Origin: a virus
Lineage: Duplodnaviria > Caudoviricetes
Strand: one strand, 5' to 3'
DNA length: 64,000 bases
IMG/VR virus record: IMGVR_UViG_3300044655_000343
Coordinates: 870-64,869 of that record
The notes beneath the pieces are model-generated. The model worked only from the letters and a program-made list of their open reading frames with translations. It ran no database searches and was not told where the DNA came from. Shown piece by piece: positions 1-64,000 of this stretch (the first letter of the stretch is position 1; each line of letters begins with the position of its first letter). Made by a program: the position numbers and the translations under genes.

Positions 1-1418
1 ATCTGCTCTTGTTGAATGTCTTCAGCTGAGCGTACCCAATTACGGGCATCAAAGCCAAGAGAAGTAATCAACGCTCTAGCATACTCTTCCCATTTAAATG
101 CAGCGGCTGCTTGCTCAGGTAGATTGCGAACCATATCGCCCATCTGCATAAGCTTTTGTAAATCAGTGTCACGACTCAAGGCTTGAAGACCAGTAATTAC
201 TTCAATAGATAGCACACCTTCAGCATCAAAGAACTGTTCATACATTCTTGTATCAAGTTCTTCTTTTTCAATCATTAAGAATACAGATCGCTTGACAATT
301 GGTTCCATGAGATCTCTAGCGATAGCACTGAATGCTCCACCTAAGACTGTCTCAAGTTCAGAACCAATCATACGAACAGCAGTAGCAGTCACGCGGTCGC
401 CACTTGGTAGTGAGGAGGCAGACATTAAGAATGCCTGACCAATCTCTCTACGCATAGTTTCAACAGCGGTCTGAGCGGCTGAGATCTGTGGGTTCATTGT
501 CTGTGATGGTGACAGTACGAATACATCTGCTTGTCTCACGGGAATCCATGAGCCATTGGGTGCATCAGCAACATCGTCTACCTCAGTAATACCGGATGGA
601 TCAATGCCCATCCAGAAGGCTGAGGCTGCTGCCATGCCATCAAGCAATGCCTTAGTATAACCATCAAGACTTGATAGGTCGCCTAGGATATCTTCGCAGT
701 GCGATCTCCCGTAGTTTTCTCCGGGTATGCCGTACCACCGTAGTACCGTCACAGGACATACTTCGTAGACACCGCTTGTCAGTAGGTTCCCATCGCCGTC
801 TTCCTTTTTGTACTTCCATAGGTTGTCCTCCTTGAGATATTGACAATATGTTTTTTTGTAACCTCTCTTAGCGGATTCGGGTAAGGAGAAGTGTGGACTA
901 ATTGCTTCTGGATCTACAAGATCATATTCAATATGAATAATTTCATTAACATCTCCAGCAACGGTACGCTGTATAGCATAGTTATCTAAACGGGTAACTC
1001 TAAACTTAAAGTCATCCATCTCATGTACTAAACAATCTCCAACTACAATTAAATTCTGAATTGCTTGATAGATTGTTTCTCTTAGGTTAGTACTAATAAG
1101 CTTACGATAGACTTGATAACTCATAGTCTCAAGATACTGTCCAATTTCTGCGGTTGGTTCTGTACCAGACCGAAGACCAAATTTAAAAAAGGGTGTGTCA
1201 TTCAAAGGCATCATTGCTGATAGCATTCGACTAGCTAATGAAGTCACACCTCTTGCACCAACAGATGATGTTGGCTGTGGTAGTTCCATCTCTTCAGTCC
1301 AACCCTCAGGTGGTAGAAGACTTGGAACAGTTAGTGCTGCACATAGCCGAGCACGGTATAGTTTAGATGTTCGCATTGCATCTAACATTCGGAAGCGTTC
1401 AACAAGATTGTTTGTCAT
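1..1418 (-). CDS. Portal (head-to-tail connector) protein, T7 gp8-like; runs off the left window edge
   Basis: Not in the ORF track because it is open at the edge. ATG at 1418 with an AAGGAG RBS. Translates MTNNLVERFRMLDAMRTSKLYRARLCAALTVPSLLPP...SSVGARGVTSLASRMLSAMMPLNDTPFFKF..., and later YGRSHCEDILGDL and RVTATAVR, matching T7-type portal motifs. Confidence 0.92.
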   Translation of the reverse strand, partial: MTNNLVERFRMLDAMRTSKLYRARLCAALTVPSLLPPEGWTEEMELPQPTSSVGARGVTSLASRMLSAMMPLNDTPFFKFGLRSGTEPTAEIGQYLETMSYQVYRKLISTNLRETIYQAIQNLIVVGDCLVHEMDDFKFRVTRLDNYAIQRTVAGDVNEIIHIEYDLVDPEAISPHFSLPESAKRGYKKTYCQYLKEDNLWKYKKEDGDGNLLTSGVYEVCPVTVLRWYGIPGENYGRSHCEDILGDLSSLDGYTKALLDGMAAASAFWMGIDPSGITEVDDVADAPNGSWIPVRQADVFVLSPSQTMNPQISAAQTAVETMRREIGQAFLMSASSLPSGDRVTATAVRMIGSELETVLGGAFSAIARDLMEPIVKRSVFLMIEKEELDTRMYEQFFDAEGVLSIEVITGLQALSRDTDLQKLMQMGDMVRNLPEQAAAAFKWEEYARALITSLGFDARNWVRSAEDIQQEQ

Positions 1419-1428
1419 TTACACTCCT

Positions 1429-1761
1429 TTATGTAGATACACCATTGTATAGTGCTGAATAAAAATCTAATGCCTTGGCGTTACCACCTTGAATAGTCTT
1501 AGTACCTTGTGCTTCAGCCTGAGCCTGAGCTTCAAGGATTGCTTCTTGTTCGGCAGCAGTAGCTGTCTGAACTGCGGCTTGCTCATCTGCTTTAGTTCTA
1601 GCCATAGTAATGGCTTCTCTAGCAACACGGCGAGTTTCGGAGTCTTCGGCTGCTTTTCTACGCTCTTCTTCTTGTTCTTTTTGGAAGACGCGTTCGTCAT
1701 CCATCAGTTTCTTTTGTTCATCATATGTCATACCACCGCTAATAGTAGGGCTTCCACCCAT
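1429..1761 (-). CDS. Small virion/tail-assembly protein (positional equivalent of T7 gp6.7/gp7.3)
   Basis: 110 aa, MGG start, Ala/Glu/Gln-rich coiled coil, immediately upstream of the portal gene. Confidence 0.5.
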   Translation of the reverse strand: MGGSPTISGGMTYDEQKKLMDDERVFQKEQEEERRKAAEDSETRRVAREAITMARTKADEQAAVQTATAAEQEAILEAQAQAEAQGTKTIQGGNAKALDFYSALYNGVST

Positions 1762-1762
1762 A

Positions 1763-1954
1763 TTACTTGCCTCCTTGCTGTTGCTTTAGCACAGCTTTTA
1801 ATTTGTTTACGACTTCTATTTGCCCTGCTCTAAATGCAGATCGTCTTGCAAACTTGCTTTCTTCACAGTCAGCATCGTATTCAAGGGGCTTGTATAGTTC
1901 TTCCAGAATTTTTATCAGGTCGGGGTCTATTCTCGGATACTTTTCTGATTTCAT
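1763..1954 (-). CDS. Conserved small phage protein (gp6.5-like position)
   Basis: 63 aa with a P-x-I-x-x-x-L...L-E-x-L-Y...AGQ-x-x-VV-x-x-L pattern typical of the small ORF ahead of T7-like structural genes. Confidence 0.5.
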   Translation of the reverse strand: MKSEKYPRIDPDLIKILEELYKPLEYDADCEESKFARRSAFRAGQIEVVNKLKAVLKQQQGGK

Positions 1955-2069
1955 TTTTTAACTCTTCTATTTGAACATAGAGATCTTTGATTAACTGCTT
2001 GACCTCTGGCAAATCTATTGGGGTAGATAGAGTTAATCGAGTCTTTGCTTGATGGATATTAGTAATCAT
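1881..2069 (-). CDS. Hypothetical protein
   Basis: 62-aa ORF, ATGA-coupled to the upstream gene, with a short coiled coil. Confidence 0.5.
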   Translation of the reverse strand: MITNIHQAKTRLTLSTPIDLPEVKQLIKDLYVQIEELKNEIRKVSENRPRPDKNSGRTIQAP

Positions 2070-2857
2070 TTCTTTTTACTTGCTTTCTTTGCAGCCTTAG
2101 CTTCTTGCTTGGTCTGCTTAGTTATTTTTTTATTCAAATCAGCCAGTTGTTTTTCTAATGCTGTTTGATATGCAATAGTTTCACGCTGTTGTAAATCAGG
2201 ATCAGATCTAAAACGTAGAGTTTCTACATCTCTAATAGCCTGTAACTTTGCAGCTGCTACTTCTTCTGGTAACTTATAGCTATAGATTTTATTTCTATCA
2301 GCATCATAACTTACGGTTTTATTCTTACCTTTAGCTTTTCTATAAGCATTCATATCAAAGCCAGCTTCAGTACTTGTGCTGTACCCTGTCTTAAGGGTGG
2401 GAGATTTAGCCATTACAGATTGAATGTATTGTTCTTGAATGCCAAGCTTTTGTGCTTCACCCTCTTGCTTTAAAAACTCAGCTACACGCTTCTGTTGCTC
2501 AGCATACAATTCATTTTGCTTAGTAACCTCACCGATCTGAAGATCAGCTTGCTTCTTTGCTTCAGCCTCTGGATTAAACACATAGAAAGCAGCATCATTA
2601 TTTTCTGTACTAATATCACTACCTATATTAAAACGAATGTCTTTCATTTTTTCATAGAGTGGATTATAGATATCAGAAAAGTTAGGCAACTCTTTCTTAG
2701 TCAGGGCAGTCTCTTGAGTGGCAGAGAAGTAAGACTCTTGTCCTACATTTGCCATATCTAAAAGACCACCCTGAACACCGCTGATTTGTTTTTGTATCTG
2801 CTGTTGTTGAGCAGTAAGTTCTGCAGCAGATAGTGCAGGTGATTTTTTTCTTGCCAT
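2066..2857 (-). CDS. Hypothetical protein (helical, basic termini)
   Basis: 263-aa ORF in operon context; no recognised motif. Confidence 0.7.
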   Translation of the reverse strand: MARKKSPALSAAELTAQQQQIQKQISGVQGGLLDMANVGQESYFSATQETALTKKELPNFSDIYNPLYEKMKDIRFNIGSDISTENNDAAFYVFNPEAEAKKQADLQIGEVTKQNELYAEQQKRVAEFLKQEGEAQKLGIQEQYIQSVMAKSPTLKTGYSTSTEAGFDMNAYRKAKGKNKTVSYDADRNKIYSYKLPEEVAAAKLQAIRDVETLRFRSDPDLQQRETIAYQTALEKQLADLNKKITKQTKQEAKAAKKASKKK

Positions 2858-2860
2858 TGT

Positions 2861-4750
2861 TTATCCTGTTAAATCTATTATCTCACAAGCTCCTGCAGTA
2901 CAGGCTAAGGTGTGAGATGATGTTGTTGTGTCTGTCTTCTCATATAAAGAGAGATGATTAAAGTCTACATCTATAACAGGAAACGAATTATAAGTTTCTA
3001 GTGATATAGATTCAAAGGGAGCTTGTGCATAGATATGATCTGACTTGGGTAAGAAAGATATACCGGAGATCTTATCAAAGTTTTCCCATACCCATTGTCC
3101 AACAGGTAGGAATTCATTGTCAGCATAGTTAACAGTGATGCTTGGCTTGTGCTGACAGTAGTGCTCTTGATAAGTTAACCATAAGTTAAGATGATCAATA
3201 GCGGATAGTTCATTCTGAGTTAGTGATCCAGATGGAGCAGCTTGAACAAAGGTAAAGACTGCAGTTGAATCTGCATTCATTACACAATCTTCTACTGGTA
3301 CTTGGGCATCTCTCATCATGAAGTAGAGTGGATCCTTCTTGTCGATACGGACTCTTCTAAAGTAATGCTCCGCATACCGGGGATGTAATCCACTGGCTGA
3401 CGAAGCAAGACATGAAGTTGTGCCTTCTGGTTTAATACAAGTAATTGATTTACTTGGATTGATACCCAGCTTCTTAGACCAGTCAAGGTTAGTCTTGATG
3501 GCTGTCTCTCGTAGATCCTCAAGGACATACTTAAGTCTGCCATGTCCTAGTAGACCGGACATCAACTTGTTATCAAAGATACCTGTCATGGATACACCAA
3601 GCAGTCTCTCTTCTTCACAGTTATCCTGCCATGTCTTATCCTTGGCTAGGTAAGGGAAGTAAGTAAACATGCTTTGGATAGTACCAATGATGGTAGCCAT
3701 TTCAATTTTCTTTTCTAATGACTCTTGTGTATCAGTTGCATTGACAACAACAGTAGATAGATTACAGAATTGATTAGGGCGTAGGATGATCTCACTACAT
3801 GGATTCGTTCCATAGTAATGATCTTCACTACGGTCTGCCTTAACAGCAATGTTCTTCATGGCATCACGATTACAAAGACCACGCTCTCCACTGTGGGAGT
3901 TATATAAGTCTGTCCACTCTTCGAGGAACTGACCCATTGATGGTCTGCCATTGTAGATGGCTGAGTTGTTCGCTAAGGCACGATGACTTGAGGCTTGCCA
4001 CCACGCACCACTCTTGCAAGTAGCCATCTCACGGTCTGCTAGGTCGCTTAGAGAGATCATAGCGGAGCGGCGTACACCACCCACGATGACTGATTGAGCA
4101 ATCTTGCAGCAGATATCATGGCACTCAAGGGGCGTAAGTCTACGACCTTGGGCAGAATAGAATGTCTGTACTACAAATCTAAAGACTTCTTCTAGTGGGG
4201 CAGGACCACTTGCTCTACCACCAAAGGTCTTTAGTCTTTCACCTGACTTACGAATCTTACTTGTGTCCCACTTAATGTGGATACCCTTGTAAAGATTGTC
4301 AAGTAGATTGTTAAGTGCATCACACCAACCCTCGCGGCTATCCTCAACAAACATAACTGTATCAAACATCTTATGTATTGTTGGGATAGTCCCAAGTTTG
4401 TCGGTGCATCTACGCTCAACCGTATAGCCTACTCCAGTACCACACATAAGAATGTACATGAGGTTAGAGAAGGAAGTTGTTTTATTAATCTCAATGTATG
4501 AGCAATTGTATAGGGCAGTATGATCACGATCCAATGCTGGACCTGCGGTCATCAACCCACGCATACTTGGCAGTACTTCTAGATTAAGGATAGCATCTCT
4601 GATATCTGTCCGTGTCAGAAGAACAGGGGCTTTACCAGTAAAGTAATTCCACCATCTATCGACAGTCTCATCCCAAGTCTCTCTACGATTTTCTTTATCA
4701 AGCCAACGACTGTAGCGACTGATAGCAATAAACTTTTGAAATGTATCCAT
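2861..4750 (-). CDS. nrdJ: Class II (adenosylcobalamin-dependent) ribonucleotide reductase
   Basis: Motifs RRETWDETVDR, LPSMRGLMTAG, YNCSY, VGGVRRSAMISLSD, GTNPCSEI, IKPEGTTS, HKPSITV and C-terminal ACTAGACE. No NrdB partner gene. Confidence 0.95.
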   Translation of the reverse strand: MDTFQKFIAISRYSRWLDKENRRETWDETVDRWWNYFTGKAPVLLTRTDIRDAILNLEVLPSMRGLMTAGPALDRDHTALYNCSYIEINKTTSFSNLMYILMCGTGVGYTVERRCTDKLGTIPTIHKMFDTVMFVEDSREGWCDALNNLLDNLYKGIHIKWDTSKIRKSGERLKTFGGRASGPAPLEEVFRFVVQTFYSAQGRRLTPLECHDICCKIAQSVIVGGVRRSAMISLSDLADREMATCKSGAWWQASSHRALANNSAIYNGRPSMGQFLEEWTDLYNSHSGERGLCNRDAMKNIAVKADRSEDHYYGTNPCSEIILRPNQFCNLSTVVVNATDTQESLEKKIEMATIIGTIQSMFTYFPYLAKDKTWQDNCEEERLLGVSMTGIFDNKLMSGLLGHGRLKYVLEDLRETAIKTNLDWSKKLGINPSKSITCIKPEGTTSCLASSASGLHPRYAEHYFRRVRIDKKDPLYFMMRDAQVPVEDCVMNADSTAVFTFVQAAPSGSLTQNELSAIDHLNLWLTYQEHYCQHKPSITVNYADNEFLPVGQWVWENFDKISGISFLPKSDHIYAQAPFESISLETYNSFPVIDVDFNHLSLYEKTDTTTSSHTLACTAGACEIIDLTG

Positions 4751-5262
4751 TAGACTCCTGTACTCCCAAACTTACCTTCGCCTCGTACAGTATACGGAAG
4801 TTTATCTACAGAGACAAACGGGAACTGTGTGACGGGCATGAAGGCAATCTGTGCAACACGATCACCTCTTGTAAGAGTGTGTGTTATTGTTGAATTGTTA
4901 ATAAGTGGTAACCAAATCTCACCACGATAATCAGAATCAATGACACCAACAGAGTTGGCTAAGTTGATTCCCTTGTTAGAAAGACCTGATCTCATAAAGA
5001 GTAAACCTACATAGCCCTCAGGGATAGCTAAGCTAACCCCTGTGGGTACTCTAGTTACTACTCCGGGGAGTAGCGTAGTGTCCGTAGTGATCTTAAGATC
5101 AGCCCCGGCTGCACCCTTGGTATGGTAGGCTGGAGCACAGTCTCTATCATGGAGTACCATAGGGATCTTAGAATCGCTATGGATATAAGTAGAAGTATTG
5201 TAATTGTTTTGATTAGCAATAGTTAAAGACTCAGTGTTGTATTGGTTTACATCAGTGTTCAT
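4750..5262 (-). CDS. dut: Trimeric dUTPase
   Basis: Motifs AAGADL, RSGL, GVIDSDYRGEI, GDRVAQ and RGEGKFGSTG. Start placed at MNTDVN (5262), downstream of the ORF-track start. Confidence 0.95.
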   Translation of the reverse strand: MNTDVNQYNTESLTIANQNNYNTSTYIHSDSKIPMVLHDRDCAPAYHTKGAAGADLKITTDTTLLPGVVTRVPTGVSLAIPEGYVGLLFMRSGLSNKGINLANSVGVIDSDYRGEIWLPLINNSTITHTLTRGDRVAQIAFMPVTQFPFVSVDKLPYTVRGEGKFGSTGV

Positions 5263-6031
5263 TAGTGTTCCCTTGAGTATCACTCTTAGTAGCCCCAACT
5301 ATTGGGTCAAACAATAGTACGGACTTAGTTTTCTTGTTATATTCACCATGTCTAAGGATGCGTACACACCTAGCCATAGCGAGACAGTAATCATATCCAT
5401 ATCTATCCATTTCCTGAGGCTTAGCTTGGTCATAAGCTGCCAATACGGCGGCTGTCCAGTTACGGGGATGGACATACTTAAGCCATTTCTCTGCCTTAGC
5501 AGGTCCCCACTTCCAGATACCGGGGATATTATCGGTCGTATCACCCATGATCCATTGCTTGTGGAAGTTAAAGTCAGCAGTATAAGTATCAAGTTCTACT
5601 GGTTTAACTTCCTTGTCCGGGTTCCAATGCCACCCCGGTACAGACCGGAGATCCTTGTCAATGGTCACAGCAATAGCCTTGTTACCTGAAGCCATGAGTC
5701 CCATAATATCATCAGCCTCTAGGGTAGGAACAAAGAGTATATCATTCCGTTTAATTAAACTGACAGCTTCTGATAAAGTTTCTGGGGTTTGCTTCTTGAC
5801 ATCCCGATGGGCTTTATATGGTTCCCACACCTGTCTACGGAAGTTATCCTTACGATCACAGGAGATAGCCACATATACTTTCGTTACTCCTACTGGAGTC
5901 CATGCCTTGACATCATGTTCAATGCGCTCAGCAAGGTACTCAATGCCTTCTTGGTCTGCCCAAAAGGCAGCACGATAGGCAATGATGTCTCCGTCAAGCA
6001 CAGCAGTATCAGGTCTTGGTTGGCTTATCAT
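5252..6031 (-). CDS. 5'-3' exonuclease (T7 gp6-like)
   Basis: Motifs LDGDIIAY, NFRR..W.PYKAHR, EADDIMG, IDKDL and GDTTDNIPG. Confidence 0.93.
   Translation of the reverse strand: MISQPRPDTAVLDGDIIAYRAAFWADQEGIEYLAERIEHDVKAWTPVGVTKVYVAISCDRKDNFRRQVWEPYKAHRDVKKQTPETLSEAVSLIKRNDILFVPTLEADDIMGLMASGNKAIAVTIDKDLRSVPGWHWNPDKEVKPVELDTYTADFNFHKQWIMGDTTDNIPGIWKWGPAKAEKWLKYVHPRNWTAAVLAAYDQAKPQEMDRYGYDYCLAMARCVRILRHGEYNKKTKSVLLFDPIVGATKSDTQGNTNEH
5290..5302 (-). promoter_or_regulatory. Putative phage RNAP promoter motif ATAGTTGGGGCTA (copy 1)
   Basis: Exact 13-mer found 4 times in the same orientation; this copy is just upstream of dut/nrdJ and the structural genes. Confidence 0.6.
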
Positions 6032-6749
6032 CGTCTTCCTTATCTATAAAAATTTCCATGATCTCTTTAAACACAGTATCTCCATCAGGTAGTCTGTCTT
6101 CTCTTGAGGATAGGCACAGCTCACAGTTACACAAATCATCTAACATTGATTCGGAGAGTAGGTGAAACCATTCATCAAACTTTGTATTGCACTTAGTTTT
6201 GAATGCTGCCTCACTCTCATCATTCTTTAGAGTGTAGTGAAACATATCTTCATATTGTTTGTTGCCTGTCTCAATAGCAATTGCTAGTGCTTCAGACTCA
6301 TGTGTTCTCCACTCTGCAAACTCCTCAGGGAGTTCACGCTCACCTGCTGAGATGAAGACTGTAAGAGCACGGATGTCACGAGCAGCGGCAATCTCATTGG
6401 TATAGCGACAGTCATCCACAATGATAACCTTCTCATGCCAGATAGATGGGTCAGCCTTTAGGGCTGCTTGTTCTTCTTCATAGAGTTTCTTAATCTTGTT
6501 TCTGAATTGTTTAACCCAGTAGTCTGGATCTTCTTGTCTCATAGTAGAGCCAAGGGTCTGACAGAACTCACGATACTCTTCTTGATTGGTATCTTTAGTG
6601 TATCCCTTCTTAGCCGCCTCTTCCTTAAGGGCAGCAGCAAAAGGAACAATCACTGGTGTATACTTATTGTTGTAAGCGTACTCACTGATCCACTTTGCTA
6701 GTGTTGTCTTTCCGACTCTTGCCTGTCCACCGATCATTATCGTTATCAT
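6009..6749 (-). CDS. Deoxynucleoside monophosphate kinase
   Basis: N-terminal P-loop GGQARVGKTT, FAAALK, R..CQTLG..MRQEDPDYWV, VDDCRYTNE, HESE; C-terminal CNCELC. Confidence 0.85.
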   Translation of the reverse strand: MITIMIGGQARVGKTTLAKWISEYAYNNKYTPVIVPFAAALKEEAAKKGYTKDTNQEEYREFCQTLGSTMRQEDPDYWVKQFRNKIKKLYEEEQAALKADPSIWHEKVIIVDDCRYTNEIAAARDIRALTVFISAGERELPEEFAEWRTHESEALAIAIETGNKQYEDMFHYTLKNDESEAAFKTKCNTKFDEWFHLLSESMLDDLCNCELCLSSREDRLPDGDTVFKEIMEIFIDKEDDDKPTKT

Positions 6750-7185
6750 GTAAGCTTTCCCATAATTGTTTTGGAGTGAATAGATCAGGGATATCCCAAC
6801 CTTTGAATTGTAAGTAGCTGCATATAAAAGTAATACAGTTGGTTGGTTTGTTCATCCCTATGAACTGACCTATAGTAGTGTATGCTAACATCATATAACT
6901 ATTAAGTGGTTTATATTTATAGGCGAAGATAATATCTTCCTCGTCTATATCAAAAGAACCTAGATCAAACTCATAGTACTTAGTTAAATTTAGTTGCTTA
7001 AGTGCGGATAAGCGCATTACTTTTACTGGTCTTCTGTCAACCACCACAAAAGCAAATGGTATACTCAAATCAAACTCAATGTGAGCATGAGTATGACGGC
7101 TCCAAGATAGTAAACGAACGGCATAATATCGCCACCCTTGTACCTTTTTGAAGTTGTAGAATACGATTTTTGCATTAACTTTCAT
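6682..7185 (-). CDS. Permuted papain-like (NlpC/P60-type) protein
   Basis: N-terminal S-R-H-T-H-A-H-I-E with the His ahead of a C-terminal N-C-I-T-F Cys, followed by TPKQL. This is the permuted His-before-Cys order. Confidence 0.6.
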   Translation of the reverse strand: MKVNAKIVFYNFKKVQGWRYYAVRLLSWSRHTHAHIEFDLSIPFAFVVVDRRPVKVMRLSALKQLNLTKYYEFDLGSFDIDEEDIIFAYKYKPLNSYMMLAYTTIGQFIGMNKPTNCITFICSYLQFKGWDIPDLFTPKQLWESLHDNDNDRWTGKSRKDNTSKVDQ

Positions 7186-7507
7186 AGAAGATCGGCATCC
7201 CTAGATATGTAGCTAGTGAATGTTCAACCCTCGCACCTTCCGAATGCTCCCAACCACAGAGCATTACCATCCCAGTACACTGGAGGATAGCATCAATGTC
7301 ACGCTTCATGCAAGCACGAAGATGATCTAATGAATCTTCAACAGTAGCGGGATCAAACCCCTCATCCTCATCCATCTTAGCAGGATTGTGAATCTTAGTT
7401 ATAGCAGGATTTTTACTCCACTTCTTCTCAGCTTTATAGAAAGCCTCAAAGTTATGGTTAGGATATCCTCTCATAGGACCAGCAATATAAATTTCTAACT
7501 TAGACAT
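7175..7507 (-). CDS. DUF4406 / nucleoside 2-deoxyribosyltransferase-like protein
   Basis: Motifs IYIAGPMRG...N..AF, NPA, CMKRDI, L.GWEHSEGARVE..LA. Confidence 0.85.
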   Translation of the reverse strand: MSKLEIYIAGPMRGYPNHNFEAFYKAEKKWSKNPAITKIHNPAKMDEDEGFDPATVEDSLDHLRACMKRDIDAILQCTGMVMLCGWEHSEGARVEHSLATYLGMPIFYES

Positions 7508-7516
7508 AGTGTCTCC

Positions 7517-9208
7517 TTAATGTGTATCAGCCCAGCACTTACCAATGCAGTACTCTGCATCAATACGAATATTCATCTTTAACATCTCACCTGCTGTAGT
7601 AGCAGCGGCAGTAACAGCCTTACCAAATCCATCGGCAGTATCTGCCGGACATGAGTACTGTAGTTCGTCATGCACATAAGCCAGCTGCTTGGCTCCTGCG
7701 GGCTTGATAGCCTTGAACGCCTCGACCATCCAGTACTTGCTTACGATAGCTCCTGAACCCTGCAGCAGGGTGTTGAGGGCAGCGTGTTCGCTACGCACGG
7801 GTACACGCCTACCATCAGGCAGGAGCACACCCTTGTGCTTGAGTGCCTCATACTTTACCATGTCCTGTACCTTAGTAAGGGCAGGGATTTCTTTCTGAAA
7901 TCGTTCTCGTAATCCTCTAGCCTCACCAATACTACAACTACATACTAAAGCAATCTTCTTGTCACCCGCACCATAGAGGTACGCATAGATGAAAGACTTT
8001 GCTAATGCTCGTGAACTTAGTCCGGCTGCTTTCTGATTGTGTGTATGAATATCTCCTGTTAGGAGTACTTTACCATACTCACCGTTGTCATACTTAGCCA
8101 TGAAGTGGGCAAGCATACGAAGCTCTAGCCCCGACAAGTCAGCACCAACTAACACCTGCTTGGGATCACATAGCCAGAGTTCTCTTGCTCTATGATCGCC
8201 ACTTACCTGTGCTATGTTGGGCTGACTGTGAGTACAACGACCTGTCGCTGCACCCTGTGGATTGATGTTGCCATGTATACGGTTGTCTCGACTATTGATT
8301 GATCGACTGTTCCAGTCCTCAACCATACCCATTAACTTGATTGCATTGAAGTACTTTACGAGTGTCTTTGCTTCTGGATAGTCTAACACAGCCAACACGG
8401 ATTCATCTACCTTTGGGTTTCCCTTCTCAGTTTCTTGTGGTTTCCATCCATACCTTTCGGTAAGACGGTTAGCTATTTGTTGTCGAGAACCGGGATTAAA
8501 GGTATCTACTTTGTCTTTGAGTCTCTTGCCTGTCTTGGGCGAATGTCTAATGATAACCCGGTCAGGGAAGACTTGACGCATTTCATCTTCGATACCAAGT
8601 TTTTCCAGCATAAGGTTTTTATACAACTCTTCTCCGGCATCAAGGTCATAATTAAATCCATTGCACACTTGCTCCATTAAAATTGTAGATACTGTATGCT
8701 CAAAGGCTACAATATTTTTGTTGTCTGATATAAAACTCTTTTGTTTATTGAAGATAGCTTCGCCAAGTCGAGTGTCCTGCTGACAGTACTTGCCCATCTC
8801 TAGGTTGTAACTAGTCCAGCCCAAGGTATACTCTGACTTCGGAAAGTTAAGATGTATACCCCATGACTTGAGTGAGTTGTCTTTGAATGGATGGGTGTTG
8901 ATGTCTGGATACATTAGCTTACTAATAATAAGGGTATCAACAATACGCTTAGGCATAGTCATATTATACAGCCTACGCATAACCGGGTAGTCATATCCCA
9001 AGATGTTGTGACCGATAATAACATCAAATTGTTTGAGGTAATTTACAAGATCTGGCATCTGATGCTCTAACCAAAGTACTGGTTCTTGATTAGGAATCTT
9101 AGTAGCTGCACATAATACACGAGTAACTTCCTTGTGAGGATTACCTTTAGAATCTAATATCAACTCAGCTAAACCATTTCCTTCAATATCAAGTACGCAT
9201 ACTTTCAT
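7517..9208 (-). CDS. Family A DNA polymerase (T7 gp5-like) with 3'-5' exonuclease domain
   Basis: Exonuclease motifs LDIE, GHNILGYD, YCQQD; TGRCTHSQPN; motif A DLSGLELR; motif B RALAKSFIYAYLYG; motif C VHDE. Confidence 0.97.
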   Translation of the reverse strand: MKVCVLDIEGNGLAELILDSKGNPHKEVTRVLCAATKIPNQEPVLWLEHQMPDLVNYLKQFDVIIGHNILGYDYPVMRRLYNMTMPKRIVDTLIISKLMYPDINTHPFKDNSLKSWGIHLNFPKSEYTLGWTSYNLEMGKYCQQDTRLGEAIFNKQKSFISDNKNIVAFEHTVSTILMEQVCNGFNYDLDAGEELYKNLMLEKLGIEDEMRQVFPDRVIIRHSPKTGKRLKDKVDTFNPGSRQQIANRLTERYGWKPQETEKGNPKVDESVLAVLDYPEAKTLVKYFNAIKLMGMVEDWNSRSINSRDNRIHGNINPQGAATGRCTHSQPNIAQVSGDHRARELWLCDPKQVLVGADLSGLELRMLAHFMAKYDNGEYGKVLLTGDIHTHNQKAAGLSSRALAKSFIYAYLYGAGDKKIALVCSCSIGEARGLRERFQKEIPALTKVQDMVKYEALKHKGVLLPDGRRVPVRSEHAALNTLLQGSGAIVSKYWMVEAFKAIKPAGAKQLAYVHDELQYSCPADTADGFGKAVTAAATTAGEMLKMNIRIDAEYCIGKCWADTH

Positions 9209-10935
9209 TAGAACTCCTGTTGTTCTGGCTCGAATACTACTGAGCCATCCTCAGCAATAGCGAATCCAATTTCTTTTAGTCTGCCTGACACATGGTCATA
9301 ATATAATGTACTTGCAATACCTGCTCGACCAGTCAAACGATTCTTGAGTACACGCACTAGTGTGGTGTTAGCAATCTTCTCGTCTGTGTTCTGTCGATCT
9401 CTCTCTAGGGCAATGACTGTGTTGGGTACAGATGCCAATGCACCGGAGCCACGCAGATCTTGCAGGGTAATACGATCACCCTCTTCGTATGCCTTGTCAC
9501 TCTTCTTGAGTTGTGATACGATGTCTACATGCACACCTGTACGCACAGCAATAGCACGGAGTTCCTTCATGAGTGTATCAATAATGATACGCTCTGAGTT
9601 ACCACCTTCGACATCCTTAGTCTGCATACTCATAAGTCCTGCAGCAGCGGCGGTGATATGGTCAAGCACAATGACATCTACCTTGAGAGAGGTTGCCATG
9701 AACTCCATACGAGCCAGCAGATTAGCCATTGCACTGTTACCTAAGTGGTCATACACATAGAAGTTTGTGCCACACAGTTGTGCCTTAGCTGCGGAGTATT
9801 CCTCATCAGTAAGATCATCAACCATAGCCATGTTGATTTGTTTCTTGCCAAGCATGGTACGCAATTCATTCATCATTCGTCCTGCTCTGATAGCCCGGAC
9901 TGGTTTGTTAAGTATCAGGCTGATCATATCATCCATAGTTTCCTGTGGAGATTCCTCAAGCATGATACACCCAACACTACGACCCTCTACTAAGTGATGC
10001 ATCATAAGCTCACGAAGTATAGTAGACTTACCAGACCCAGTACCGGATGCCCATAGTGTAATCTCTCCACTACGCTGACCAATCAGGAACTCTGATAGAC
10101 CATCGTAAGGGAAGGGATAGACACGAGCATGGTTCATAGACTGTGAGTCTGTAATAACTTTAGAGATGTGCATGATCTCATCAGGAGAATACTGCTGTGC
10201 TTCCCATAGTGCTGATACCAATTGCTTGGTCTGAGCATTCATGTAGCACTCACTAGCATCCTTGTATGGAAGCTTAGCAATCTTGCACTTACCCGGAGGT
10301 AGTAGATCAGCAACTTCCATAGTAGCTTTCTGTCCTGCTTCATCCATATCAAAGCATAGGACAACTTCAGCGTATGAGTTAATGAACTCAAGATTTTCTT
10401 TGATAGACTTGGCTGCAGACTGAGCACCATTGGGGATAGACACGACAGCCCATGTACCACCGAGTACTTGGTTGACTGTCATACAATCAAGCTCACCTTC
10501 AGTAATGATAAGCCGCTTGCCTCCTGCCTTCCATAGGTTCTGACCAAAGAGTTCTGTACCCTTAGCACTACCACGCCAAGCAAACTGTTTGTTAGGACCA
10601 CGAAGGTGTTGTCCTAATAGCTCACCACCTTGATAGTAGTTAGCAATGTGTACTTCTTTACCATTGATCTTGGCTACCTGATAGCCGTACATGCGGCAAG
10701 TCTTTTCCGTAATGCCGCGATCCTCAAGATCAATGTAAGAACCAGTGAGCACTTTAAATTCTTTAGGGGTTGTTGTAGTAAGTTCATCTGTCATCTCAGT
10801 TCCTTTAGAAGAGCGGTAATACTTGCATTTAAAACAATACACATGATCATCATAGACTGCAAGGTTGTCACCGCTACGATCTGCACCATTCTGTACACAG
10901 CGTGGACACTCAGTCTTGCTTTGGAATAGACTCAT
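9208..10935 (-). CDS. DNA primase-helicase (T7 gp4-like)
   Basis: Zn finger CPRC...CFKC, TOPRIM TEGELD and FDMDEAG, Walker A SGTGSGKST, LDHIT, DLRGSG, VLKNRLTG. Confidence 0.97.
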   Translation of the reverse strand: MSLFQSKTECPRCVQNGADRSGDNLAVYDDHVYCFKCKYYRSSKGTEMTDELTTTTPKEFKVLTGSYIDLEDRGITEKTCRMYGYQVAKINGKEVHIANYYQGGELLGQHLRGPNKQFAWRGSAKGTELFGQNLWKAGGKRLIITEGELDCMTVNQVLGGTWAVVSIPNGAQSAAKSIKENLEFINSYAEVVLCFDMDEAGQKATMEVADLLPPGKCKIAKLPYKDASECYMNAQTKQLVSALWEAQQYSPDEIMHISKVITDSQSMNHARVYPFPYDGLSEFLIGQRSGEITLWASGTGSGKSTILRELMMHHLVEGRSVGCIMLEESPQETMDDMISLILNKPVRAIRAGRMMNELRTMLGKKQINMAMVDDLTDEEYSAAKAQLCGTNFYVYDHLGNSAMANLLARMEFMATSLKVDVIVLDHITAAAAGLMSMQTKDVEGGNSERIIIDTLMKELRAIAVRTGVHVDIVSQLKKSDKAYEEGDRITLQDLRGSGALASVPNTVIALERDRQNTDEKIANTTLVRVLKNRLTGRAGIASTLYYDHVSGRLKEIGFAIAEDGSVVFEPEQQEF

Positions 10936-11191
10936 TTAAATCAATTGATCCGATCTTTGCTAGCTTGATAAGAAACTCTGGTGATAAACAGAAGCTTGCT
11001 ATAGCCTGATCCTCATCTGTTCGATATCCATTTGGATCTTCAGAGGCATAAACAATAAAGTTAACATTCTTATTAGACATCTGAATGCGTAGATACAATC
11101 TATCATCACCGCCGATACCAGCATCATCCGAATGTACTATCAAAGAACCAACAGGAAAATTCATTTGCAACCATCCATCTAGTTCACTCAT
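10910..11191 (-). CDS. Hypothetical protein
   Basis: 93-aa ORF overlapping both neighbours in the operon. Confidence 0.6.
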   Translation of the reverse strand: MSELDGWLQMNFPVGSLIVHSDDAGIGGDDRLYLRIQMSNKNVNFIVYASEDPNGYRTDEDQAIASFCLSPEFLIKLAKIGSIDLNESIPKQD

Positions 11192-11393
11192 CTTTACCCT
11201 TGCCCCACCCTAAAGTGGTGTTGTGTGACATCCGATTAAACTCGGATCTAATTAATGCTTTGATATCGTTACGCTCGTCAACCAATTTATCATACTTGTT
11301 TTGACTTGTCGTACCATCCGTTTCAATACGACCAAGCTTGTGGCTAAGTGCTGCCAGATCATATACCAGTTCTTCGAGTTCATTTAGATTCAT
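11184..11393 (-). CDS. Hypothetical protein
   Basis: 69-aa helical ORF in the operon. Confidence 0.6.
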   Translation of the reverse strand: MNLNELEELVYDLAALSHKLGRIETDGTTSQNKYDKLVDERNDIKALIRSEFNRMSHNTTLGWGKGKDE

Positions 11394-11538
11394 CTTTATT
11401 TATTTCTTTTGGTTTACCAAAGATAGCTTCATAATTTTTTTCATAAATTTCACGATCAACTGGGCGATACTTATCACCCTTACCTGACTGTGACTTGTCA
11501 CGCTTCTTAGCTTTGAGCCACGGTTTATCTTTTGCCAA
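11380..11538 (-). CDS. Small basic conserved-type phage protein (GKGDKYRP...NYEAIFGK)
   Basis: Below the ORF-track cutoff. AGGAGG RBS and TTG start; 52 aa MAKDKPWLKAKKRDKSQSGKGDKYRPVDREIYEKNYEAIFGKPKEINKDESK. Fills the gap between neighbours. Confidence 0.7.
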   Translation of the reverse strand: MAKDKPWLKAKKRDKSQSGKGDKYRPVDREIYEKNYEAIFGKPKEINKDESK

Positions 11539-11749
11539 TTGAATCCTCCTTTATTAGGTATCCCCATTGTCTTAGTTTAGCTGCTTGCTTTAGTGTCATC
11601 CTGCCATGTAAAGAATCATACGCAAGCAGTTCAATACGAGCAGCATCGCGTTCCTCTTGCAGGAGTGTGATTAAATCTTGTTGAGAAGTTCTTTCCATAT
11701 GGGAAGTATCGAGCGGTTTTAAATCATCCATCAAACATACCTTCCTCAT
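11525..11749 (-). CDS. Hypothetical protein
   Basis: 74-aa ORF; the true start is probably MDDLKP, slightly downstream. Confidence 0.55.
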   Translation of the reverse strand: MRKVCLMDDLKPLDTSHMERTSQQDLITLLQEERDAARIELLAYDSLHGRMTLKQAAKLRQWGYLIKEDSIGKR

Positions 11750-12074
11750 TTGAAAATATTATCTTATCAAAGACATGAGTACACCACGGCATACAGAACT
11801 TGCATGGTCTTGCCATACCTAGCTTGCCTGTCTTACTAAATCGAAAGTTATATAATATCATGCGGTCAGTAGAGGTTTTAATCTTACGGAAGGCATCTAA
11901 CTCAGAGTGTAGGTATGGATACATGTAACCATACTTTACAGTTTTGGGGTGTGTCTTCCAACTGTTAGTACCTATAGCCAACAGCTGTGATTTCCTTACA
12001 ATCAAACTAATGTGTGCTCTATCTCTGTCAACCGTTGAGGCAACATGATAGGCTAGATTAACCCAGCGATCCAT
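11724..12074 (-). CDS. Zinc-dependent cytidine/dCMP deaminase-superfamily protein
   Basis: HSELDA (HxE) and RPCKFC (PCxxC) motifs; adjacent to thyX. Confidence 0.85.
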   Translation of the reverse strand: MDRWVNLAYHVASTVDRDRAHISLIVRKSQLLAIGTNSWKTHPKTVKYGYMYPYLHSELDAFRKIKTSTDRMILYNFRFSKTGKLGMARPCKFCMPWCTHVFDKIIFSNEEGMFDG

Positions 12075-12717
12075 TTAATGCCATCCATGATATGGGGAAT
12101 GCTCTAGCACAGCAATCAGATATTGCTAGGGCTACTTGTCGGCATTCATCCTGTGCGTGTGGGTCAAGACGGAGTTGACATACTCTGTTGAAACCATAGA
12201 GGGAGCCAGTCCAATACCACTCAGTCATCATAGATTGTGGGAGGATTGCTCTTGCTTGTTCAGGACAGACCCCCTCATATAGCATGAGCCTGTATGTACT
12301 GAGAGAAGATTTGATTGATTCATTATAACACTGTTGTACTAATGTACTATCTTTCACATACTCAGAGGAGGAGCCTTGCTTCTTGTTCTCTGCTGCTGCC
12401 CTCCAGTTACTCTGTGGTGACCAGAAGGTAGGCTCATAGTCTACATACCGTCTACTAACTTCGTTCCATGCGAAGCCAACCTGATGCTTGGCTAGCTGTC
12501 TTGCCACAAAGATCGGAGCCTTGATATGGAACTGCAGGGTACAATGTGCAAACGGACTCCAATGCTTATGCTTAGCGAGATAAGTAATAAGCTTTACATT
12601 CTGTAGCTCAGTGTAGTTGGCTGCTTCCTTAGCGAAAGAAACACGAGCAGCATCTACTACGGTATTATCACTACCCATTTTGAGTAAGTGTTTTACGGAC
12701 ATCTCTTCGTATATCAT
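12058..12717 (-). CDS. thyX: Flavin-dependent thymidylate synthase
   Basis: Motifs AARVSF, HWSPFAH, APIFVARQLAKHQVGFAWNEVSRRY, EQARAILP, RLDPHAQ.E. Confidence 0.96.
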   Translation of the reverse strand: MIYEEMSVKHLLKMGSDNTVVDAARVSFAKEAANYTELQNVKLITYLAKHKHWSPFAHCTLQFHIKAPIFVARQLAKHQVGFAWNEVSRRYVDYEPTFWSPQSNWRAAAENKKQGSSSEYVKDSTLVQQCYNESIKSSLSTYRLMLYEGVCPEQARAILPQSMMTEWYWTGSLYGFNRVCQLRLDPHAQDECRQVALAISDCCARAFPISWMALNGSLG

Positions 12718-12750
12718 ACTTTTGTTTCTCCGATAAGTGTTTTACTTTAG

Positions 12751-12780
12751 AAAAAAGGAAGGGGGATTTCTCCCCCTCCC
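12751..12780 (-). terminator. Rho-independent terminator downstream of rusA
   Basis: Minus strand GGGAGGGGGA-GAAA-TCCCCCTTCC-TTTTTT: stem, GNRA loop and U tract. Confidence 0.85.
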
Positions 12781-12867
12781 TTCCTATGGTGGTGACAATA
12801 AAGTCAACGGATCTATCTCAGTCAACAAGTGCCGGACTGCTTGGACTAAGACCAATCAATACACCAG

Positions 12868-13260
12868 TTATAGGTTGCTTACTGACAGAGTGAAGTAACC
12901 ATCTTCACCTGTAGCTGCCCATTGCTTAGTTACATGTAGGGAAATGATTTGAGAGTCATCTTCCCAAACCTTCTTGTTCATTGTATCAAGTATAGCTTTA
13001 GCAAAGTTATCAATATCAGGGCGAGGCGCGTCTAACTCAGTAGCCTTAGGCTTCTTAACATAGAGTTCAATGTCAACAACAAGAGGACCAGTCATGGGTT
13101 CTAAGTCTGTACCTAGAATATCCCATACTACCTCTGCTGCTTTTTCTCTGAACTCTTTATAAGTACCTGTGTAATACGCTCCCCATTTACCGACCCTAGG
13201 TCTTGATGCGGCAACTGGATTCAGATTAAATCTCCATTGATTAGAACGGGAGATCTTCAT
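12868..13260 (-). CDS. rusA: RusA-family Holliday junction resolvase
   Basis: Motifs PVAASRPRV, PDIDNFAKAILD and WEDDSQI. Start placed at MKISRS (13260), overlapping the end of ssb. Confidence 0.9.
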   Translation of the reverse strand: MKISRSNQWRFNLNPVAASRPRVGKWGAYYTGTYKEFREKAAEVVWDILGTDLEPMTGPLVVDIELYVKKPKATELDAPRPDIDNFAKAILDTMNKKVWEDDSQIISLHVTKQWAATGEDGYFTLSVSNL

Positions 13261-13783
13261 CCTCTGTTTCCTCAACATCAACAAGTGCTGGTGCAGACTT
13301 AGTTGGAGTAGCGGTTGACACGAAGCCACCATCTACTGCATCAAACCCTGTACCACCTGTGACATTGTTGGCATTCTTCTCAATGATTTGAATGCCATTT
13401 AAGTACACACTAAGACTATTGTCTCGTGTGATAACACATGGTGAAAGCTTAAGTCTTACCTTATCTCCACCAAACGGTACGGTATCAGTTGGGGTAGCCT
13501 GTGAATCAACACAAGGGAACTTACCTTCCTCAACATGTACGCGGCTCTTAGCCTTGAAGGTACGCAGTCCATCCTTCTCCATGATACCATTGATCTTAGT
13601 AGCACCTGACTTCTTAAGGATATCCTTGAGAACCTTATCAAGTGTCTTGTCTAAGACAACAGTAATGTTATGGTTGGCAGATGCCTCACCGAAAGCAATG
13701 TCTGGCTTAAGTAGATTGCTCCACTTAACTTCGACTACTTCAGTTACAAACTGCGGCATCTTCTTTAACTTACTCTTGTTCAT
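13241..13783 (-). CDS. ssb: Single-stranded DNA-binding protein (T7 gp2.5-like)
   Basis: W..L.KPD, FKAK, GGDKVRL, SVYLNGIQIIE, GFDAVDGGF and acidic C-terminal tail EETEDEDLPF. Confidence 0.9.
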   Translation of the reverse strand: MNKSKLKKMPQFVTEVVEVKWSNLLKPDIAFGEASANHNITVVLDKTLDKVLKDILKKSGATKINGIMEKDGLRTFKAKSRVHVEEGKFPCVDSQATPTDTVPFGGDKVRLKLSPCVITRDNSLSVYLNGIQIIEKNANNVTGGTGFDAVDGGFVSTATPTKSAPALVDVEETEDEDLPF

Positions 13784-13976
13784 TCGTAGTTTCCTTCTTT
13801 AATGATGCGTTGATATTGTCAACTTGCATATTCAAATCCATTACAATAGTATTCATGCCAGACGCTAGCTGACTTAAGCCAGCCGAAAGCTGACTAAGAT
13901 ACGCAACAACACTATCGGTACGGATAGCAGGAACTTGTTCCTTTGTTTCAGTCTCGGTATTAGTTTCAGTATTCAT
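13770..13976 (-). CDS. Hypothetical protein
   Basis: 68-aa ORF with a strong AGGAGG RBS, first gene after promoter copy 2. Confidence 0.7.
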   Translation of the reverse strand: MNTETNTETETKEQVPAIRTDSVVAYLSQLSAGLSQLASGMNTIVMDLNMQVDNINASLKKETTNEQE

Positions 13977-14008
13977 ATTTCCTCCTTTCTAAAAAATAAT
14001 ATCTTCTA

Positions 14009-14021
14009 TAGCCCCAACTAT
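14009..14021 (-). promoter_or_regulatory. Putative phage RNAP promoter motif ATAGTTGGGGCTA (copy 2)
   Basis: Intergenic, continues ...GGGGCTATAGAAG, upstream of the ssb block (like T7 phi2.5). Confidence 0.7.
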
Positions 14022-14031
14022 AGGGCTAATG

Positions 14032-14601
14032 TTAAGTGTTTTGATTTACCACCATGTCTGTCCATGTAGGGATACGGGCGAGGATGAACAGAGAAATCTC
14101 TGTGCCTTCCTTAAATCCGAGGATCTCACATAAGACCGCACTATACATAGCAGCATTGGGGTAAATGTTTTTCTGAGTTTGCTGACCAATAATACTCTTG
14201 ATCTCTTGTATTCTAAAGTGATACCACGGATGGTACGCTTCGATATAGTTTGCTACATCTTGCCAAGCCGGGTCAATGCCATCCTTATAGAATGAATTAC
14301 CAAAGCCAGCAATAGGAATCTTCCTATTAAGGAGGTCTACTATATCTCTAGTAGATGTGATCAACATCAGACGAGCCTCAGAGATGGGCGCATGATAGAC
14401 ACCAAGAGTTAGGATAGCCGAAGCTAATGCATTCTCTAAGCGTCCTGTTGTACCACTTGCATTAAGACATGCCATTGAACTAGCATTAGGATTATTCCTT
14501 GCTGAGTTAGCATGTGCTTCTATCACCATGTTTAATAAGACTTGGTGATTAATAGAACCATGCGGTTCAACTACATAGGGTAGATCAACTGTTATTTTCA
14601 T
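14032..14601 (-). CDS. Citrate synthase / citryl-CoA lyase-like protein (minimal, catalytic residues altered)
   Basis: Ordered motifs H..., NASS, ALASAILTLGVYHAP, IAGFGNSFYKDGIDP, IYPNAAMYSA..LG and LFILARIPTW parallel the citrate synthase core (NAST, GxxHG, GFGHxxYKxxDPR, PNVDFYS, FAxxRxxGW). Confidence 0.75.
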   Translation of the reverse strand: MKITVDLPYVVEPHGSINHQVLLNMVIEAHANSARNNPNASSMACLNASGTTGRLENALASAILTLGVYHAPISEARLMLITSTRDIVDLLNRKIPIAGFGNSFYKDGIDPAWQDVANYIEAYHPWYHFRIQEIKSIIGQQTQKNIYPNAAMYSAVLCEILGFKEGTEISLFILARIPTWTDMVVNQNT

Positions 14602-15254
14602 AGTGGCATTAGTTCTAGATAGGGTGCGCCATTAATGACAACACCACAACTAATCACAGGCTTCTTAATATTGTTCTCACCATACTTCATACCGATGTGC
14701 TTGCGGTCTACACCACAGCCTACATTCATACCGAAGATAGCATTGAGAGGGCTGACCTGCCAGTTGATACCTGCACATGAGTGATGATGCCCTGCTACAA
14801 CAGACATACCAAGTGCCTTGGCTGTGTTGAACGAGGGATACATACTAGAGCCACCAGTACCATGATGATAGAAGACCCTATCAACGGTATGGTTCTTTAC
14901 CCATGACCACTTGGTATTGTAGACTTCATTATAAGTCTTCAAGTAAAAGTCAGGGATACCTGCATCACCTGCAAGGCGAAGCACACGCTCATCATGGTTA
15001 CCAATGGTAACTACCATGTTCTTAAAGGTAGCCTTCCATTCCTTAATCTGTTCCATTGCATTACGATACTCACTCACCGCACCCGGATGATCCGGATGCT
15101 TAGCATGGAAGCTAATGCAATGATGGTCAACGATGTCACCGATATGTACAATAGTGTCACACTTATACTCTGCCTTGATATCCTTCACGAACTGAAGGTA
15201 ACCATCAAGCACAGCAGGGAAGTGAGTGTCTCCAATTACTAGTACTCTACTCAC
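14598..15254 (-). CDS. Calcineurin-like metallophosphoesterase
   Basis: IGDTH, HIGDIVD, GNHD, HHG and GHHH metal-binding motifs. Confidence 0.9.
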   Translation of the reverse strand: MSRVLVIGDTHFPAVLDGYLQFVKDIKAEYKCDTIVHIGDIVDHHCISFHAKHPDHPGAVSEYRNAMEQIKEWKATFKNMVVTIGNHDERVLRLAGDAGIPDFYLKTYNEVYNTKWSWVKNHTVDRVFYHHGTGGSSMYPSFNTAKALGMSVVAGHHHSCAGINWQVSPLNAIFGMNVGCGVDRKHIGMKYGENNIKKPVISCGVVINGAPYLELMPL

Positions 15255-15493
15255 TTATGGTTTCTCCACTTGTATGCATCTTTCCATTGCTGTGCAACAG
15301 ATGGCATAGGCTCACGACCCTCTTCAACAATAGGTGCATAGAGATCAATGAGTCCATCAAAGTGATCTTTCTGCAGTTGATTCCAACTATCATAGAGATC
15401 ACCATCTCTCCACTTCTGTTCTGTCAATCGCTTATGTGACTTCAAGTTCTGTAACACAGTCATCTTAATCGCTGTCATCAGGTTCTCCTTCAA
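15251..15493 (-). CDS. Hypothetical protein
   Basis: About 80-aa ORF coupled to the downstream gene. Confidence 0.55.
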   Translation of the reverse strand: MKENLMTAIKMTVLQNLKSHKRLTEQKWRDGDLYDSWNQLQKDHFDGLIDLYAPIVEEGREPMPSVAQQWKDAYKWRNHK

Positions 15494-15704
15494 TAAAAAT
15501 TTCTACATTCATGTTTGGTTGCGGCTCTATGTTTCGCATAGAGAAGTCTAGGTACGCAGCTTGTAAGAAGATATCACTAAGGGCTTCCGTTGGAAACCAA
15601 AAGGATATTCTCTTTTTCTTTTTAACAGATGCAGCTAAGGCAGTAAACAATCTTACTGCTTCTTCTAGATCACCCTCACTAGTAACTTTAAATACCTTAG
15701 TCAT
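15465..15704 (-). CDS. Hypothetical protein
   Basis: 79-aa ORF, ATGA-coupled to the RNAP stop codon. Confidence 0.65.
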   Translation of the reverse strand: MTKVFKVTSEGDLEEAVRLFTALAASVKKKKRISFWFPTEALSDIFLQAAYLDFSMRNIEPQPNMNVEIFIEGEPDDSD

Positions 15705-18172
15705 TGGAAGAAATACTCCGCATCTAAAACATCCTTAATGTTTAATGAACCAGTAGGTGGTGCATCAGGTACTGTAATCTTCAATGCTTTTGATACTTCG
15801 ATCCGCATGTCATCTAATAAATTGGTCGTATGCATAGCACAGAACTCTTCATTAGTAAACATACGCATTAGATTAACATCAGGTGCAGGACAACCATATG
15901 AATCATGGATCATACTGAACTGTTCAATACCAGCACCAACCATTCTATACACAGTACACCACATATGACTTGCATCAAGTGAGTGAATATAGTTAGGGGA
16001 GATGGCTAGATTAACTGAGCCACCATCAATTGTTTCCTTATCGGGTGAGCCAAAGTGTAACTCTTTCATATCGAATAGCTTAGCGACTGATCGCCTAGTT
16101 AGTATCTCATAGTATTGATGTACTACTTTAAACCCACACGGGGTAGTCCACTCAACATTCTTACCTAACTCACTAGCCATATCAGCCACCACCTTGAGCC
16201 ATGCCTTGCCCTTGTTAGCCTCGACCAATGTACCCTTGAGGGCAGCATCAATGAAGGTAGCTAACTCGACAACAGCACCAGCAATCTCATCCTTACCAAC
16301 CCAATCAAGGTGACCCTCAGTCTTACAGTACCTGCGAATACCATAGAAGGTAACACCATAGGGATCAGTCATTACTGCTCTCTTACAAACAGAGCGGTCA
16401 ATGTCACCCTCCCAATACTCTATAAATTTTTTCGCCCATTTTCCATTGTTAGTATCTGCATCCTGTACTGACACCATGTTAGATGTCATCACATCCGCAA
16501 CATATTGATACAGGTCTTCGGGCTTGTTAGTGTGTATGAGGTTAACCTTCTTGGCAAGATAAGGGTCACGCATAAGTGCAGCCCAATGCTGAACACCATT
16601 ACATGAACCATCCATTTGCACAGGTACTTGAGTTAACCCATCAGTACGACACAGATCAAAGATAGCAGCGATACGCTGGAAGCTTGGATTCTTTTTCTTC
16701 TTATGTGATACCCACTCAGAGCGGGTAGCATAGGGATCAGTATTGATTCTCTTAAGCATGTCCATGTTATCATCGACCCACTTAACTCGTTGGTCAAAGG
16801 TTATCTTATCCTGATCGAATAGATTAGCGACATGAACCTTGAGCCAATACAAACCAATAGATGTTTGTTTCCTTGGCTGAGCAAACTGAATAAGACCACG
16901 ATCAAAGTCACTTGACTGTGGACTAAGTAGATCACATGCTGCATTAGCACGACCACGGAAGTCACATGTATAGATATGATAGAAGAACTTCAGAGGGATT
17001 AATGATTGTGCCAGTTTAATTCGGACAAGCATACGACCTCGTGATCGTTCTTCCTTATACCAATTGCTATATGTTTCTTCCTTGAGCTGACACCACTTAG
17101 CCTTCTCTTCCTTAGTCCCATCCTTAGGATAGGGATCAGCAAAGTCAAAGGCTGAGAAGTCATACACGGGAAGGTTAGCATCTCGTGTGTTGTTCTTAAA
17201 GAGTGCAGTCATTATCTCTAGCACTCGCTCATTGATTGACCACTCGGTATGCATCATAGCATTAAGACCAGTGACTACTATCTCTGATGGAAGGCTACCA
17301 TTCTGGTGTACCTTCTCATCCCACATCACATCCTTAAACTTCTGTACTACAGGCTTACGGATATGCGGTAGTAGATTCCCACCACTACTACTTAGAGTAT
17401 GTTTAATTGGTGGGATAATCATTGGTCGATATAGCAGGGCAGCGGTAGCAATCACATCTTGATGACGCTTATTAAGTTCACTCAATATGTCATCAGTAAA
17501 GGTAACTACTACCCGCTCACTCCATCGCTTGCCTGTATGCTTACGAATGTTCTTTAAGTTAATGACCTCAGACATTTCTGCTATGCGTAGCATGTGATGA
17601 CCAAAGTCTTCTCGTTGTTTCCTTGAGAAGGTTTTCTTATTAAGAGTACCCATCTTATAGGCAAACGCCTTGCATCGCTTAGTAGTCCACTTCTTCTGGT
17701 AGTGGGATTGTTTGAGCCAATCCTCACGGAATTGTTTCTTAGCCTGTTGATAGGCTACAATCTCCACTACCATCTCAGATATAACATGTGCTATGTGTTG
17801 AGCAGTAGGCAATGGGAACAGATCGTTCTCATACTTACGCTCCCAGAAAGCAGAGTTAAACCATTCGAGAATCAGTGATCTAATAGTAATGTCTGCCATC
17901 TTAGCAGCACCAACAGCAAACAAAGGGAATGCCCAATCAGGTGTCTTCCTATTCTCTGATACCGTATCTATCCATTGCTGGTAGAAGGGTGTAAGATGGA
18001 TGACACATGCGTCAATCAATGTTTGCTCAGGGATACCCTCATCAGGGTTAGCATTGTATGCATCCCAGTATTTATGTTCCGATAGGCAAAGCATATCTTC
18101 CTCAGAGATAACTTGTAGTGCAGTTCTTTTATCTTGTTCTTCTTTAGATAATGAATCCCAAAGTTTAGACAT
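15701..18172 (-). CDS. Single-subunit DNA-directed RNA polymerase (T7 gp1-like)
   Basis: PMIIPP, DFRGR, motif A DGSCNGVQH, motif B RSVCKRAVMT.PYG, PNYIHSLDASH, motif C IHDSYG, C-terminal YFF. Confidence 0.98.
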   Translation of the reverse strand: MSKLWDSLSKEEQDKRTALQVISEEDMLCLSEHKYWDAYNANPDEGIPEQTLIDACVIHLTPFYQQWIDTVSENRKTPDWAFPLFAVGAAKMADITIRSLILEWFNSAFWERKYENDLFPLPTAQHIAHVISEMVVEIVAYQQAKKQFREDWLKQSHYQKKWTTKRCKAFAYKMGTLNKKTFSRKQREDFGHHMLRIAEMSEVINLKNIRKHTGKRWSERVVVTFTDDILSELNKRHQDVIATAALLYRPMIIPPIKHTLSSSGGNLLPHIRKPVVQKFKDVMWDEKVHQNGSLPSEIVVTGLNAMMHTEWSINERVLEIMTALFKNNTRDANLPVYDFSAFDFADPYPKDGTKEEKAKWCQLKEETYSNWYKEERSRGRMLVRIKLAQSLIPLKFFYHIYTCDFRGRANAACDLLSPQSSDFDRGLIQFAQPRKQTSIGLYWLKVHVANLFDQDKITFDQRVKWVDDNMDMLKRINTDPYATRSEWVSHKKKKNPSFQRIAAIFDLCRTDGLTQVPVQMDGSCNGVQHWAALMRDPYLAKKVNLIHTNKPEDLYQYVADVMTSNMVSVQDADTNNGKWAKKFIEYWEGDIDRSVCKRAVMTDPYGVTFYGIRRYCKTEGHLDWVGKDEIAGAVVELATFIDAALKGTLVEANKGKAWLKVVADMASELGKNVEWTTPCGFKVVHQYYEILTRRSVAKLFDMKELHFGSPDKETIDGGSVNLAISPNYIHSLDASHMWCTVYRMVGAGIEQFSMIHDSYGCPAPDVNLMRMFTNEEFCAMHTTNLLDDMRIEVSKALKITVPDAPPTGSLNIKDVLDAEYFFQ

Positions 18173-18187
18173 GCATCTCCTTAGTTA

Positions 18188-18448
18188 TTAACTCCGATCA
18201 ACAGCAATCAGTGCATCACCATGATGCCTACGGATATAGGCAGCAAGCCGCTTATATACAGCAGGGGTACACTTAAAGCTGATGTCAAATGAATTGTTAA
18301 ACAATGCAAGTCCTGATCCCTCATAGGCTGTCATGAATGTTGGATCAGTATCCATGATATCCTCACGGACATCAAGGTAATCAACAGTGCCATCAAAGAG
18401 GAACGAGTAGTAATATTTCTTAGCCTTCTTAGTCTTTGTCTTAGTCAT
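18188..18448 (-). CDS. Hypothetical early protein
   Basis: 86-aa ORF with an AAGGA RBS. Confidence 0.65.
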   Translation of the reverse strand: MTKTKTKKAKKYYYSFLFDGTVDYLDVREDIMDTDPTFMTAYEGSGLALFNNSFDISFKCTPAVYKRLAAYIRRHHGDALIAVDRS

Positions 18449-18457
18449 AGTGTTTCC

Positions 18458-19438
18458 TTATACGAGGGTGAGTGCAAACTTCATAACATCCAGAGTAGTC
18501 TCTTGATTCTTACCAAGGAGATTACTAAAGGCTGATGATTCAAACGATGGCTTACGACCACGAGCAGGGATACGATGCTGCAGTTCCTTGGTTACTGCAT
18601 TAGCAGCAAGCCAAAGGTTAGCACTACATCCATTTAACTCAGCCCGTTCAGCATCAAAGGTATCAGCCCACTTGCGGATAGTTACAGTAGCGCGGAGATA
18701 GTTCTCATAGTCATCGGGTAGTGTTGGATTAGCCACAACTGGCTCTTCAACCATACCCCATACATCCAACCAGAACTTCTGGATCTCTGACTTAGTAAGT
18801 TCCTTACGAACAAGAGTTTGTACCTTATCTTCAAAGAGTTTACCGGACATAGCGTAGAACTTAAGAGCTGATGCCATAGCCTCACGCTTCTTCTTCATGT
18901 CACCTGAGTGTACAATACGGAAGGACTTCTTACCACCTGCCATAGCCATGCTCAGTGTATTCTGACACACGATACGAACAGTAGTAGGTAGTGCTTGCTC
19001 AGCAAGAGTACCATCATGACTGTTGATGAGTGCCATATACTGTGCGATAGGATCATGTCCATTGACACCATCCATTTCACCTGTCTTACACAAGACAACC
19101 AAACGCTTGCCACCATTCATGCTTAGAGCAGACTCAATCTTAATGTCAGCACCAAGATTATACGCCATCTCAAAGACTTCACTATTCTGTACGATCTGAT
19201 AGTCAGGGGATTGAATAGACAAGATAGCATTGTTATCACTACGAACAATAGCATTGTAGTCATCAGACGTAGCATCACCTGCGGTTACTGGACCGACCTT
19301 ACTAACAGTCCAATCAAGACCAGCAATCTTCATTGCCTCAGTAGGTGACATATCTTCCTGAATAACCAAGCCAAGTCCATGCCATGCGGCAGTCTTACTA
19401 TAGACTGCACCATCAGTATCTGTAATGTTATGTGCCAT
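18458..19438 (-). CDS. DUF932 domain (phage/plasmid-like) protein
   Basis: Motifs MAHNI, AWHGLG, AGLDWTV, YQIVQN, NSHDGT, VRIVCQNTL. Confidence 0.9.
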   Translation of the reverse strand: MAHNITDTDGAVYSKTAAWHGLGLVIQEDMSPTEAMKIAGLDWTVSKVGPVTAGDATSDDYNAIVRSDNNAILSIQSPDYQIVQNSEVFEMAYNLGADIKIESALSMNGGKRLVVLCKTGEMDGVNGHDPIAQYMALINSHDGTLAEQALPTTVRIVCQNTLSMAMAGGKKSFRIVHSGDMKKKREAMASALKFYAMSGKLFEDKVQTLVRKELTKSEIQKFWLDVWGMVEEPVVANPTLPDDYENYLRATVTIRKWADTFDAERAELNGCSANLWLAANAVTKELQHRIPARGRKPSFESSAFSNLLGKNQETTLDVMKFALTLV

Positions 19439-19492
19439 TAGTTTCCTTTAGTGTTCTCTTCATCACGGTCTTGTGTATCAAGATGCCGTATC

Positions 19493-19795
19493 TTAGTCCG
19501 CTTGTACGGAGGTAACTTCTTCTTTGGCTTGATTTCTTTCTTCTGCCATTTGCTTTTGTCTGGATTCATAAGCTCGTTTGCAATCCCATTGCATCATCCA
19601 TAGTGATTCAATATCCTTAATACTAATACGCTGGTTCATTGAGTTAACTTCTCCATGTCTCACATTGAGAATGGATAACACAACATCATACACCGATTCG
19701 CTATCATTGAAACGAGATGGTTCAATAAGCATAAGTTGTAGCACAGTATAATTATCTTGGTCAATTGTTAATGTCTTAGTGAATGTCTCACTCAT
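19493..19795 (-). CDS. Hypothetical early protein
   Basis: 100-aa ORF, ATGA-coupled. Confidence 0.6.
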   Translation of the reverse strand: MSETFTKTLTIDQDNYTVLQLMLIEPSRFNDSESVYDVVLSILNVRHGEVNSMNQRISIKDIESLWMMQWDCKRAYESRQKQMAEERNQAKEEVTSVQAD

Positions 19796-20061
19796 ATCTT
19801 TACCTTCTTAATGGATTTAATACAGCCAATCGGTATGCAATTAACATCCGATACAATAGAATTAACCTCATCCCAAGTAGCAGCAACAGTAATGTACTCT
19901 TGATTACACTCATAGAGTTTAGCAATAGTCACACATTGGTGGGGGTGCATATCATAGATGTCTTTAACATCCATCCATGAGTCAGCATACCCAGAGATAT
20001 CTTCCCATTCGATAATAACAATTGCGTTAATCAGTTTCTCTAACTCAGCATCAAACACCAT
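19792..20061 (-). CDS. Conserved-type small phage protein (W.D...W...P..C...IP.GCI)
   Basis: 89 aa, beta-rich pattern common in uncharacterised phage proteins; AAGGA RBS. Confidence 0.65.
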   Translation of the reverse strand: MVFDAELEKLINAIVIIEWEDISGYADSWMDVKDIYDMHPHQCVTIAKLYECNQEYITVAATWDEVNSIVSDVNCIPIGCIKSIKKVKI

Positions 20062-20079
20062 GATAGTATCCTTTCTTAG

Positions 20080-20151
20080 TGGGACAGAAGAGACTTGAAC
20101 TCTTAACCAATCGGTTAAAAGCCGACTGCTCTACCATTGAGCTACAATCCC
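20080..20151 (-). tRNA. tRNA-Lys(UUU)
   Basis: Minus strand GGGATTG TA GCTC AATGGTA GAGC A GTCGG CTTTTAA CCGAT TGGTT AAGAG TTCAAGT CTCTT CTGTCCC A folds as a cloverleaf; no encoded CCA. Confidence 0.92.
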
Positions 20152-20156
20152 TATAG

Positions 20157-20229
20157 TAGCACGGGTGGGAGTCGAACCCACACTACACAGATTTTAAGTC
20201 TGTAGACTCTGCCATTGGTCTACCGTGCC
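20157..20229 (-). tRNA. tRNA-Leu(UAA), short variable arm
   Basis: GGCACGG...ACAGA CTTAAAA TCTGT GTAGT GTGGG TTCGACT CCCAC CCGTGCT A. Confidence 0.88.
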
Positions 20230-20287
20230 ATAGGTAGGATACATAGCATGATAGGGTCAAAGCCTATTGTATATGCACCTACCAAAG

Positions 20288-20361
20288 CGTCCCTGACTGG
20301 ACTCGAACCAGTAACCTATCGGGTAGAAACCGATGCCTCTATCCAATTGAGATACAAGGAC
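20288..20361 (-). tRNA. tRNA-Arg(UCU)
   Basis: GTCCTTG...D-loop AATTGGATA (A20)...ATCGG TTTCTAC CCGAT AGGTT ACTGG TTCGAGT CCAGT CAGGGAC G. Confidence 0.9.
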
Positions 20362-20367
20362 AGTTGT

Positions 20368-20802
20368 TTAAAGTTCATCAACATGTTCAGTAATAACATC
20401 CGCAAGTGCAGCGAATGACATACCATGATCATTCAGTTCTGCCAAAGAGTCTTGTCCATGTGACTCACTATCAATGAATCGTCCAAGATTATCGCTCATA
20501 CCTGCCCACTCACGAACACGCAATGGTAACACAAGACTATCATTATCATAGACAGTAATAGAGTCATCACCTATACTCAACATCTGAAAGTGTTGAGGGA
20601 AGTCGATACTCTTACGAGTAACAACCTTAACATCTAATTCATCAGGGTTCTGTTGCATATACAGATCACACAGTACACCAAGGCAGCAGTACATACATGC
20701 TCCATTAATATCTGTGGCATGTAGTTTACCTTGCCCTTGCTGATAAGTACCAGACTTAAGCGCATCAACCCATTGCTTAGCAATTTCAATCTTCATTGTC
20801 AT
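20368..20802 (-). CDS. Conserved-type early phage protein (W..AL.SG.Y.QG...CCLGV.C...LND)
   Basis: Motif pattern common in uncharacterised phage early proteins. Start placed at MTMKIE, which has a GAGG RBS. Confidence 0.75.
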   Translation of the reverse strand: MTMKIEIAKQWVDALKSGTYQQGQGKLHATDINGACMYCCLGVLCDLYMQQNPDELDVKVVTRKSIDFPQHFQMLSIGDDSITVYDNDSLVLPLRVREWAGMSDNLGRFIDSESHGQDSLAELNDHGMSFAALADVITEHVDEL

Positions 20803-21064
20803 CTTCCTCGTAGTTAGGATCAATAGAGAGAACACGCTTCATCTCATTAATATATTCATAACCCGCAGTAATCATTGCACCTTCAAGATGGTCTTCTCTG
20901 AACCGAGCATACCCATCAGTCTCCTTGTAATGCTTAGGATCCAATGTCATTTCTTCAGGTGTCCACATAGCAACAGCATACCCTTGCTTACGAATCCAAG
21001 AGTATGCTTGGTATACATTCTCTTCAATACTTTCATCCTTATTGTACACAAAGACATCAGTCAT
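20786..21064 (-). CDS. Hypothetical early protein (paralogue B)
   Basis: Start at MTDVFV with an AAGGA RBS; similar to the adjacent 21057-21281 ORF. Confidence 0.7.
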   Translation of the reverse strand: MTDVFVYNKDESIEENVYQAYSWIRKQGYAVAMWTPEEMTLDPKHYKETDGYARFREDHLEGAMITAGYEYINEMKRVLSIDPNYEEDDNED

Positions 21065-21281
21065 TATAGTATCCTTCCTTAATCCATTCGATGTAGTTAA
21101 GACCAGCGGCTTGCATCTCAAGTTCGATTGTTTCTGTATTAATCTTATCCTGTTTAGGTTCAACTTCTAAATCATCAGGCGTAAGCATAGTAACAGCAAA
21201 CCCATGAAGATGGAGCCAATCATACATACGATCAGCAGTCTCATAGATAGTTTCATTAGCATCTAAGTCAGGTAAGATCAT
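21057..21281 (-). CDS. Hypothetical early protein (paralogue A)
   Basis: 74 aa, AAGGA RBS; similar to 20786-21064. Confidence 0.7.
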   Translation of the reverse strand: MILPDLDANETIYETADRMYDWLHLHGFAVTMLTPDDLEVEPKQDKINTETIELEMQAAGLNYIEWIKEGYYND

Positions 21282-21294
21282 AAGGTTCCTTTAA

Positions 21295-21370
21295 TAGAAG
21301 GGGCGGGAGTTGCACCCACATACTCACACTTATAAGGTGTGCGCTATAACTACGTTTCAGCCACCCTTCT
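21295..21370 (-). tRNA. tRNA-Ile(UAU), non-canonical D/T loops
   Basis: AGAAGGG TG GCTG AAACGTAGTTA TAGC G CACAC CTTATAA GTGTG AGTAT GTGGG TGCAACT CCCGC CCCTTCT A. All four stems pair, and it fills an intergenic gap. Confidence 0.8.
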
Positions 21371-21374
21371 CTGT

Positions 21375-21590
21375 TTACTTCTTCTTCTTAGAGGGGACTG
21401 TCTTATTATCCATACGCATACCACTCAGTTGGTTGTCCAATAGGGTACACCACTTAACCAACGCATCACATCGTTCATTTACTTCATGCATTCGGGTATC
21501 ATAGAACCTACGATCAAACATACTGCTAATGATAGTAATAATAACATGAGTAATAAACGCAAACATAAGAATCAATAGCGGGATTTCCAT
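21375..21590 (-). CDS. Small membrane protein (N-terminal TM helix)
   Basis: Hydrophobic residues 3-23 followed by a short coiled coil. Confidence 0.65.
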   Translation of the reverse strand: MEIPLLILMFAFITHVIITIISSMFDRRFYDTRMHEVNERCDALVKWCTLLDNQLSGMRMDNKTVPSKKKK

Positions 21591-21802
21591 TAGTCTTCTT
21601 CTCCATTAATATCAGGTAGTTCTTCAGTCCAATCATAAGTTGGTGGGATATACCAATCTTCAGGGATCATGCCACTAACATATGATTTAAAATTAGCATG
21701 CATATTCTTAGTCCATGCATCAAACTTATCAGCGGGGATTTCACCAACATCAATACCCTTCTCAGTAAGAAGAGTAATCATATATGCGGTGATGATATCC
21801 AT
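21590..21802 (-). CDS. Hypothetical early protein
   Basis: 70 aa, TAATG coupling. Confidence 0.65.
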   Translation of the reverse strand: MDIITAYMITLLTEKGIDVGEIPADKFDAWTKNMHANFKSYVSGMIPEDWYIPPTYDWTEELPDINGEED

Positions 21803-22020
21803 TAGTCAATGCTCACAGAGAATGACATGTCAGAGATCTGATCTTCAACACACTCAGTAACCTTCTCACTAACAGCATCCTTGATAAGGTACTGACAGTC
21901 CTTACTATCCAAGTAAGAAGTAACAGCATGCTCACAGATAAGGTTAATCTTATTAGTCAGTTCCTTAGTAACCAAGTCAACAAGGTTCTTAACAGCAGTA
22001 TCAATATTAGTATCGCTCAT
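21802..22020 (-). CDS. Hypothetical early protein
   Basis: 72 aa, coupled stop/start. Confidence 0.65.
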   Translation of the reverse strand: MSDTNIDTAVKNLVDLVTKELTNKINLICEHAVTSYLDSKDCQYLIKDAVSEKVTECVEDQISDMSFSVSID

Positions 22021-22235
22021 GATTGTGTCTCCAATAGGTGGTCTAGTTGATCAATAAACAATTCTTCATCTTCAGTAAGCCAGAACTTATTATCTGTCAT
22101 AGTATCAAAGTCATTCAACATCTTCATTGCATCATCTCTCTTCTTAGGATCTTCGATCCAAAGGAAGAAGACATCAGCAACCTCACCAATAAACTTAATG
22201 TTATCAGAGATGATTGTACTACTAGAGGGTGACAT
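22017..22235 (-). CDS. Hypothetical early protein (acidic)
   Basis: 72 aa, coupled. Confidence 0.65.
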   Translation of the reverse strand: MSPSSSTIISDNIKFIGEVADVFFLWIEDPKKRDDAMKMLNDFDTMTDNKFWLTEDEELFIDQLDHLLETQS

Positions 22236-22498
22236 TAGTCTGCTCCTGATGGTAAGGTGTCATAGGTATCCTCTTCACCACGGTAAGGTGTAAGAGGGTT
22301 AAAGTTTAATTCTTCAATAACATTATCTAACAACCCTTTGATTGTATCATAGTCAACTATAGTAGGGTAGAAGTCTTTGATATCTACAGTACCCATCTCC
22401 CATTCTCCATCCTCAATAGTCCACTCAATGCTAAAGTCTACATCAATGTTACCATAGTCTTCAGTATAGATATTCATAGTGTGATTATTAATTCTCAT
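22235..22498 (-). CDS. Hypothetical early protein (very acidic)
   Basis: 87 aa, D/E-rich, AAGGA RBS, first gene after promoter copy 3. Confidence 0.65.
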   Translation of the reverse strand: MRINNHTMNIYTEDYGNIDVDFSIEWTIEDGEWEMGTVDIKDFYPTIVDYDTIKGLLDNVIEELNFNPLTPYRGEEDTYDTLPSGAD

Positions 22499-22721
22499 CC
22501 AAGGTTCCTTTCTTCGTACTTATAGTAGCCCCAACTATTCGGCAGGTTGCCGATAGTGCAAGGCTTTGTGTTTCCCCGGCGCACACCGGATACCATCTAG
22601 GATTGTTGTAGGTTAGTACGAATCCCACCCATATGATCTCGTTTCCCATCGGCAATCTCTTTACCATAATTTGTATACCACCATCCGTATGATAGGGCAT
22701 CTGTCTTGTCTCTGAATCCAT
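22488..22721 (-). CDS. Hypothetical early protein (start uncertain)
   Basis: ORF-track call; overlaps 22597-22797, so the true start is probably downstream. Confidence 0.45.
   Translation of the reverse strand: MDSETRQMPYHTDGGIQIMVKRLPMGNEIIWVGFVLTYNNPRWYPVCAGETQSLALSATCRIVGATISTKKGTLDEN
22526..22538 (-). promoter_or_regulatory. Putative phage RNAP promoter motif ATAGTTGGGGCTA (copy 3)
   Basis: Exact copy of the 13-mer, continuing CTATAAG; lies upstream of the tRNA region. Confidence 0.6.
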
Positions 22722-22797
22722 TCACATATACTCCATCAATGGTGACATTATACCACATCTCACCCTGATACAGGGCTTTGATTACTTCATACTTCAT
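22597..22797 (-). CDS. Hypothetical early protein
   Basis: Start placed at MKYEVIK. Confidence 0.5.
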   Translation of the reverse strand: MKYEVIKALYQGEMWYNVTIDGVYVNGFRDKTDALSYGWWYTNYGKEIADGKRDHMGGIRTNLQQS

Positions 22798-22933
22798 CGT
22801 CAGTTGCTTCATCAATATAGTATGAGAAGGGGAAGTCTTGCATAGCATCAGTGATTAACATCAATGCATTGTCTGCCTGTTGACTGTTAACATCAAGAAC
22901 TTCTGGGATCTCTACAATCATATAGACTTTCAT
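22787..22933 (-). CDS. Hypothetical 48-aa acidic early protein
   Basis: MKVYMIVEIPEVLDV...DEATDDEV; ATGA-coupled; fills the gap. Confidence 0.5.
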   Translation of the reverse strand: MKVYMIVEIPEVLDVNSQQADNALMLITDAMQDFPFSYYIDEATDDEV

Positions 22934-23151
22934 GTGTTCACCATAGGGTAAGAGTATAGTTCAATATCAGCACCTGCATACGTTAACCCAAGCGTAATAG
23001 CATAACGCTTAGCGTCATGTAAACTATCAAAGATAATCTTTACTTGTCCATTCATCCGCACCCCATAGCATGGGCTAGTAGTCTGCTTAGTTACTTTCTT
23101 CTTCAAGGTTTTCATACTTGTCTCCAAAGATAATAGCAATGATCTGAACAT
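22930..23151 (-). CDS. Hypothetical early protein
   Basis: ORF-track call; probable start at MKTLKKK. Confidence 0.5.
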   Translation of the reverse strand: MFRSLLLSLETSMKTLKKKVTKQTTSPCYGVRMNGQVKIIFDSLHDAKRYAITLGLTYAGADIELYSYPMVNT

Positions 23152-23296
23152 CCTTATAGAGGTAACGCAACCCCTTACTTACTTGTTTAGTAGACTCAGC
23201 CAATACAAAGTGTGAGCATTCAATATAGATCTCATCCTCTCCTTTAATGGATGGGTTATATATAACAACAACATTATACGGGGCTAACTCTTGCAT
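23087..23296 (-). CDS. Hypothetical early protein
   Basis: 69 aa with a GGAG RBS. Confidence 0.6.
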   Translation of the reverse strand: MQELAPYNVVVIYNPSIKGEDEIYIECSHFVLAESTKQVSKGLRYLYKDVQIIAIIFGDKYENLEEESN

Positions 23297-23475
23297 TAGT
23301 CTTCTTCTCCAGTGGACTCAAAGATAACAGAACGAAGATGATCCTTACGCTTACTATAGATGTAACCAATAGAGATGATGACATCAAGTTTATCTACTGC
23401 CCATAAGGACATAGATTCTTTCTGTAACATTTCATCTTTGTCATCGTATATGATCATGACTTGCCATAGTGTCAT
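23296..23475 (-). CDS. Hypothetical 59-aa early protein
   Basis: MTLWQVMIIYDDKDE...STGEED; AAGGA RBS, TAATG coupling. Confidence 0.55.
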   Translation of the reverse strand: MTLWQVMIIYDDKDEMLQKESMSLWAVDKLDVIISIGYIYSKRKDHLRSVIFESTGEED

Positions 23476-23573
23476 TGTGTGTCCTTGTTAATCTTATCGT
23501 TCTCTTCAACACAGTATAGTAGGCATGCTACAATGAGCACACCAATCATACCACCGATAAAGGGTAGGATCAT
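23472..23573 (-). CDS. 33-aa single-TM peptide
   Basis: MILPLIGGMIGVLIVACLLYCVEENDKINKDTQ; GAGG RBS, ATGA coupling. Confidence 0.5.
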   Translation of the reverse strand: MILPFIGGMIGVLIVACLLYCVEENDKINKDTQ

Positions 23574-23575
23574 AG

Positions 23576-23812
23576 TCATACCTCTACCTCAGTCCACTTA
23601 CTAATGCCACGAAGTTCATTGATAGTCTTCTTAAGACACTCAATCTGTACTGCTTGTTCATGAGTAGTAGCCTCGTAGAACCGAAGGGTATTAGTAAACC
23701 CCATGTTACCCGTCTTAAGGATAGCATTAGCAGTCTCTAGTCGAGCATTAGCCTCAATTAATTCTTCAATCATATCAGACAACTCAGCCAACTTAATCTT
23801 AATGTCTTGCAT
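23576..23812 (-). CDS. Hypothetical coiled-coil early protein
   Basis: 78 aa with an AGGAG RBS. Confidence 0.65.
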   Translation of the reverse strand: MQDIKIKLAELSDMIEELIEANARLETANAILKTGNMGFTNTLRFYEATTHEQAVQIECLKKTINELRGISKWTEVEV

Positions 23813-23837
23813 AGTATTCTCCTAGAAAGAAAGTAAG

Positions 23838-24104
23838 TCAGACGTAGTGAAGGACTTCAGTAATGTCCAACACATATACATGCATACACGCACCCTTGTC
23901 ATGACAGATACTTATCCATTGCTTGGCTGATACCTGCCGCATTTCAATACTTACACTATCCCTAGCCCATCCGGGCAAAGACTCAGATACCATATCTGCT
24001 AGGCGTTCTTCCTTAACATCTACCATATCCGTGAACACACCTAGTGGGCGTGTAATCTTATCCGCTACATTAACATCCAAACTACGCGAGGTTACTACGA
24101 TCAT
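23838..24104 (-). CDS. Hypothetical early protein
   Basis: Start at MIVVTS with an AAGGAG RBS. Confidence 0.6.
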   Translation of the reverse strand: MIVVTSRSLDVNVADKITRPLGVFTDMVDVKEERLADMVSESLPGWARDSVSIEMRQVSAKQWISICHDKGACMHVYVLDITEVLHYV

Positions 24105-24114
24105 AGTGTCTCCT

Positions 24115-24264
24115 TTAGATTGACCACGACACGAAACGCCCAGACTCTGCAGAGACAACCTCAAGATCATCAATGCAGAGGTGAGTACTCTTCTGAATAT
24201 ACTCTACACATTGAGTATATGTTCCCGTCTTAACAGTTGTTCCTTTGTATTCTACATGAAACAT
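24115..24264 (-). CDS. Hypothetical 49-aa early protein
   Basis: MFHVEYKGTTVKTG...; AAGGAGG RBS. Confidence 0.55.
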   Translation of the reverse strand: MFHVEYKGTTVKTGTYTQCVEYIQKSTHLCIDDLEVVSAESGRFVSWSI

Positions 24265-24431
24265 TATGCTGCCTCCTTATAAAGGCGATCCATATTCCGA
24301 ATGTCTCTACGCACTAACTCTACACTACGCCATTGACGCATACCATCAGCCCAAGTAACATAGTAGTAACCATCAGTAGGATCACCAACAACCTTATAAG
24401 TCATTGGACTTGAGGTATCCTTAATATTCAT
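24264..24431 (-). CDS. Hypothetical 55-aa early protein
   Basis: MNIKDTSSPMTYKVVG...YKEAA; AAGGAG RBS, TAATG coupling. Confidence 0.55.
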   Translation of the reverse strand: MNIKDTSSPMTYKVVGDPTDGYYYVTWADGMRQWRSVELVRRDIRNMDRLYKEAA

Positions 24432-24441
24432 GTCATACTCC

Positions 24442-24735
24442 TTAGATGTTAATCAGTGCTTCAGCCGGGACATCAGCCTTAACCCACTTAACCTTTACCT
24501 TGTCATACCCTACTGGCGTTGACTTATCCTTGGCACACCACAAGGACATGGTAGCACACTCCGGAGGGCATACCCGGATACCATACTTTGCCTTGAGGGC
24601 ATCAGCACACACAGCATACTTCTTGCCCGTAACTTTGGCAAGGTAACCCGCAGCGAGTGCAGCATCCTGCATAGTGCAGGAGGCAATCGCACGCTTAATG
24701 TAATCCGTAAGTACCGCGTGTTGGTAAGCCTTCAT
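24442..24735 (-). CDS. Hypothetical early protein
   Basis: 97 aa with an AAGGAG RBS; second early gene. Confidence 0.7.
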   Translation of the reverse strand: MKAYQHAVLTDYIKRAIASCTMQDAALAAGYLAKVTGKKYAVCADALKAKYGIRVCPPECATMSLWCAKDKSTPVGYDKVKVKWVKADVPAEALINI

Positions 24736-24761
24736 AGTGTTCTCCTTAAAGTTTGAGCGAA

Positions 24762-24803
24762 TAGACGGTAGAGCATACCCTTGCAGGTATACCCTACCGT
24801 CTA
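24762..24803. other. Long imperfect hairpin (RNase III-site-like) between the first two early genes
   Basis: Perfect 10-bp outer stem tagacggtag...ctaccgtcta plus an inner stem. Confidence 0.6.
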
Positions 24804-24832
24804 CTCCCTTGCGGAAGTAGCGGGTGTGATAC

Positions 24833-25279
24833 TTAGATCACGATACTGTTGAGGGTATCAGCCATGATATCCGTACGAACCTTGGCGACATACCCGGCAG
24901 TCTCAGACTCGAACTTCAGATTCGGGAACTTATAACTCAGATATTCCATAGCCCATTGAGTAAACTGCTTGGCAGTCTCCGAGGTTTCATCCTGCCGACC
25001 ACGCCACCGGAAGTCTGCAGCGGGGATACCTGCCTTGCCCAAGAGTACCGACAGCATACTGTACTTGGTGCTGCAGTTCGGAGGCATAATATACGCTACC
25101 GATTCAATCAGCGTAGGCATGATACGCTGCGAGACTTTACCCTTGTCGGTAAAGACAATGATATCCTTCAGGTTACCATTAATCAGCGTACTACTACCAT
25201 CCAATGCCTCTTGGAAAGCACCTGCGAGGTTACATGCATGAGCGCAACGGTGAAACAAATCGTAGTTCATAGTTTCCAT
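24833..25279 (-). CDS. First early gene, hypothetical protein
   Basis: 148 aa with a GGAG RBS; first ORF after the non-coding end region. Confidence 0.75.
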   Translation of the reverse strand: METMNYDLFHRCAHACNLAGAFQEALDGSSTLINGNLKDIIVFTDKGKVSQRIMPTLIESVAYIMPPNCSTKYSMLSVLLGKAGIPAADFRWRGRQDETSETAKQFTQWAMEYLSYKFPNLKFESETAGYVAKVRTDIMADTLNSIVI

Positions 25280-25321
25280 GTTATTATTCTCCGTAAAGGT
25301 TGAATCCGCGTACCACTGTGG

Positions 25322-25400
25322 TATCGGCTAGACGCACACTCCGGAGAGTGTACCCTAGCCGATATCCCATGCATTCTCGAAAGAACGCAGGGGATATCGG
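25322..25400. other. Two overlapping long hairpins in the early leader
   Basis: tatcggctag...ctagccgata (25322-25364) and ccgatatccc...gggatatcgg (25359-25400). Confidence 0.55.
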
Positions 25401-25843
25401 ACATTAGTAAATTGTTGCATAATAGCCGCGTAACTTGCCAAAGTTACCGACCGGGTTGCGGTTGTTGAGAACCCGCACCACTTATGCTACCCGTGATTGT
25501 TCATCGGGCATTCGATTCCGTGAGAATGACGAAACACGAACGATGGGGCACACTCATTCGCGGTTCGTTCTCAGTGGGCTTGGGCTTCAGGGTACGGCAG
25601 TCAGGGTTTATCTGACGTAAGGATTGGCGTTACTAGTCGAGTGTTTGGATATCCACTTGGAGGCAGACCACTGCATGGGCTACTCTCGACCGTCTCTCAC
25701 TCCCCTACCGTACGCTTAACGCGCACACTTTGGAAGCCGTTCTCGTGATGGAGCGAACGGTAACCCACTTAAGATTTCACAGCATCAATCGCTGATACTT
25801 AACAACGGTTCAGCCGGGAAAATCCGCAACCACAAGCCGCAAA

Positions 25844-25931
25844 GTCCGATAACTTATTGGGGCTGATATAGGTTATCGGACGTTGCCCTGCAGCGGTTAT
25901 CGGACGTGCCGACCCCCTCAGGTTATCGGAC
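25844..25931. repeat. GGTTATCGGAC x3 direct repeats plus one inverted copy
   Basis: Direct copies at 25871, 25895 and 25921; inverted gtccgataac at 25844-25853. Confidence 0.85.
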
Positions 25932-26354
25932 ACGCTTGGCGGGATGACGGGGGGTTGCGCGGGGGGGTTTGGGGGGGATACCCCTTCGCTAATTTTTGAC
26001 CCCTCTAGTCGATTCCCAGATTGAGTAGGGATCCCCCTAGCTTGCCCTGTGTGGGGTTGTTTGTGTTGATGTCCTCCGGTAGCCCCAGAGGGATCCGGGA
26101 ACCCCATAGGAAATCGACAAGGGATTAACCGGGGGGTAAACCCCGGAGTGCTCTATTCTCTGAATAATCCTAGATCCCCTTTCGGGGACCTAGGATCTGT
26201 ATGTTTATATAATATTATAATTAACACTTAGGTTAACTAGGGTTACCCTTAGGTTACCTAAGGGACTATGTATTACTATATAATATAATAACATAATTTT
26301 AAAAACTTAAAGACAGTCTAGGTTACTCAAGGTATCCCTTAAGTATCTATCTAG

Positions 26355-26367
26355 TAGCCCCAACTAT
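26355..26367 (-). promoter_or_regulatory. Putative phage RNAP promoter motif ATAGTTGGGGCTA (copy 4, phiOR-like position)
   Basis: Overlaps the stop codon of the giant gene and points into the AT-rich end region. Confidence 0.65.
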
Positions 26368-29300
26368 TGGGCATTATCTAAGAGATCCCCTAGGGGACCT
26401 GATACACCCTTTGACATGTCTTCATACCGGACTCCGGCTTTGGCTTCCCTTGCCTTCTTAAGGGCTTGGGCTTCCAGCTCAAAGTTGCGAGGGGCAACCT
26501 TAGGTATCGGTGGTAACGACTGAGAAGAACTTTGTTTTCTTCCTTGGCTCTTTGCATAAGGATGTGGGTTTCTGTGAATCATATTCATGTAGGTTTGCAA
26601 TGTTCCCTTTTCTTCCAAAGCTCCTGAGACTTCTAGGGATCTAGCAGCCACAGCAATTGGACTTCGGTTTAACAAAGAGTTAACTGATGTGATATCACCA
26701 ACTCCCTTAGCAACCTTCATGTAATCAACTTCTTCATTACCTGTGATTCCTTCTACAACCTCACCAACGCCTCTACCAATACTTTCTGCAGCCCCGGTAG
26801 CAGCTCCCATACCGATGGACTGCATTGGACTACCATAGTACTTCCAAGTTCCACCAGACATGTAGCTCAGACCGCTTAAGCCAGACTCTAGAGCACCACT
26901 CCACATTCCCATGATAGGGGCAGACTTAGCTACACGAACAGCAAAGGCATGTGGGTTATCTGAGAACTCTTCAAGGATATCCTCGCCATCTCTTCCGGCT
27001 ATCCACTCACGGAGCAGACCGATAGTAGCATCCAGTGTTCCATAAAGAACTATGTTAGCAGCTAAGTACCGAAGTGTATCGCGGCTACCATAATCCAGTA
27101 TAACATTATCTTGGAACCCACGGATGTAGGAGCTAAGAGCATACCAGAGTTTACCAAGTGGTGTCTTGGAATCAATCGTAGTAACTCGACCTAAACCAAT
27201 AGGTTCAGGTGATGAGGTCTTAACCACCAGATCTTCTAGGGCAAGTCCATAAGAACTAATAGCTTGCTCTAATACTTCTGGTTTAATCCCAGCAACAGGA
27301 TGAGTCGTAGCATGCCAATATACATCAACCATGTTGTGTAGATTAACCCGACCTTCACCCTTCTTGTCAACCTTCTTAATTAAATATTCAAGATGTTTAA
27401 TCTTCTCGACAGAGTTTAAACCATACTTCATAAAGACTAGAGCTTCCTTTGGGTTGAACCCGAAGCCAGTCTTTCTAGCCAATGTGTAGAATTGTTTACG
27501 GAGCTGATTCTCTGCTCCTGCGCTTGTCTCTGCAGCTGCCATATAGTCCTGCATGAGTTTCATCATGGCAGGATCTTCTAGGGCGGTGAGTAGCTTTTGA
27601 ATTCTACCCTTCTTAATATGACCATAGATCATACGCTGTAGTCGGACCTTAGCCATTGATCTGGTAATATTGGTGATCGCTTGTAGCGAACCAATAGTCT
27701 CAGCAACTCTAGCTCCAGACTCTAGAACACGAACGCCTCTATCTATCAGACCCGTTGCAGGGCGAGGATTAATAAACTTACTCTTGATCTTAGATCCAAT
27801 TGTAGAATCTAATTCAAACGCTCCTTGATTTGCCTCACCCAAGAATCGGGAACTAAACTCATACTTAATATTCTCCAGACCGAAGATCATGTCTCCAAGC
27901 TCAGAGTTATTCATAAGAGAGTTCTTTGAGACTCGGAAGTCTCCGACCACAAACCTTAAAGCACTAATGAGATTACCCGGAAGATGTAAAGGATTTGACT
28001 TTAGCGTTTCCATCATAAGCTCAGGCAATGCTCCAAGGAAGTAACCAGTAGCAACCTTAACTTTCATCAATGCCAATAGGCTTCTTGCAGCCGCTTGATC
28101 CTGATAAGGCAGTATAGGAAGAGTATCTGCATTAGATGCATATTCATCCTTGAGTCTTTGAATACCTTCTGTAACATCTTGAAGTCTTGCAGCCAACTGT
28201 CCGGGTGTCCAGTTTTCAGCTTTAGCTATAGCCTCTATATCTCTTCTGGCTTCACTAGCTACATGAGGAAACACATCAGTGATTCTTACATTGCGAGAAC
28301 CCATGAGTCTATCAAGTTCTCTCTGGAAGATAAGTTCAAATACTCTACCATTCATAAAGTAATTATAAGACTCAGCTAGATTGGTTCTAATGTGTTTTAG
28401 AATAACAGGATCGGATAGTACTTCTTCAGGAATCAAACCGGGAACAGACAAAGCTGTCTCAGCTGAAGCATCAACAACCATTAGAGGTCTATCAATGTTA
28501 GTACCGGTGTTTCTCTGATACTCACTGTATGCACCCTTCTTTGTCTTGAAGTCTAACATCTCATTCATCTCAACTTCAATAAGCTCTCTACCTTTTAGGT
28601 AGTCTTGCCACCGTTGGGTATACAAAGACTTATTGCCGTTGACTGCTTCAATGTAACGAACTCTATCGGCATCAGCTAGTTCACTAATAACCGTAGGCAT
28701 TCGATATAATCTGATAATACCACTCTTAGGATCTGTAAGAACAAAGTGCTTTTGTGACTCAGCACCATTAGCTAGCTTAGCTAGAACACCCTTTTCACCA
28801 ACAGTAATTGGGTGCTCAGATACAAACAGACCCTTTAAAGTTTCAGGGCTAAAGCTCTGAGTTGACTCACCGGGTCTAAAGTCTCGCTTGCCAGCAAACA
28901 AGTCAGTACCTCTCGCCTCTTTTGATGGAGCAACATCTAGCCAACCAAGGACAATAATTGTATTGATATCTAAGATTGGTGACTTTAACTTACGAGTTCT
29001 ACGAGCCTTTACAAGACCCGCTACAAAGAGAGCACGATCAGTTGGACTCATAGCTGAGAAGCTTTCATGGTTCAACTGAACTGGCGCATACTTCATAGGA
29101 TCCAATGGCGTACCATCAGCAGCATTGCTATTAAACAAACCTGTCTCATTCTGTAAACCTAATATAGTTTGATTGGTCTGTCTTGTAATTTGTAACAACG
29201 AATTAGCTTCAACAGCAATGGACTTAGCTAGGTCTGGGGATAGACCAAGAGCAACAAGATCAGCAGGGGCAATAATAGTACCCTCTGAAAGCTTTGTATA

Positions 29301-32300
29301 ACTTAGTACACCAACAGCTCTAACTTTATCTAAAGCTAGTCCACTATCCTTTAACTTCTTATTAAGTAATAGTTGTTGTCTAGCAATACGAGTAATCATT
29401 CTGGCTTCATCAGACTTACATTGTCTTGCAGTTCGGAAAGCTTCCTTACCTGCTCCAACTAAATGTCCTGACTGTGCTCGGTTGTCTTCAAACAAACGAG
29501 ATAAGAATCGAATATTCTTCTGTAGATTTCTAATGGTCTTACCAGTCTGACTAGCAGCCTGTGTTGCATTAGCCATCCAACTATTCATTGCTCTCCACCA
29601 GTTTCTAGATGCTCGTTCACTACCACCAAAGATTGCTCCAATAAGACTTCCTTGACGCAAGAGCACTGATGCACTTTGTTCGGAGTCCTTTGTAGCAGTA
29701 TTAATGATTCTACCCATATCACCTCTAGGTGTTTCTTTTATAGGTTCTAATGGAATAGTTTCTGGCTTAACCGGAACTTCCTCACCAGCCTTAGGAGCTG
29801 GAGCTGGAGTTGGTTCAGGCGGTGTAGGCACAGGAGACTCTGCCTTAGTAGCATCACTTACTTTCTTTCGAGGAGTCTTAGACTCCTTGGCAACTAAAGT
29901 AAATGCAGTAGCATCCTCAGATGATTTAACAATATTTAATTCATCCAAAAGAATAGGAGGCATGTAAGCATCTCCAACTTCCTTAGCAGCAAGCACCATA
30001 AGCTGACGCTCTGATAGAGACTTGAAACCGGGAACAGTAGCAAGCTTCTGAACATTCTCAGCCCGTAGCTTATCTACCGAAATCCAGAACTTGGATATAC
30101 CCTCATCACCAAAGACAGCTCTGTTAGCTTCAACAATTGCTTTGTTGATAGTAACAAACTTTGTCCACAGCGACAACAGCGTAGGAGAATAAGTATCAAC
30201 TGCCTTATCTATATTCTTCATGCGTGTCCAGTAGTTCTTTAAGAATAACTTTAAGAACCCTTGGTCCATTCCATTGTCACGGAGTAGATCCTTATCATCA
30301 TTAACAACCCGCTCTATTCTTTCTGTCTCAGTAGTCTTAACAACTTCGGATACAGTCTTTCGTGGAGCAGGGGGAGCAATGCCACCTGTCTTAGTAACTC
30401 TAACTGGTGCGCCATCATTAGCTGCTGGTGGAACTGGGGTTGAGGGTAGGTCTTCCACAGGTGCTACAGCCGGAGCTGGAGTTGTGGTTGGTTCTACTAC
30501 CTCAACCTTAGGAGGTTCAACAACAGCTGTTACAGTCTGTACTGGCACACCTTTCTTAACCTTAATCTTGGTTACAGAAGGAACACCCGCCTTAACTTTA
30601 GTTTCAGTAACACCCTTAACAACTACAGGTGCATCAGCTTGAATTGGCATTACTACACCGTCTGAGAAGACGAGAGCATCAACGCCCATTCTATCTGCAA
30701 CCTTCATAGTGGATGCCATTTTAACTTCGTTAGCCATGAACTCAGCTGCGGTCATGGTCATTGGTAGTGGCTTCTTAGGAACAAACGACACAGCTTCTTT
30801 GGTTGACACATCACTGTTTTCAATGATGGCATCAACTTGCTTCTCTGGTCGTAGTACAGCTTCTGGAACATTACCAGTAACTTCCGAAGTAGCTCTAAAC
30901 AATGTACCCTCTTCCACCTTTGTAACAGGTGTCATAACTGGAGGTGCATCGGTCTTTTTACTTCTAGCAGCCAAGGCTTGCTTTTCTAGCAAGCGACTAC
31001 CAGCATCAACAGGAGTAGATACTGGCTTTGGAGTTGGCGCAGCTTCAGCTTGCTTAACAATCGCCTTAACTGACTCTGGCTTTTCTACTGCCTTAGTAAC
31101 AACCTGATCCATTTGCTTAACATGCGCTAGAAGAGAGTCTTGAGTTTCTACTAGCTTAGCCTTTGGATCATATTCAATAGCCTTACCAATAGCAACCATC
31201 TTATCAAATAATGCATTTCTGCGCGTGCCAATAGTTCTCTCACCAGTTTTCTTACCAAGAAGATCAACTGATTTAGAAGCTAATTCTTTATCGGACTCAA
31301 CAGTTAATAGGGCTTTAGCTAGTTGAACTTCTTCTGGAGTTAACAAAGTATTGTTTGTTAAATTATTCCATGTTAAAGCTGTATCAAACATAATAGCACT
31401 AAACTCTTTTTCAGTGGTAGGTTTAAATACCCCAGCATTAACTTTAGCTGCTGTTCCTTCTTGTGTAGCTCCTTCTTTAGTTTCTAAAGATTGAGCATTC
31501 TTATCTTTTCTAATCTCATCTAACTGTTCTCTTTTACGGATTGTTGAAGCAAGTCTAAGAAGTTGATTCTCAGTTTGTAATGTACCTTCTTTAATTTTTT
31601 CAATAAGATACTCTCTCTTATTATATAAAGCACTGATTTGAACTCTTGTGAGTTTCTTTTGTTCTAATGCTTTAATAATAACATCATCTAGATTATCTGC
31701 AGTAAGTTCTAGACTACCATCGGAAACTGCAGCAAGCGTTGCCTCTGCCTTTACCTTGGTTTCTTTTACTTTAGCTGCAGTTGCTTCTGCTGGAGTTTTA
31801 GGAGTAGTTACTCTTTTCTTCTTAGGTTTAGCACTTGGAAGTTCCCACTTACCAGAAGTTTCATTCAAGACAATAGCTCCAGTCTCAATCATCTTATGAA
31901 TACCAGCTAATGCTTTTTCAGGAGTCATGTCTGGAGTATCACTCATCTTTTGAATTAATGCTGCATCAATGTTCTTAAGCAAAGTAGGAATACTCAGATG
32001 AGTAATATCCTTGTTACTTAGGAATGCAGCAATCGAATCAATAGCAATGTCCTTGGAAGACCAAATAGGAAGATCCATATCCTTACGAATATCAGGAGTG
32101 AGTTTACTAAAGGTTCCTTCGTTGTAGATAGATTTAACTTGCTCTGGATTTAATGAAATCCAATAAGAAGTAGTAGGATCCATTTTAACTTCAATACCAT
32201 CATAACCTAATGTTTGTAGTGCTTTCTTTGTACCAGCATCTCTTCTTTTTTGTGCGCTATCAACAGACTCTCCAAAAATCTCTGAATGTGCGGTAACAAA

Positions 32301-35300
32301 GTCTTTAGAAGCTTGTTCAAACTTACCATCTTTGTTCTCATCTAACAACGATAAGATAATATTATATACAGGCATTTCCGGATTTCCTCCGGATAGTCTG
32401 TCTCTATTAATAACTAATGGATTTTCAACATTCATAAATAAAGGAAAGACTCTAGCACCACTTGGTTTATTTGGTTGTCTAGTACTTACAAAAGCAAAGT
32501 TGCTCGCTGTTTCTGGATTGTTAGTTGTATAAACACCTTCCCCAAACATACCGCCACCAACTTTAAACTCATTGAAATCAGCAAGTGTTGTTGTACCATG
32601 ATATACAATTAGGGGTTTACCGCTGGCATCAACTACTTTACTCGTACCAAAGAATTCTTTGAACTCAGGAGTTTGTGTAATCTCTTCAATGTAGGCACGG
32701 TTTAAACCTTCGGTGTCAAAGACACCTTCTGTCTTGAGCGTATCAATGTAATGCTTATGATGTACCAGAGTAACCAGATGAGCAATATCTGCAAAGCCAT
32801 TATTCTTATAATAGTCTTTTAAGGTATGCATCAACGGTTGGTTCAAGTATGGATCATTTCTTACTTGCTCTAGCAAAGCAAGTCTATTGGTTTCACTAAG
32901 ACTATTCTTAGCAGTTCCTTCAACAGACTTGTCTAGCAGTTCAATAAGCGAAGTAGCTTTGGTTCCCCAGAAGGTGTGTGAGTATCGACTAGGTTTATTC
33001 AGAGGATCTAAATAATTAGTAGCTTGCATCTGGGCTAGACCACGATCTTCATAAGTAGCAGCTAAGATGGTTTCAACACCACCCTGAACCGACTCAAAAG
33101 ATTCGGCTCCCATACTAAACAATCTTCGTTGCATGAACTTGATACGATCCTTTTTACTCATTCCAACTAGTTGTGCATAGTCTGGAGTAGTAAGTAAGAA
33201 GGCAGTCTTAATAAGCATAGATCCAAACTGGGTTTGCTTATATGTACTATAGACATCAACCAAGTCTTTCATATATACAGTAGGATTGCCCTTCATGTCA
33301 ATAGCTTGTCTGCCATTGCTCTTTAGGATTGTCAGTGCAACAATCAGAGAAGGATCTCTATCACCTCTCATAATGAGATTATATTCACCACTAGTTAACA
33401 TAGCTCTCTTAACAACTTCTGGACTATGCTCTGGTAGGTTCTTAACCATCCAGTCTTTTACAAAAGTATTAAACACATTGGGGGCAATATCACTTGATAC
33501 TGTCTGTGCATTTACTGCAGCTGCATATGCTCTTGATAAGTCTGGAACAGAGATAGCTTTAGATGCAGCCGTATCCATTTCAGTCAGACGATTAATCAAA
33601 CCATTAACAACAGTGTAATGATCTGAAGTATCAAACATACTAGCTGCAAGGATGATGCCATGTTCCATGCTGTTGATAATAGATCTAAAAGAAGATACTT
33701 CAATTGGAGCCATCTGTGACACAGCAAGCTGTGCTTCAGTAAATAGAATCTTTGAGAAGGACTGAACAAATACTTCTTCTGCATTCTGAAGATGATACGC
33801 ACTCAGGAAGTTAGAGGAGAGTAATGGATCAGTCATTTTAGCTACATCTAGATTCAATAAAGATGGTCCATAGTTTCTAGTGAGACTATTGTACATTTTT
33901 AAAGTGTCTACATAAATATCCGCTGTTGCACTTGATTGGAAGTAAGCATGCCCAATTTCATGTAAGACTGTAATAGCTCTTCGCTCTGAGTCTTCACCAA
34001 TCCATGAGCTGTTCATTACTATTGCATTAAGCTTTGGGTTGTAAGCACCGATTGTGGTGTACTCAATTTTCCCATCTGCATCTACAATTGAATCAATTTT
34101 AAAGTCTACTGCAAAAGCCTTGGAGTCAAAGTTTAAATGAACTACAGAAGCCAATAGAATAGCTTGGTCAATTTCATTAATGAATCCATTCTCTACTAGT
34201 TCATTGGTGAACTGAAAGAACTTCTCAGCATTAGCTTGGTTACCAGAGACTAATGAAGAGAACTTATTAATGTCATCCTTAAGTGCGTTGATCAAAGCCA
34301 TTCGCTTTGGATTCAACTTCTTAATCTTAAGGGCTTCCTTAATTGAGTCCGTCAATCTATTAGACGGTTTACGAGCCACACCACTGATGTCTGCCTTCAG
34401 GGCTTCAACAGTACTTGGAGTGACTGTGCCAGTAATAGCAACTTCAGTGATTGCAGCATCAAGGATATCTAAGACTTCCTTTGGAAGATCAGCACGGAGT
34501 TCAGCCTTCCTTGTGGGGTTAGCTACGATCTCTCGCGCTGTTCCCAGCAAGCTGACTGCAGCCTTTTCAGCTGCTTCATTCTTGGCTGCTAAGGAGATCA
34601 CGGTAGATCTAGCATCAGCTACATGTTCCGTAATAGTCTTAACAGGTTTCTTGACACCACCAAGACTATCACTGAGAGCCTTACGTTCTGGCTTGGACAG
34701 AGACTTAGTGTATTGTTTAATCATACTACGCCGCTGCGACTCCATAATCGCATAGGCTTTCTCACGAGCAGGGGTTAACTTACCTGCTTCCTTTTCCTTA
34801 AGTCTGGTTGTATTCAGATGTTCTTCGGATGCATAAAGAATCCGAAGTCTATCTGTAGTTCCCATGTCACCAAAGGTATCACCCGTCCCAGTAAGGGAAG
34901 CGCGTTCTTTAACCGCATCCCCCGCTGAGTTCTTACGAGATATCTCAGTAACAAACTCAATGATGTTGCTGAGAGTACCATTAGCACCTGTGCGTTCAGC
35001 ATAGGCTTGTCTGGTTTCGTTGTCCAGCCGTCTGGTCATAGGAACATCAGGGGTTGCTCTAGCGGCATCAGGAGTCACTGCAGCACGAGCATCAGCTCTA
35101 TTGACTGCAGTCTGGGTTTCATTACTCAACGTCTGTGCTGAGGGCTTTACACCCTCTAGTTCGGCTTCAGTAATGATCTTCTCATGGAGAGGTAGATCAA
35201 CTGCTACATCCTTACGACTTAACTTGCCTTTGTAGAATCCCAGAGCCTCACCAACGCTTGTACCTTCATAGGTAAAGCGTTTGTCTCCGGTCATACGAAC

Positions 35301-36761
35301 TACCGATTCCCCCAGAGGGGCAACATTGACACCCTTAAGTTTGTTTAGGAAAGCCCCAGCCGTACTACCTACAACTTGGGGTAGCACACCAAAGCCCAAG
35401 AAGCCGATTGCAAACCCCTCACCACCAGCCCAGCCAATGCTTGAAAGATCATAATCCTTCTGCATTTCTGGGTCAGCAAAGACAAGGGCATTAGCATAAG
35501 CAATTTGTTTTTCTTGTCTGGTAGTCTCTTGCAAGGCTGCACCAACTCCGAAGATTGCACCCGTTAGAGTAGAGCCACCAATCAAGCCAAGATTCTTGGC
35601 ATAGGTTGGACTTATTCCCAGAGGAAGCTTAGCAATTGTTGAAGCAACATTACGAGCTGCTCTAAAGACAGTTAAGCCTGTAGTAGGAGCTGCGGCTGCT
35701 GTAGCAACTAAACTACCCACACCACCAGTAAGAACTGTGGCTCCAAGTTCTAAAGCAATAAACGGAACGGTATCCGAAGAATTTATAATACCACCAATTA
35801 AATTATCTCTTATTAGTCGCCCACTGTCCAGATATCCGGGAGCATAGGCTTCAATTCTTTTTTGAATATCACCCTTAAAAATGATCTCACCAATTCTAAA
35901 ATTAGCTTCATCTTCATTGAGTGCAGTTCTAATTGTACTTGGTGATATACCATTTTCAATAAAACCCTGTTGGACGGTAGGATTTAAATTACTCCACCAC
36001 ACAGCAGGATCAAAAGTTAAATCAACTCGGTTACGAATCTTTAGAATATCATCAATGCCTCTAGCAATCTTAGTATTCTTAGTAGGATTATAAGCTGCAT
36101 TGTATCCATCATATAGAGCACCGGCGGCTCCATAAGTATAAGCATTTAGAATCTTACCATAGACTTCTGCTTGTGAGCGGAAGGCATCAACCATAGAGAA
36201 ACCAAGATCCGTTTTAGTAACCTCGCTTGCCTTTGCATAGGCAAGCTGGTACATTATAGCATTCACTCTTTTTTGTGTTGGAGTAGGATTCTCAGGATCT
36301 TGTGGTTCTTGTTTAGCAATAGGTAACAACTTAGAAAGTGTGGAGCGAAGGTTATCTTGCACTTCAGGAGTTAACTGACTAGCTCCAAACTCTACCGGAG
36401 CTAAGGGATCATCTTTCTGACCCATTAGAATACCACGCTGAAATGCACCCAATGAATAATCTTGGAACTCATTAGGTCCCATACCTAGATACTCCGCAAT
36501 CTTTTGTGCATAGCCCTGTGCGCTACCTGTGCTAATAGACTCTGCTTGTGATAGAGCATATAAGTTATTGTAAGTATCTTTTTGGGTGTTAGGCTGTGGT
36601 CCCCAAAAACCCGGTTCATGCATTCTTGCAATATCAACATAGTTAGGAGCACCCTGATAAGCCATCAAGAATTGATTCCCAGTTGTGTAGTATTGTGGTT
36701 GCAGTCTCGGTGTCTCTGGTGTCTCCGGTACTATAGGAAAGTTGTTAGTGTAATTAATCAT
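26364..36761 (-). CDS. Giant internal virion (ejection, gp16-position) polyvalent protein, 3465 aa
   Basis: Last of four consecutive internal-virion-like genes. Contains hydrophobic Gly/Ala helices, an HEIGH zincin motif, a YHGT...GVYTT...GYDGI ART-like domain and Pro-rich linkers. Confidence 0.75.
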   Translation of the reverse strand: MINYTNNFPIVPETPETPRLQPQYYTTGNQFLMAYQGAPNYVDIARMHEPGFWGPQPNTQKDTYNNLYALSQAESISTGSAQGYAQKIAEYLGMGPNEFQDYSLGAFQRGILMGQKDDPLAPVEFGASQLTPEVQDNLRSTLSKLLPIAKQEPQDPENPTPTQKRVNAIMYQLAYAKASEVTKTDLGFSMVDAFRSQAEVYGKILNAYTYGAAGALYDGYNAAYNPTKNTKIARGIDDILKIRNRVDLTFDPAVWWSNLNPTVQQGFIENGISPSTIRTALNEDEANFRIGEIIFKGDIQKRIEAYAPGYLDSGRLIRDNLIGGIINSSDTVPFIALELGATVLTGGVGSLVATAAAAPTTGLTVFRAARNVASTIAKLPLGISPTYAKNLGLIGGSTLTGAIFGVGAALQETTRQEKQIAYANALVFADPEMQKDYDLSSIGWAGGEGFAIGFLGFGVLPQVVGSTAGAFLNKLKGVNVAPLGESVVRMTGDKRFTYEGTSVGEALGFYKGKLSRKDVAVDLPLHEKIITEAELEGVKPSAQTLSNETQTAVNRADARAAVTPDAARATPDVPMTRRLDNETRQAYAERTGANGTLSNIIEFVTEISRKNSAGDAVKERASLTGTGDTFGDMGTTDRLRILYASEEHLNTTRLKEKEAGKLTPAREKAYAIMESQRRSMIKQYTKSLSKPERKALSDSLGGVKKPVKTITEHVADARSTVISLAAKNEAAEKAAVSLLGTAREIVANPTRKAELRADLPKEVLDILDAAITEVAITGTVTPSTVEALKADISGVARKPSNRLTDSIKEALKIKKLNPKRMALINALKDDINKFSSLVSGNQANAEKFFQFTNELVENGFINEIDQAILLASVVHLNFDSKAFAVDFKIDSIVDADGKIEYTTIGAYNPKLNAIVMNSSWIGEDSERRAITVLHEIGHAYFQSSATADIYVDTLKMYNSLTRNYGPSLLNLDVAKMTDPLLSSNFLSAYHLQNAEEVFVQSFSKILFTEAQLAVSQMAPIEVSSFRSIINSMEHGIILAASMFDTSDHYTVVNGLINRLTEMDTAASKAISVPDLSRAYAAAVNAQTVSSDIAPNVFNTFVKDWMVKNLPEHSPEVVKRAMLTSGEYNLIMRGDRDPSLIVALTILKSNGRQAIDMKGNPTVYMKDLVDVYSTYKQTQFGSMLIKTAFLLTTPDYAQLVGMSKKDRIKFMQRRLFSMGAESFESVQGGVETILAATYEDRGLAQMQATNYLDPLNKPSRYSHTFWGTKATSLIELLDKSVEGTAKNSLSETNRLALLEQVRNDPYLNQPLMHTLKDYYKNNGFADIAHLVTLVHHKHYIDTLKTEGVFDTEGLNRAYIEEITQTPEFKEFFGTSKVVDASGKPLIVYHGTTTLADFNEFKVGGGMFGEGVYTTNNPETASNFAFVSTRQPNKPSGARVFPLFMNVENPLVINRDRLSGGNPEMPVYNIILSLLDENKDGKFEQASKDFVTAHSEIFGESVDSAQKRRDAGTKKALQTLGYDGIEVKMDPTTSYWISLNPEQVKSIYNEGTFSKLTPDIRKDMDLPIWSSKDIAIDSIAAFLSNKDITHLSIPTLLKNIDAALIQKMSDTPDMTPEKALAGIHKMIETGAIVLNETSGKWELPSAKPKKKRVTTPKTPAEATAAKVKETKVKAEATLAAVSDGSLELTADNLDDVIIKALEQKKLTRVQISALYNKREYLIEKIKEGTLQTENQLLRLASTIRKREQLDEIRKDKNAQSLETKEGATQEGTAAKVNAGVFKPTTEKEFSAIMFDTALTWNNLTNNTLLTPEEVQLAKALLTVESDKELASKSVDLLGKKTGERTIGTRRNALFDKMVAIGKAIEYDPKAKLVETQDSLLAHVKQMDQVVTKAVEKPESVKAIVKQAEAAPTPKPVSTPVDAGSRLLEKQALAARSKKTDAPPVMTPVTKVEEGTLFRATSEVTGNVPEAVLRPEKQVDAIIENSDVSTKEAVSFVPKKPLPMTMTAAEFMANEVKMASTMKVADRMGVDALVFSDGVVMPIQADAPVVVKGVTETKVKAGVPSVTKIKVKKGVPVQTVTAVVEPPKVEVVEPTTTPAPAVAPVEDLPSTPVPPAANDGAPVRVTKTGGIAPPAPRKTVSEVVKTTETERIERVVNDDKDLLRDNGMDQGFLKLFLKNYWTRMKNIDKAVDTYSPTLLSLWTKFVTINKAIVEANRAVFGDEGISKFWISVDKLRAENVQKLATVPGFKSLSERQLMVLAAKEVGDAYMPPILLDELNIVKSSEDATAFTLVAKESKTPRKKVSDATKAESPVPTPPEPTPAPAPKAGEEVPVKPETIPLEPIKETPRGDMGRIINTATKDSEQSASVLLRQGSLIGAIFGGSERASRNWWRAMNSWMANATQAASQTGKTIRNLQKNIRFLSRLFEDNRAQSGHLVGAGKEAFRTARQCKSDEARMITRIARQQLLLNKKLKDSGLALDKVRAVGVLSYTKLSEGTIIAPADLVALGLSPDLAKSIAVEANSLLQITRQTNQTILGLQNETGLFNSNAADGTPLDPMKYAPVQLNHESFSAMSPTDRALFVAGLVKARRTRKLKSPILDINTIIVLGWLDVAPSKEARGTDLFAGKRDFRPGESTQSFSPETLKGLFVSEHPITVGEKGVLAKLANGAESQKHFVLTDPKSGIIRLYRMPTVISELADADRVRYIEAVNGNKSLYTQRWQDYLKGRELIEVEMNEMLDFKTKKGAYSEYQRNTGTNIDRPLMVVDASAETALSVPGLIPEEVLSDPVILKHIRTNLAESYNYFMNGRVFELIFQRELDRLMGSRNVRITDVFPHVASEARRDIEAIAKAENWTPGQLAARLQDVTEGIQRLKDEYASNADTLPILPYQDQAAARSLLALMKVKVATGYFLGALPELMMETLKSNPLHLPGNLISALRFVVGDFRVSKNSLMNNSELGDMIFGLENIKYEFSSRFLGEANQGAFELDSTIGSKIKSKFINPRPATGLIDRGVRVLESGARVAETIGSLQAITNITRSMAKVRLQRMIYGHIKKGRIQKLLTALEDPAMMKLMQDYMAAAETSAGAENQLRKQFYTLARKTGFGFNPKEALVFMKYGLNSVEKIKHLEYLIKKVDKKGEGRVNLHNMVDVYWHATTHPVAGIKPEVLEQAISSYGLALEDLVVKTSSPEPIGLGRVTTIDSKTPLGKLWYALSSYIRGFQDNVILDYGSRDTLRYLAANIVLYGTLDATIGLLREWIAGRDGEDILEEFSDNPHAFAVRVAKSAPIMGMWSGALESGLSGLSYMSGGTWKYYGSPMQSIGMGAATGAAESIGRGVGEVVEGITGNEEVDYMKVAKGVGDITSVNSLLNRSPIAVAARSLEVSGALEEKGTLQTYMNMIHRNPHPYAKSQGRKQSSSQSLPPIPKVAPRNFELEAQALKKAREAKAGVRYEDMSKGVSGPLGDLLDNAQ

Positions 36762-36798
36762 TCATATCCTTTCTGGGGGCAATGCGCCATAAAGAGGA

Positions 36799-39700
36799 TT
36801 ACTTTTCTAGCAATCGTTTTGTAATTGTTTTAATCCAGAGTTGGTCTGGAGTATATTTAGTTGTTCTACTCTGTGGGAGTAACCAATGCATTAAGAAGTC
36901 TTGTCGGAGATCAATAAATTGTTTAGGATCTCTTAACTTCATTTCAAATTCTTTTGTAGCTTCTTGTCGCTTCCTGTTGCGTTCTTGTGGGGCAGAAGCT
37001 GGTTCACCAAGGACTGACTTAACTTGGCTTTCTTGATAAACATTCCAAGCCTTGAGGGCTGAGTCTATCCATTGCTTTTCTTCGGAAGGAGCCAGCGGGA
37101 AGGAAGTAGAATCAACACCAGCAACAGCTTCATCAAAAGTCATACGAACTTTGGAACCTTGACGTTCCTTAAGAAGTCTGTCTCTTTTAATATTAAGTCT
37201 GATTTGATATTCCAGAGCAGCGGGTTCCCACTTCTTGGCTACAACATCAGCAATAACTTTCATGTAAGTATCTTTTGAAACACCATACATAGGTTGTTTA
37301 GTACCCTTAAGAACTTCAGCTATAACTTTGGTTGACAGATCTTTATCAAATGCAGTCAGAAGAAAGTTTGCTGAGTCTTGTGAAAGTTTAACATCTTCAT
37401 CGCGTGTTCTAAGAATAGCTACTGGGTCACCAACAGTTTGTGCTAATACAGAATCTATATCACCACCTACCATTGCTTCTTTAAGTAATGAAGCTTTGAG
37501 GTTATCATAACCTTGCTGCATCATATTTTGTCCTGCTTGTTGGAAAGCATTCGGACCTGTTCCAGTTTCTTTCATTGCATTAGGAACAGCCATAGCTGCA
37601 GCGGGAAGTGCATCTACTGCATCTGATAGAGCAGGTATTAATTCGCTAGCCGCTGTGTCCATAGCCTGTCCAAATGTTTTAGCCTTGTATGGCTTAATAT
37701 ATCTAGAGTTACCCGGAAGGGCATACTGTTGTGGAAGATCAGACCATGCCGGTGGTAGTTCACCTGTATCAAAATACAGACCAGTGAAATCATAGGTCTT
37801 CATTTCAAGAAGACTGGCAGGGGAATTTAAACCAACTAAACGGTTGTTATCCATAAACTCTATAAAAGATTTCTTAAAGGCAGCAATCTGTGAGGAAGGT
37901 AGAACTGTTTTCTTTTGGATAGATGCTTCAATTGGCATAGCAGGATTACGACCAAGCATTTCTAGGCTAGTTTGTTTAGCCGCTTCTTTGTTTTTATTAT
38001 CTGTTAATATAGAACCAAAGACGCTGTTGAATCGTGCAGTATAAGCAGCTTCATCTTCATTGGGTTTACGCCCTTCAAAGTAAGGCTCCATCTCTGTGGT
38101 ATCAACATCTTCCCCAGCACGATAGACATAGAATACATTGCTATCCTTTTGCTTCCAAATATTGCTACCACCACGAGCTGAGCTATCCATATTACGAACA
38201 AACCTATCTGAGTTTGGTCGATATAGTGACATACCCGCAGCTGGACCAACTTGAACTACTGAATCACCCTCGTGAATTGGCATAGCAGGAGCACCTGATG
38301 CTACAGATCTTTTATAAGCATTCTCTGCAGCAGCCTCCATAAAGTCTGATTGGTCTTGTCTGTTCTCTAACTTAGCTACGGCAACGCCAAGAGTGTAAGA
38401 GATAAAATCAGCAACAGTAGTAATACCTTTTTTCTTTGCGTCTTCAAACATTATGCCAAAGTTCTCTTGACTAAAGACAGCAGTTTTTTTCTCTCCGGTT
38501 ATATCGTTCTGTAGTAGATACTTAATTTGTTTGAGGCGAGGATCCGCTTCAACAATATCCATAATCTTATCAGCATTAACAATGAAGATGGTGCTTGCCT
38601 CATCTGCAGTCATGTTTGCTAGTAAGAGCTTGTCTTGATTAGCAAACGCTCTAGCAACAGCCTTGACAGCTTGTGGCTCTGCTTGTCTCATAATCACACC
38701 CATCTCTTGTGGTGCTAGTCCCGCAGCTTCACTGCTAGGTACAATCGTATAAGAAGGAGTCTTAGTTATTCTATAGCTCTCTTGGTTTTCTAATGCCATG
38801 CGATATGCACCATCTCGATCTTCTGATGCAGGTACTCTCAATATAGGAGTACCATCATTTTTACGAGGAGTGTACACACCATTAGAATCAATCTGAGAAG
38901 CGGGAGCAAGGAATGGAAGCACATCTATATCACCCATCATAATCTGTCGGTATCCCAGAGGAAGACCGCCAGCTGGTGAGGTCATAAATGCTTGCTCTCT
39001 TGGGCTAACACTATATTCGATTCCCCATTCTGACATGGGTGGAATCTTTGCATAACCCTTTTTGACTGCTGCTAGTTGTGCGGCAAAGTCTGCTTCTGCT
39101 GTTGCTCCTACTACTGGAACATATCCATTGAGTTTCATTACAGCAGCACTACAAGCAACGGCAAGTCTACCTTGCTCACCCACTGGAATAATTCTAGAAA
39201 CTTGTGTTTTATCTTCAAAACCATTTGGTTGATTAACAACCATGTTATCTAAGAAAGAAGTGTAGAGTCGTTCATTCAAATCAGGAACTAAACCCTTTGC
39301 AGTTTTGATTGCTGAGTCTCTAATACCTATTGGGTTGGTCATATTGTCTGTACTATATGAACTTGCAAAGTGTGTATTAAATATAGTGAGCTTTGTTACT
39401 TCTGGCTTTAATCTGTTTGTGTAAGATAAATTCGGACTATCAGTAGAAACCATACTACCATCAGCACCCTTTACAGCGGTAATACCCCGGTGGTTTGCAA
39501 GTGTCTTATTAAACGTAGCAGCAAACGCAGCTACCTTACTTGCATCTAAATCACCAGCTCGACCTTCAACTAGAAACTGTCGTCTATTAGCTTCAACATA
39601 AGCCATAGCTCGTAGAGCAGTTCCAAGTAATTGTGGGTTGTTTTTTAAAACACGAACAAGACTCTCAGGTCCACCCGCATCCTTTATAGTATCTCCATTA

Positions 39701-41118
39701 AGTTCTACCAGTAAATCGGTTAGTTGCTTATCATCCAGACCCAATGCTTGTCCAACAAGAGGGCGAACAATGTTATTTAGATATACTAATGTAGTGGCTT
39801 TAGTTGCAGCACCTTTTATATAAGGGCTGTCTTGTTGTGAGTAAGTTAGAATCTCATTGACTACACCAATATCTGCTGCGGTTATGTTTTTTAATTCGGA
39901 TAGAGTTTGCATTGTGCCGCCCTTTTGAACAGCATCTCTAAGGACTATAGCCATGCCCATATCTTCTTCATTCAATCCGATTTCTTTTAGGTTGTCAGAT
40001 AGTGTTGAAACAGGAAGTTGATTTAGCATCAGACCAACACGAAGCATTTCTTGTGGTGATCTTGTAGCAATTGGCTTACTAAATACAAACTTAACAACAT
40101 CCGCTGAATCTGGAGCCAGCATACCCTGATGAGATGCAATAGCTGAGCGATCTCTATATTCCGCATAAGGACTAAACTGAGCATAGTCAACAAGTTGCTT
40201 AGTCTCATTTTCATTTAAGTCATCTTGACTTGCTGCAGGATTCCAGAGCCATTGACCCGTAGCTTGATCTAGCATTACTACTTGGTTACCAGCAGCATCT
40301 ACCTTTGGTGTAAGTTTACCATCTTTTAGTTGTGTAAAAAAGTAAGGTGTATTAGTTGGATCGGTTGGAGAAACTGGGGGATATTGAGATCCTACAGCAT
40401 TCAATGGAGAAGCTCCAGCTAATACCAGATTTGCAGTATCACCAGCTTTATAAGGGACTGCGCCAAACTTTGCTTGCTTAGCATCAAAGTCTTTCTTCTG
40501 CTTACCAATGTTATTGAATTGAGCATCAAACAAAAGTTTGGTTGACGCAGCAGAGATGTCTCTATCGGATGAACGGACTCTTAAAGCAAGATCTTGGTAC
40601 TTAGAACCTAGGGTCTTAATGTCTAGTTCTGGATCCCAGTAATCAATGGCTGGCTCAAATAGACCACCCTTGTTATTCTCTACAACTTCTCTAGCTTTTC
40701 CATCCCACTCACTTTTTAAGGTATTAATTTTTGTAATTAATCCATCCATGATTGGCTGATCTACGGCTTTACCTGTAGCTCTAGCTTCACTTTGTTTTGT
40801 ATTCAGTTCAATATAGGCATCATTTAATTTGGTTGAGTATACATCTTTAAGTTCTGCAATCGCATTACCTTTAGATGAAATCAAATAATCAACGACAGCA
40901 CCAAAGGTTTGATTGGCAATCTTAAAGCCACTTTCACCTAATGCATACCAATCAATATCTGAACCTTCAACTCCAATAGGTTGCTGTGCAAATTGGGTTG
41001 GAGTTTCCTTGTACATATTGATGGACTCAGGCGGCACAAAGCCAGCCTTTGGTCCTTCTTCAAAGACGGTCTGTTGTAATGGATTAAGCTCAGGTGCTGG
41101 CATTGGTTGTATCTCCAA
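36799..41118 (-). CDS. Internal virion protein (gp15-like position), 1439 aa
   Basis: Large helical ORF between the gp14-like gene and the giant gene; no catalytic motif recognised. Confidence 0.6.
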   Translation of the reverse strand: MEIQPMPAPELNPLQQTVFEEGPKAGFVPPESINMYKETPTQFAQQPIGVEGSDIDWYALGESGFKIANQTFGAVVDYLISSKGNAIAELKDVYSTKLNDAYIELNTKQSEARATGKAVDQPIMDGLITKINTLKSEWDGKAREVVENNKGGLFEPAIDYWDPELDIKTLGSKYQDLALRVRSSDRDISAASTKLLFDAQFNNIGKQKKDFDAKQAKFGAVPYKAGDTANLVLAGASPLNAVGSQYPPVSPTDPTNTPYFFTQLKDGKLTPKVDAAGNQVVMLDQATGQWLWNPAASQDDLNENETKQLVDYAQFSPYAEYRDRSAIASHQGMLAPDSADVVKFVFSKPIATRSPQEMLRVGLMLNQLPVSTLSDNLKEIGLNEEDMGMAIVLRDAVQKGGTMQTLSELKNITAADIGVVNEILTYSQQDSPYIKGAATKATTLVYLNNIVRPLVGQALGLDDKQLTDLLVELNGDTIKDAGGPESLVRVLKNNPQLLGTALRAMAYVEANRRQFLVEGRAGDLDASKVAAFAATFNKTLANHRGITAVKGADGSMVSTDSPNLSYTNRLKPEVTKLTIFNTHFASSYSTDNMTNPIGIRDSAIKTAKGLVPDLNERLYTSFLDNMVVNQPNGFEDKTQVSRIIPVGEQGRLAVACSAAVMKLNGYVPVVGATAEADFAAQLAAVKKGYAKIPPMSEWGIEYSVSPREQAFMTSPAGGLPLGYRQIMMGDIDVLPFLAPASQIDSNGVYTPRKNDGTPILRVPASEDRDGAYRMALENQESYRITKTPSYTIVPSSEAAGLAPQEMGVIMRQAEPQAVKAVARAFANQDKLLLANMTADEASTIFIVNADKIMDIVEADPRLKQIKYLLQNDITGEKKTAVFSQENFGIMFEDAKKKGITTVADFISYTLGVAVAKLENRQDQSDFMEAAAENAYKRSVASGAPAMPIHEGDSVVQVGPAAGMSLYRPNSDRFVRNMDSSARGGSNIWKQKDSNVFYVYRAGEDVDTTEMEPYFEGRKPNEDEAAYTARFNSVFGSILTDNKNKEAAKQTSLEMLGRNPAMPIEASIQKKTVLPSSQIAAFKKSFIEFMDNNRLVGLNSPASLLEMKTYDFTGLYFDTGELPPAWSDLPQQYALPGNSRYIKPYKAKTFGQAMDTAASELIPALSDAVDALPAAAMAVPNAMKETGTGPNAFQQAGQNMMQQGYDNLKASLLKEAMVGGDIDSVLAQTVGDPVAILRTRDEDVKLSQDSANFLLTAFDKDLSTKVIAEVLKGTKQPMYGVSKDTYMKVIADVVAKKWEPAALEYQIRLNIKRDRLLKERQGSKVRMTFDEAVAGVDSTSFPLAPSEEKQWIDSALKAWNVYQESQVKSVLGEPASAPQERNRKRQEATKEFEMKLRDPKQFIDLRQDFLMHWLLPQSRTTKYTPDQLWIKTITKRLLEK

Positions 41119-42139
41119 ACATATTAGGGTACTTAGACATAGCTGTATAAATACTTTCGGTTAGTTCTTTTGTTGTTTTAATTCGACCAGCTGCAATCTC
41201 CCCACGAAGACCACGATATACTTGGTCCTTAGATGAAGACTCTGGGTTAACTGCAAAGGCTTCATTCCATCTATCAATGTTATAATGACCTGACTCTAAA
41301 AGTTTAGAGACTTCCATTGCTGATTGCTTCTCTTGTCTAGAGATAACACTGCGTTGGGAATAGATCTTATTCTCAATAGCTTCTTTGATTGGCTGTGTGG
41401 CTGTTTCTTTAACTAAGACTTGCTCAGCAAACGAAGGAGAACCATAAGCATCATTTGGTAAAGCTTGCTTACGATCCTGTAGACCAAAGCTTGGGATGAA
41501 GGTTCCATTCTGATTGTAGATACCAATACGACCATTAACTACCGAAGCTACATCAAACAAGTTCATTTGTTCTAGCTTCATAAAGTCAGCGGAATGTTGG
41601 TCAGTAGATACATCAGGGTCTAGTTCATTCTTCATAAGGAATTGATTAACCTTACCACTTAATGAATTGGAGTAGACCTGACTTGCTTTACTAAAGTTAG
41701 CCGTAGCCACTACAGTAGATAGCTTAGCCAACTCCGGGGCTAGGGCTGTTCTTGCCCACTCAGGGGAGTTAGCCATACGATCTCGTAGGAAGAACTCCTT
41801 ACTGGAGACTCCACTGATATTGTTTAACTCAATGAGACTGGTGTTAATAAAGTCACTGACTGCCCCATCCTTACCAGATGGGTGCATCTTTTCGTATTCC
41901 TTCCAGAAGTAATTTCTACTGTTGTTGGAAAGACTGTCGAGGGAATTATTATTCTTCCAGTAATTAAATCTGTTCTGTGCGTTAGTAGGATACATCTTAG
42001 TTGCTAACTCTGTGATCTGATTAATCTTAGCAATGTCTTGCTTGTCAATCATGTCCTCAGTGTTAACTGCCTCAACGGTATTCGTATTTGTTTCAGTTGC
42101 AATCTGTTGCAATGAAGAGTATAAATCTTTTTTAGCCAT
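41090..42139 (-). CDS. Putative internal virion protein, 349 aa
   Basis: TAATG-coupled to the gp14-like gene; helical composition. Confidence 0.5.
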   Translation of the reverse strand: MAKKDLYSSLQQIATETNTNTVEAVNTEDMIDKQDIAKINQITELATKMYPTNAQNRFNYWKNNNSLDSLSNNSRNYFWKEYEKMHPSGKDGAVSDFINTSLIELNNISGVSSKEFFLRDRMANSPEWARTALAPELAKLSTVVATANFSKASQVYSNSLSGKVNQFLMKNELDPDVSTDQHSADFMKLEQMNLFDVASVVNGRIGIYNQNGTFIPSFGLQDRKQALPNDAYGSPSFAEQVLVKETATQPIKEAIENKIYSQRSVISRQEKQSAMEVSKLLESGHYNIDRWNEAFAVNPESSSKDQVYRGLRGEIAAGRIKTTKELTESIYTAMSKYPNMFGDTTNAST

Positions 42140-42858
42140 TAGAAACCCCTTATTGCTTGTCTAGAAGCTAATGCTGATCCAGATAGAGAAGCATCGCTTC
42201 CATTGCCGCCACTATTACTGCCACCACCATACTGCATCTGAGCTTGGATACCAACAGATGCTCCCTGCAGACCAGCCTGAATTAAACCAGTAGTCAATGC
42301 AGTTGAGGAGTTGTTAGCAATACCACCTTTAGATGGGATGAAGACTCCAAGGTCTGGAGCAAAGGCATTGCCTCGCTGTCCTAGTCTTGTTTGCTGTTGT
42401 GTAATGATGTCTTGATAGGCACTACGATGGTTTAGCTTGAGGGCTACCATGTTGCTACCTAGGGCTTCAATGTTCTGACGAAGCATTGCTCTAGCAGTTC
42501 CACTGTTTGCAGTGATACCACGGGATGTCATTGAAGAGATGAACTGTGCATTAACTTGTGAGGTTTGCTTGCTTAGTGTACTCTTTTGATTTGAGAATGA
42601 CTTGTCTAAATAGTACTCTGCTAGTGCTCGTTCAGTTGCAGCACCCTTTTCAATCTGAGCACTACGCTGAAGGTTGGCTTGAAACTCACGCATAACATTT
42701 CTGTCTTGCGTTGCCTTTTGCCATTGGTTCTGAAAGTTTGCATTCCTTTGCTGGATCTCTGCTGCCTGTGCTGCGGCATCTGCTTGGCTAGATGCACCTA
42801 ATGCACCCATGACTCCAGAGGCTAATGCCATACCGCCCATTGCAATTGCTACTCCCAT
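42139..42858 (-). CDS. Internal virion protein (T7 gp14-like)
   Basis: Hydrophobic Gly/Ala N-terminus (MGVAIAMGGMALASGVMGALG), Gln/Ala coiled coil, RGITANSG, hydrophobic C-terminal helix. Confidence 0.75.
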   Translation of the reverse strand: MGVAIAMGGMALASGVMGALGASSQADAAAQAAEIQQRNANFQNQWQKATQDRNVMREFQANLQRSAQIEKGAATERALAEYYLDKSFSNQKSTLSKQTSQVNAQFISSMTSRGITANSGTARAMLRQNIEALGSNMVALKLNHRSAYQDIITQQQTRLGQRGNAFAPDLGVFIPSKGGIANNSSTALTTGLIQAGLQGASVGIQAQMQYGGGSNSGGNGSDASLSGSALASRQAIRGF

Positions 42859-43346
42859 TTGAGTCCTCTTTCTAAGAAGGATAAAATATCTGGTATTGAA
42901 TCTGTAAGATCCTCAGTATTTACCCGCATTATTTTATTTTGATTTTGTTTATTAAGCCACTGATTTAAATAAGTAGCATGCTCGTAGAATATATCCACTG
43001 GGTTGATTAGATCAAGAAAGATAGGATGTAGTTCACACTCGTCTTTAAAGACTTTATATATACTATACATCTGAGCCAGCTTATCTTTTCTTTCTAAGAC
43101 AACAATACGAGATATTCTGTTTGTGTTAATGGTGATTAAATTAGGATACCAAAGTTTAACAATGTGGTTATTAAGTTCTTTGGGATTGAGTGTGTTTGTT
43201 TCCCAGTATCCTTCAGGATTATGTTTGGGAACAACTATGTTATTGAATGCCTCCCCTATGATGGGGAGTCCTGCCTTCTTAGCACTCTGCATTACAAATG
43301 AAGTACCAGTACGGGGACCAATACCTGTTACAACAGCTATACTCAT
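42849..43346 (-). CDS. Sulfotransferase-like P-loop protein
   Basis: VVTGIGPRTGTS (5'-PAPS-binding-like), NPEGYWE, and VLERKDKLAQMYS (3'-phosphate-binding R...S-like, as in Stf0-type enzymes). Confidence 0.7.
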   Translation of the reverse strand: MSIAVVTGIGPRTGTSFVMQSAKKAGLPIIGEAFNNIVVPKHNPEGYWETNTLNPKELNNHIVKLWYPNLITINTNRISRIVVLERKDKLAQMYSIYKVFKDECELHPIFLDLINPVDIFYEHATYLNQWLNKQNQNKIMRVNTEDLTDSIPDILSFLERGLKWE

Positions 43347-45028
43347 GGGCGATTTCTTTTTAATATAGATTTACCGAACCTACCCTTTGGAATATCCTTT
43401 CCATTCAACAAGACAGCACCAGAAATTCTATCACCTAGAAGACCAAGTGCTCTTTTGTTTCCCATCCAATCTTTAATCTGGTTCTTATAATCTTCTTGTT
43501 GCTTATTAATCAGTTCTCTATCTGGATCAATAGCCAAAGCATTCACCCAATGGGACACAGCAGCACTCAGTACATCAACACGGTCATCATGCTTAAGAGC
43601 ACCCCGCTTGTTCTGTAGTCGAGTGATCTGTATCTGATTCTCTTTGTCTTGAATAACTCCAACATCAAATACAAGACGGTGTTGTGCCATGATTGGCTCA
43701 AGTGTACTTAAGATTCTATTCTCTTTAGATCCTGTAACCTTGTACTCTTCAATTCCAATCTGCCCACAACTCTGTGCAATGACAGGCTGGATAATCTTAC
43801 CGAACATACCATCACCATAGTTAGACTCATACTTAACAAGGTTAATCTTGTATTGATTAATAAGCTTACAGATCTTCATAAGGGTAACACTATCGTATCC
43901 CCCTTGGATTCCTGTCAGTTCATGTACTACAATATAACCATGAGCAAAAGAAGCCACACATAGGGCTGTCTCATCTGCGCCACGACCAGAGGGATCTATA
44001 AATAAGATTGTCTGATTATAGGGAGCAAAGGCTGGTTCAATATGCATAGGCTCATAAACAAGATCACCCTTCATACCAAATGAAGAGACTCTTTTATTGA
44101 CAACACTCTTAGCATGAACTACTTTGACTGGGAAGACTTCAGGATCGACATCCAATACAATTAAATCCTCTAGACGGAGTGGGTATCTTTTGACATCCGC
44201 ACTCGATGTTTTAAGTTTGTAGTGTAAGTCAAAGTTGGTTGGACCAATCTTCGCTTCAATTTCAGCAAGCTTTTCTGTGGGAAATCTTTCAGGCTGAGTC
44301 GATTCTCCCGACTCAATGCCCAGACCAAGAATATATTCATCAACATTTTCTATCTCTTCGGGGTTAGTTAAGTCTGGCATGACAGCCGGAAACTTAACGG
44401 TAGGATAAATCCCACCTAATTTATTATATACAGAGTCTCTTGATTGTGGTGTACCCAAGAATCGGATACTAGCCACATCAACTTTATTTACTACATTCTC
44501 CAACTCTAAGCATCTCTCCCAGAGTTTCTCTCTAGCCTGAGGGGAGTCAGAGTTTTCTACAATCTCAATATCATCACAAATAATCTGATCAGCATGTAGA
44601 CCTGTGATCTGAGATGTGATACCCTTAGCAGTTACTGACAGATCCTGTCCAAACTGAGTACGAGTATGTACATTGAAACCAAAGGCACTATCCTTATCAT
44701 TCTCCATTGGTTCAAGATCCTTCATATAAGGAACCTGAGTTAGGATGGCTCTTGTTTGAAACACAAACTTAATAGCCCGGTCAGCTCCTGCTGATAATAC
44801 AAGTATTGTAGTATTGTGATTCAACAGGAGTAACCATGAGACATAGCATGCCATGATTACAGACTTACCGTCACCACGCCCTGCCTGTAGGAGCATATTA
44901 TTAGTCCCTACTTGGAGGCGGTGTGCCATAGCATACTGCTTAGGGGTAGGTTGACCCAAGCCTAGGTACTTGAAACAGAAGTAAAGATGGTTTCTAAAAT
45001 CCTCTAGGACTTCGGGGGGAGCTTTCAT
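43343..45028 (-). CDS. terL: Terminase large subunit (T7 gp19-like)
   Basis: LQAGRGDGKS Walker A, ICDDIE Walker B, LGTPQ, IDPSGRGADE, HDDRVD. Confidence 0.96.
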   Translation of the reverse strand: MKAPPEVLEDFRNHLYFCFKYLGLGQPTPKQYAMAHRLQVGTNNMLLQAGRGDGKSVIMACYVSWLLLLNHNTTILVLSAGADRAIKFVFQTRAILTQVPYMKDLEPMENDKDSAFGFNVHTRTQFGQDLSVTAKGITSQITGLHADQIICDDIEIVENSDSPQAREKLWERCLELENVVNKVDVASIRFLGTPQSRDSVYNKLGGIYPTVKFPAVMPDLTNPEEIENVDEYILGLGIESGESTQPERFPTEKLAEIEAKIGPTNFDLHYKLKTSSADVKRYPLRLEDLIVLDVDPEVFPVKVVHAKSVVNKRVSSFGMKGDLVYEPMHIEPAFAPYNQTILFIDPSGRGADETALCVASFAHGYIVVHELTGIQGGYDSVTLMKICKLINQYKINLVKYESNYGDGMFGKIIQPVIAQSCGQIGIEEYKVTGSKENRILSTLEPIMAQHRLVFDVGVIQDKENQIQITRLQNKRGALKHDDRVDVLSAAVSHWVNALAIDPDRELINKQQEDYKNQIKDWMGNKRALGLLGDRISGAVLLNGKDIPKGRFGKSILKRNRP

Positions 45029-45151
45029 GGGCTTCCTTTCTAAGCCCCCTAGAAGGGGCTATAAACGGTTTCTCAGTCAGTGGGCTATCTAGCTAGCCTA
45101 TGTTCATTCAAATGGTTCCTAAGGGCATTCCTGCCCCTAGGAACCGTTGTG

Positions 45152-45376
45152 TTAAATCTGGGTAGACTTAAACTTGAATGGCATCTTAGCCTTCATAGCA
45201 CTCTCTAGGGTATCTAGGGAGGTAGAAGGGATGCCATCTAGAGCTTCCCGGTTGTCGTTAACCACGCCACGAATGACTTGGTATAGACCGGGGGTACTCT
45301 TTGTATCGTCCTGAAGATCGTCTAGAAGACGCTCAATAAGACGAGCATTTAATTGAGTGATAAGTTCTTTATTCAC
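45152..45376 (-). CDS. terS: Terminase small subunit (T7 gp18-like)
   Basis: 74 aa directly upstream of terL; LLDDL...TPGLYQVI..VVNDN resembles gp18. Confidence 0.75.
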   Translation of the reverse strand: MNKELITQLNARLIERLLDDLQDDTKSTPGLYQVIRGVVNDNREALDGIPSTSLDTLESAMKAKMPFKFKSTQI

Positions 45377-45486
45377 TTCTTCTTGAATAGCTCAGGTAGC
45401 TTACTTACTGGAACGACTGATCCAGCAATATAGCCAACCACGCAAAGAAGACATGCAAACCAAACTGAACCGATAAATGATGCCAT
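45373..45486 (-). CDS. 37-aa membrane peptide (lysis cassette)
   Basis: MASFIGSVWFACLLCVVGYIAGSVVPVSKLPELFKKK; AAGGA RBS; single TM helix with a basic tail. Confidence 0.65.
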   Translation of the reverse strand: MASFIGSVWFACLLCVVGYIAGSVVPVSKLPELFKKK

Positions 45487-45490
45487 AATA

Positions 45491-45961
45491 TTATCCTTGT
45501 ACTTTCTTATATGCAGCATCGAAGGCAGGATCTCCTGCTCTGAATGCTGCGATTGCTTCTCTAATGGTAGTAGGATCTGATTCGTCCTTGGCTTCAGCAA
45601 GCAACTTAGCTTGTTGAATCTTCTTCTCTGGGATAAACAACCCAAGAGAATATACTACCTTCTTAATTAATGTACCAATTCCTGTATACCACAGGAGTAC
45701 ACATACACCTAATATAGCTGCAGCAATAAAGCCGTAGCTAAGTAGGTCTGCCCACCAAGGGGTACTGTCTTTTATATTGCCTAAGATACCCGCAATGTCC
45801 TCAGATTCACCAAGTATGTTACGGGCGTATTTGTGGGCGACTACAATGTCCTCCGTATTAAGTATCTGTAAAGCACTTGCTTGTATCTTATAAGTGCTTG
45901 AGGATATCTCATTAACAGAAGAACATCCTGTAAGAAAAACTAGTAAGAATATCTTACGCAT
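45491..45961 (-). CDS. Lipoprotein with an internal TM helix (spanin-like candidate)
   Basis: Lipobox MRKIFLLVFLTGC; TM segment LLSYGFIAAAILGVCVLLWY. Confidence 0.6.
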   Translation of the reverse strand: MRKIFLLVFLTGCSSVNEISSSTYKIQASALQILNTEDIVVAHKYARNILGESEDIAGILGNIKDSTPWWADLLSYGFIAAAILGVCVLLWYTGIGTLIKKVVYSLGLFIPEKKIQQAKLLAEAKDESDPTTIREAIAAFRAGDPAFDAAYKKVQG

Positions 45962-46215
45962 TATTTCCTTTCAAGCATCTCAAGGCGATACCGTAGTTCC
46001 TTTAGCTCAGTCATTACAGCCACCATGTTGCGTCCTAATTCAATATCAGTCTTAACTAGATCTCTAGTTATGTCTTTTAATAAAATAAGTTCTGCCATGC
46101 TGTTGTCGATTTGAGCCTCCCTTTTGCCTAGGCGTATAATAACAGTAACTACCCCAATGGTGAGAATAGCCAATTGCAATACCGAAACATAGATACCAAT
46201 GTTATTCTCATGCAT
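45961..46215 (-). CDS. Holin-like membrane protein
   Basis: N-terminal TM helix followed by a coiled coil; directly after the tail fibre gene. Confidence 0.55.
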   Translation of the reverse strand: MHENNIGIYVSVLQLAILTIGVVTVIIRLGKREAQIDNSMAELILLKDITRDLVKTDIELGRNMVAVMTELKELRYRLEMLERK

Positions 46216-46225
46216 GGGAAATCCT

Positions 46226-49200
46226 TTAATAAACTATAACAGATACATTAGCAAAATCCTGCGCTGCACCACCTTGTCCATAAGTACCAGTTCTAATTAT
46301 AAAGCCAGCAGTACTTAGGTCTGTGTATTGTGCAACTGGACAAGAAGCACCACCACCATAAGAGGGTGTTGAATCATAATTAAATGAAAGAGAAACCACA
46401 TATGGAACAGTAATAGCAGGACTAAAGGTAACAGTGTATACCCCAAGTGCAGTACGAACTACACTACAACCAACACTTTTTAAAGTGGTTAAAGTTGGTG
46501 AAGCATATGACCAGTGAAGCTGACACTTAGGTTTTGCCGTTACAACTTGAGCATCAACATAAGTTTTATTCGCTAAATGATTACCAGTAGTTGGTTCCTT
46601 AGCAGAAGTAACATTATATGTACTATTAACCGTAACTGAATTGTTTAGCGTTGTTGTACCAGTAACTACAAGCGTACTACTTAAAGTTGTACCACCAGTA
46701 ACTGTTAGGGCATCACTGAAAGTAGCAGCCCCGCCGTTAACAATAGTCAACCTGTTTGTAGGTGTTGAACCTGTTTGTATATTGAATTCACCAACAGTAC
46801 AACCTAATGTCTGAGCTGCTGTGTGTACAGTACCAGCTGTTGGCATTAAACTCCCACCACTGATAGCTGAAGCTACAGCAGTATCTAAAGCTGTCTTTGT
46901 GATCAATGCAGTTCCTGCAGTAGGAACCGCAGTCGGATCGGCAATTAAGAATGCTTTACCAGTGGTTACTGGAACTCTAAGTATAACATCACCAGCAGTG
47001 TAAATACCAGCACTCGTAGTACTTATTGCTTCAACAGTAGAAGCAGTTGTACCGAGTTTAAGCTTAGTACCAGTAGTTTTAAATGTAACAGCATCACATG
47101 AAAGTGTACCTAAAGTACTAGCACCAGCTGTTAAAGTGTTTGTAGAACAATCTACATTAGCTAACAAACTAATTTTACCAGTACCATTCGGATCTAAAAT
47201 TAAATCTAGATTAGTGCCTGTTGTAAGTGTATTAGCCGCACCAGCAGCAATAATAATAGATCCAAGTGTGGCTCCAGCAAATGTTGGAGAAGCACCATTA
47301 TGGATATTCTGTGGTAAACTAATCGTTGGAGTAGTACCAGCACTTACAGTTACTTGACTAGTTGTACCACTAATACTAGTAATACCTGTATTAGCAAGAG
47401 TTATAACATCAGTACCAGCATTAGTAGTAATGCTCATACCAGTACTAGCATTAAGTGTTAGAGTTGCAGCTGAAGTATCTGCTACTACTGGGGATTGTCC
47501 TGCTGTTCCTGTTACTGCAATTGTTCCAAAGGAAAGGGGAGCTGTAGCAGTATTAGCAATGGTGATTGTTGAACCAGAACCAGTAACTGTAATATTACCA
47601 CTACCATTAAGGTTTAATACACTTGTGTTTGAAGAAGCTGTAACAGATGTTCCAGAAGATGGAGTAATGGTTTTAAAGATAGCTTGTGAACTACCCTTAT
47701 CAGTATTAGCAATAGTGATACCAGCACCTTCACCACCACTACCACTAACTGATACACCATCAGTTCCTGTAGCAGATGCAATATAATCTCCAGTAGTATT
47801 AGTACCCAGAGCAATTGCATTAGTGGCTACTGTAGTAGCAATACTGACTGCCTGAGAGCCATCAAAATTAACTGAACCCGTAATCGGACCAGTTAACTGA
47901 ATAGCATATGCATTAGCTAACTTAGTTGCCGTTGCTGCAGTTCCAGTAAGAGCAGAATCAGTAAATGCTATATCTTTAGTTGTAACACCAATACGCATTT
48001 TAAGTGTGTTACTTTCAAACCAAACATCACCTGCTGTAGGCGATGTCGGAGCAGTACCACCAACAAACCGTAAAGGAGATAGTGTAGTAGTACTACCAGC
48101 TAACTGAAGCATACCAGTTAGTGTGCCACCAGCCTTTGGCAAGGCAGCATTAGCAGTGTTTTGAGCTGCAACAGCAATACCACTAAATGTACTTACTGTT
48201 GAATTGGTTGAGCCAATTTGACTTATAGTAAAATCATATGCAGTTTTAACAGCTGTAGCTGACGCTGCAGTTGTACTACTAGTTGTTGCTGTTGAATCCG
48301 TAAGATTTACTGCGGCAACACCAGCTGTAATAGTAAGACCATTACCTTGTTTAATACCACCAATTTGGTTAGTAGTTGCTTGTTTAAGCGATATTTCTCC
48401 ACCGACTACCTCAATACCACCATCCAGTCCGGACTTAATAGACACAATACCTTGTGAGGCAGTAGTTGCTGCAGCACCTGCAACAAGACGAGATAGACCA
48501 AAGTTTCTATATGTGATATTTAAAGATGTAGTTAATGCAGCACCTGTTGTGTAGAAATGAATTTTCTTGGTTGTAGCATTGATTATCTCTAACCAGAAAT
48601 AACCATTAAACGCTGTGGAATTAGTTGGGGCAAGTATTTGCGGAACAAATTTAACTGCACTTCCTTCAACATCAACTAAAACCATTGTACTAGTTGTTGC
48701 ATATAAGGGGTTTGTACCATCTGTAAAAGTATATGAATACTTATTATAGACAACACTATTATATGTTTCTGTAGCTGGAGTACCAATCGCAGCACTTACA
48801 AGCACCCGATAAATCTGTGGTAATGTCGAACCAACTAATTGACCGTTTGTTTGGGCATTAGTTAATACCACATTCTCAAGGAAACCAAAGTTAACAGCAT
48901 CTCCTGCAGCAGCTGCGCCTATTGCTGGTGTTCCTAAGTTTGTTAGAATGTTACCACCAGCTGTAATAGTACCACCAGAAGCAACAAGAGCATTAGCAGT
49001 AAAGTATTGTAGATTGACTGCATCTTTAACAGCCACTGGGTTATTTACATTACTAATAACTCTATTACCAGCATCATAAAATGAACCAGTTCCACGCGAC
49101 AATGCTCTAGTATCAATAAGACTGTTGACAGCCGCATCAACACCACTAACATTTGCAATAGCCAGAGCAGCGGAAGTAAGGGTGTTAATACGACCCTTAG

Positions 49201-51259
49201 CATCCACAGTTATTACTGGGATAGCTGAAGCACTACCAACTGTTCCTGCTGTTGGTGCAGTAGCTGGAGCCGGAATAAGGGCTTCAGCAAATGGAGAAGT
49301 AGTAATACTAATAGCCGAAGCACCCAACGCAGGAATATCACCACTACCAATAGCTCGTTGGCTAATAGATGTTATTCTTCCTTTAGCATCTACTGTAATA
49401 TCTTTAATAGGACTAGCACTATAGGTTCCTGCTGAAACTGCAGTGTCATTTAAACAAGCATCGGGTAACTTAAATGCACCCGGAGTTGCTGGATTAATCT
49501 TACTTAAAATAATACCATCAGGAATAAAGCTTAATGGGAAAGCAGCTTGACCTGCTGTGGTTGTGTCTAATTTAGCAACTAAAATTGAACCATCAGCAAT
49601 AGCATCCTTAGGTAAAGTATAACTTTGTGATAAAGCACTACTTAACTTGCTTAGTGGAATATTAGCAGGAAGATCTGCATAACCCATACTTCTATGGCTA
49701 GCAAGAGTTACTCTACCTGTCGTATCATAAGCAATCTGCAACATGTTGTTAGTATTACCAGCTGTAGATTGACCATAAGTACTGGCTTGAGTAACGCCAG
49801 TAGTGGGTAGATCACTAACTACAATAGATCTATGAGAAGCAGAAGTTATAATACCTTTATTATCAACAGTAAATTTAGCTAGTGCATTAGTTGCATTATC
49901 AGAACCATAAGTACCTAGTGAAACGCCACTAGTTGGTAGATCAGCATTAACTATAGAAGCAGAACTAATAGAAGCAATACGACCTTTAGTATCTGGAGTA
50001 ACAGTAAGTAGTTTACCTGTGCCACCATATGCTTGAGCAACTAAACCAGATACAGTAGGCAGATCATCAACTGTCATGCTTCTATGACCTAAACTACTCA
50101 GTACACCTTTTGCATTAACCGTTGCATATACCATATTATTGGTATTGCTAGCTGATGACTGACCGAATGTACCAAGAGTTGTACTTAGTGCGTTTGGTAA
50201 ATTTTCTAGGGGTAAAAGATAAACTTGTCCCGTAGCACTTGAAAGATTAGCTAAAGGAATGTTAAGGGGAAGCCTACCCACACCTACTGTACCTGCAGTT
50301 AGATTATCAGCATTGTTTAACTGACTTAAATTAACAGCATCAGTAGCAGCAGTACCTGCAGCTAGATTTATAATCTTATAGTTTGTGGCTTCACCGGGTA
50401 GTCTGGTTGTAAAATCCCCAGTAAATGTTGAGGGTGTCGCAACTACACCTGTACGATAGATTGCACCTTGAGTAACAGCATTCTTTACTGATAAAACATT
50501 AGCAGTAAAAGTACCACCTGAGTATGGGATATTATCTTGACCAGTAAAGAATGTACTAGTATCAGTAATTTCTTTACTACCAAGGTCTTTAATAAAGTTA
50601 TTACCCATTTTTAAATCGCCGTTCCCTAAGAAGGGACCGTCAACTGCATTCTCATCATACTTTAGAATAACTTCATTACGAATCTTAGCAACAATTTCTT
50701 GTACTAAATATTTTAACTGATCAAACTGTAAGTTTAATTGTGTGGTAGTTAAGCGAGTACCGGGAGCAAAAGTAACAATACTGTTTATTGAGGGTGTTTT
50801 TCTACGAATAAAAACTTTATCATACTGTCTTACAGGTGGTCCTGAGGTAGTTGTGTTTTGGACTACTGGGATAGTGATATAATCAGTATCACCATTATCT
50901 AATGTTAAGAAATAACCACGAGATAAAGGATAGTAAACAGCTGGTACTTGATCGGTTCCAATTGGAATTGTACTTAAATTAACAAACTTTAATATTTTAG
51001 TTTGCTCATTGATTGTATACCAATTTTTTGGGAAGATAAACATCTGCCTACGATCAGCAATGGTAAAAATATTCTCACCAAATTTAGTATCCGCTCCAGT
51101 ATCAAATACTCTTTCAACTTCAATCTGATCAATCAAAGGAACATTAGGTAGGAATGCCATAGAACTTAAATTAAATTCCCCAGCTCCTACTGCAGTGCTA
51201 CCATTCTCATCAAAGATTAGTGTTGTCTCTGCTATATTTAAATTATCATATGTTGTCAT
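46226..51259 (-). CDS. Tail fibre protein (T7 gp17-like N-terminal anchor), 1677 aa
   Basis: RRKTP...VTFAPGTRLTTTQLNLQFDQLKYLVQE adaptor; DAVN neck motifs; six VD.KGR repeats; Thr/Gly/Ala-rich shaft. Confidence 0.88.
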   Translation of the reverse strand: MTTYDNLNIAETTLIFDENGSTAVGAGEFNLSSMAFLPNVPLIDQIEVERVFDTGADTKFGENIFTIADRRQMFIFPKNWYTINEQTKILKFVNLSTIPIGTDQVPAVYYPLSRGYFLTLDNGDTDYITIPVVQNTTTSGPPVRQYDKVFIRRKTPSINSIVTFAPGTRLTTTQLNLQFDQLKYLVQEIVAKIRNEVILKYDENAVDGPFLGNGDLKMGNNFIKDLGSKEITDTSTFFTGQDNIPYSGGTFTANVLSVKNAVTQGAIYRTGVVATPSTFTGDFTTRLPGEATNYKIINLAAGTAATDAVNLSQLNNADNLTAGTVGVGRLPLNIPLANLSSATGQVYLLPLENLPNALSTTLGTFGQSSASNTNNMVYATVNAKGVLSSLGHRSMTVDDLPTVSGLVAQAYGGTGKLLTVTPDTKGRIASISSASIVNADLPTSGVSLGTYGSDNATNALAKFTVDNKGIITSASHRSIVVSDLPTTGVTQASTYGQSTAGNTNNMLQIAYDTTGRVTLASHRSMGYADLPANIPLSKLSSALSQSYTLPKDAIADGSILVAKLDTTTAGQAAFPLSFIPDGIILSKINPATPGAFKLPDACLNDTAVSAGTYSASPIKDITVDAKGRITSISQRAIGSGDIPALGASAISITTSPFAEALIPAPATAPTAGTVGSASAIPVITVDAKGRINTLTSAALAIANVSGVDAAVNSLIDTRALSRGTGSFYDAGNRVISNVNNPVAVKDAVNLQYFTANALVASGGTITAGGNILTNLGTPAIGAAAAGDAVNFGFLENVVLTNAQTNGQLVGSTLPQIYRVLVSAAIGTPATETYNSVVYNKYSYTFTDGTNPLYATTSTMVLVDVEGSAVKFVPQILAPTNSTAFNGYFWLEIINATTKKIHFYTTGAALTTSLNITYRNFGLSRLVAGAAATTASQGIVSIKSGLDGGIEVVGGEISLKQATTNQIGGIKQGNGLTITAGVAAVNLTDSTATTSSTTAASATAVKTAYDFTISQIGSTNSTVSTFSGIAVAAQNTANAALPKAGGTLTGMLQLAGSTTTLSPLRFVGGTAPTSPTAGDVWFESNTLKMRIGVTTKDIAFTDSALTGTAATATKLANAYAIQLTGPITGSVNFDGSQAVSIATTVATNAIALGTNTTGDYIASATGTDGVSVSGSGGEGAGITIANTDKGSSQAIFKTITPSSGTSVTASSNTSVLNLNGSGNITVTGSGSTITIANTATAPLSFGTIAVTGTAGQSPVVADTSAATLTLNASTGMSITTNAGTDVITLANTGITSISGTTSQVTVSAGTTPTISLPQNIHNGASPTFAGATLGSIIIAAGAANTLTTGTNLDLILDPNGTGKISLLANVDCSTNTLTAGASTLGTLSCDAVTFKTTGTKLKLGTTASTVEAISTTSAGIYTAGDVILRVPVTTGKAFLIADPTAVPTAGTALITKTALDTAVASAISGGSLMPTAGTVHTAAQTLGCTVGEFNIQTGSTPTNRLTIVNGGAATFSDALTVTGGTTLSSTLVVTGTTTLNNSVTVNSTYNVTSAKEPTTGNHLANKTYVDAQVVTAKPKCQLHWSYASPTLTTLKSVGCSVVRTALGVYTVTFSPAITVPYVVSLSFNYDSTPSYGGGASCPVAQYTDLSTAGFIIRTGTYGQGGAAQDFANVSVIVY

Positions 51260-51270
51260 ATGTGTCTCCG

Positions 51271-54200
51271 TTAAGTGTCAATGGTTGTGTATTTTTGTTT
51301 AAACTTACCCTTGAACTCCATGTTCGTGATATTTACTGGAGTTGGGTATTCACTGGTTATTTTAATAACAGTAGAATCTGAGTATCCAAGAATCTTAGAT
51401 ACAAATTCACCCTGCTTTTGGAATATCTCTAGAGGTAAAGTATCTTCATAGATTGTATACTCCGGTCTTGTTGGAATATAACTTGTTGTAAATGCAGGTC
51501 TACCTCTATGGGTTACTTCAATATCATATGGTCCAGTGAAGTAGTGTCTAAAGATAGCACTACGAATATTCAATACACCATCAATAATATTATTATTCTC
51601 ATCGCGTACAAACAGAGTACTAAGTTCTACATTCATCTTAAACTTAAGACCAATGTATACATAATAATCTTGTATAGCATAGTTAGCACCAATGACTACA
51701 ATTTCTGTATAAAGATTGCTACCATCAGTTATATTGGTTACACTATAGGGTTGTATGGCTACATTACTGAGATCTTCATTCTGACTAAAACCATTATTAA
51801 ACCATCCCTTAAAGAGGACTACAAAGTACTTACTGATATCTGTTATATTAGTATGTCCGGGTATACGATAAGTAGTAGTGGCTGTATAGGGATCATACTT
51901 AGCATTATAATTAACAGCTTGTACATCTGAATTAATAATCTTCATCTTAAACATACGATCAAGACGAGGAACATATACATCTTCATTTAACATGTAGTTG
52001 CGATAAAGATAATAAGTATAGGTTCCACTTCCAGCTACTGTTTCTCTCTTGCTAACAACATACATGTTATTGGCAAAGCACTGTAGTGTTTCAATAGACT
52101 CAGTATCATCTAGGATATAACGATAGAATGAATTCTGTACAACCCGATCTCCACTAAACCGATTGACATACCCATAGATATGATTCCGCTGGTCATCATC
52201 TACAAACAGTAGTGTATCCTGTGCGGGGGCTGTGGCTGCAGTCCTATAGTTCTTTGGTAGATAGCCAGCTGCTGTGCTTGAAACCTCTACAGCAGAGGCG
52301 TAGCCCATTGTACCCTTACCCGTAAACAGGAAGAGCTTTTGGGAATCAAAGAAGTATAGACGCGATCCAATAAACTGTGGGTCTAGGATAGGCGCAGTAC
52401 CATAGTAGGTAACCGGGGCTACCGCTACATTGCTTGGCGACAGTTCCATACCTGCGGCAGACATCAATTGGAATTGGATGTTAGCCTTGGTATTGATAAA
52501 CATATACTCTTCAAAGGGAGTCATGCTTGTGATTTCACAGTAACTGTTTGAAGAGACACGAATGTCAATAGGATCTGTAGTGATAATATTCTCTGCATCC
52601 TTAAGGAAGAGGGATTCATATTCACCCATCTCAGATGAGAAGATAACATCATCAGCGGAGAACCATAGTCTATCTTTAAAGACTGCGATGGAGTTAATCT
52701 TTACATGCTTTAGACTCTTGCGGTCTACGGTCTTAAAGATACTTGGTCCCGGATTGGTTGTCTTGTCACCTGTGGTTCTAGCAGACCACTTGATTGGTTC
52801 AATGTTCCATGCGGTTACATTGGATGCATCAATGGATACCACAAGCTTCTGTGGCATTCTTCGTGGATCAATGTAAGAATGTTCATCAGGTGTTCTAATC
52901 TTCTGGAGATAAGGTCTACCTGTTGTAGTGATTGCTGTTGTGTGTGTTATGGTATTAGGACCCACCACAGTAACACCCGAATAAGTATAGATACCTTTAG
53001 TAGTATCAGCTGGATCATAATAATAAGTCTGCTCAGCTGGGTTCCAACTAATGACTCTATAGTATCCACTTGTTGTGTTTAGATATGGATTGAGTGTGAA
53101 GAAGATCTTACCACGACCATCAATAATTCCATTGAGAAGTGTATCGCTATCATAAAGAGAGCGAAGCATGGCTCTTGCAGTAGTATCTGTAGTACTACTT
53201 AGTTTGGAATTGTTAGAGAACCAATCATCCTTTTCAGGGGGTAGTCTAATGGTAGATAAATCATCAACACGACTTCCTAAGTAAGCTTGAGCTGTATTGT
53301 AGTAATAGTAATCATCAGCAGAGATATAATCTGCATTGGTTATATAGATATGATATGTTGTACCATTTGCTACAACACTCTGAAGTGCTGGACTAATGGT
53401 TGCTGTGTGAGTTGAACCAACATATCCTGTTATAGTATAAACTTGAGCGAATCCATTAAATACAATAGACTGTCCTTTATAAGCATCGTCTGTAAAAGAT
53501 GCTGAAGATGCTAGTCTTACTGTGGATACACCAATAGCACCACCAGTAACTAGAGCACCTGTAACATCCAGTGTGCTAATATTAATTGAGTATCTAGAAG
53601 TAGCACTAGGATGAGTAGTCCAATTTGTAGTTACATAAGCTTCTTTAGTAGTACCACCTACATAGTTTGATATTAAGCGTACTTCAGAAAGTCCAGTAGC
53701 ATGGGTTACTGTGATGGTCATCCAATTATAAGCATCGTCTACATTAGAAGCAGAAGAATCAAGTTTTATATGGCTAGCTGAACCACCTCCTGCAATTCCA
53801 GTTAGTAGCGCAGGTCGCCATCCAAGTAAGACATCATCTTCTGTACTTGGTATGGTATCTGCACCTGTGTCAAATACCTTGGCAACTCTAGCTGCCGTAT
53901 AGTATTTAATCTTACGACCATTGATATCATCGGTTGCAGTTACTACACCATTGAGATCAAACAACTTACCATCAGTAGTGGGGTTTCCAGTAACATCAGA
54001 ACTGAATCCCGCTCGTACATTCTTATTAAGAACAACGACACTTGATCCCAATGATACAGCTTTAAGGGATTCCTTGGCTGTCTTACTATTGTTTGGATTG
54101 TGTGTGATGTATGCACGACTAGTGGCACTTACTACAGCCTCAGTATCCTGATTAGCTGGAGTTAGATCTTCCCATGTACCCGTAGGATAAACTCTAAAAA

Positions 54201-54576
54201 TATAGAATAAGTTATCCGCAGTTGTAGTTGCACTGAAGTCAATGACTACAAGGAATGTATTCTCTTCATTAATACTGTACCAGTAGTACCATAGATCATG
54301 AGATGATGGTACATTTGCTAGAGAATATAAATCCAACCGCACAGCAGCAGATGCAGTATCCCATGATGTAGCCTCGGCTGCAGTCTTCTGGGGTACAATC
54401 TCAAAGCCGGGTCGCTTCTCAAAGTTACGCTCTAGGGAAACTAAAGCATTATCAATATTTTCTGCTTCGTTTGGTTGCCGTCTATTAGGCGACTGTCTAC
54501 CAACAGAGTTAGTTGTGAAGACAGGGAGTTTAGTTGAGGCATAGCCACTCTGTGGGCTTCGTCTGCGAATAGCCAT
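51271..54576 (-). CDS. Tail tubular protein B / nozzle (T7 gp12-like), 1101 aa
   Basis: SVGRQSP..R, KRPG, WSARTTGDKTTNPGPS, FKDRLWFSADDVIFS, DPIDI; follows the gp11-like gene. Confidence 0.9.
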   Translation of the reverse strand: MAIRRRSPQSGYASTKLPVFTTNSVGRQSPNRRQPNEAENIDNALVSLERNFEKRPGFEIVPQKTAAEATSWDTASAAVRLDLYSLANVPSSHDLWYYWYSINEENTFLVVIDFSATTTADNLFYIFRVYPTGTWEDLTPANQDTEAVVSATSRAYITHNPNNSKTAKESLKAVSLGSSVVVLNKNVRAGFSSDVTGNPTTDGKLFDLNGVVTATDDINGRKIKYYTAARVAKVFDTGADTIPSTEDDVLLGWRPALLTGIAGGGSASHIKLDSSASNVDDAYNWMTITVTHATGLSEVRLISNYVGGTTKEAYVTTNWTTHPSATSRYSINISTLDVTGALVTGGAIGVSTVRLASSASFTDDAYKGQSIVFNGFAQVYTITGYVGSTHTATISPALQSVVANGTTYHIYITNADYISADDYYYYNTAQAYLGSRVDDLSTIRLPPEKDDWFSNNSKLSSTTDTTARAMLRSLYDSDTLLNGIIDGRGKIFFTLNPYLNTTSGYYRVISWNPAEQTYYYDPADTTKGIYTYSGVTVVGPNTITHTTAITTTGRPYLQKIRTPDEHSYIDPRRMPQKLVVSIDASNVTAWNIEPIKWSARTTGDKTTNPGPSIFKTVDRKSLKHVKINSIAVFKDRLWFSADDVIFSSEMGEYESLFLKDAENIITTDPIDIRVSSNSYCEITSMTPFEEYMFINTKANIQFQLMSAAGMELSPSNVAVAPVTYYGTAPILDPQFIGSRLYFFDSQKLFLFTGKGTMGYASAVEVSSTAAGYLPKNYRTAATAPAQDTLLFVDDDQRNHIYGYVNRFSGDRVVQNSFYRYILDDTESIETLQCFANNMYVVSKRETVAGSGTYTYYLYRNYMLNEDVYVPRLDRMFKMKIINSDVQAVNYNAKYDPYTATTTYRIPGHTNITDISKYFVVLFKGWFNNGFSQNEDLSNVAIQPYSVTNITDGSNLYTEIVVIGANYAIQDYYVYIGLKFKMNVELSTLFVRDENNNIIDGVLNIRSAIFRHYFTGPYDIEVTHRGRPAFTTSYIPTRPEYTIYEDTLPLEIFQKQGEFVSKILGYSDSTVIKITSEYPTPVNITNMEFKGKFKQKYTTIDT

Positions 54577-55253
54577 TAAATACCTCCGGTACGCCAGTAC
54601 CTAAAACGATTCGGATCACTGAAATAACGAGTACGCATGGCAACATCTCTAATCATATTACTATTGCTAAAGATGTTTTTCTTCTTATCATTAATATCTG
54701 AAGCTCTGCTCTTAAGATTAAAGAGTTGCTCTTGGTATCCCAAGAAGGCATCAGTAGCTTCATCACCTTGAGTAATACTCTGATAGTGACGCATAGCAGT
54801 AGCCATGATAGCTCTCTGTACTGAAGTCTCTAGGTTCTCCCAAGGGAGTTTCATAGTTAGTTCAATGTAATAAGGACCTTTACTAGCTTCCCATACATCT
54901 GTATCATCAGTAATATTCCACATACGAGCAGGAGATGCATTGTTTAATACTCTTGCTTTAATAAGCCAGTTATCTTTATTCACATGCTGTGATACTAACT
55001 CAGCAGCAAGGATACCAGACTCATCCGAATCTGGAGTAGGTAAAACAATATAGCCATCTGCCATAAGTTCAAACTTACGGATATATTTATTATTAGCAAG
55101 ACCTCTTAGCTGATGATCAATGCTTGCTTGTTCAAGTAGAGTATCAGCAATACCAGTATCAATACCCGACTCACCCTCAAGGTCAGCTACAAGGTTCTCA
55201 CCTGAAGCCAGTAGCATATGATTAATTGCCTGTAGCTTAGTTATTAAGCCCAT
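54576..55253 (-). CDS. Tail tubular protein A (T7 gp11-like)
   Basis: KLQAINHMLLASGE..V..L and LPWENL; directly after the capsid terminator. Confidence 0.9.
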   Translation of the reverse strand: MGLITKLQAINHMLLASGENLVADLEGESGIDTGIADTLLEQASIDHQLRGLANNKYIRKFELMADGYIVLPTPDSDESGILAAELVSQHVNKDNWLIKARVLNNASPARMWNITDDTDVWEASKGPYYIELTMKLPWENLETSVQRAIMATAMRHYQSITQGDEATDAFLGYQEQLFNLKSRASDINDKKKNIFSNSNMIRDVAMRTRYFSDPNRFRYWRTGGI

Positions 55254-55275
55254 AGTAGCCTCCTTTAGTTGTTAG

Positions 55276-55313
55276 AAAAAACCCACCGACTCCCACTTAA
55301 GGGAGCCGGGGGT
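55276..55313 (-). terminator. Terminator after the major capsid gene (T-phi-like)
   Basis: ACCCCCGGCTCCC-TTAAGT-GGGAGTCGGTGGGT-TTTTT. Confidence 0.85.
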
Positions 55314-55384
55314 AGATAAACGATCACCTCCGATTCAAACTAGTACTAATAATAGAAACTTGTTATGAAGGAGAAGAGTAATCA

Positions 55385-56653
55385 TTAGCTTGTGAAGTAT
55401 TCGCCACCGAAGCCACCAGTGTAGTTAGCAGCAGTACCACCTTTTAGGAAAGTAGCAATATCATCACGAGCATCGGCAGCACCAGCAGATGCACCACCAG
55501 TGATAAGCTTGACCATTTCAGGCTTGATAATACCAGTACCCTTAAGCATGCTGCCTACGGTGAACTGAGTATTACGGCGAACATCCTGTACGGTGTCAAC
55601 CTTCATGCCCATGAGGGAAAGACCAGCAATTGCTTCTGACTGGAAGATAACACCATAAGTTGCAAATGTAGAGCAGTCTAAGTTATACTTAGAACCACCA
55701 ATGTTATTAGCAGCAGTGATGTGATTGAGTTTTGGAATATGGTTAGTCTTAACAATCTTGACACCCATGTAATCAAGACTATCAGTCATTTGATTATAAC
55801 CCTGTGAGATTGGCGCACCAGCACCATATTCATCACTACCAGTAAACATTGGATTATTTGCGTAGTTACTAACAGTGTTGATAACACCAGTAACTGCTGC
55901 AGCACCTACGTTATTATAACCAGTGAAAGCTGATCTTGGGATACCAAGAGCACGGATTACTTGGAATACCTTTGGAGGTACAGCGCAATAAACACTACCA
56001 ACTGCAATATCATTCTCCTGACAGGTAACAAGATAATCTTCAATTGCCTGAAGAATCTGTAGTCCTTCATTATCCGTAGTTGCAGCAATCAAACCAGAAA
56101 CAGTTCCACTTGCAATCTGCTTTGGAACATGGAAGGCAGCAGCTGCAAGACCACGAGGATCTCCAGTTACTGGTGGTAAAGAACCTGCGGCTACAAGTGC
56201 CATCAGAATCTGACGGTCACGGGTATTAGCAAGGGTGAGTCCAGCCTGACGAGCCAACTCAGAGCGGTAATCCCACTGAGTAACGAGCAAGTCAACATTG
56301 TCGGTTTCAAAGTGAGCTGCCATAGGACGCTTATCAAGATTGACCTTGATAGTGGTCGAAGTAGCATTGGTTTCACCACTGAAACCACCAAGCTCAACAC
56401 CCGAATTCCAAGATGGATTAAGACCAACAGTACCCGTGATTGGGAACTCATAAGAGAAGCCACCAGTAAGAGTCTTGGTTGTGATCATATTTTCAAACAT
56501 GTTGAATTGATCATATGCATTGATTACTTCGCCAGACCAAAGTGGCAACCAGAGCTTATTAAGTGGAGTTGATCCACCCGAAGTGTTGTCTGAAATGCCA
56601 GTACGCGGAAGTGTAAAGTCAGCAGCAGCAATATTTGTACTATTAAAAGCCAT
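55385..56653 (-). CDS. Major capsid protein (T7 gp10-like)
   Basis: LWLPLWSGEVINAY, KTLTGGFSYEFPITG, DYRSELARQAGLTLANTRD, MGVKIVKTNHIP, GTGIIKPE. Confidence 0.95.
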   Translation of the reverse strand: MAFNSTNIAAADFTLPRTGISDNTSGGSTPLNKLWLPLWSGEVINAYDQFNMFENMITTKTLTGGFSYEFPITGTVGLNPSWNSGVELGGFSGETNATSTTIKVNLDKRPMAAHFETDNVDLLVTQWDYRSELARQAGLTLANTRDRQILMALVAAGSLPPVTGDPRGLAAAAFHVPKQIASGTVSGLIAATTDNEGLQILQAIEDYLVTCQENDIAVGSVYCAVPPKVFQVIRALGIPRSAFTGYNNVGAAAVTGVINTVSNYANNPMFTGSDEYGAGAPISQGYNQMTDSLDYMGVKIVKTNHIPKLNHITAANNIGGSKYNLDCSTFATYGVIFQSEAIAGLSLMGMKVDTVQDVRRNTQFTVGSMLKGTGIIKPEMVKLITGGASAGAADARDDIATFLKGGTAANYTGGFGGEYFTS

Positions 56654-56839
56654 TGTAGTATTCTTTCTTAAAAAAGATCATATCATTCATATCAAATTGT
56701 AAGACAAAAAAGTTCTCAACCGTTCGATTATTCCTAAGGGAGTCTTTTTGTTGAGTGAGTTTAGCCAAGGGTTATCCATTACCATAAAGGGGGATTTACC
56801 CTTTGGCTAACCTCAGTCGATCCGTTGTCTTGCTACGGA

Positions 56840-57769
56840 TTATTTGGGTAATTTTTCAAAGTTAGTACGCATCATTCGCTGCTCAACATATGCACGATAC
56901 TTAGGATCGTTGTTAAAGCCCGGATGATTACGCTCTGCAGAGAACTCTCGCTTAGTTTGATAAGCAGTGATTCCCTGCTGAGTCGATGCAATAGGGATCT
57001 GCCCCTTTGCACTTGGCTTGGGTTCTGCACCCTTGCTTGTCTGTGTGGTCTTAGCATACTTAGCTTGAAGCCCATAGAGGGCTACATCCCAAGATGCCGA
57101 TGCTAGGTTCTGATTGACTGAAGCTTGTTCTGCAGCACTGAGATTCTTGCTAGCCCAGACAAAGAGTTTACTCAACTCGTCTCGACCACCAACTAACTCA
57201 GATGCCTTAGTATAAGCCATCTCAATCTTAGCCTTCTGTCCCTGCATATATTCATTAACAACATAATCAGGAAGACCAGTCTTCTTCTTAATGACTTCCA
57301 ATGTTTCAGGCGAGAGATCATTGTTGGCTGTGAACTCAATGGTCCACTGCTTCCAATCATCTGAGGATGCCGGGATGTTTTCTACCTTGGCTACCTCTTC
57401 AACCTTGTTCTCTGGAATCTTTAAGACCTCTGGTAGCAAAGGAATTACTTCCTTCACAGGTTCTACCACAGGTTGTCCCGTAACTGGATTAGTAGTTGAC
57501 GGGGTGTTTTCATACTTCTTCTTCAGATCTGCGACTTCTTGTCGTGACTGAGTGTATCCCTTTTGAGCAGTCTTTAAACTCTCAAACCAAGCTCCGGCAT
57601 CCTTGAAGTTTTCAGGGACAGCCATACCTTGGTTTCTTACATAAGCATCAAAGGCTACTTTCTCACGAGCAAGCTGAGCATCCTCTGGAGTCGATGTAAG
57701 AGATTGTTCCGAAGACATGACTGGAGTCTCGGAGGATTGTTCCATCATATCGGGAGTCTCTTCATTCAT
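56840..57769 (-). CDS. Capsid scaffolding protein (T7 gp9-like)
   Basis: PENFKDA, VGGRDEL..LFVWASKNLS, and C-terminal DPKYRAYVEQRM. Confidence 0.9.
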   Translation of the reverse strand: MNEETPDMMEQSSETPVMSSEQSLTSTPEDAQLAREKVAFDAYVRNQGMAVPENFKDAGAWFESLKTAQKGYTQSRQEVADLKKKYENTPSTTNPVTGQPVVEPVKEVIPLLPEVLKIPENKVEEVAKVENIPASSDDWKQWTIEFTANNDLSPETLEVIKKKTGLPDYVVNEYMQGQKAKIEMAYTKASELVGGRDELSKLFVWASKNLSAAEQASVNQNLASASWDVALYGLQAKYAKTTQTSKGAEPKPSAKGQIPIASTQQGITAYQTKREFSAERNHPGFNNDPKYRAYVEQRMMRTNFEKLPK

Positions 57770-57790
57770 ATTGTGTATCTTTCGTTAAAT

Positions 57791-57883
57791 TTAATAAGGC
57801 TTCTTCTTTGAGGCGGCTTTCTTAACTGCCATCTTCTTATCCATCTTCTTGTCCATCATCTTCTTAGCTGGTTTCTTCTTCAT
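57791..57883 (-). CDS. 30-aa Lys/Met-rich basic peptide
   Basis: MKKKPAKKMMDKKMDKKMAVKKAASKKKPY; AAGGA RBS; fills the gap before the scaffold gene. Confidence 0.65.
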   Translation of the reverse strand: MKKKPAKKMMDKKMDKKMAVKKAASKKKPY

Positions 57884-57895
57884 AGTATTCCTTTC

Positions 57896-58207
57896 TTATG
57901 CGAATACGCGATAGGGAATCGCTGGTGCGGGATCAACAACAGGAAGCAACTCAATCTGTTCTTCAGTCATCTCAAAACAAACACGGATGTTTGTATGGAA
58001 TCGTGAGTCAGTTGTGCCGGGTGTAATAACAACACCTTCTTCATCTATAATTGGTGGCTTTGAAATTGAGCCGATATAATCAATAGCAACTAAACCAGTA
58101 GGGACTAGGGTTGTCACACCTTCGTGTACTTGTTCAGCAAGAATACCTGCAGCTACGAGAGCGGCATCGGTTTCTTCTTTAGTATCTGTTCGTAATTGAT
58201 AATCCAT
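57896..58207 (-). CDS. Small acidic protein, probable fibre assembly chaperone
   Basis: 103 aa, ID.IG.I...G...FH.NIR...P..P.RVFA pattern, directly after the fibre-like gene. Confidence 0.55.
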   Translation of the reverse strand: MDYQLRTDTKEETDAALVAAGILAEQVHEGVTTLVPTGLVAIDYIGSISKPPIIDEEGVVITPGTTDSRFHTNIRVCFEMTEEQIELLPVVDPAPAIPYRVFA

Positions 58208-58217
58208 AATATCTTTC

Positions 58218-61200
58218 TTAAGCTGTGATTGATTGGAGTTGAGCGTTAGTTAATCTAACAGGATAATATTTAAAGCTTTTAATACAAGCATATAAATTAT
58301 CTCTAGATGTTGCAGCCAAACTAGTTGCATTACACCCTAGTGTAATATAACTCCATGTTGCTGGATTTGGTGCATTATTACCACCACTACTAGTCATTGT
58401 TCCTGTTGATAAAGCACCATTTAAACTAGATGAGAAAGATAATGCTAGACCAGTATAAGCACCATATGATAATGCTGTCAATGACTTTGTATTGCCACCT
58501 CTAGCTAAACTACCTACTGAACCACCCCACCAATTTGCAGTCAAAGTAAGTGCATCGGCTCCACCATAGAAATGCCCAAACCAAGAACCGTTTGCATAAG
58601 GAGTACCAAACTGTGATGGGCTAGTTGTTCCACCACGAGGAAGTTCTGTTTCAACAAAGAAAGTTCCTTCGTTTGTGTTTAACTTCATTGTGGCTGTGTT
58701 TGTAACTGCCAACAGATCAGGAGTCCGCGTGACTGTACCCGAACCCGTAGGAATATAAGAGGATGCGCCGGAGCCAGCCTCTAGTTGTGCGCCCCACACA
58801 TAATAAGTACCAGCCGCTGCATCATCTGCTACATATGCCCAAATGCTTGTACATCCTACTGGAGTTGTAAAGGTTCTAGTAACACGCTGAAAGTTTGCTG
58901 ATGCTGGTATTGGAATATTCTCAACAATAAACGTACCCGCCGATGCGTTGTAGATTTTCCAATTACATATACCTGTACTTTTAATCCAGTACGAAAATGT
59001 ATATGTTGTGCTTGCTAATACTGTAATGTTTGTTTGAACTGCTCTTGCGTATCCAGTCGTATAAACCAACTTTGTTGTAGTATTTGTATTATCCGGAGCA
59101 ACTAAATCAGTGCTGTTGAATTCCACAGTAAATGCTGGACTTGATGAAGACCACTCAGTACCCGCAATTGTTTGACTTCCTTTAATTAAGTTTGCCGTCT
59201 GCCCTTCAATTAACAATCCTCTTGGCTGCCCAATGTTTGTAGGACTATAGTCGAACCGAGGGGCGTGATAAGCTGCTGTGGTCGTTGGGTAGTAGGTCTG
59301 AGCGGTGGAGCCGGGGTTTATCTGCAAGCCCCAAATGGCAACGCCTTGGGCTGCAACACCAGTAAAATTTAAGCCTGTGGGGTCTGTTGATGTGGAAGAA
59401 GCCATGAACACATATACACTTGAAAGTGAGGTATAAGTTCCCGTAAGTGTAATTCGATACCAACCGTCATCAGTTACCTTAGTAATTGTCGCTGCTCGGT
59501 TTGGCGCAGTTCCACCAACCGCCCCTACCACACTCCCAGCATCAATTAAACTGAAGATTGCAGAAGCAGCCACATATCCGTTTGCGTTAATACCAACTCG
59601 GTAATCTGATCCAATTTGTTTTACATAAACACTAATTGTTGTTGCGCCAACCATTGCAATTGGCGCGCCGAATTGCAGCCGATGATAATCTGAAACTAGT
59701 GTTGGATAGAACACAACAGCAGTGTTGCCTGTTGGTGATGTAGTGGTTGACCGCGATAGGATTGCATTATCGTTGTAGTTTGAGCCTGTAGTTAGTAATT
59801 CAGAAAACGGAGCAGTATTTGCCCCTGCGTACTCCACATACCCACTTGAGTTTACAAAGGTCGCAGTACTTGGTCTACTAAAAGTTAAACCACTATTTAT
59901 TAAATCTGTATGGCTAGACATACTTAAAAAATCTAAATTCAGAGTAGGTGCAACATAGTCAGGTGAAGTAAGTTGTTGTAATTGTGAATTAGAAAGTCGT
60001 GTTGGAAAGAATTTAAATTGTTTTATGTGTCCGTTTCGTATGCCATCTCGTGCAAACTCAAGGGATGTAACAGCTTCAAATGTACCAGCTGCTTCACCAA
60101 GTCCAACAGTGTTTCCATTTGCCGAGTAAGCAAAATCATTTGTCTTCAATGCAAATGCAGTTTTGTAAACGGCGGTTGTGGTGATGTTGGTTGGAGATCC
60201 TGATGGTGAGTCAAAAGTGAGAGCATTTGCTGGATTTGATAAATAACGCGCTGATGCTCCAAGTCTTCCATCGGTGTGTCTGGTGTAGTTACTTATTCGT
60301 AAACTATTTGCAGCACTAATTAATCCCCAACTATTTGCAAAGTTACTTGGTGCTGGCACAAATAAATTGTCACCCACAAAAAGACAAGTGCCTTCTGTGT
60401 TATTAAACCAAGAAGAAAAGTTAGTCCCAGTAATCTTACAATCATCTCCATTCCGCTGGACCGTACTTGCACCCGTAGGTATATAGGAGGATGCACCAAA
60501 GTTAGCTTCTAGTTGTGCGCCCCACACATAGAACGAAGATCCGTTACCAATATAGGCTTCTCGTCCATAATCACTTGTGTTAACGGAAGACGTAGCAGAA
60601 TCTAATGGAACAATAAACACAAAGCTTACAGCTGCTGCAAGTGTTCCAGTTAATTGTATGCGATACCAAGAGTTGGGATATGGAGTAACAGTAGCACTAG
60701 CTGCTGTTGCTGTTCCAACTGCTGCGGCTTGTGTTATTACACCAGTAGCAGTATTAACTGTCACATAAACAAAGTTTCCAGCAGCAGATGGAAGTACAAG
60801 TCGGATGTATCGCGTACTGCCAGTCCCAGCCTTTACCCAAACGGAAGCCGTGTAGGTTCCCGCTGCTGCGGTAAGCCCCTGATAAAGCGAACGAGAATTA
60901 TTAGCAGTACTTTCCGTACATAGATTTGCTGTATTCGTGTTGTCTGGTGCAGTCCCGCCAGTTGCAGAAATAGATGTATAAGAACTTGGAATGCCACCTT
61001 GAATAGTCCACCTAGTGGCTTGCGTGACATCTTGCGAGTAATACAGCGCATTCTGCGTCTGCCCCTCAATCAGCAGTCCCTTTGGCTCCCCAATGTTCGT
61101 AGGGCTATAGTCGAAGCGAGGGTCATCATATTTGGCTGTTGATGTAGTAACAATTAAAGGTCGAGCAACAAATCCCATTTCGGCTTGTGCGCCCCATACA

Positions 61201-61877
61201 TGAATACTGTTGCCAACAACGCCAAGAAATGACCATGACCCGTAACTAGTATTTTCAGCAGTTCCTAGTTGGATGTTTGCATCAGCACCAGTAGCACAAG
61301 TAATTGAAAATATGCATCGATACCAATCGGTAGTTCCAACACGTTCGATGCTTCCGGTAATCCCATACCCTGCATTAGCAATCGAATAGGAACCACTCCC
61401 GGTTAAGGTGTAAAATATAAGTGCATCACTGCTTACGTTATTGTCTCGTATCCATCCAACGGTTCGATTAACACCTTTTTTCATGTACACACTAGCGGTA
61501 TATCTCATACCACGAATGCTTCCAACCGCTTGAATTAATGCATGAACATTGTTAACAGCAGTTTCACTTATCTCAGTTGCTGTATTGCCATCATTCGGAT
61601 CTGTCGAACTAACGCGAGTTACGTTAAGAGCAGTCCAAGATGCATTGGCTAACTCATTACTTCTTAGCCATAAGTTTGATTTTGTCCATTCAACGTAACC
61701 GCTTGAGTTTATAAACGTGGCATTGGAAGCGCGGGTAAATGTCAATCGTGGATCAAGAACACCCTTAGTAAAATCTAAGTTCAATGTAGAACCATCTCCT
61801 CCCTCTATAGGAAGCAAACGATTCCGTTGTGTCCTCCATGCAGGAGGATCTAAAGTCCATGTTCGATTACGATGCAT
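58218..61877 (-). CDS. Fibre/spike-like protein with tandemly duplicated beta-sandwich (lectin-like) modules, 1219 aa
   Basis: Two copies of TLNLDF..LTF.R.S.ATF.NSSGYVE...PRFDYSPTNIG.P.GLLIEGQT.N...WGAQLE...ASSYIPTG...RL.N.QLQ..T. Confidence 0.75.
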   Translation of the reverse strand: MHRNRTWTLDPPAWRTQRNRLLPIEGGDGSTLNLDFTKGVLDPRLTFTRASNATFINSSGYVEWTKSNLWLRSNELANASWTALNVTRVSSTDPNDGNTATEISETAVNNVHALIQAVGSIRGMRYTASVYMKKGVNRTVGWIRDNNVSSDALIFYTLTGSGSYSIANAGYGITGSIERVGTTDWYRCIFSITCATGADANIQLGTAENTSYGSWSFLGVVGNSIHVWGAQAEMGFVARPLIVTTSTAKYDDPRFDYSPTNIGEPKGLLIEGQTQNALYYSQDVTQATRWTIQGGIPSSYTSISATGGTAPDNTNTANLCTESTANNSRSLYQGLTAAAGTYTASVWVKAGTGSTRYIRLVLPSAAGNFVYVTVNTATGVITQAAAVGTATAASATVTPYPNSWYRIQLTGTLAAAVSFVFIVPLDSATSSVNTSDYGREAYIGNGSSFYVWGAQLEANFGASSYIPTGASTVQRNGDDCKITGTNFSSWFNNTEGTCLFVGDNLFVPAPSNFANSWGLISAANSLRISNYTRHTDGRLGASARYLSNPANALTFDSPSGSPTNITTTAVYKTAFALKTNDFAYSANGNTVGLGEAAGTFEAVTSLEFARDGIRNGHIKQFKFFPTRLSNSQLQQLTSPDYVAPTLNLDFLSMSSHTDLINSGLTFSRPSTATFVNSSGYVEYAGANTAPFSELLTTGSNYNDNAILSRSTTTSPTGNTAVVFYPTLVSDYHRLQFGAPIAMVGATTISVYVKQIGSDYRVGINANGYVAASAIFSLIDAGSVVGAVGGTAPNRAATITKVTDDGWYRITLTGTYTSLSSVYVFMASSTSTDPTGLNFTGVAAQGVAIWGLQINPGSTAQTYYPTTTAAYHAPRFDYSPTNIGQPRGLLIEGQTANLIKGSQTIAGTEWSSSSPAFTVEFNSTDLVAPDNTNTTTKLVYTTGYARAVQTNITVLASTTYTFSYWIKSTGICNWKIYNASAGTFIVENIPIPASANFQRVTRTFTTPVGCTSIWAYVADDAAAGTYYVWGAQLEAGSGASSYIPTGSGTVTRTPDLLAVTNTATMKLNTNEGTFFVETELPRGGTTSPSQFGTPYANGSWFGHFYGGADALTLTANWWGGSVGSLARGGNTKSLTALSYGAYTGLALSFSSSLNGALSTGTMTSSGGNNAPNPATWSYITLGCNATSLAATSRDNLYACIKSFKYYPVRLTNAQLQSITA

Positions 61878-62824
61878 TACATTGCTCCATAGAAAGCATT
61901 ACAACCGCCAGCTGTAGTAGTACCTATAAATTCAATTTTAACTATTTCACATCCAAGTGTATCTACTAATACAAAAGCAGAGTCATTCATACTAGTTGCA
62001 TTATAAATTTTACCATCGCCTTGAGTCTTAGTGATAGTTGCAGAAGTATAGAATCCTGTAAAACCTCTAAAGTTTATTACTAAGTTTGGAGTTACAAGAG
62101 ATGAAGGCACTAAATTAGTAACAGTAGTTGTAATCTGTGTTGAAGAATCAATAGATTGAATTGTAGCACCAGAACCAAAAGTACCAGTACCAGAACCAGT
62201 TACTAAAGTTTGACCAACAACTAATCCAGCTGTAGATGGAAGAGTAATAATCTTATCCATAGCATCAAAGTTAACTGCACCTACAGTGTTATGAGGCACA
62301 GTAACTGTAAACTGAGTTGCAGAAACAATAGTTGCAATAGCTGCAGAAGTTCCAAAAAGACCTGCTCCAGAATTCTTACTGAATGTCATGCCAACTGTTA
62401 AATTAGCAGTAGTTCCCGCTGTCAAAGTTACATCGGATCCAGCTACTAGTGTTGCAGTAAGTGCTTGAGCACCCTTGATAACAGCTTTAGATTGAACTGG
62501 AGTAAATACACATGAAGTTGTGTTCTGTGCTGATACAGTTCCTTCAAACAATAGTTGAGGAATATAAGTAGGTGGAACACTAGCAACTGTATTCCAACCA
62601 GTAACTTTAAACCGTGGCGTTGCGCCTACGGCAGTTAAAAATACAGGAGAGATCTTAATATAATTAAGAGGAGAACTCTGAATAGTTCCACCAGTAGTTG
62701 GCAATGTGGTTGTAGGAGAATAAACTGGATATGTAGAAGCATTGGCAGTAATTCCAAATGGAGCTAATAGCTTCATTGGTTCTTGCACCGTCTTTAACTG
62801 TGACATTGTGTGTGTATGAATCAT
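61877..62824 (-). CDS. Putative structural protein with an internal repeat, 315 aa
   Basis: Thr/Gly-rich; two copies of TA.L.VG.T...SG.G.FG..A.I..I.S.TQ.T.TV. Confidence 0.65.
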   Translation of the reverse strand: MIHTHTMSQLKTVQEPMKLLAPFGITANASTYPVYSPTTTLPTTGGTIQSSPLNYIKISPVFLTAVGATPRFKVTGWNTVASVPPTYIPQLLFEGTVSAQNTTSCVFTPVQSKAVIKGAQALTATLVAGSDVTLTAGTTANLTVGMTFSKNSGAGLFGTSAAIATIVSATQFTVTVPHNTVGAVNFDAMDKIITLPSTAGLVVGQTLVTGSGTGTFGSGATIQSIDSSTQITTTVTNLVPSSLVTPNLVINFRGFTGFYTSATITKTQGDGKIYNATSMNDSAFVLVDTLGCEIVKIEFIGTTTAGGCNAFYGAM

Positions 62825-62922
62825 TATTTTTTATCTTTCTTTGGGTACACTATCTTTGTAGCGTCTTTGCCCGTGCATGTGGTAGTCTTACCACAGTTAC
62901 ATTTGTATGTTTTCTTTGCCAT
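62824..62922 (-). CDS. 32-aa basic Cys-containing peptide
   Basis: MAKKTYKCNCGKTTTCTGKDATKIVYPKKDKK; TAATG-coupled to the downstream gene. Confidence 0.5.
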   Translation of the reverse strand: MAKKTYKCNCGKTTTCTGKDATKIVYPKKDKK

Positions 62923-62986
62923 GTTTTACCACTTGACTTTACTATAGCAAGCATCTTTAGCTTTAGCCATTATGTGCTTTCTATAA

Positions 62987-63187
62987 TTAAGGAATATTAA
63001 TAGGAGGAATAAATCTTGGAGTTGAACCTGCTTCGTATGTCCATCCACTATCACATAGTTCGCCGTCAGCAAGTTGTAGTAGTTCAGTGCCTTCAGGTGG
63101 TGACCACGGCGCAATACCGTCCCACACAATAATAGTCCAAACAATGCTTGATTGAATAATTGCGTATTTATATATCATGTGTAGCAC
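62987..63187 (-). CDS. Small fibre-associated protein
   Basis: YAII...IVWDG..PWSPPEG...GWTY...F.PP pattern commonly found after Gly-rich fibre genes; probable start at MIYKYA. Confidence 0.6.
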   Translation of the reverse strand: MLHMIYKYAIIQSSIVWTIIVWDGIAPWSPPEGTELLQLADGELCDSGWTYEAGSTPRFIPPINIP

Positions 63188-63999
63188 ACCGTTGTAATGA
63201 TTGCAAATCCATTGCCACCTTTACCACCATTTGCGCCAACGGCAAGTGAACCTGATCGTCCAGCACCACCGCCGCCGGATCCACGGATTCCTGCGCCACC
63301 TACGCCACCTTGTTGGTTCGTAGCATTTGTGCCACCACCACCACCTGCGCCGGAGCCGAAGCCATAAACACTTATTGTTCCTGCGCTACCTGCTCCACTT
63401 GGGGTTGCTCCACCTGCCGCTCCACCTGCTTGACCCGGAATACCGTTGGTACTTCCGTTGTTTAGGTAAGTCCAAGTATTCGCTAAACCACCTTGTGCGC
63501 CGTTTCCTGATCCTGTGGAACCACCTGCTCCACCACCTGAGCCTAAACCACCAACTCTACCGCCCTGAAGTACTGCACCACCGCCACCCCAAGCGTTGAC
63601 TGATGATGATCCAAGGATTTGAATATTTCTGTATTGACACCCGGTGGTTGCACTGGTTCCAATGCCACCTCCTAATGCAATAAACCTATCAAAAGTAGTT
63701 GCTGCTCCATATGTCGGTGCTGTAGCAGGAGAACCAATACCACCGTTTCCACCTGCTCCAATAGTTACGGATTCGGTGGCATCCAATGTGCTTGAAGCTA
63801 CGGAGATCACAAACGGTTCACCCGCTGCTCCACCAATTCCTCCGGCAGCAGTAGTTGAATACATACCTCCTGATCCTCCACCTGACATGACAATGGTTGT
63901 TGTTACTGCTCCCGCAGGTTTCGTCCAAGTACCGCTACTGTCAAAGGTCTGCACATTGACACTTTGTGTCAATCCACCAGTTAGTCCTATAATATCAGC
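63175..63999 (-). CDS. Glycine-rich fibre-like protein; start lies beyond the right edge
   Basis: QTFDSSGTWTKPAGA...GGGSGG and multiple GxGGGG repeats, ending GG.GG.G...I; the frame is open to the window end. Confidence 0.75.
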   Translation of the reverse strand, partial: ADIIGLTGGLTQSVNVQTFDSSGTWTKPAGAVTTTIVMSGGGSGGMYSTTAAGGIGGAAGEPFVISVASSTLDATESVTIGAGGNGGIGSPATAPTYGAATTFDRFIALGGGIGTSATTGCQYRNIQILGSSSVNAWGGGGAVLQGGRVGGLGSGGGAGGSTGSGNGAQGGLANTWTYLNNGSTNGIPGQAGGAAGGATPSGAGSAGTISVYGFGSGAGGGGGTNATNQQGGVGGAGIRGSGGGGAGRSGSLAVGANGGKGGNGFAIITTVCYT

Positions 64000-64000
64000 T

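Follow-up and report, generated by a model that had tools for sequence, protein, structure and literature searches.

A phage-restricted family of small citrate-synthase-fold proteins with replaced catalytic residues, seen from a lake-water phage

The window analysed here, a stretch of 64,000 nucleotides within a lake-water phage record of 64.9 kb, carries on its minus strand a gene for a 189-residue protein of citrate synthase type; the strand was missing from the preliminary description (Table 1). The gene order is as it had been described: RNA polymerase, two small open reading frames, metallophosphoesterase and the citrate-synthase-fold gene, the polymerase being encoded on the same strand at a distance of three genes upstream. 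The stop codon of the metallophosphoesterase gene overlaps the start of the citrate-synthase-fold gene (ATGA), so nothing 5′ of the 189-residue protein is available to extend its chain. We considered the metallophosphoesterase as an obligate partner of the protein and dropped the idea, since the adjacency is not kept in other lineages of RNA-polymerase phages, in which the family member follows a RusA or a DUF932-like gene. By tblastn, the polymerase gene has matches in 2729 phage records with an RNA polymerase annotation, and no deposited phage RNA polymerase is more than 27.9% identical to its product, which is of the single-subunit T7 type. The label “T7-like” used earlier suits the phage only loosely, given this level of identity and a record of 64.9 kb.

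Directly behind the gene lies an intergenic element of which the window holds four copies, three of them within 3 mismatches compared with 0.01 expected by chance; it occupies the same place in the close relatives L002-L012. The copy behind the gene is a candidate promoter or processing site that may close the gene's transcription unit, and a weak hint comes from RNA-library contigs of two studies, which end at 14015-14027. The gene itself is covered by contigs from four lake-water RNA libraries, which carry neither strand nor level and may stem from DNA carry-over. The repeated element contains an inverted repeat, CCCAA-TAG-TTGGG. This repeat prompted the idea that a 3465-residue open reading frame might be a virion RNA polymerase of N4 type that uses hairpin promoters; the idea was rejected, the only PHROGs match being to a family without known function.

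Table 1. Features of the citrate-synthase-fold gene and its surroundings (positions in the window)
Feature	Position	Strand	Basis or remark
Citrate-synthase-fold gene	14032..14601	-	ATG start, 189 aa
Metallophosphoesterase gene	14598..15254	-	PF00149 E 6.1e-12; phrog_221 E 2.4e-48
Single-subunit T7-type RNA polymerase	15701..18172	-	tblastn, best identity 27.9%
Intergenic element CCnATAGTTGGGGCTAyTA	14001..14025	-	Directly after the stop of the citrate-synthase-fold gene
H30, family-specific, nearly invariant His	14512..14514	-	Family alignment
Retained GxxH His, G67-V-Y-H70	14392..14403	-	His274-type
GFGH His replaced by Asn, G99-F-G-N102	14296..14307	-	Closes the conserved loop K/R-I/V-P-G-F/W-G
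DPR Arg replaced, D110-P-A112	14266..14274	-	Translation and alignment
NVD catalytic Asp replaced by Ala, N149-A-A151	14149..14157	-	Translation and alignment
Retained oxaloacetate/citrate-binding Arg, A175-R176-I-P-T-W180	14062..14079	-	Arg401-type

The similarity to the citrate synthase core that had been noticed by eye is borne out by profile searches. The Pfam model PF00285 (Citrate_synt) matches with E 5.9e-12 and scores 45.7 bits, above its cut-off of 27; residues 38-186 of the protein align to positions 182-346 of the 357-position profile; this profile region corresponds to the small (acetyl-CoA) domain of citrate synthase and its flanking helices, as these are described in PMC6386500. 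A profile of the family built from its relatives finds its best PDB match at E 2.4e-16 (3tqg), with 2p2w as another best match, and all 45 PDB sequences at E<=0.001 are citrate synthases, methylcitrate synthases or citryl-CoA lyases. Judged by these comparisons, the similarity to the superfamily far exceeds chance. At the same time, none of the 11 NCBIfam models for citrate synthase and citryl-CoA lyase (CCL) reaches its cut-off, the best of the citrate synthase and methylcitrate synthase equivalogs being TIGR01800 (38.7 bits vs. 421.3) and the CCL model NF004869 scoring 27.8 bits vs. 212, and its 189 residues do not amount to the full two-domain citrate synthase chain of about 360-430 residues.

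Translation and alignment agree with the motif reading given earlier, namely that GVYH and ARIPTW are kept and that the remaining motifs have become GFGN, DPA and NAA. In alignments with solved citrate synthases and citryl-CoA lyase, N102 falls in the column of the GFGH histidine, A112 in that of the DPR arginine, A151 in that of the NVD aspartate, H70 in that of the GxxH histidine (the histidine of “GPLHGG” in the solved enzymes) and R176 in that of the AR..GW arginine. A mapping made from motif spacing equates these five columns (N102, A112, A151, H70 and R176) with His253, Arg262, Asp307, His214 and Arg332 of Metallosphaera citrate synthase, for which PMC6386500 names three catalytic residues and two arginines. 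Only the first member of the catalytic triad (GxxH His, GFGH His, NVD Asp) is thus kept, the residues being H70, N102 and A151; among the arginines for oxaloacetate or citrate, R176 is kept and the DPR arginine is alanine; and, by the same motif-spacing mapping from the account in PMC6386500, the segment of the trans arginine (Arg351) falls past the end of the phage protein.

The fold comparison proposed in the preliminary description, carried out with AF2 modelling (114 sequences; pLDDT 96.9, pTM 0.92), VIA-align and Foldseek, found a citrate-synthase-type fold. VIA-align placed the CCL cores 6hxo_B and 6hxp first (Z 18.1, rmsd 2.6-2.9 Å, 183-186 of 189 residues aligned), followed by the CCL modules of ATP-citrate lyase (ACLY) and then by citrate synthases; the top Foldseek match was 6hxp (E 5.7e-7), and the BFVD viral structures gave 0 matches at E<=0.001. 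The nearest structural relative is citryl-CoA lyase, not GltA. The protein described earlier as “minimal” does not represent half an enzyme: the aligned residues cover a stand-alone citryl-CoA lyase core. The CCL of Hydrogenobacter thermophilus (6hxp) and the ACLY CCL modules (6hxo, 6hxl) have an all-helical minimal core in common with the model (Z 17.5-18.1), and CCL and the phage protein show an identical order of motifs, both having the GxxH histidine, the G-F/Y-G loop, D-P, P-N and the late arginine. They differ in several respects: CCL carries GYGH, DPR and NVD, whereas the phage protein carries GFGN, DPA and NAA; the catalytic aspartate of CCL (Asp1026 of human ACLY) and the GYGH histidine are replaced by A151 and N102; CCL has 256-268 residues, some 70 more than the phage protein; and CCL comes from autotrophs using the reductive TCA cycle, whereas the 189-residue protein comes from a phage. 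Citrate synthase and 2-methylcitrate synthase (GltA, PrpC) are homologous to the phage protein in their C-terminal half; their N-terminal half is missing from it, and one of three catalytic residues is kept.

A functional parallel is offered by the citrate-synthase-homology (CSH) module of human ACLY, which one group describes as non-catalytic, CoA-binding and allosteric (PMC10115795). According to that account, the module binds CoA via His900 and Arg1065, and substitution of Asp1026 by Ala opens a hole that accepts the thiol end of CoA, no acetyl-CoA formation being reported for this variant (PMC10115795). By our mapping, the two CoA-binding residues of that account correspond to H70 and R176 of the phage protein. 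The CSH module is a CCL-fold module joined to another catalytic unit, as are the partner-linked members of the phage family described below; it differs in keeping the aspartate and in being fused to an acyl-CoA-synthetase-type domain, whereas the phage partner, where there is one, is sulfotransferase-like. The likeness is one of function, with no sign of close kinship.

The protein belongs to a large family. At 50% identity, 425 clusters are found at E<=1e-3 and 257 at E<=1e-10, and their members are almost all 160-215 residues long and almost all viral. Three scans of IMG/VR gave relatives on 159, 76 and 49 stretches; the Atlas clusters of the family are 96-100% viral; and only 4 loci were found in 185,579 species genomes, all on MAG contigs. 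Deposited phage genomes (INPHARED) gave no match to the surrounding 6 kb by megablast or to the protein by tblastn at E<=1e-3, and the best PHROGs match had an E of only 0.11. No description of the family was found in the literature on phage citrate synthases and citrate synthase-like proteins, as judged from titles and the beginnings of abstracts, one of these papers naming citrate synthase only for its use as a typing gene. As far as the literature found goes, this phage-only family of miniature citrate-synthase folds is previously undescribed.

What the family keeps and what it has lost are both highly uniform, and the substitutions seen in this phage are common to its homologues. Among 158 aligned members, the catalytic aspartate at position 151 occurs in none (A 134, S 14, G 10); position 112 is never arginine (A 91, S 27, L 11, I 9, with K in some); and asparagine stands at position 102 in 139 members, serine in 11, histidine in 5, cysteine in 2 and glycine in 1. 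By comparison, H70, N149, R176, W180, S41, G99 and G101 are kept in 152-158 members, with N149 as asparagine in all 158, H70 as histidine in 155, R176 in 155 and W180 in 152. Basic residues recur at K106 (K/R in 144 of 158) and K144 (K/R in 119), and H30 is histidine in 146; the latter residue lies upstream of the region aligned by Pfam and to the PDB, and the part of citrate synthase that aligns offers no equivalent of it. The motifs of the family read A-H ... N-x-S ... G-x-x-H-[AG]-P ... G-[FW]-G-[NS]-S-F-x-K and continue with D-P ... P-N-[AP]-[ASG] ... R-x-x-x-W; the phage protein carries all of them and scores 217.7 bits against the family HMM, which was built with that protein included.

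These data bear on two simple explanations of the locus. One is that a citrate synthase gene captured from a host is decaying here and has lost its function, as the shortness of the product relative to citrate synthase and its lack of catalytic residues could suggest. The gene is under purifying selection and is not decaying: pN/pS is 0.044-0.108 in all 11 comparisons with close relatives, all 11 copies are intact, and in 54 dereplicated gene groups a single split copy (L114) is all that might be a pseudogene. The homologues are homogeneous, with 425 clusters of the same length bearing the same substitutions, and the model reaches a pLDDT of 96.9. Selection, intact copies, family homogeneity and model confidence together effectively refute a remnant. 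Given the fold, the conserved substitutions and the purifying selection, the gene encodes a pseudo-enzyme or a repurposed enzyme and not a pseudogene, as had been put forward at the outset.

The other explanation, an ordinary auxiliary metabolic gene whose citrate synthase or citryl-CoA lyase activity is kept through substitute residues, could appeal to the Pfam match above cut-off, to the retention of His70 and Arg176, and to two relatives named “citrate synthase” by JGI. In citrate synthase, mutating the Asp or the His at these positions leaves almost no activity, and in this family two catalytic positions and one substrate arginine are replaced throughout (histidine persists at position 102 in 5 of 158). 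The NCBIfam scores lie far under their cut-offs, and the ACLY variant with alanine for Asp1026 forms no acetyl-CoA in the account of PMC10115795. We regard retained activity of this kind as very improbable.

A further clue comes from the neighbours of the family in other phages. Among 50 dereplicated members with known neighbours, 28 have a sulfotransferase-like protein of about 180 residues adjacent or fused (downstream in 14, upstream in 13, fused in 1), 21 lack it and 1 lies at a contig edge. The only two proteins longer than 233 residues among the best 150 family matches are fusions, one in each domain order, and the C-terminal domain of one of them, P0048, is 39% identical (E 1e-46) to the immediately downstream gene of 58 loci. 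A single-protein search with P0048 matched no viral locus, and the family profile, used in a word-index search to look for fused relatives of greater length, gave none at E<=1e-5, which is weak evidence. PF13469 matches 11 of the 22 partner proteins, with a best E of 2.2e-8; the other 11, including the partner used for complex prediction, have no Pfam sulfotransferase match on their own. A profile of the partners finds named sulfotransferases in 34 of its 41 PDB matches, at a best E of only 0.0015, and the Atlas neighbours of the partner protein are viral clusters with PF13469 in 47-61% of members. The PAPS-binding motifs PRSGT and R-x-P-x5-S align in the profile, as in the small sulfotransferases (Sulfotransfer_3, Sulfotransfer_4) with their PRSGT-type 5′-phosphosulfate loop and R-x-P-x5-S 3′-phosphate motif; the partner is about 180 residues long, compared with 250-320 for solved sulfotransferases. 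There is also a weak match (E 0.012) to the CurM sulfotransferase, which reportedly sulfates a beta-hydroxyacyl thioester. No mention of a phage or viral sulfotransferase was found in the literature, among the matches listed, and PADLOC models for defence and counter-defence gave no family at E<=0.01 for the 189-residue protein, two partners and two fusions.

Complex prediction for one unfused pair gave a score of 0.48 (runs 0.49, 0.39 and 0.48; best control 0.00), the runs sharing at least 68% of contacts and the partner having a pLDDT of at least 84. Among 80 solved complexes, 58 attain the mark used, as do 2 among 110 mismatched pairs; with scores of 0.60 or below, only 7 of the 80 solved complexes attain it, together with both of the passing mismatches. 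The prediction lends weak support to complex formation between an unfused family member and its partner, a call that at this level will mostly be wrong unless the pairing is already likely.

This phage has no such partner. Profile A2, PF13469, PF17784 and an iterated HMM (best E 0.28) found no sulfotransferase-like gene in the whole 64.9-kb record, and after these four negative searches the idea of a hidden copy in the genome was dropped. Because the phage has no sulfotransferase-like gene, the partner clue reaches its protein by homology only. The clade of this protein is nested among sulfotransferase-linked clades, and H30, N39, S41, H70, K106, D110, N149, R176 and W180 are equally conserved in the 28 linked and the 21 unlinked members (H30 in 28 of 28 and 20 of 21), which suggests that the core function is alike with and without the partner. 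As the strongest new clue, the pairing and fusion point away from manipulation of the TCA cycle and towards 3′-phosphoadenosine nucleotides (CoA, PAPS); the suggestion that the protein redirects carbon found no support.

The partner also weighs on a third explanation, in which the protein would act as a dominant-negative or inhibitory binder, co-assembling with host GltA, PrpC or CCL through conserved helices and poisoning a shared active site. CCL modules are oligomerisation cores, and the gene lies within the RNA-polymerase unit, the usual place of host-takeover genes. The active site of citrate synthase is indeed shared between subunits, taking an arginine from the other subunit (PMC6386500). 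A poison of a host enzyme is hard to square with the pairing or fusion of the protein with a sulfotransferase-like enzyme in other lineages; in those lineages the locus also adjoins large genes without a family match, which are probably virion genes; the conservation lies in the pocket and not in any identified surface; and the family occurs in very different phages. We found nothing that points to such a poison and consider it improbable.

We give about an even chance to the reading that the protein is a ligand-binding or repurposed CCL-fold module that neither makes nor cleaves citrate by the known mechanism. It is a complete citryl-CoA-lyase-type core, folded and under selection, that has lost the GFGH histidine, the DPR arginine and the NVD aspartate, on which the making or cleaving of citrate and citryl-CoA depends. 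The remainder of the pocket appears to be kept: the GxxH histidine, the Arg401-type arginine, the NAS motif, the K/R-I/V-P-G-F/W-G loop, K106 and K144, to which the nearly invariant His30 would be added. We take the loop to be the one that reads the CoA adenine in citrate synthase, and K106 and K144 presumably stand at the positions of its CoA-phosphate-binding basic residues; two further CoA-phosphate arginines of citrate synthase, which we assume to lie in its N-terminal half, are absent from the phage protein. Going by the alignment and by comparison with citrate synthase, H30, K106 and K144 may line the pocket. It is the kept pocket residues together with His30 that lead us to read the protein as a ligand-binding module for a 3′-phosphoadenosine nucleotide with an anionic group. 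Such a nucleotide (CoA, acyl-CoA or PAP(S)) is probably still bound, both this ligand class and the mode of action being what we infer from sequence conservation. In more than half of the lineages, the module would work with the sulfotransferase-like protein, adjacent or fused, probably as a substrate-presenting or nucleotide-binding subunit. In this phage, whose RNA-polymerase transcription unit holds the module without a partner, it would act by itself, and may sequester or sense a metabolite or present one to a host protein.

The two invariant histidines, the arginine and the asparagine are as compatible with a new catalytic site as with a binding site, and a repurposed enzyme is a possibility with some, still doubtful, claim to being right. 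The CCL fold would then catalyse another reaction on an acyl-CoA or related thioester by means of His70, His30, Asn102 and Arg176, for example hydrolysis, transfer, or the preparing or accepting of a sulfated beta-hydroxyacyl-CoA, with the partner performing the next or the previous step. The near-invariance of H30 and H70 together with R176, N149 and D110 would suit this, as would the pocket enlargement expected from A, S or G in place of Asp and Arg, the pairing with another enzyme-like protein and the weak CurM match (E 0.012). Against it, no general base takes the place of the lost aspartate at the aligned positions, position 102 (N/S/H/C/G) is loose for a catalytic residue, and the partner enzyme is missing in 21 of 50 lineages.

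A more specific form of the ligand-binding reading, which we think rather unlikely, is a two-part phage sulfation module, in which the disarmed CCL fold would hold a CoA-type or hydroxy-acid ligand or PAP(S) for a miniature sulfotransferase, and the fold on its own would be an early sink or sensor. In phages such as this one, the lone disarmed fold could capture or sense CoA, acyl-CoA or pAp early in infection, and would thereby change the metabolism of the host or weaken a defence of the host that relies on a 3′-phosphoadenosine metabolite.

That family members are repeatedly paired with, or fused to, a sulfotransferase-like protein is new here, and the family has immediate consequences for annotation. 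Metagenome pipelines label it “citrate synthase” (JGI names, Atlas cluster names), and surveys of viral auxiliary metabolic genes could score it as TCA-cycle capacity; TCA chemistry by the known mechanism is beyond this family, and counts of that kind would be mistaken. The viral case would join the few known non-catalytic uses of the citrate synthase fold. If the two-part sulfation and sink reading were true, it would be the first non-catalytic citrate synthase fold in a virus, and phage proteins that bind metabolites would gain a new class. The family is large, strongly conserved and phage-restricted, with a recurrent enzyme partner, a confident model and a clear pocket, and a new phage activity on CoA- or PAPS-type nucleotides could be defined.

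The 189-aa protein is a member of the citrate synthase superfamily by fold and by homology. Pfam Citrate_synt covers residues 38-186 (profile positions 182-346 of 357; 45.7 bits, cut-off 27), and phmmer against the PDB retrieves Thermotoga citrate synthase (E 1.3e-9) and Hydrogenobacter citryl-CoA lyase (CCL; E 2.7e-6). A profile of 114 members of its family, the related phage mini citrate-synthase-fold proteins, places the residues identically (E 2.4e-16), and all 45 PDB sequences that it matches at E<=0.001 are citrate synthases, methylcitrate synthases or CCLs. The citrate synthase motif order and the substitutions noticed in the preliminary description were borne out, with each motif where it had been placed: GVYH at 67-70, GFGN at 99-102, DPA at 110-112, NAA at 149-151 and ARIPTW at 175-180. 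In the phmmer alignments H70 and R176 pair with their citrate synthase/CCL counterparts; the GFGH His is matched by N102, the DPR Arg by A112 and the NVD Asp by A151. The NCBIfam citrate synthase and CCL models all score far below their curated cut-offs (38.7 vs. 421.3 bits; CCL 27.8 vs. 212). A study of Metallosphaera citrate synthase lists His214, His253 and Asp307 as catalytic and Arg262 and Arg332 as substrate arginines, and describes an acetyl-CoA pocket formed by the small domain (PMC6386500); the mapping of alignment columns to these residues, by motif spacing, is our own. The window protein departs from both citrate synthase and CCL in their defining catalytic features.

AlphaFold2 predicts an all-helical protein of nine helices, with pLDDT 83 from 8 sequences and 96.9 (pTM 0.92) from 114. 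VIA-align ranked the CCL core modules 6hxo_B and 6hxp first (Z 18.1, aligning 183-186 of the 189 residues at an rmsd of 2.6-2.9 A) and the CCL module of human ATP-citrate lyase (ACLY) second (Z 17.3-17.6); Thermotoga citrate synthase 2p2w scored Z 17.3, and the other listed citrate/methylcitrate synthases Z 13.3-15.5. Foldseek, one of the fold checks proposed in the preliminary description, gave a consistent result (6hxp, E 5.7e-7). Because 183-186 of the 189 residues fit CCL cores, the protein is essentially a whole minimal CCL core rather than an arbitrary citrate synthase fragment; such a core exists as a free enzyme in Hydrogenobacter. The BFVD viral structures held no match to the model at E<=0.001.

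The substitutions are shared across the family: in a MAFFT alignment of 158 members, the catalytic Asp and the DPR Arg are absent from every one, and position 102 is His in only 5. Position 151 is occupied by A (134), S (14) or G (10), position 112 mainly by A, S, L or I, and position 102 otherwise by N (139), S (11), C (2) or G (1). Other residues are conserved: S41 in 154 members, H70 in 155, G99 and G101 in 157 each, N149 in 158, R176 in 155, W180 and D110 in 152 each, P111 in 144 and F104 in 150, and the loop preceding GFGN retains the citrate synthase pattern K/R-I/V-P-G-F/W-G. We take the G-F/Y-G loop to read the adenine of CoA in citrate synthase, and K106 (K or R in 144 members) and K144 (K or R in 119) presumably match basic residues that touch the CoA phosphates there. 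His30, present in 146 members, lies in a helix ahead of the citrate-synthase-aligned region and is therefore a family-specific feature. The main rival to the binding role that we favour below is that the protein has been repurposed as an enzyme acting through His30 and His70; the conservation of both residues is consistent with it, and we consider it possible though doubtful.

Eleven close relatives, from viral contigs other than the window's and 97-99% identical in protein sequence, all carry an intact copy, and in 11 of 11 comparisons with the window's copy synonymous differences exceed non-synonymous ones (pN/pS 0.044-0.108); that the gene is decaying is scarcely credible. The family is beyond performing the citrate synthase/CCL reaction by the known mechanism, and its fold and most of its pocket are preserved under strong selection. 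Residual citrate synthase activity, to which the kept His70 and Arg176 might point, is very unlikely in a family devoid of the catalytic Asp.

The family is large and phage-restricted. An exhaustive HMMER search of 1.84 billion cluster representatives found 425 family clusters at E<=1e-3, of which 257 also pass E<=1e-10, with lengths of 119-233 aa for all but two of the best 150 matches; three sub-profiles gave 159, 76 and 49 confirmed IMG/VR stretches (overlapping sets). Among 185,579 prokaryote species, one genome each, there were only four family loci, all on MAG contigs, and Atlas clusters near the window protein are 96-100% viral. The family was not found in deposited phage genomes, and PHROGs holds no family for the window protein. 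Two irregular members were seen. At ~4667-5104 of viral locus L114 the gene is split into ORFs of 64 and 110 aa beside an intact partner gene (see below), which could be due to a frameshift or a sequencing error, or could mark a rare pseudogene; and P0004 (208 aa, on a 1,037-bp contig), whose final 79 residues match the window protein's C-terminus at 92% identity and whose first ~130 are unrelated and low-complexity, probably arose through chimeric assembly or recombination.

A ~180-aa protein, the partner, occurs beside family members or fused to them. Just two of the best 150 HMMER matches are long proteins, and both are fusions, with the citrate-synthase-like part first in P0048 (366 aa) and last in P0125 (364 aa); the other half of each carries a G-L-P-R-S-G/R-T-A-F/W loop, and of the Pfam sulfotransferase models PF17784 matches P0125 (24.7 bits, cut-off 22.8) and PF13469 both, below its cut-off. 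This half of P0048 shares 39% identity (E 1e-46) with the product of a ~181-aa gene; in 58 of the first 80 viral loci that gene directly follows the family member. When 188 loci were tallied with the family HMM and an iterated partner HMM (members dereplicated at 90% identity, pieces <150 aa dropped; n=50), the partner was directly downstream in 14, directly upstream in 13, fused in 1 and absent in 21, with 1 member at a contig edge. Among 22 diverse partner proteins, Pfam detected Sulfotransfer_3 in 11 (best E 2.2e-8), Sulfotransfer_4 in 3 and Sulfotransfer_1 in 1, and the remaining half had no match individually. The partner profile found 41 PDB sequences at E<=10, 34 of them named sulfotransferases; the best was a tyrosylprotein sulfotransferase (E 0.0015), both PAPS-binding motifs align, and the partner's Atlas neighbours are consistent with this likeness. 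From these comparisons we regard the partner, with moderate confidence, as sulfotransferase-like.

Complex prediction for one unfused pair, from locus L030, scored 0.48 (runs 0.49, 0.39 and 0.48; best control 0.00), with at least 68% of contacts agreeing between runs and partner pLDDT of at least 84. Among solved complexes 58 of 80 reach the mark, as do 2 of 110 mismatched pairs; only 7 of the 80 solved complexes, and both passing mismatches, reach it at 0.60 or less. The verdict is weak support for binding, whose prior is already high given that fusions occur in both orders. Most database calls of the partner at L030 (10497-11042) and in its relatives (P0174-P0228) begin 18 codons late (163 vs. 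181 aa), removing the G-L-P-R-x-G-S/T loop that the fusions show to belong to the domain. In partner-bearing phages the pair lies in a run of large genes that match neither Pfam nor PHROGs, with a large terminase gene and a tail-fibre-like gene upstream. Loci L022-L081 (e.g. L030 5094-15960) share about nine genes (~409, 616, 267, 323, 188, 181, 270, 457 and 811-1260 aa), matched by Pfam or PHROGs only at the citrate-synthase-like gene and, weakly, at a tail-fibre-like one, with a divergent large-terminase gene upstream on the opposite strand; the block resembles a late or structural region and is probably a structural module from a phage group not yet described.

No sulfotransferase-like gene was found in the window's phage with a fusion-containing profile, PF13469, PF17784 or an iterated HMM over six frames (best E 0.28). 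In a maximum-likelihood tree of 50 dereplicated proteins, midpoint-rooted for drawing only and so giving no direction of events, the window's clade (five rows, four from loci also holding a T7-type RNA polymerase, RNAP) sits, with supports of 96/89 and 99/94, inside a clade whose other members have a downstream partner. Another clade without the partner (15 rows, again mainly from RNAP phages) forms the sister group of the other partner-bearing members. The 28 partner-linked and 21 partner-less members conserve H30, N39, S41, H70, K106, D110, N149, R176 and W180 equally well, so the core function probably does not depend on whether the partner is there. Within the early/DNA-metabolism region of RNAP phages the gene's location is not constant (after a metallophosphoesterase, RusA or DUF932-like gene), which rules out the metallophosphoesterase as a fixed partner.

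Features of the window around the 189-aa gene and elsewhere
Feature	Position	Strand	Details
189-aa citrate-synthase-fold gene	14032-14601	-	ATG start
Calcineurin-type metallophosphoesterase	preceding gene, upstream	-	PF00149 E 6.1e-12; phrog_221 E 2.4e-48
Two small ORFs, then 823-aa single-subunit RNAP	farther upstream of metallophosphoesterase	-	
DUF932 protein, 326 aa	18458-19438	-	E 2.7e-39; directly upstream of RNAP
68-aa ORF; Gp2.5-like ssDNA-binding protein; RusA; ThyX; 116-aa ORF	downstream of 189-aa gene		phrog_112 (Gp2.5-like); no Pfam match (116-aa ORF)
Repeated element, four copies	5282-5306; 14001-14025; 22518-22542; 26347-26371		
3465-aa ORF	26364-36761	-	sole PHROG match phrog_21376 (unknown function), residues 1344-1563
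1219-aa tail protein	58218-61877	-	phrog_5939 in five stretches
Two pairs of direct repeats in 1219-aa ORF	58724-61139		79-84 nt; 80-82% identity; spacing 1728-1860 nt

The IMG/VR record (64,869 bases, of which the window covers 64,000) is 96% complete by CheckV. Its RNAP shares at most 27.9% identity with any deposited phage RNAP, and megablast of 6 kb against deposited phages gave no match; by sequence, the phage has a T7-type polymerase and is otherwise far from every deposited phage. In several further lineages of RNAP phages (e.g. L104, L172, L180, L185) the citrate-synthase-like gene comes directly after a ~330-aa gene that, judged by size and position only, may belong to the family of the window's DUF932 protein. 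The 3465-aa ORF is followed by ORFs of 1439 and 1677 aa without PHROG matches and of 1101 and 1219 aa that match tail-protein PHROGs, a set unusually large for a 65-kb phage; the repeats in the last indicate a putative internal duplication of a ~600-aa domain.

The start of the 189-aa gene overlaps the preceding gene's stop (ATGA, from sequence). The repeated element (gene-strand consensus CCnATAGTTGGGGCTAyTA), all four copies of which are in gene orientation, includes an inverted repeat of 5 bp around a 3-base loop. With up to three mismatches allowed, three of the copies match, against 0.01 expected by chance. The 14001 copy lies in the 55-base gap directly after the 189-aa gene's stop, ahead of a strong AGGAGG ribosome site, and recurs there in 11 close relatives; the 26347 copy directly follows the stop of the 3465-aa ORF. 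Related strains carry 10-base insertions at 14020-14022. The element may be a phage promoter or processing site. RNA-library contigs from four lake-water libraries (four studies) span the region at 90-99% identity: those of two studies stop at the element (14027 and 14015) without a loose end there, at depths of 39.5 and 19.7 vs. 4.8 and ~2 over the 189-aa gene; a third study's contig ends at 14118, and the fourth's bridges the gap (13178 to 15121). These contigs, which give no strand or level and may include DNA carry-over, hint weakly that the ssDNA-binding-protein unit begins at the element and that the 189-aa gene is the last of the preceding, RNA-polymerase unit.

In their source records a few members are called "citrate synthase" or "hypothetical protein". 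A full-text search of open-access literature, judged mainly by titles and abstract starts, gave no description of a phage citrate-synthase-like family among the papers listed; one candidate paper mentions citrate synthase solely as a typing gene. Phage or viral sulfotransferase phrases did not occur among the matches listed. Within the literature searched, neither the family nor its pairing has been described. The fold and superfamily are known; what is new is the changed active site, the new partner and the viral setting.

Sulfotransferases use PAPS, and a 3'-phosphoadenosine 5'-phosphate moiety is common to CoA and PAPS; the portion of the citrate synthase fold retained here is presumably the one that binds CoA at its nucleotide end. 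Together, these points suggest to us that binding of a 3'-phosphoadenosine nucleotide is the most likely role. The earlier suggestion of a dominant-negative partner of the host enzyme fits poorly with the sulfotransferase pairing, and we consider it improbable. One group argues that the ACLY citrate-synthase-homology module is non-catalytic, CoA-binding and allosteric, and reports that an Asp to Ala change in it alters CoA placement (PMC10115795); the module is a useful precedent, not evidence for the phage protein. Our favoured reading, for which we judge the case evenly balanced, is that the family binds a 3'-phosphoadenosine-class nucleotide bearing an anionic group: where the partner is present, the citrate-synthase-like protein would be its substrate-presenting or nucleotide-binding subunit, and in the window's lineage it would act as a stand-alone binder.

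Follow-up and report, generated by a model that had tools for sequence, protein, structure and literature searches.

A candidate ejectosome of a T7-like podophage ends in a 3465-aa gp16-like protein with protease-like and ART modules

Among the closest described counterparts of the genes studied here is the T7 ejectosome, a system that comprises the Autographiviridae internal virion proteins B, C and D and the tetrameric ejection protein of PhiM1 (PDB 8VB2). In T7, gp14, gp15 and gp16 measure 196, 747 and 1318 aa, and the record coordinates add up to 2261 aa, in line with the figure of about 2260 aa given in the initial annotation. A survey of podophages (PMC8954989) places the N-terminal part of T7 gp16 in the periplasm and describes lysozymes on the K1E and K1-5 proteins that resemble gp15. 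Ejection proteins can also be larger: the N4 vRNAP, third ejection protein of its phage, is a 3500-aa polypeptide with an N-terminal domain that spans the membrane, an enzyme domain and a C-terminal domain (PMC13434306). Besides, polyvalent proteins, which combine at least two domains of disparate activity in one polypeptide, are believed by Iyer, Burroughs, Anand, de Souza and Aravind (2017, PMC5512222), who put this forward as a proposal, to enter the cell by injection along with the DNA; in a term search of the paper, neither 'gp16' nor 'internal virion' turned up. One of them, the 2811-aa gp47 of phi24B, is reported in a preprint to have mass-spectrometric evidence in virions (bioRxiv 10.64898/2026.04.10.717836).

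The genome analysed is that of an uncultured 64.9-kb T7-like podophage from a metagenome, and the window, meaning the whole stretch of DNA under analysis, covers 64,000 nucleotides. The phage has a T7-like backbone, with RNA polymerase, primase-helicase and PolA, and with TerL, capsid, scaffold, tube A, nozzle, fibre and portal. The nozzle-fibre interval holds no gene, although T7 keeps genes 13-16 there. Directly after the large terminase, the ORF listing confirmed four consecutive, co-directional genes with the lengths and limits that the initial annotation had reported, summing to 5492 aa:

42139..42858, minus strand: p239 (239 aa), gp14-like, candidate outer-membrane ejectosome component (ORF and Atlas look-alikes)
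41090..42139, minus strand: p349 (349 aa), conserved partner, always between the gp14-like and gp15-like genes (ORF)
36799..41118, minus strand: p1439 (1439 aa), candidate gp15-like periplasmic-tunnel protein (ORF, Atlas lead, homologue P0048)
26364..36761, minus strand: the giant (3465 aa), with a ~2200-residue N-terminal extension and a gp16-sized C-terminal unit (ORF, relatives)

From the terminase gene to p1439 neighbouring genes abut or overlap, and a 37-nt gap then precedes the giant. The order fibre, p156, TerL, (p165), p239, p349, p1439, giant was found in all 11 loci examined, and the giant closes, as its largest gene, the series gp14-like, gp15-like, gp16-like that lies among late genes. 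As in T7, small, middle and large genes follow one another in a late operon; unlike in T7, where they lie between nozzle and fibre, they come after the terminase, a non-canonical position. Further differences from T7 are the extra 349-aa gene, a middle protein about twice the size of gp15, and the lack of detectable sequence similarity. We consider this block the best candidate for the ejectosome, probably with p239, p1439 and the giant as the gp14, gp15 and gp16 equivalents, the latter with added effector modules, and p349 as an extra partner.

Regarding p239, its N-terminus contains a Gly/Ala-rich hydrophobic segment. Using the Atlas, which works on protein-language-model features and yields leads without alignments, we found PF24072 T7_gp14 on 26 of the 30 nearest clusters (score 0.96, 208-213 of 256 features). 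Searches against Pfam (hmmscan, empty at E 0.1 or better), PHROGs and NCBIfam gave no match, nor did BLASTP against T7 gp14, and hhalign aligned p239 to the latter over a weak 23 columns (probability 4.7%). By its language-model features, p239 looks like gp14.

The assignment of p1439 as gp15-like is a lead, weaker than the case linking p239 to gp14. Its nearest named Atlas cluster was Phage_T7_Gp15 (0.90, 152 features), a value below the tool's own comfort level; Pfam gave no match, including the T7 gp15 family PF26212, and hhalign against CRP-804 gp33 returned a probability of 0.5%. Residues 11-999 align to the distant homologue P0048 (24% identity, E 2e-55), whose C-terminal end is a GH24 lysozyme, so that a peptidoglycan hydrolase on the middle protein, here in a relative, parallels the lysozyme of the K1E and K1-5 gp15-like proteins. 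Sliding identity showed a conserved start of ~60-240 residues, after which the protein is hypervariable. The listed ORF opens at a TTG overlapping the preceding gene; since relatives begin at an ATG 5 codons further on (consensus; P0035 has 1434 aa), the start is probably at 41103, for a protein of 1434 aa. Between the two, p349 was found in all 11 related loci examined and has 45 homologous clusters, every one of 346-363 aa and all without a Pfam family or an informative name. It has no assignable identity, and its earlier description as internal-virion-like was not supported.

A single frame of 3100-4340 aa is held by 20 relatives of the giant, and likewise by 23 of 52 representatives; hence, its length is neither chance nor an assembly artefact. 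The parts are, from the N-terminus:

35346..35762, minus strand: three Gly-rich hydrophobic segments, residues 334-472 (334-357, 391-410, 450-472; hydropathy scan)
33474..34214, minus strand: zincin-like module, residues 850-1096, with HEIGH at 934-938 and Glu996 (motif conservation, model)
32079..32711, minus strand: ART-PolyVal cassette in a defined insertion slot, residues 1351-1561 (Pfam, slot boundaries)
30165..32078, minus strand: short conserved modules split by Pro/Lys-rich linkers, residues 1562-2199 (conservation blocks)
26367..30164, minus strand: gp16-like unit (internal virion protein D type), residues 2200-3465, of which 2340-3465 were modelled (relatives, fold)

At the C-terminal end, two Met-starting, gp16-sized and apparently complete relatives, P0070 (1274 aa) and P0075 (1328 aa), align from residue ~2200 of the giant. 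An AlphaFold model of residues 2340-3465 (pLDDT 61.9, pTM 0.64) was compared by Foldseek with BFVD, that is, a predicted structure with predicted structures, and 22 matches reached E 1e-3 or better (the best of them 2.9e-8); most alignments cover about 1000 columns or more, and TM-scores are 0.14-0.35. Eight of the matches are informatively named, and each of these is either an internal virion protein or a large phage protein whose name refers to a peptidoglycan-hydrolase or zincin domain; Bordetella BB8, Burkholderia JG068 and phiKT contribute internal virion proteins, and Aeromonas 25AhydR2PP a transglycosylase-bearing protein. As a control, an equally helical N-terminal model retrieved from BFVD a single, unnamed match with an E of 1e-3 or better. 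The confidence of the two models is middling (pLDDT 62 and 65). In VIA, the top match of 48,161 chains was 8vb2_A, from the PhiM1 ejectosome (Z 7.3, 285 aligned residues, rmsd 5.0), a Z below the tool's safe level for helical proteins (Z under 8). Foldseek, which the initial annotation had named as a check, returned predicted structures of gp16-type proteins from BFVD and nothing from the PDB at E 1e-3 or better. Sequence kinship with gp16 was found neither in Pfam, PHROGs and NCBIfam nor in PDB profile searches, and hhalign against T7 gp16 and CRP-804 gp33/gp34 gave probabilities of 1.5% or less. As modelled, the C-terminal unit of the giant shares the gp16-type internal virion protein fold. 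With the gp14-like features of p239 and the p1439 lead, this predicted fold is a likeness to the T7 ejectosome that favours the earlier view of the block as internal-virion-like.

The hydrophobic segments at residues 334-472 are candidate membrane-inserting elements. The region is conserved within the family and is modelled with low confidence (pLDDT <50 over residues 318-391); in the same simple hydropathy scan, the gp16-like unit has no segment over the threshold.

The hallmark of zincins, an HExxH with a third ligand and an active-site helix after a beta sheet, can be recognised in the giant from motif and model, with strands at 886-917 followed by a helix at 925-944 that carries the HEIGH motif. 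H934, E935 and H938 are invariant across 12 family members, HExxH and the downstream E across 14 distant members, and HExxH lies at positions 904-1092 in 20 of the 21 representatives of at least 3000 aa. Similarity to named families is weak: phrog_87 metalloprotease matched at E 1.2e-3 and MMP-16 at E 2.9, Pfam gave nothing at E 0.1 or better, PDB sequence searches found no match, and the VIA list for the module was occupied by helical hairpins. The relative P0015 has a weak Peptidase_M78 match (E 0.048), and P0007 is an M78/ImmA-type protease in one source's own label. Judged from sequence, this protease-like HExxH...E module is the one enzyme-like module kept family-wide.

The second module, PF18760 ART-PolyVal, spans residues 1378-1548 (E 4e-19, 70.2 bits against a cut-off of 31.2). 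The H-Y-D active-site set described in PMC5512222 is intact: in an alignment with 11 other ART-PolyVal modules, H1388, Y1411 and D1521 fall on the conserved H, Y and D. When residues 467-3465 were compared by tblastn with 50,697 phage records, the ART module was the sole matching part. Comparison with relatives, which the initial annotation had suggested as a check for swapped cassettes, showed that swapping is real: among 20 close relatives the slot is empty in 11, carries ART in 7 and a second HExxH module alone in 2, and ART is found in 3 of the 14 distant ones. Pro/Lys-rich linkers do occur, at residues 1627-1684, 1909-1948, 2045-2136 and 2278-2358, as had been claimed; of the enzyme-like modules said to lie between them, ART and the HEIGH module were recovered and no further enzyme family was detected, residues 1562-2199 having no family match in Pfam, PHROGs or NCBIfam. 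The 'several' activities first proposed hence come down to two enzyme-like modules, one of them optional. The giant, in which an ART-PolyVal is joined to a predicted zincin-like module, fits the definition of a polyvalent protein given by Iyer et al. (2017); the initial annotation had also called it polyvalent.

According to our best explanation, the ejectosome genes of this clade would have shifted to a position downstream of the large terminase gene and grown in size. The gp14 equivalent, p239, would form the outer-membrane pore, the gp15 equivalent, p1439, the periplasmic tunnel, and the giant, as gp16 equivalent, the inner-membrane and cytoplasmic component, with p349 as an extra conserved partner. 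The N-terminal extension would present, in this order, three hydrophobic segments, the zincin-like HExxH...E, the slot for exchangeable cassettes (here ART-PolyVal) and the short linker-separated modules. A few copies of the giant may be packaged on the portal, alongside the other core proteins, and be ejected ahead of the DNA; the gp16-like body and the hydrophobic segments would then contribute to channel building, the zincin would cut the giant into working pieces or attack an envelope component, and the ART would modify a host target before phage gene expression. ART needs NAD+ and must therefore reach the cytoplasm. If the topology of T7 gp16 held for the giant, the ART would lack NAD+, which counts against this explanation.

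One could argue that the ejectosome is the same and that the zincin is an envelope-breaching peptidase, acting on peptidoglycan peptides or a lipoprotein in place of the N-terminal transglycosylase of T7 rather than in autoprocessing, with a mainly periplasmic extension; this is possible, although we would not expect it. In its favour, Pfam, PHROGs and NCBIfam revealed no lysozyme or transglycosylase domain in the four proteins, the zincin is the sole enzyme-like module retained family-wide and lies N-terminal to the gp16-like unit, as does the T7 transglycosylase (PMC8954989), and the phi24B authors propose such a role for the gp47 metallopeptidase (bioRxiv 10.64898/2026.04.10.717836). However, the weak family hints (phrog_87, P0015, P0007) are all M78/ImmA-type and none is a cell-wall peptidase, an ART in the same stretch requires cytoplasmic NAD+, and Iyer et al. 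favour autoprocessing for the zincins of polyvalent proteins (PMC5512222).

It is improbable that the giant is packaged with an extension that is mainly structural (a spacer, or bulk that spools DNA or fills the capsid in a larger head) and in which the enzyme-like modules are minor. For most of the extension no family can be recognised, ART is missing in 13 of 20 close and 11 of 14 distant relatives, and the PhiM1 ejectosome contacts spooled DNA (PMC11440229); yet the two modules have intact, conserved catalytic motifs, and the slot contains alternative enzyme-like cassettes, not random sequence. More doubtful still is a giant outside the virion, acting as a late-expressed cytoplasmic effector or superinfection-exclusion factor. 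The location of the genes outside the canonical T7 position would agree with it, but the predicted gp16-type fold of the C-terminal unit, the place of the giant after gp14-like and gp15-like candidates in T7 order, genes that abut or overlap from the terminase to p1439 with the giant 37 nt further on, and the absence of any other gp16 candidate in the phage all speak against it. Finally, the idea that the unassigned middle part of the giant conceals a highly divergent N4-type virion RNA polymerase can practically be dismissed, given that hhalign against N4 gp50, a sequence comparison, was empty, that the tblastn search above hit no N4-like phages, that no Pfam polymerase family is present in the giant and that the phage encodes its own T7-type RNA polymerase.

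The preferred reading, an ejectosome whose gp16 equivalent carries effector modules, has precedents. Within the T7 type, the largest gp16-like protein among the 14 podophages surveyed in PMC8954989 has 1337 aa; the giant is 2.6 times that size, and it has a zincin-like module and an ART where T7 has a transglycosylase. Like N4 gp50 (Schitoviridae), it has ~3500 residues, ends a small-middle-giant operon, here of candidate ejection genes, and is proposed to deliver enzyme activity with the DNA; unlike gp50, it shows no RNA polymerase domain or similarity at sequence level, its predicted cargo is a zincin plus an optional ART, and a separate T7-type RNA polymerase is encoded. With the polyvalent proteins described in PMC5512222, it shares a PolyVal-family ART and a zincin-like peptidase in one polypeptide encoded among virion genes, as well as a predicted injection together with the DNA. 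It differs from them in that searches detected in it neither LPD or MuF nor helicase or methylase domains (LPD and MuF families were absent from P0001, P0003, P0007, P0012, P0015 and 14 distant members), and in its probable nature as a gp16-type ejection protein, encoded by a phage that has a T7-type RNA polymerase. By its description, phi24B gp47 is likewise a giant polyvalent podophage protein with a metallopeptidase, proposed by its authors to be an ejection protein; gp47 has LPD and MuF-C domains, LPD and MuF families being undetected in the giant, and neither an ART nor a gp16-like body is mentioned in the accessible description. T4 Alt, cited by Iyer et al. (PMC5512222), is also an ART packaged in the head, injected with the DNA and acting on host proteins, in contrast as a separate small myovirus protein of a different ART family, outside any channel protein. 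In view of three precedents in print (PMC5512222, PMC13434306 and bioRxiv 10.64898/2026.04.10.717836), calling this an undescribed system was too strong. The giant, which joins a gp16-like body, a protease-like module and a swappable ART module, is a striking variant of an idea already published.

Exchange also takes place above the level of the cassette. In L014/G001, TerL is 95.7% and p349 94.8% identical and the DNA beyond the giant 89-97% identical, versus 27% identity for p1439 and 35% for the giant. The p1439 and giant genes have thus been replaced jointly in a phage with 89-97% identical flanks. The gp15-like and gp16-like genes probably evolve together as a single exchangeable unit, which is what one would expect if host-specific selection acts on proteins that interact. 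We tentatively propose that the ejectosome of this clade could be a plug-in platform for effector delivery, in which the gp16-type slot would take interchangeable injected enzymes (ART, a second zincin-like module, or a ~1100-aa module at a second site) and the gp15-like and gp16-like genes would be traded as a 14.5-kb allele between otherwise near-identical phages, like tail fibres, so that the first-entering proteins, beside the receptor-binding ones, would set host range or defence evasion.

An expanded set of ejection genes had been proposed in the initial annotation, with four consecutive genes of 239, 349, 1439 and 3465 aa and Pro/Lys-rich linkers in the last. The ORF listing returned minus-strand ORFs of exactly these lengths and coordinates within 26364-42858:

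42139-42858, minus strand, p239 (239 aa)
41090-42139, minus strand, p349 (349 aa)
36799-41118, minus strand, p1439 (1439 aa)
26364-36761, minus strand, the giant protein (3465 aa, P0001 among its homologs)

p239, p349 and p1439 overlap or abut, and a 37-nt gap precedes the giant gene. The true start of p1439 is probably the ATG at 41103, giving 1434 aa and matching its relatives. The four genes sum to 5492 aa, compared with 2261 aa for gp14, gp15 and gp16 of T7. Many contigs encode relatives of 3100-4340 aa, which shows that the giant reading frame is no artefact. The linkers are present too, at residues 1627-1684, 1909-1948, 2045-2136 and 2278-2358. Scanning for promoters and terminators around the giant's 3' end returned 4 and 5 hits, little different from the 3.2 and 2.1 expected after shuffling.

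The window is a single 64,869-bp virus contig minus 869 bases, and its backbone is T7-like. All family-assigned genes of at least 120 aa lie on the minus strand. The genes that define this setting are:

minus strand, single-subunit RNA polymerase, primase-helicase, family A DNA polymerase and 5'-3' exonuclease, backbone genes with family assignment
minus strand, scaffold, major capsid protein and tail tube A, backbone genes with family assignment
minus strand, nozzle, backbone gene with family assignment
3-1418, minus strand, running on to genome base ~674, putative portal (537-aa ORF), assigned by inspection alone
2861-4750, minus strand, B12-dependent (class II) ribonucleotide reductase, auxiliary gene
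12058-12717, minus strand, ThyX thymidylate synthase, auxiliary gene
18458-19438, minus strand, DUF932 protein, auxiliary gene directly preceding the RNA polymerase gene on its 5' side (coding strand)
42849-43346, minus strand, 165-aa ORF between TerL and the gp14-like gene p239, with a Gly-rich, P-loop-like motif near the N-terminus
43343-45028, minus strand, T7-type TerL, 35-38% identical to marine and other Autographiviridae
46226-51259, minus strand, fibre (1677 aa) with a T7 fibre N-terminal domain and a YadA-type coiled stalk
58218-61877, minus strand, 1219-aa protein, phrog_5939 'tail protein' (E 6e-111), five repeated stretches, no Pfam family
61877-62824, minus strand, 315-aa protein, no match
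63175-63972, minus strand, 265-aa protein with glycine-rich domain PF21722

The portal-like ORF sits at one contig end and the remaining structural genes at the opposite one. Since this putative portal stands apart and a search for a terminal repeat or end overlap found none, the record is probably a permuted or slightly incomplete version of the genome. The 1219-, 315- and 265-aa proteins are encoded by three genes in the interval from portal to scaffold, which is free of genes in T7. The 50,697 phage records searched contained no megablast match to 26364-46000, so this region has no near DNA relative there.

In T7, genes 13-16 sit between nozzle and fibre, an interval that holds no gene here. 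The order is instead nozzle, fibre, 156-aa ORF, TerL, 165-aa ORF, p239, p349, p1439 and giant, and it is kept in all 11 related loci that we picked by length out of 30, except that the 165-aa ORF is absent from three (L017, L020 and L027). With a homolog in 8 of 11 loci only, this ORF is an accessory gene within the late operon. It overlaps both the p239 gene and the stop of the TerL gene, and it gave no match in Pfam or NCBIfam and none at E ≤ 0.001 in PHROGs. Between relatives the fibre is 41-73% identical, compared with 92-99% for its flanking genes, and is thus divergent like the two large ejection genes.

Regarding the C-terminal unit of the giant (residues ~2200-3465), a phmmer search with residues 2340-3465 in 1.84 billion representatives returned 52 proteins, 23 of them at least 3000 aa long with the matching region at or near the C-terminal end. 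Two others, P0070 (1274 aa) and P0075 (1328 aa), start with Met, are gp16-sized and align over almost their whole length to residues ~2200-3465. Scans of the shorter relatives P0070, P0075, P0080 and P0083 with PHROGs and Pfam, and of P0091 and P0096 with Pfam, gave nothing. We modelled residues 2340-3465 with AlphaFold from a 15-row alignment (pLDDT 61.9, pTM 0.64). Foldseek found no match at E ≤ 1e-3 in the PDB and 22 in BFVD, a set of predicted virus-protein structures. All eight with informative names were internal virion proteins or large phage proteins named for a lysozyme, transglycosylase or matrixin domain; the remaining 14 were unnamed. Among 48,161 PDB representatives, VIA-align placed 8vb2_A first (Z 7.3, 285 aligned residues, rmsd 5.0), while the following rows had at most 145 aligned residues. 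8VB2 is the PhiM1 pre-infection ejectosome (PMC11440229), and its chain A is, from its length, presumably the tetrameric gp16-type protein. Comparison of sequence profiles (hhalign) between the giant and T7 gp16 was not significant. Given these structure matches and no significant profile match, we file the C-terminal unit as gp16-like by predicted fold, not by sequence.

p239 has a Gly/Ala-rich hydrophobic segment at its N-terminus. It matched nothing among curated profiles (Pfam, PHROGs, NCBIfam) or in BLASTP against T7 gp14, and its hhalign comparison with T7 gp14 was weak (23 columns, probability 4.7%). In the Atlas of protein-language-model feature clusters, 26 of its 30 nearest clusters carry PF24072 T7_gp14, sharing 208-213 of 256 features at 0.96, a level that shuffled proteins reach about once in 100 according to the tool. 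p1439 belongs to a narrow family of 14 clusters, and its nearest named Atlas cluster is Phage_T7_Gp15 (0.90, 152 features), which we take as a lead without more weight. Its residues 11-999 align to P0048 (24% identity, E 2e-55), a protein ending in a GH24 lysozyme, while its C-terminal 440 residues are its own, with no family assignment. Searching family alignment A1 as a profile against PDB sequences gave a lysozyme match (E 1.7e-4) due to one row, P0048. As that lysozyme falls outside the part aligning to p1439, there is no demonstrated lysozyme in p1439; K1E and K1-5 carry one on the middle ejection protein, as P0048 does (PMC8954989). Comparisons by hhalign of the window's candidate ejection proteins with T7 gp14 and CRP-804 gp32, and with CRP-804 gp33 and gp34, gave nothing significant. 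p349 has 45 homologous clusters, all of 346-363 aa, none with a family or an informative name. The ejectosome reading is supported for p239, p1439 and the giant, three of the four genes.

The N-terminal extension of the giant has three Gly-rich hydrophobic segments within residues 334-472. The zincin-like module (residues 850-1096) carries HEIGH at 934-938 and E996, invariant in 12 close and mid-distance relatives. HExxH plus E is also invariant in 14 distant relatives at 18-31% identity, and 20 of the 21 representatives with at least 3000 aa have an HExxH within positions 904-1092. Only weak hints of a family came up, phrog_87 at E 1.2e-3 and, in one relative, Peptidase_M78 at E 0.048. In the AlphaFold model of residues 1-1100 (pLDDT 64.7, pTM 0.40), HEIGH is on a helix following a three-stranded sheet, a predicted arrangement that agrees with a zincin. 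This model had one BFVD match at E ≤ 1e-3, unnamed, and only helical-hairpin matches in the PDB, which left the fold of 1-1100 without assignment. Further along, ART-PolyVal (PF18760) is a clear Pfam match, and an alignment with 11 other ART-PolyVal modules places its H1388, Y1411 and D1521 at conserved positions, the counterparts of the H-Y-D set reported in PMC5512222. tblastn of residues 467-3465 against the 50,697 phage records recovered the ART module only, in 13 records. Three family alignments used as profiles against PDB sequences, an NCBIfam scan of five proteins and hhalign of the giant against N4 gp50 yielded nothing significant, and residues 1100-1350 and 1562-2200 are without family assignment. 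The proposed polyvalent character is supported for two modules, ART-PolyVal and the zincin-like one.

The ART occupies a precise slot, with a conserved junction motif on either side (residues ~1350 and ~1562). Its contents across 20 relatives (P0002-P0021) were:

ART only, five relatives: P0002, P0004, P0013, P0016 (fragment), P0019
264-280-aa module with its own HExxH, plus ART, two relatives: P0003, P0011
264-280-aa HExxH module alone, two relatives: P0007, P0012
empty, 11 relatives: P0005, P0006, P0008, P0009, P0010, P0014, P0015, P0017, P0018, P0020, P0021

Three of the empty-slot relatives (P0015, P0017 and P0018) have an unrelated insert of ~1100 aa, 74-91% identical among them, at residue ~1096, a second hot spot directly after the zincin-like module. 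A Pfam scan of the alternative cassettes and of this insert gave nothing, and a relationship of the second HExxH cassette to the core zincin was not detectable (E 0.69). ART-PolyVal is present in 3 of 14 distant members, with no other Pfam family in these 14. Between P0001 and P0004, residues 2340-2830 are 99-100% identical while the ART is 34-47% identical, so the cassette has been exchanged and not merely lost. The initial annotation had suggested a check for swapped cassettes, and such swapping is real.

Exchange also reaches beyond single cassettes. In locus L014, TerL (95.7%), p165, the 165-aa ORF product (91.5%), p239 (93.8%) and p349 (94.8%) are close to ours, but p1439 is 27% and the giant 35% identical. 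In the same genome (G001), the DNA beyond the giant shows 81-86% identity right beside it and 89-97% across the polymerase and early genes. The left breakpoint falls inside p1439, whose first 60 residues are 80-92% identical, dropping to ~25-35% by residue 240. According to this pattern, p1439 and the giant co-vary as one ~14.5-kb block behind a conserved p1439 N-terminal domain.

Beyond the gene architecture, folds and motifs, and exchange pattern that we observed, we propose packaging of these proteins on the portal, followed by their ejection. They would form a channel as in T7, with p239 as the outer-membrane, p1439 as the periplasmic and the giant as the inner-membrane part. The zincin might process the giant or attack the envelope, and the ART would modify a host target in the cytoplasm. 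ART needs NAD+ and hence the cytoplasm, which conflicts with a T7-like topology, where the N-terminal part of gp16 is periplasmic (PMC8954989). The N4 vRNAP, with a hydrophobic N-terminal domain and then a cytoplasmic enzyme (PMC13434306), offers another topology model.

The general idea is in print, and the system cannot be called undescribed, as was initially suggested. Iyer et al. 2017 defined polyvalent proteins, proposed their injection with the DNA and noted N4-vRNAP-like proteins with zincin and ART (PMC5512222). The 3500-aa vRNAP is the third ejection protein in work on DEV and on N4 (N4: PMC13434306), and phi24B gp47, a 2811-aa polyvalent protein, was found in virions and proposed as an ejection protein (bioRxiv 10.64898/2026.04.10.717836). 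Among the titles and abstract openings searched, with few subscription journals, none described polyvalent modules fused to the gp16-type protein of a T7-like phage, or slot and block exchange as seen here. In Rauchvirus phages of Caulobacter, the ART module is part of a 2039-aa protein with a 758-aa neighbour, both annotated 'lysis protein'. In Caulobacter phage Jess A (L007) these are:

5025-7301, 758-aa protein, preceding the next
7291-13410, 2039-aa ART-PolyVal protein

Just upstream of a tail protein gene, both look like ejection proteins, and the 'lysis protein' annotation may be misleading.

Of most interest in this phage, known from metagenomic contigs alone, are the carrier of gp16 type and its size, together with the cassette slot and the joint exchange of both large ejection genes. 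With T7-like stoichiometry, four 3465-aa and eight 1439-aa copies would load the head with nearly 3 MDa extra, which, if so, bears on the amount of protein that can pass through a T7-type tail. Slot variants and two-gene exchange within a conserved backbone provide a natural experiment on the selection that acts on ejection proteins. If our reading is true, a channel-forming gp16 homolog itself carries injected enzymes, and one protein would tie the study of polyvalent 'early effector' proteins to that of podophage ejectosome structure.
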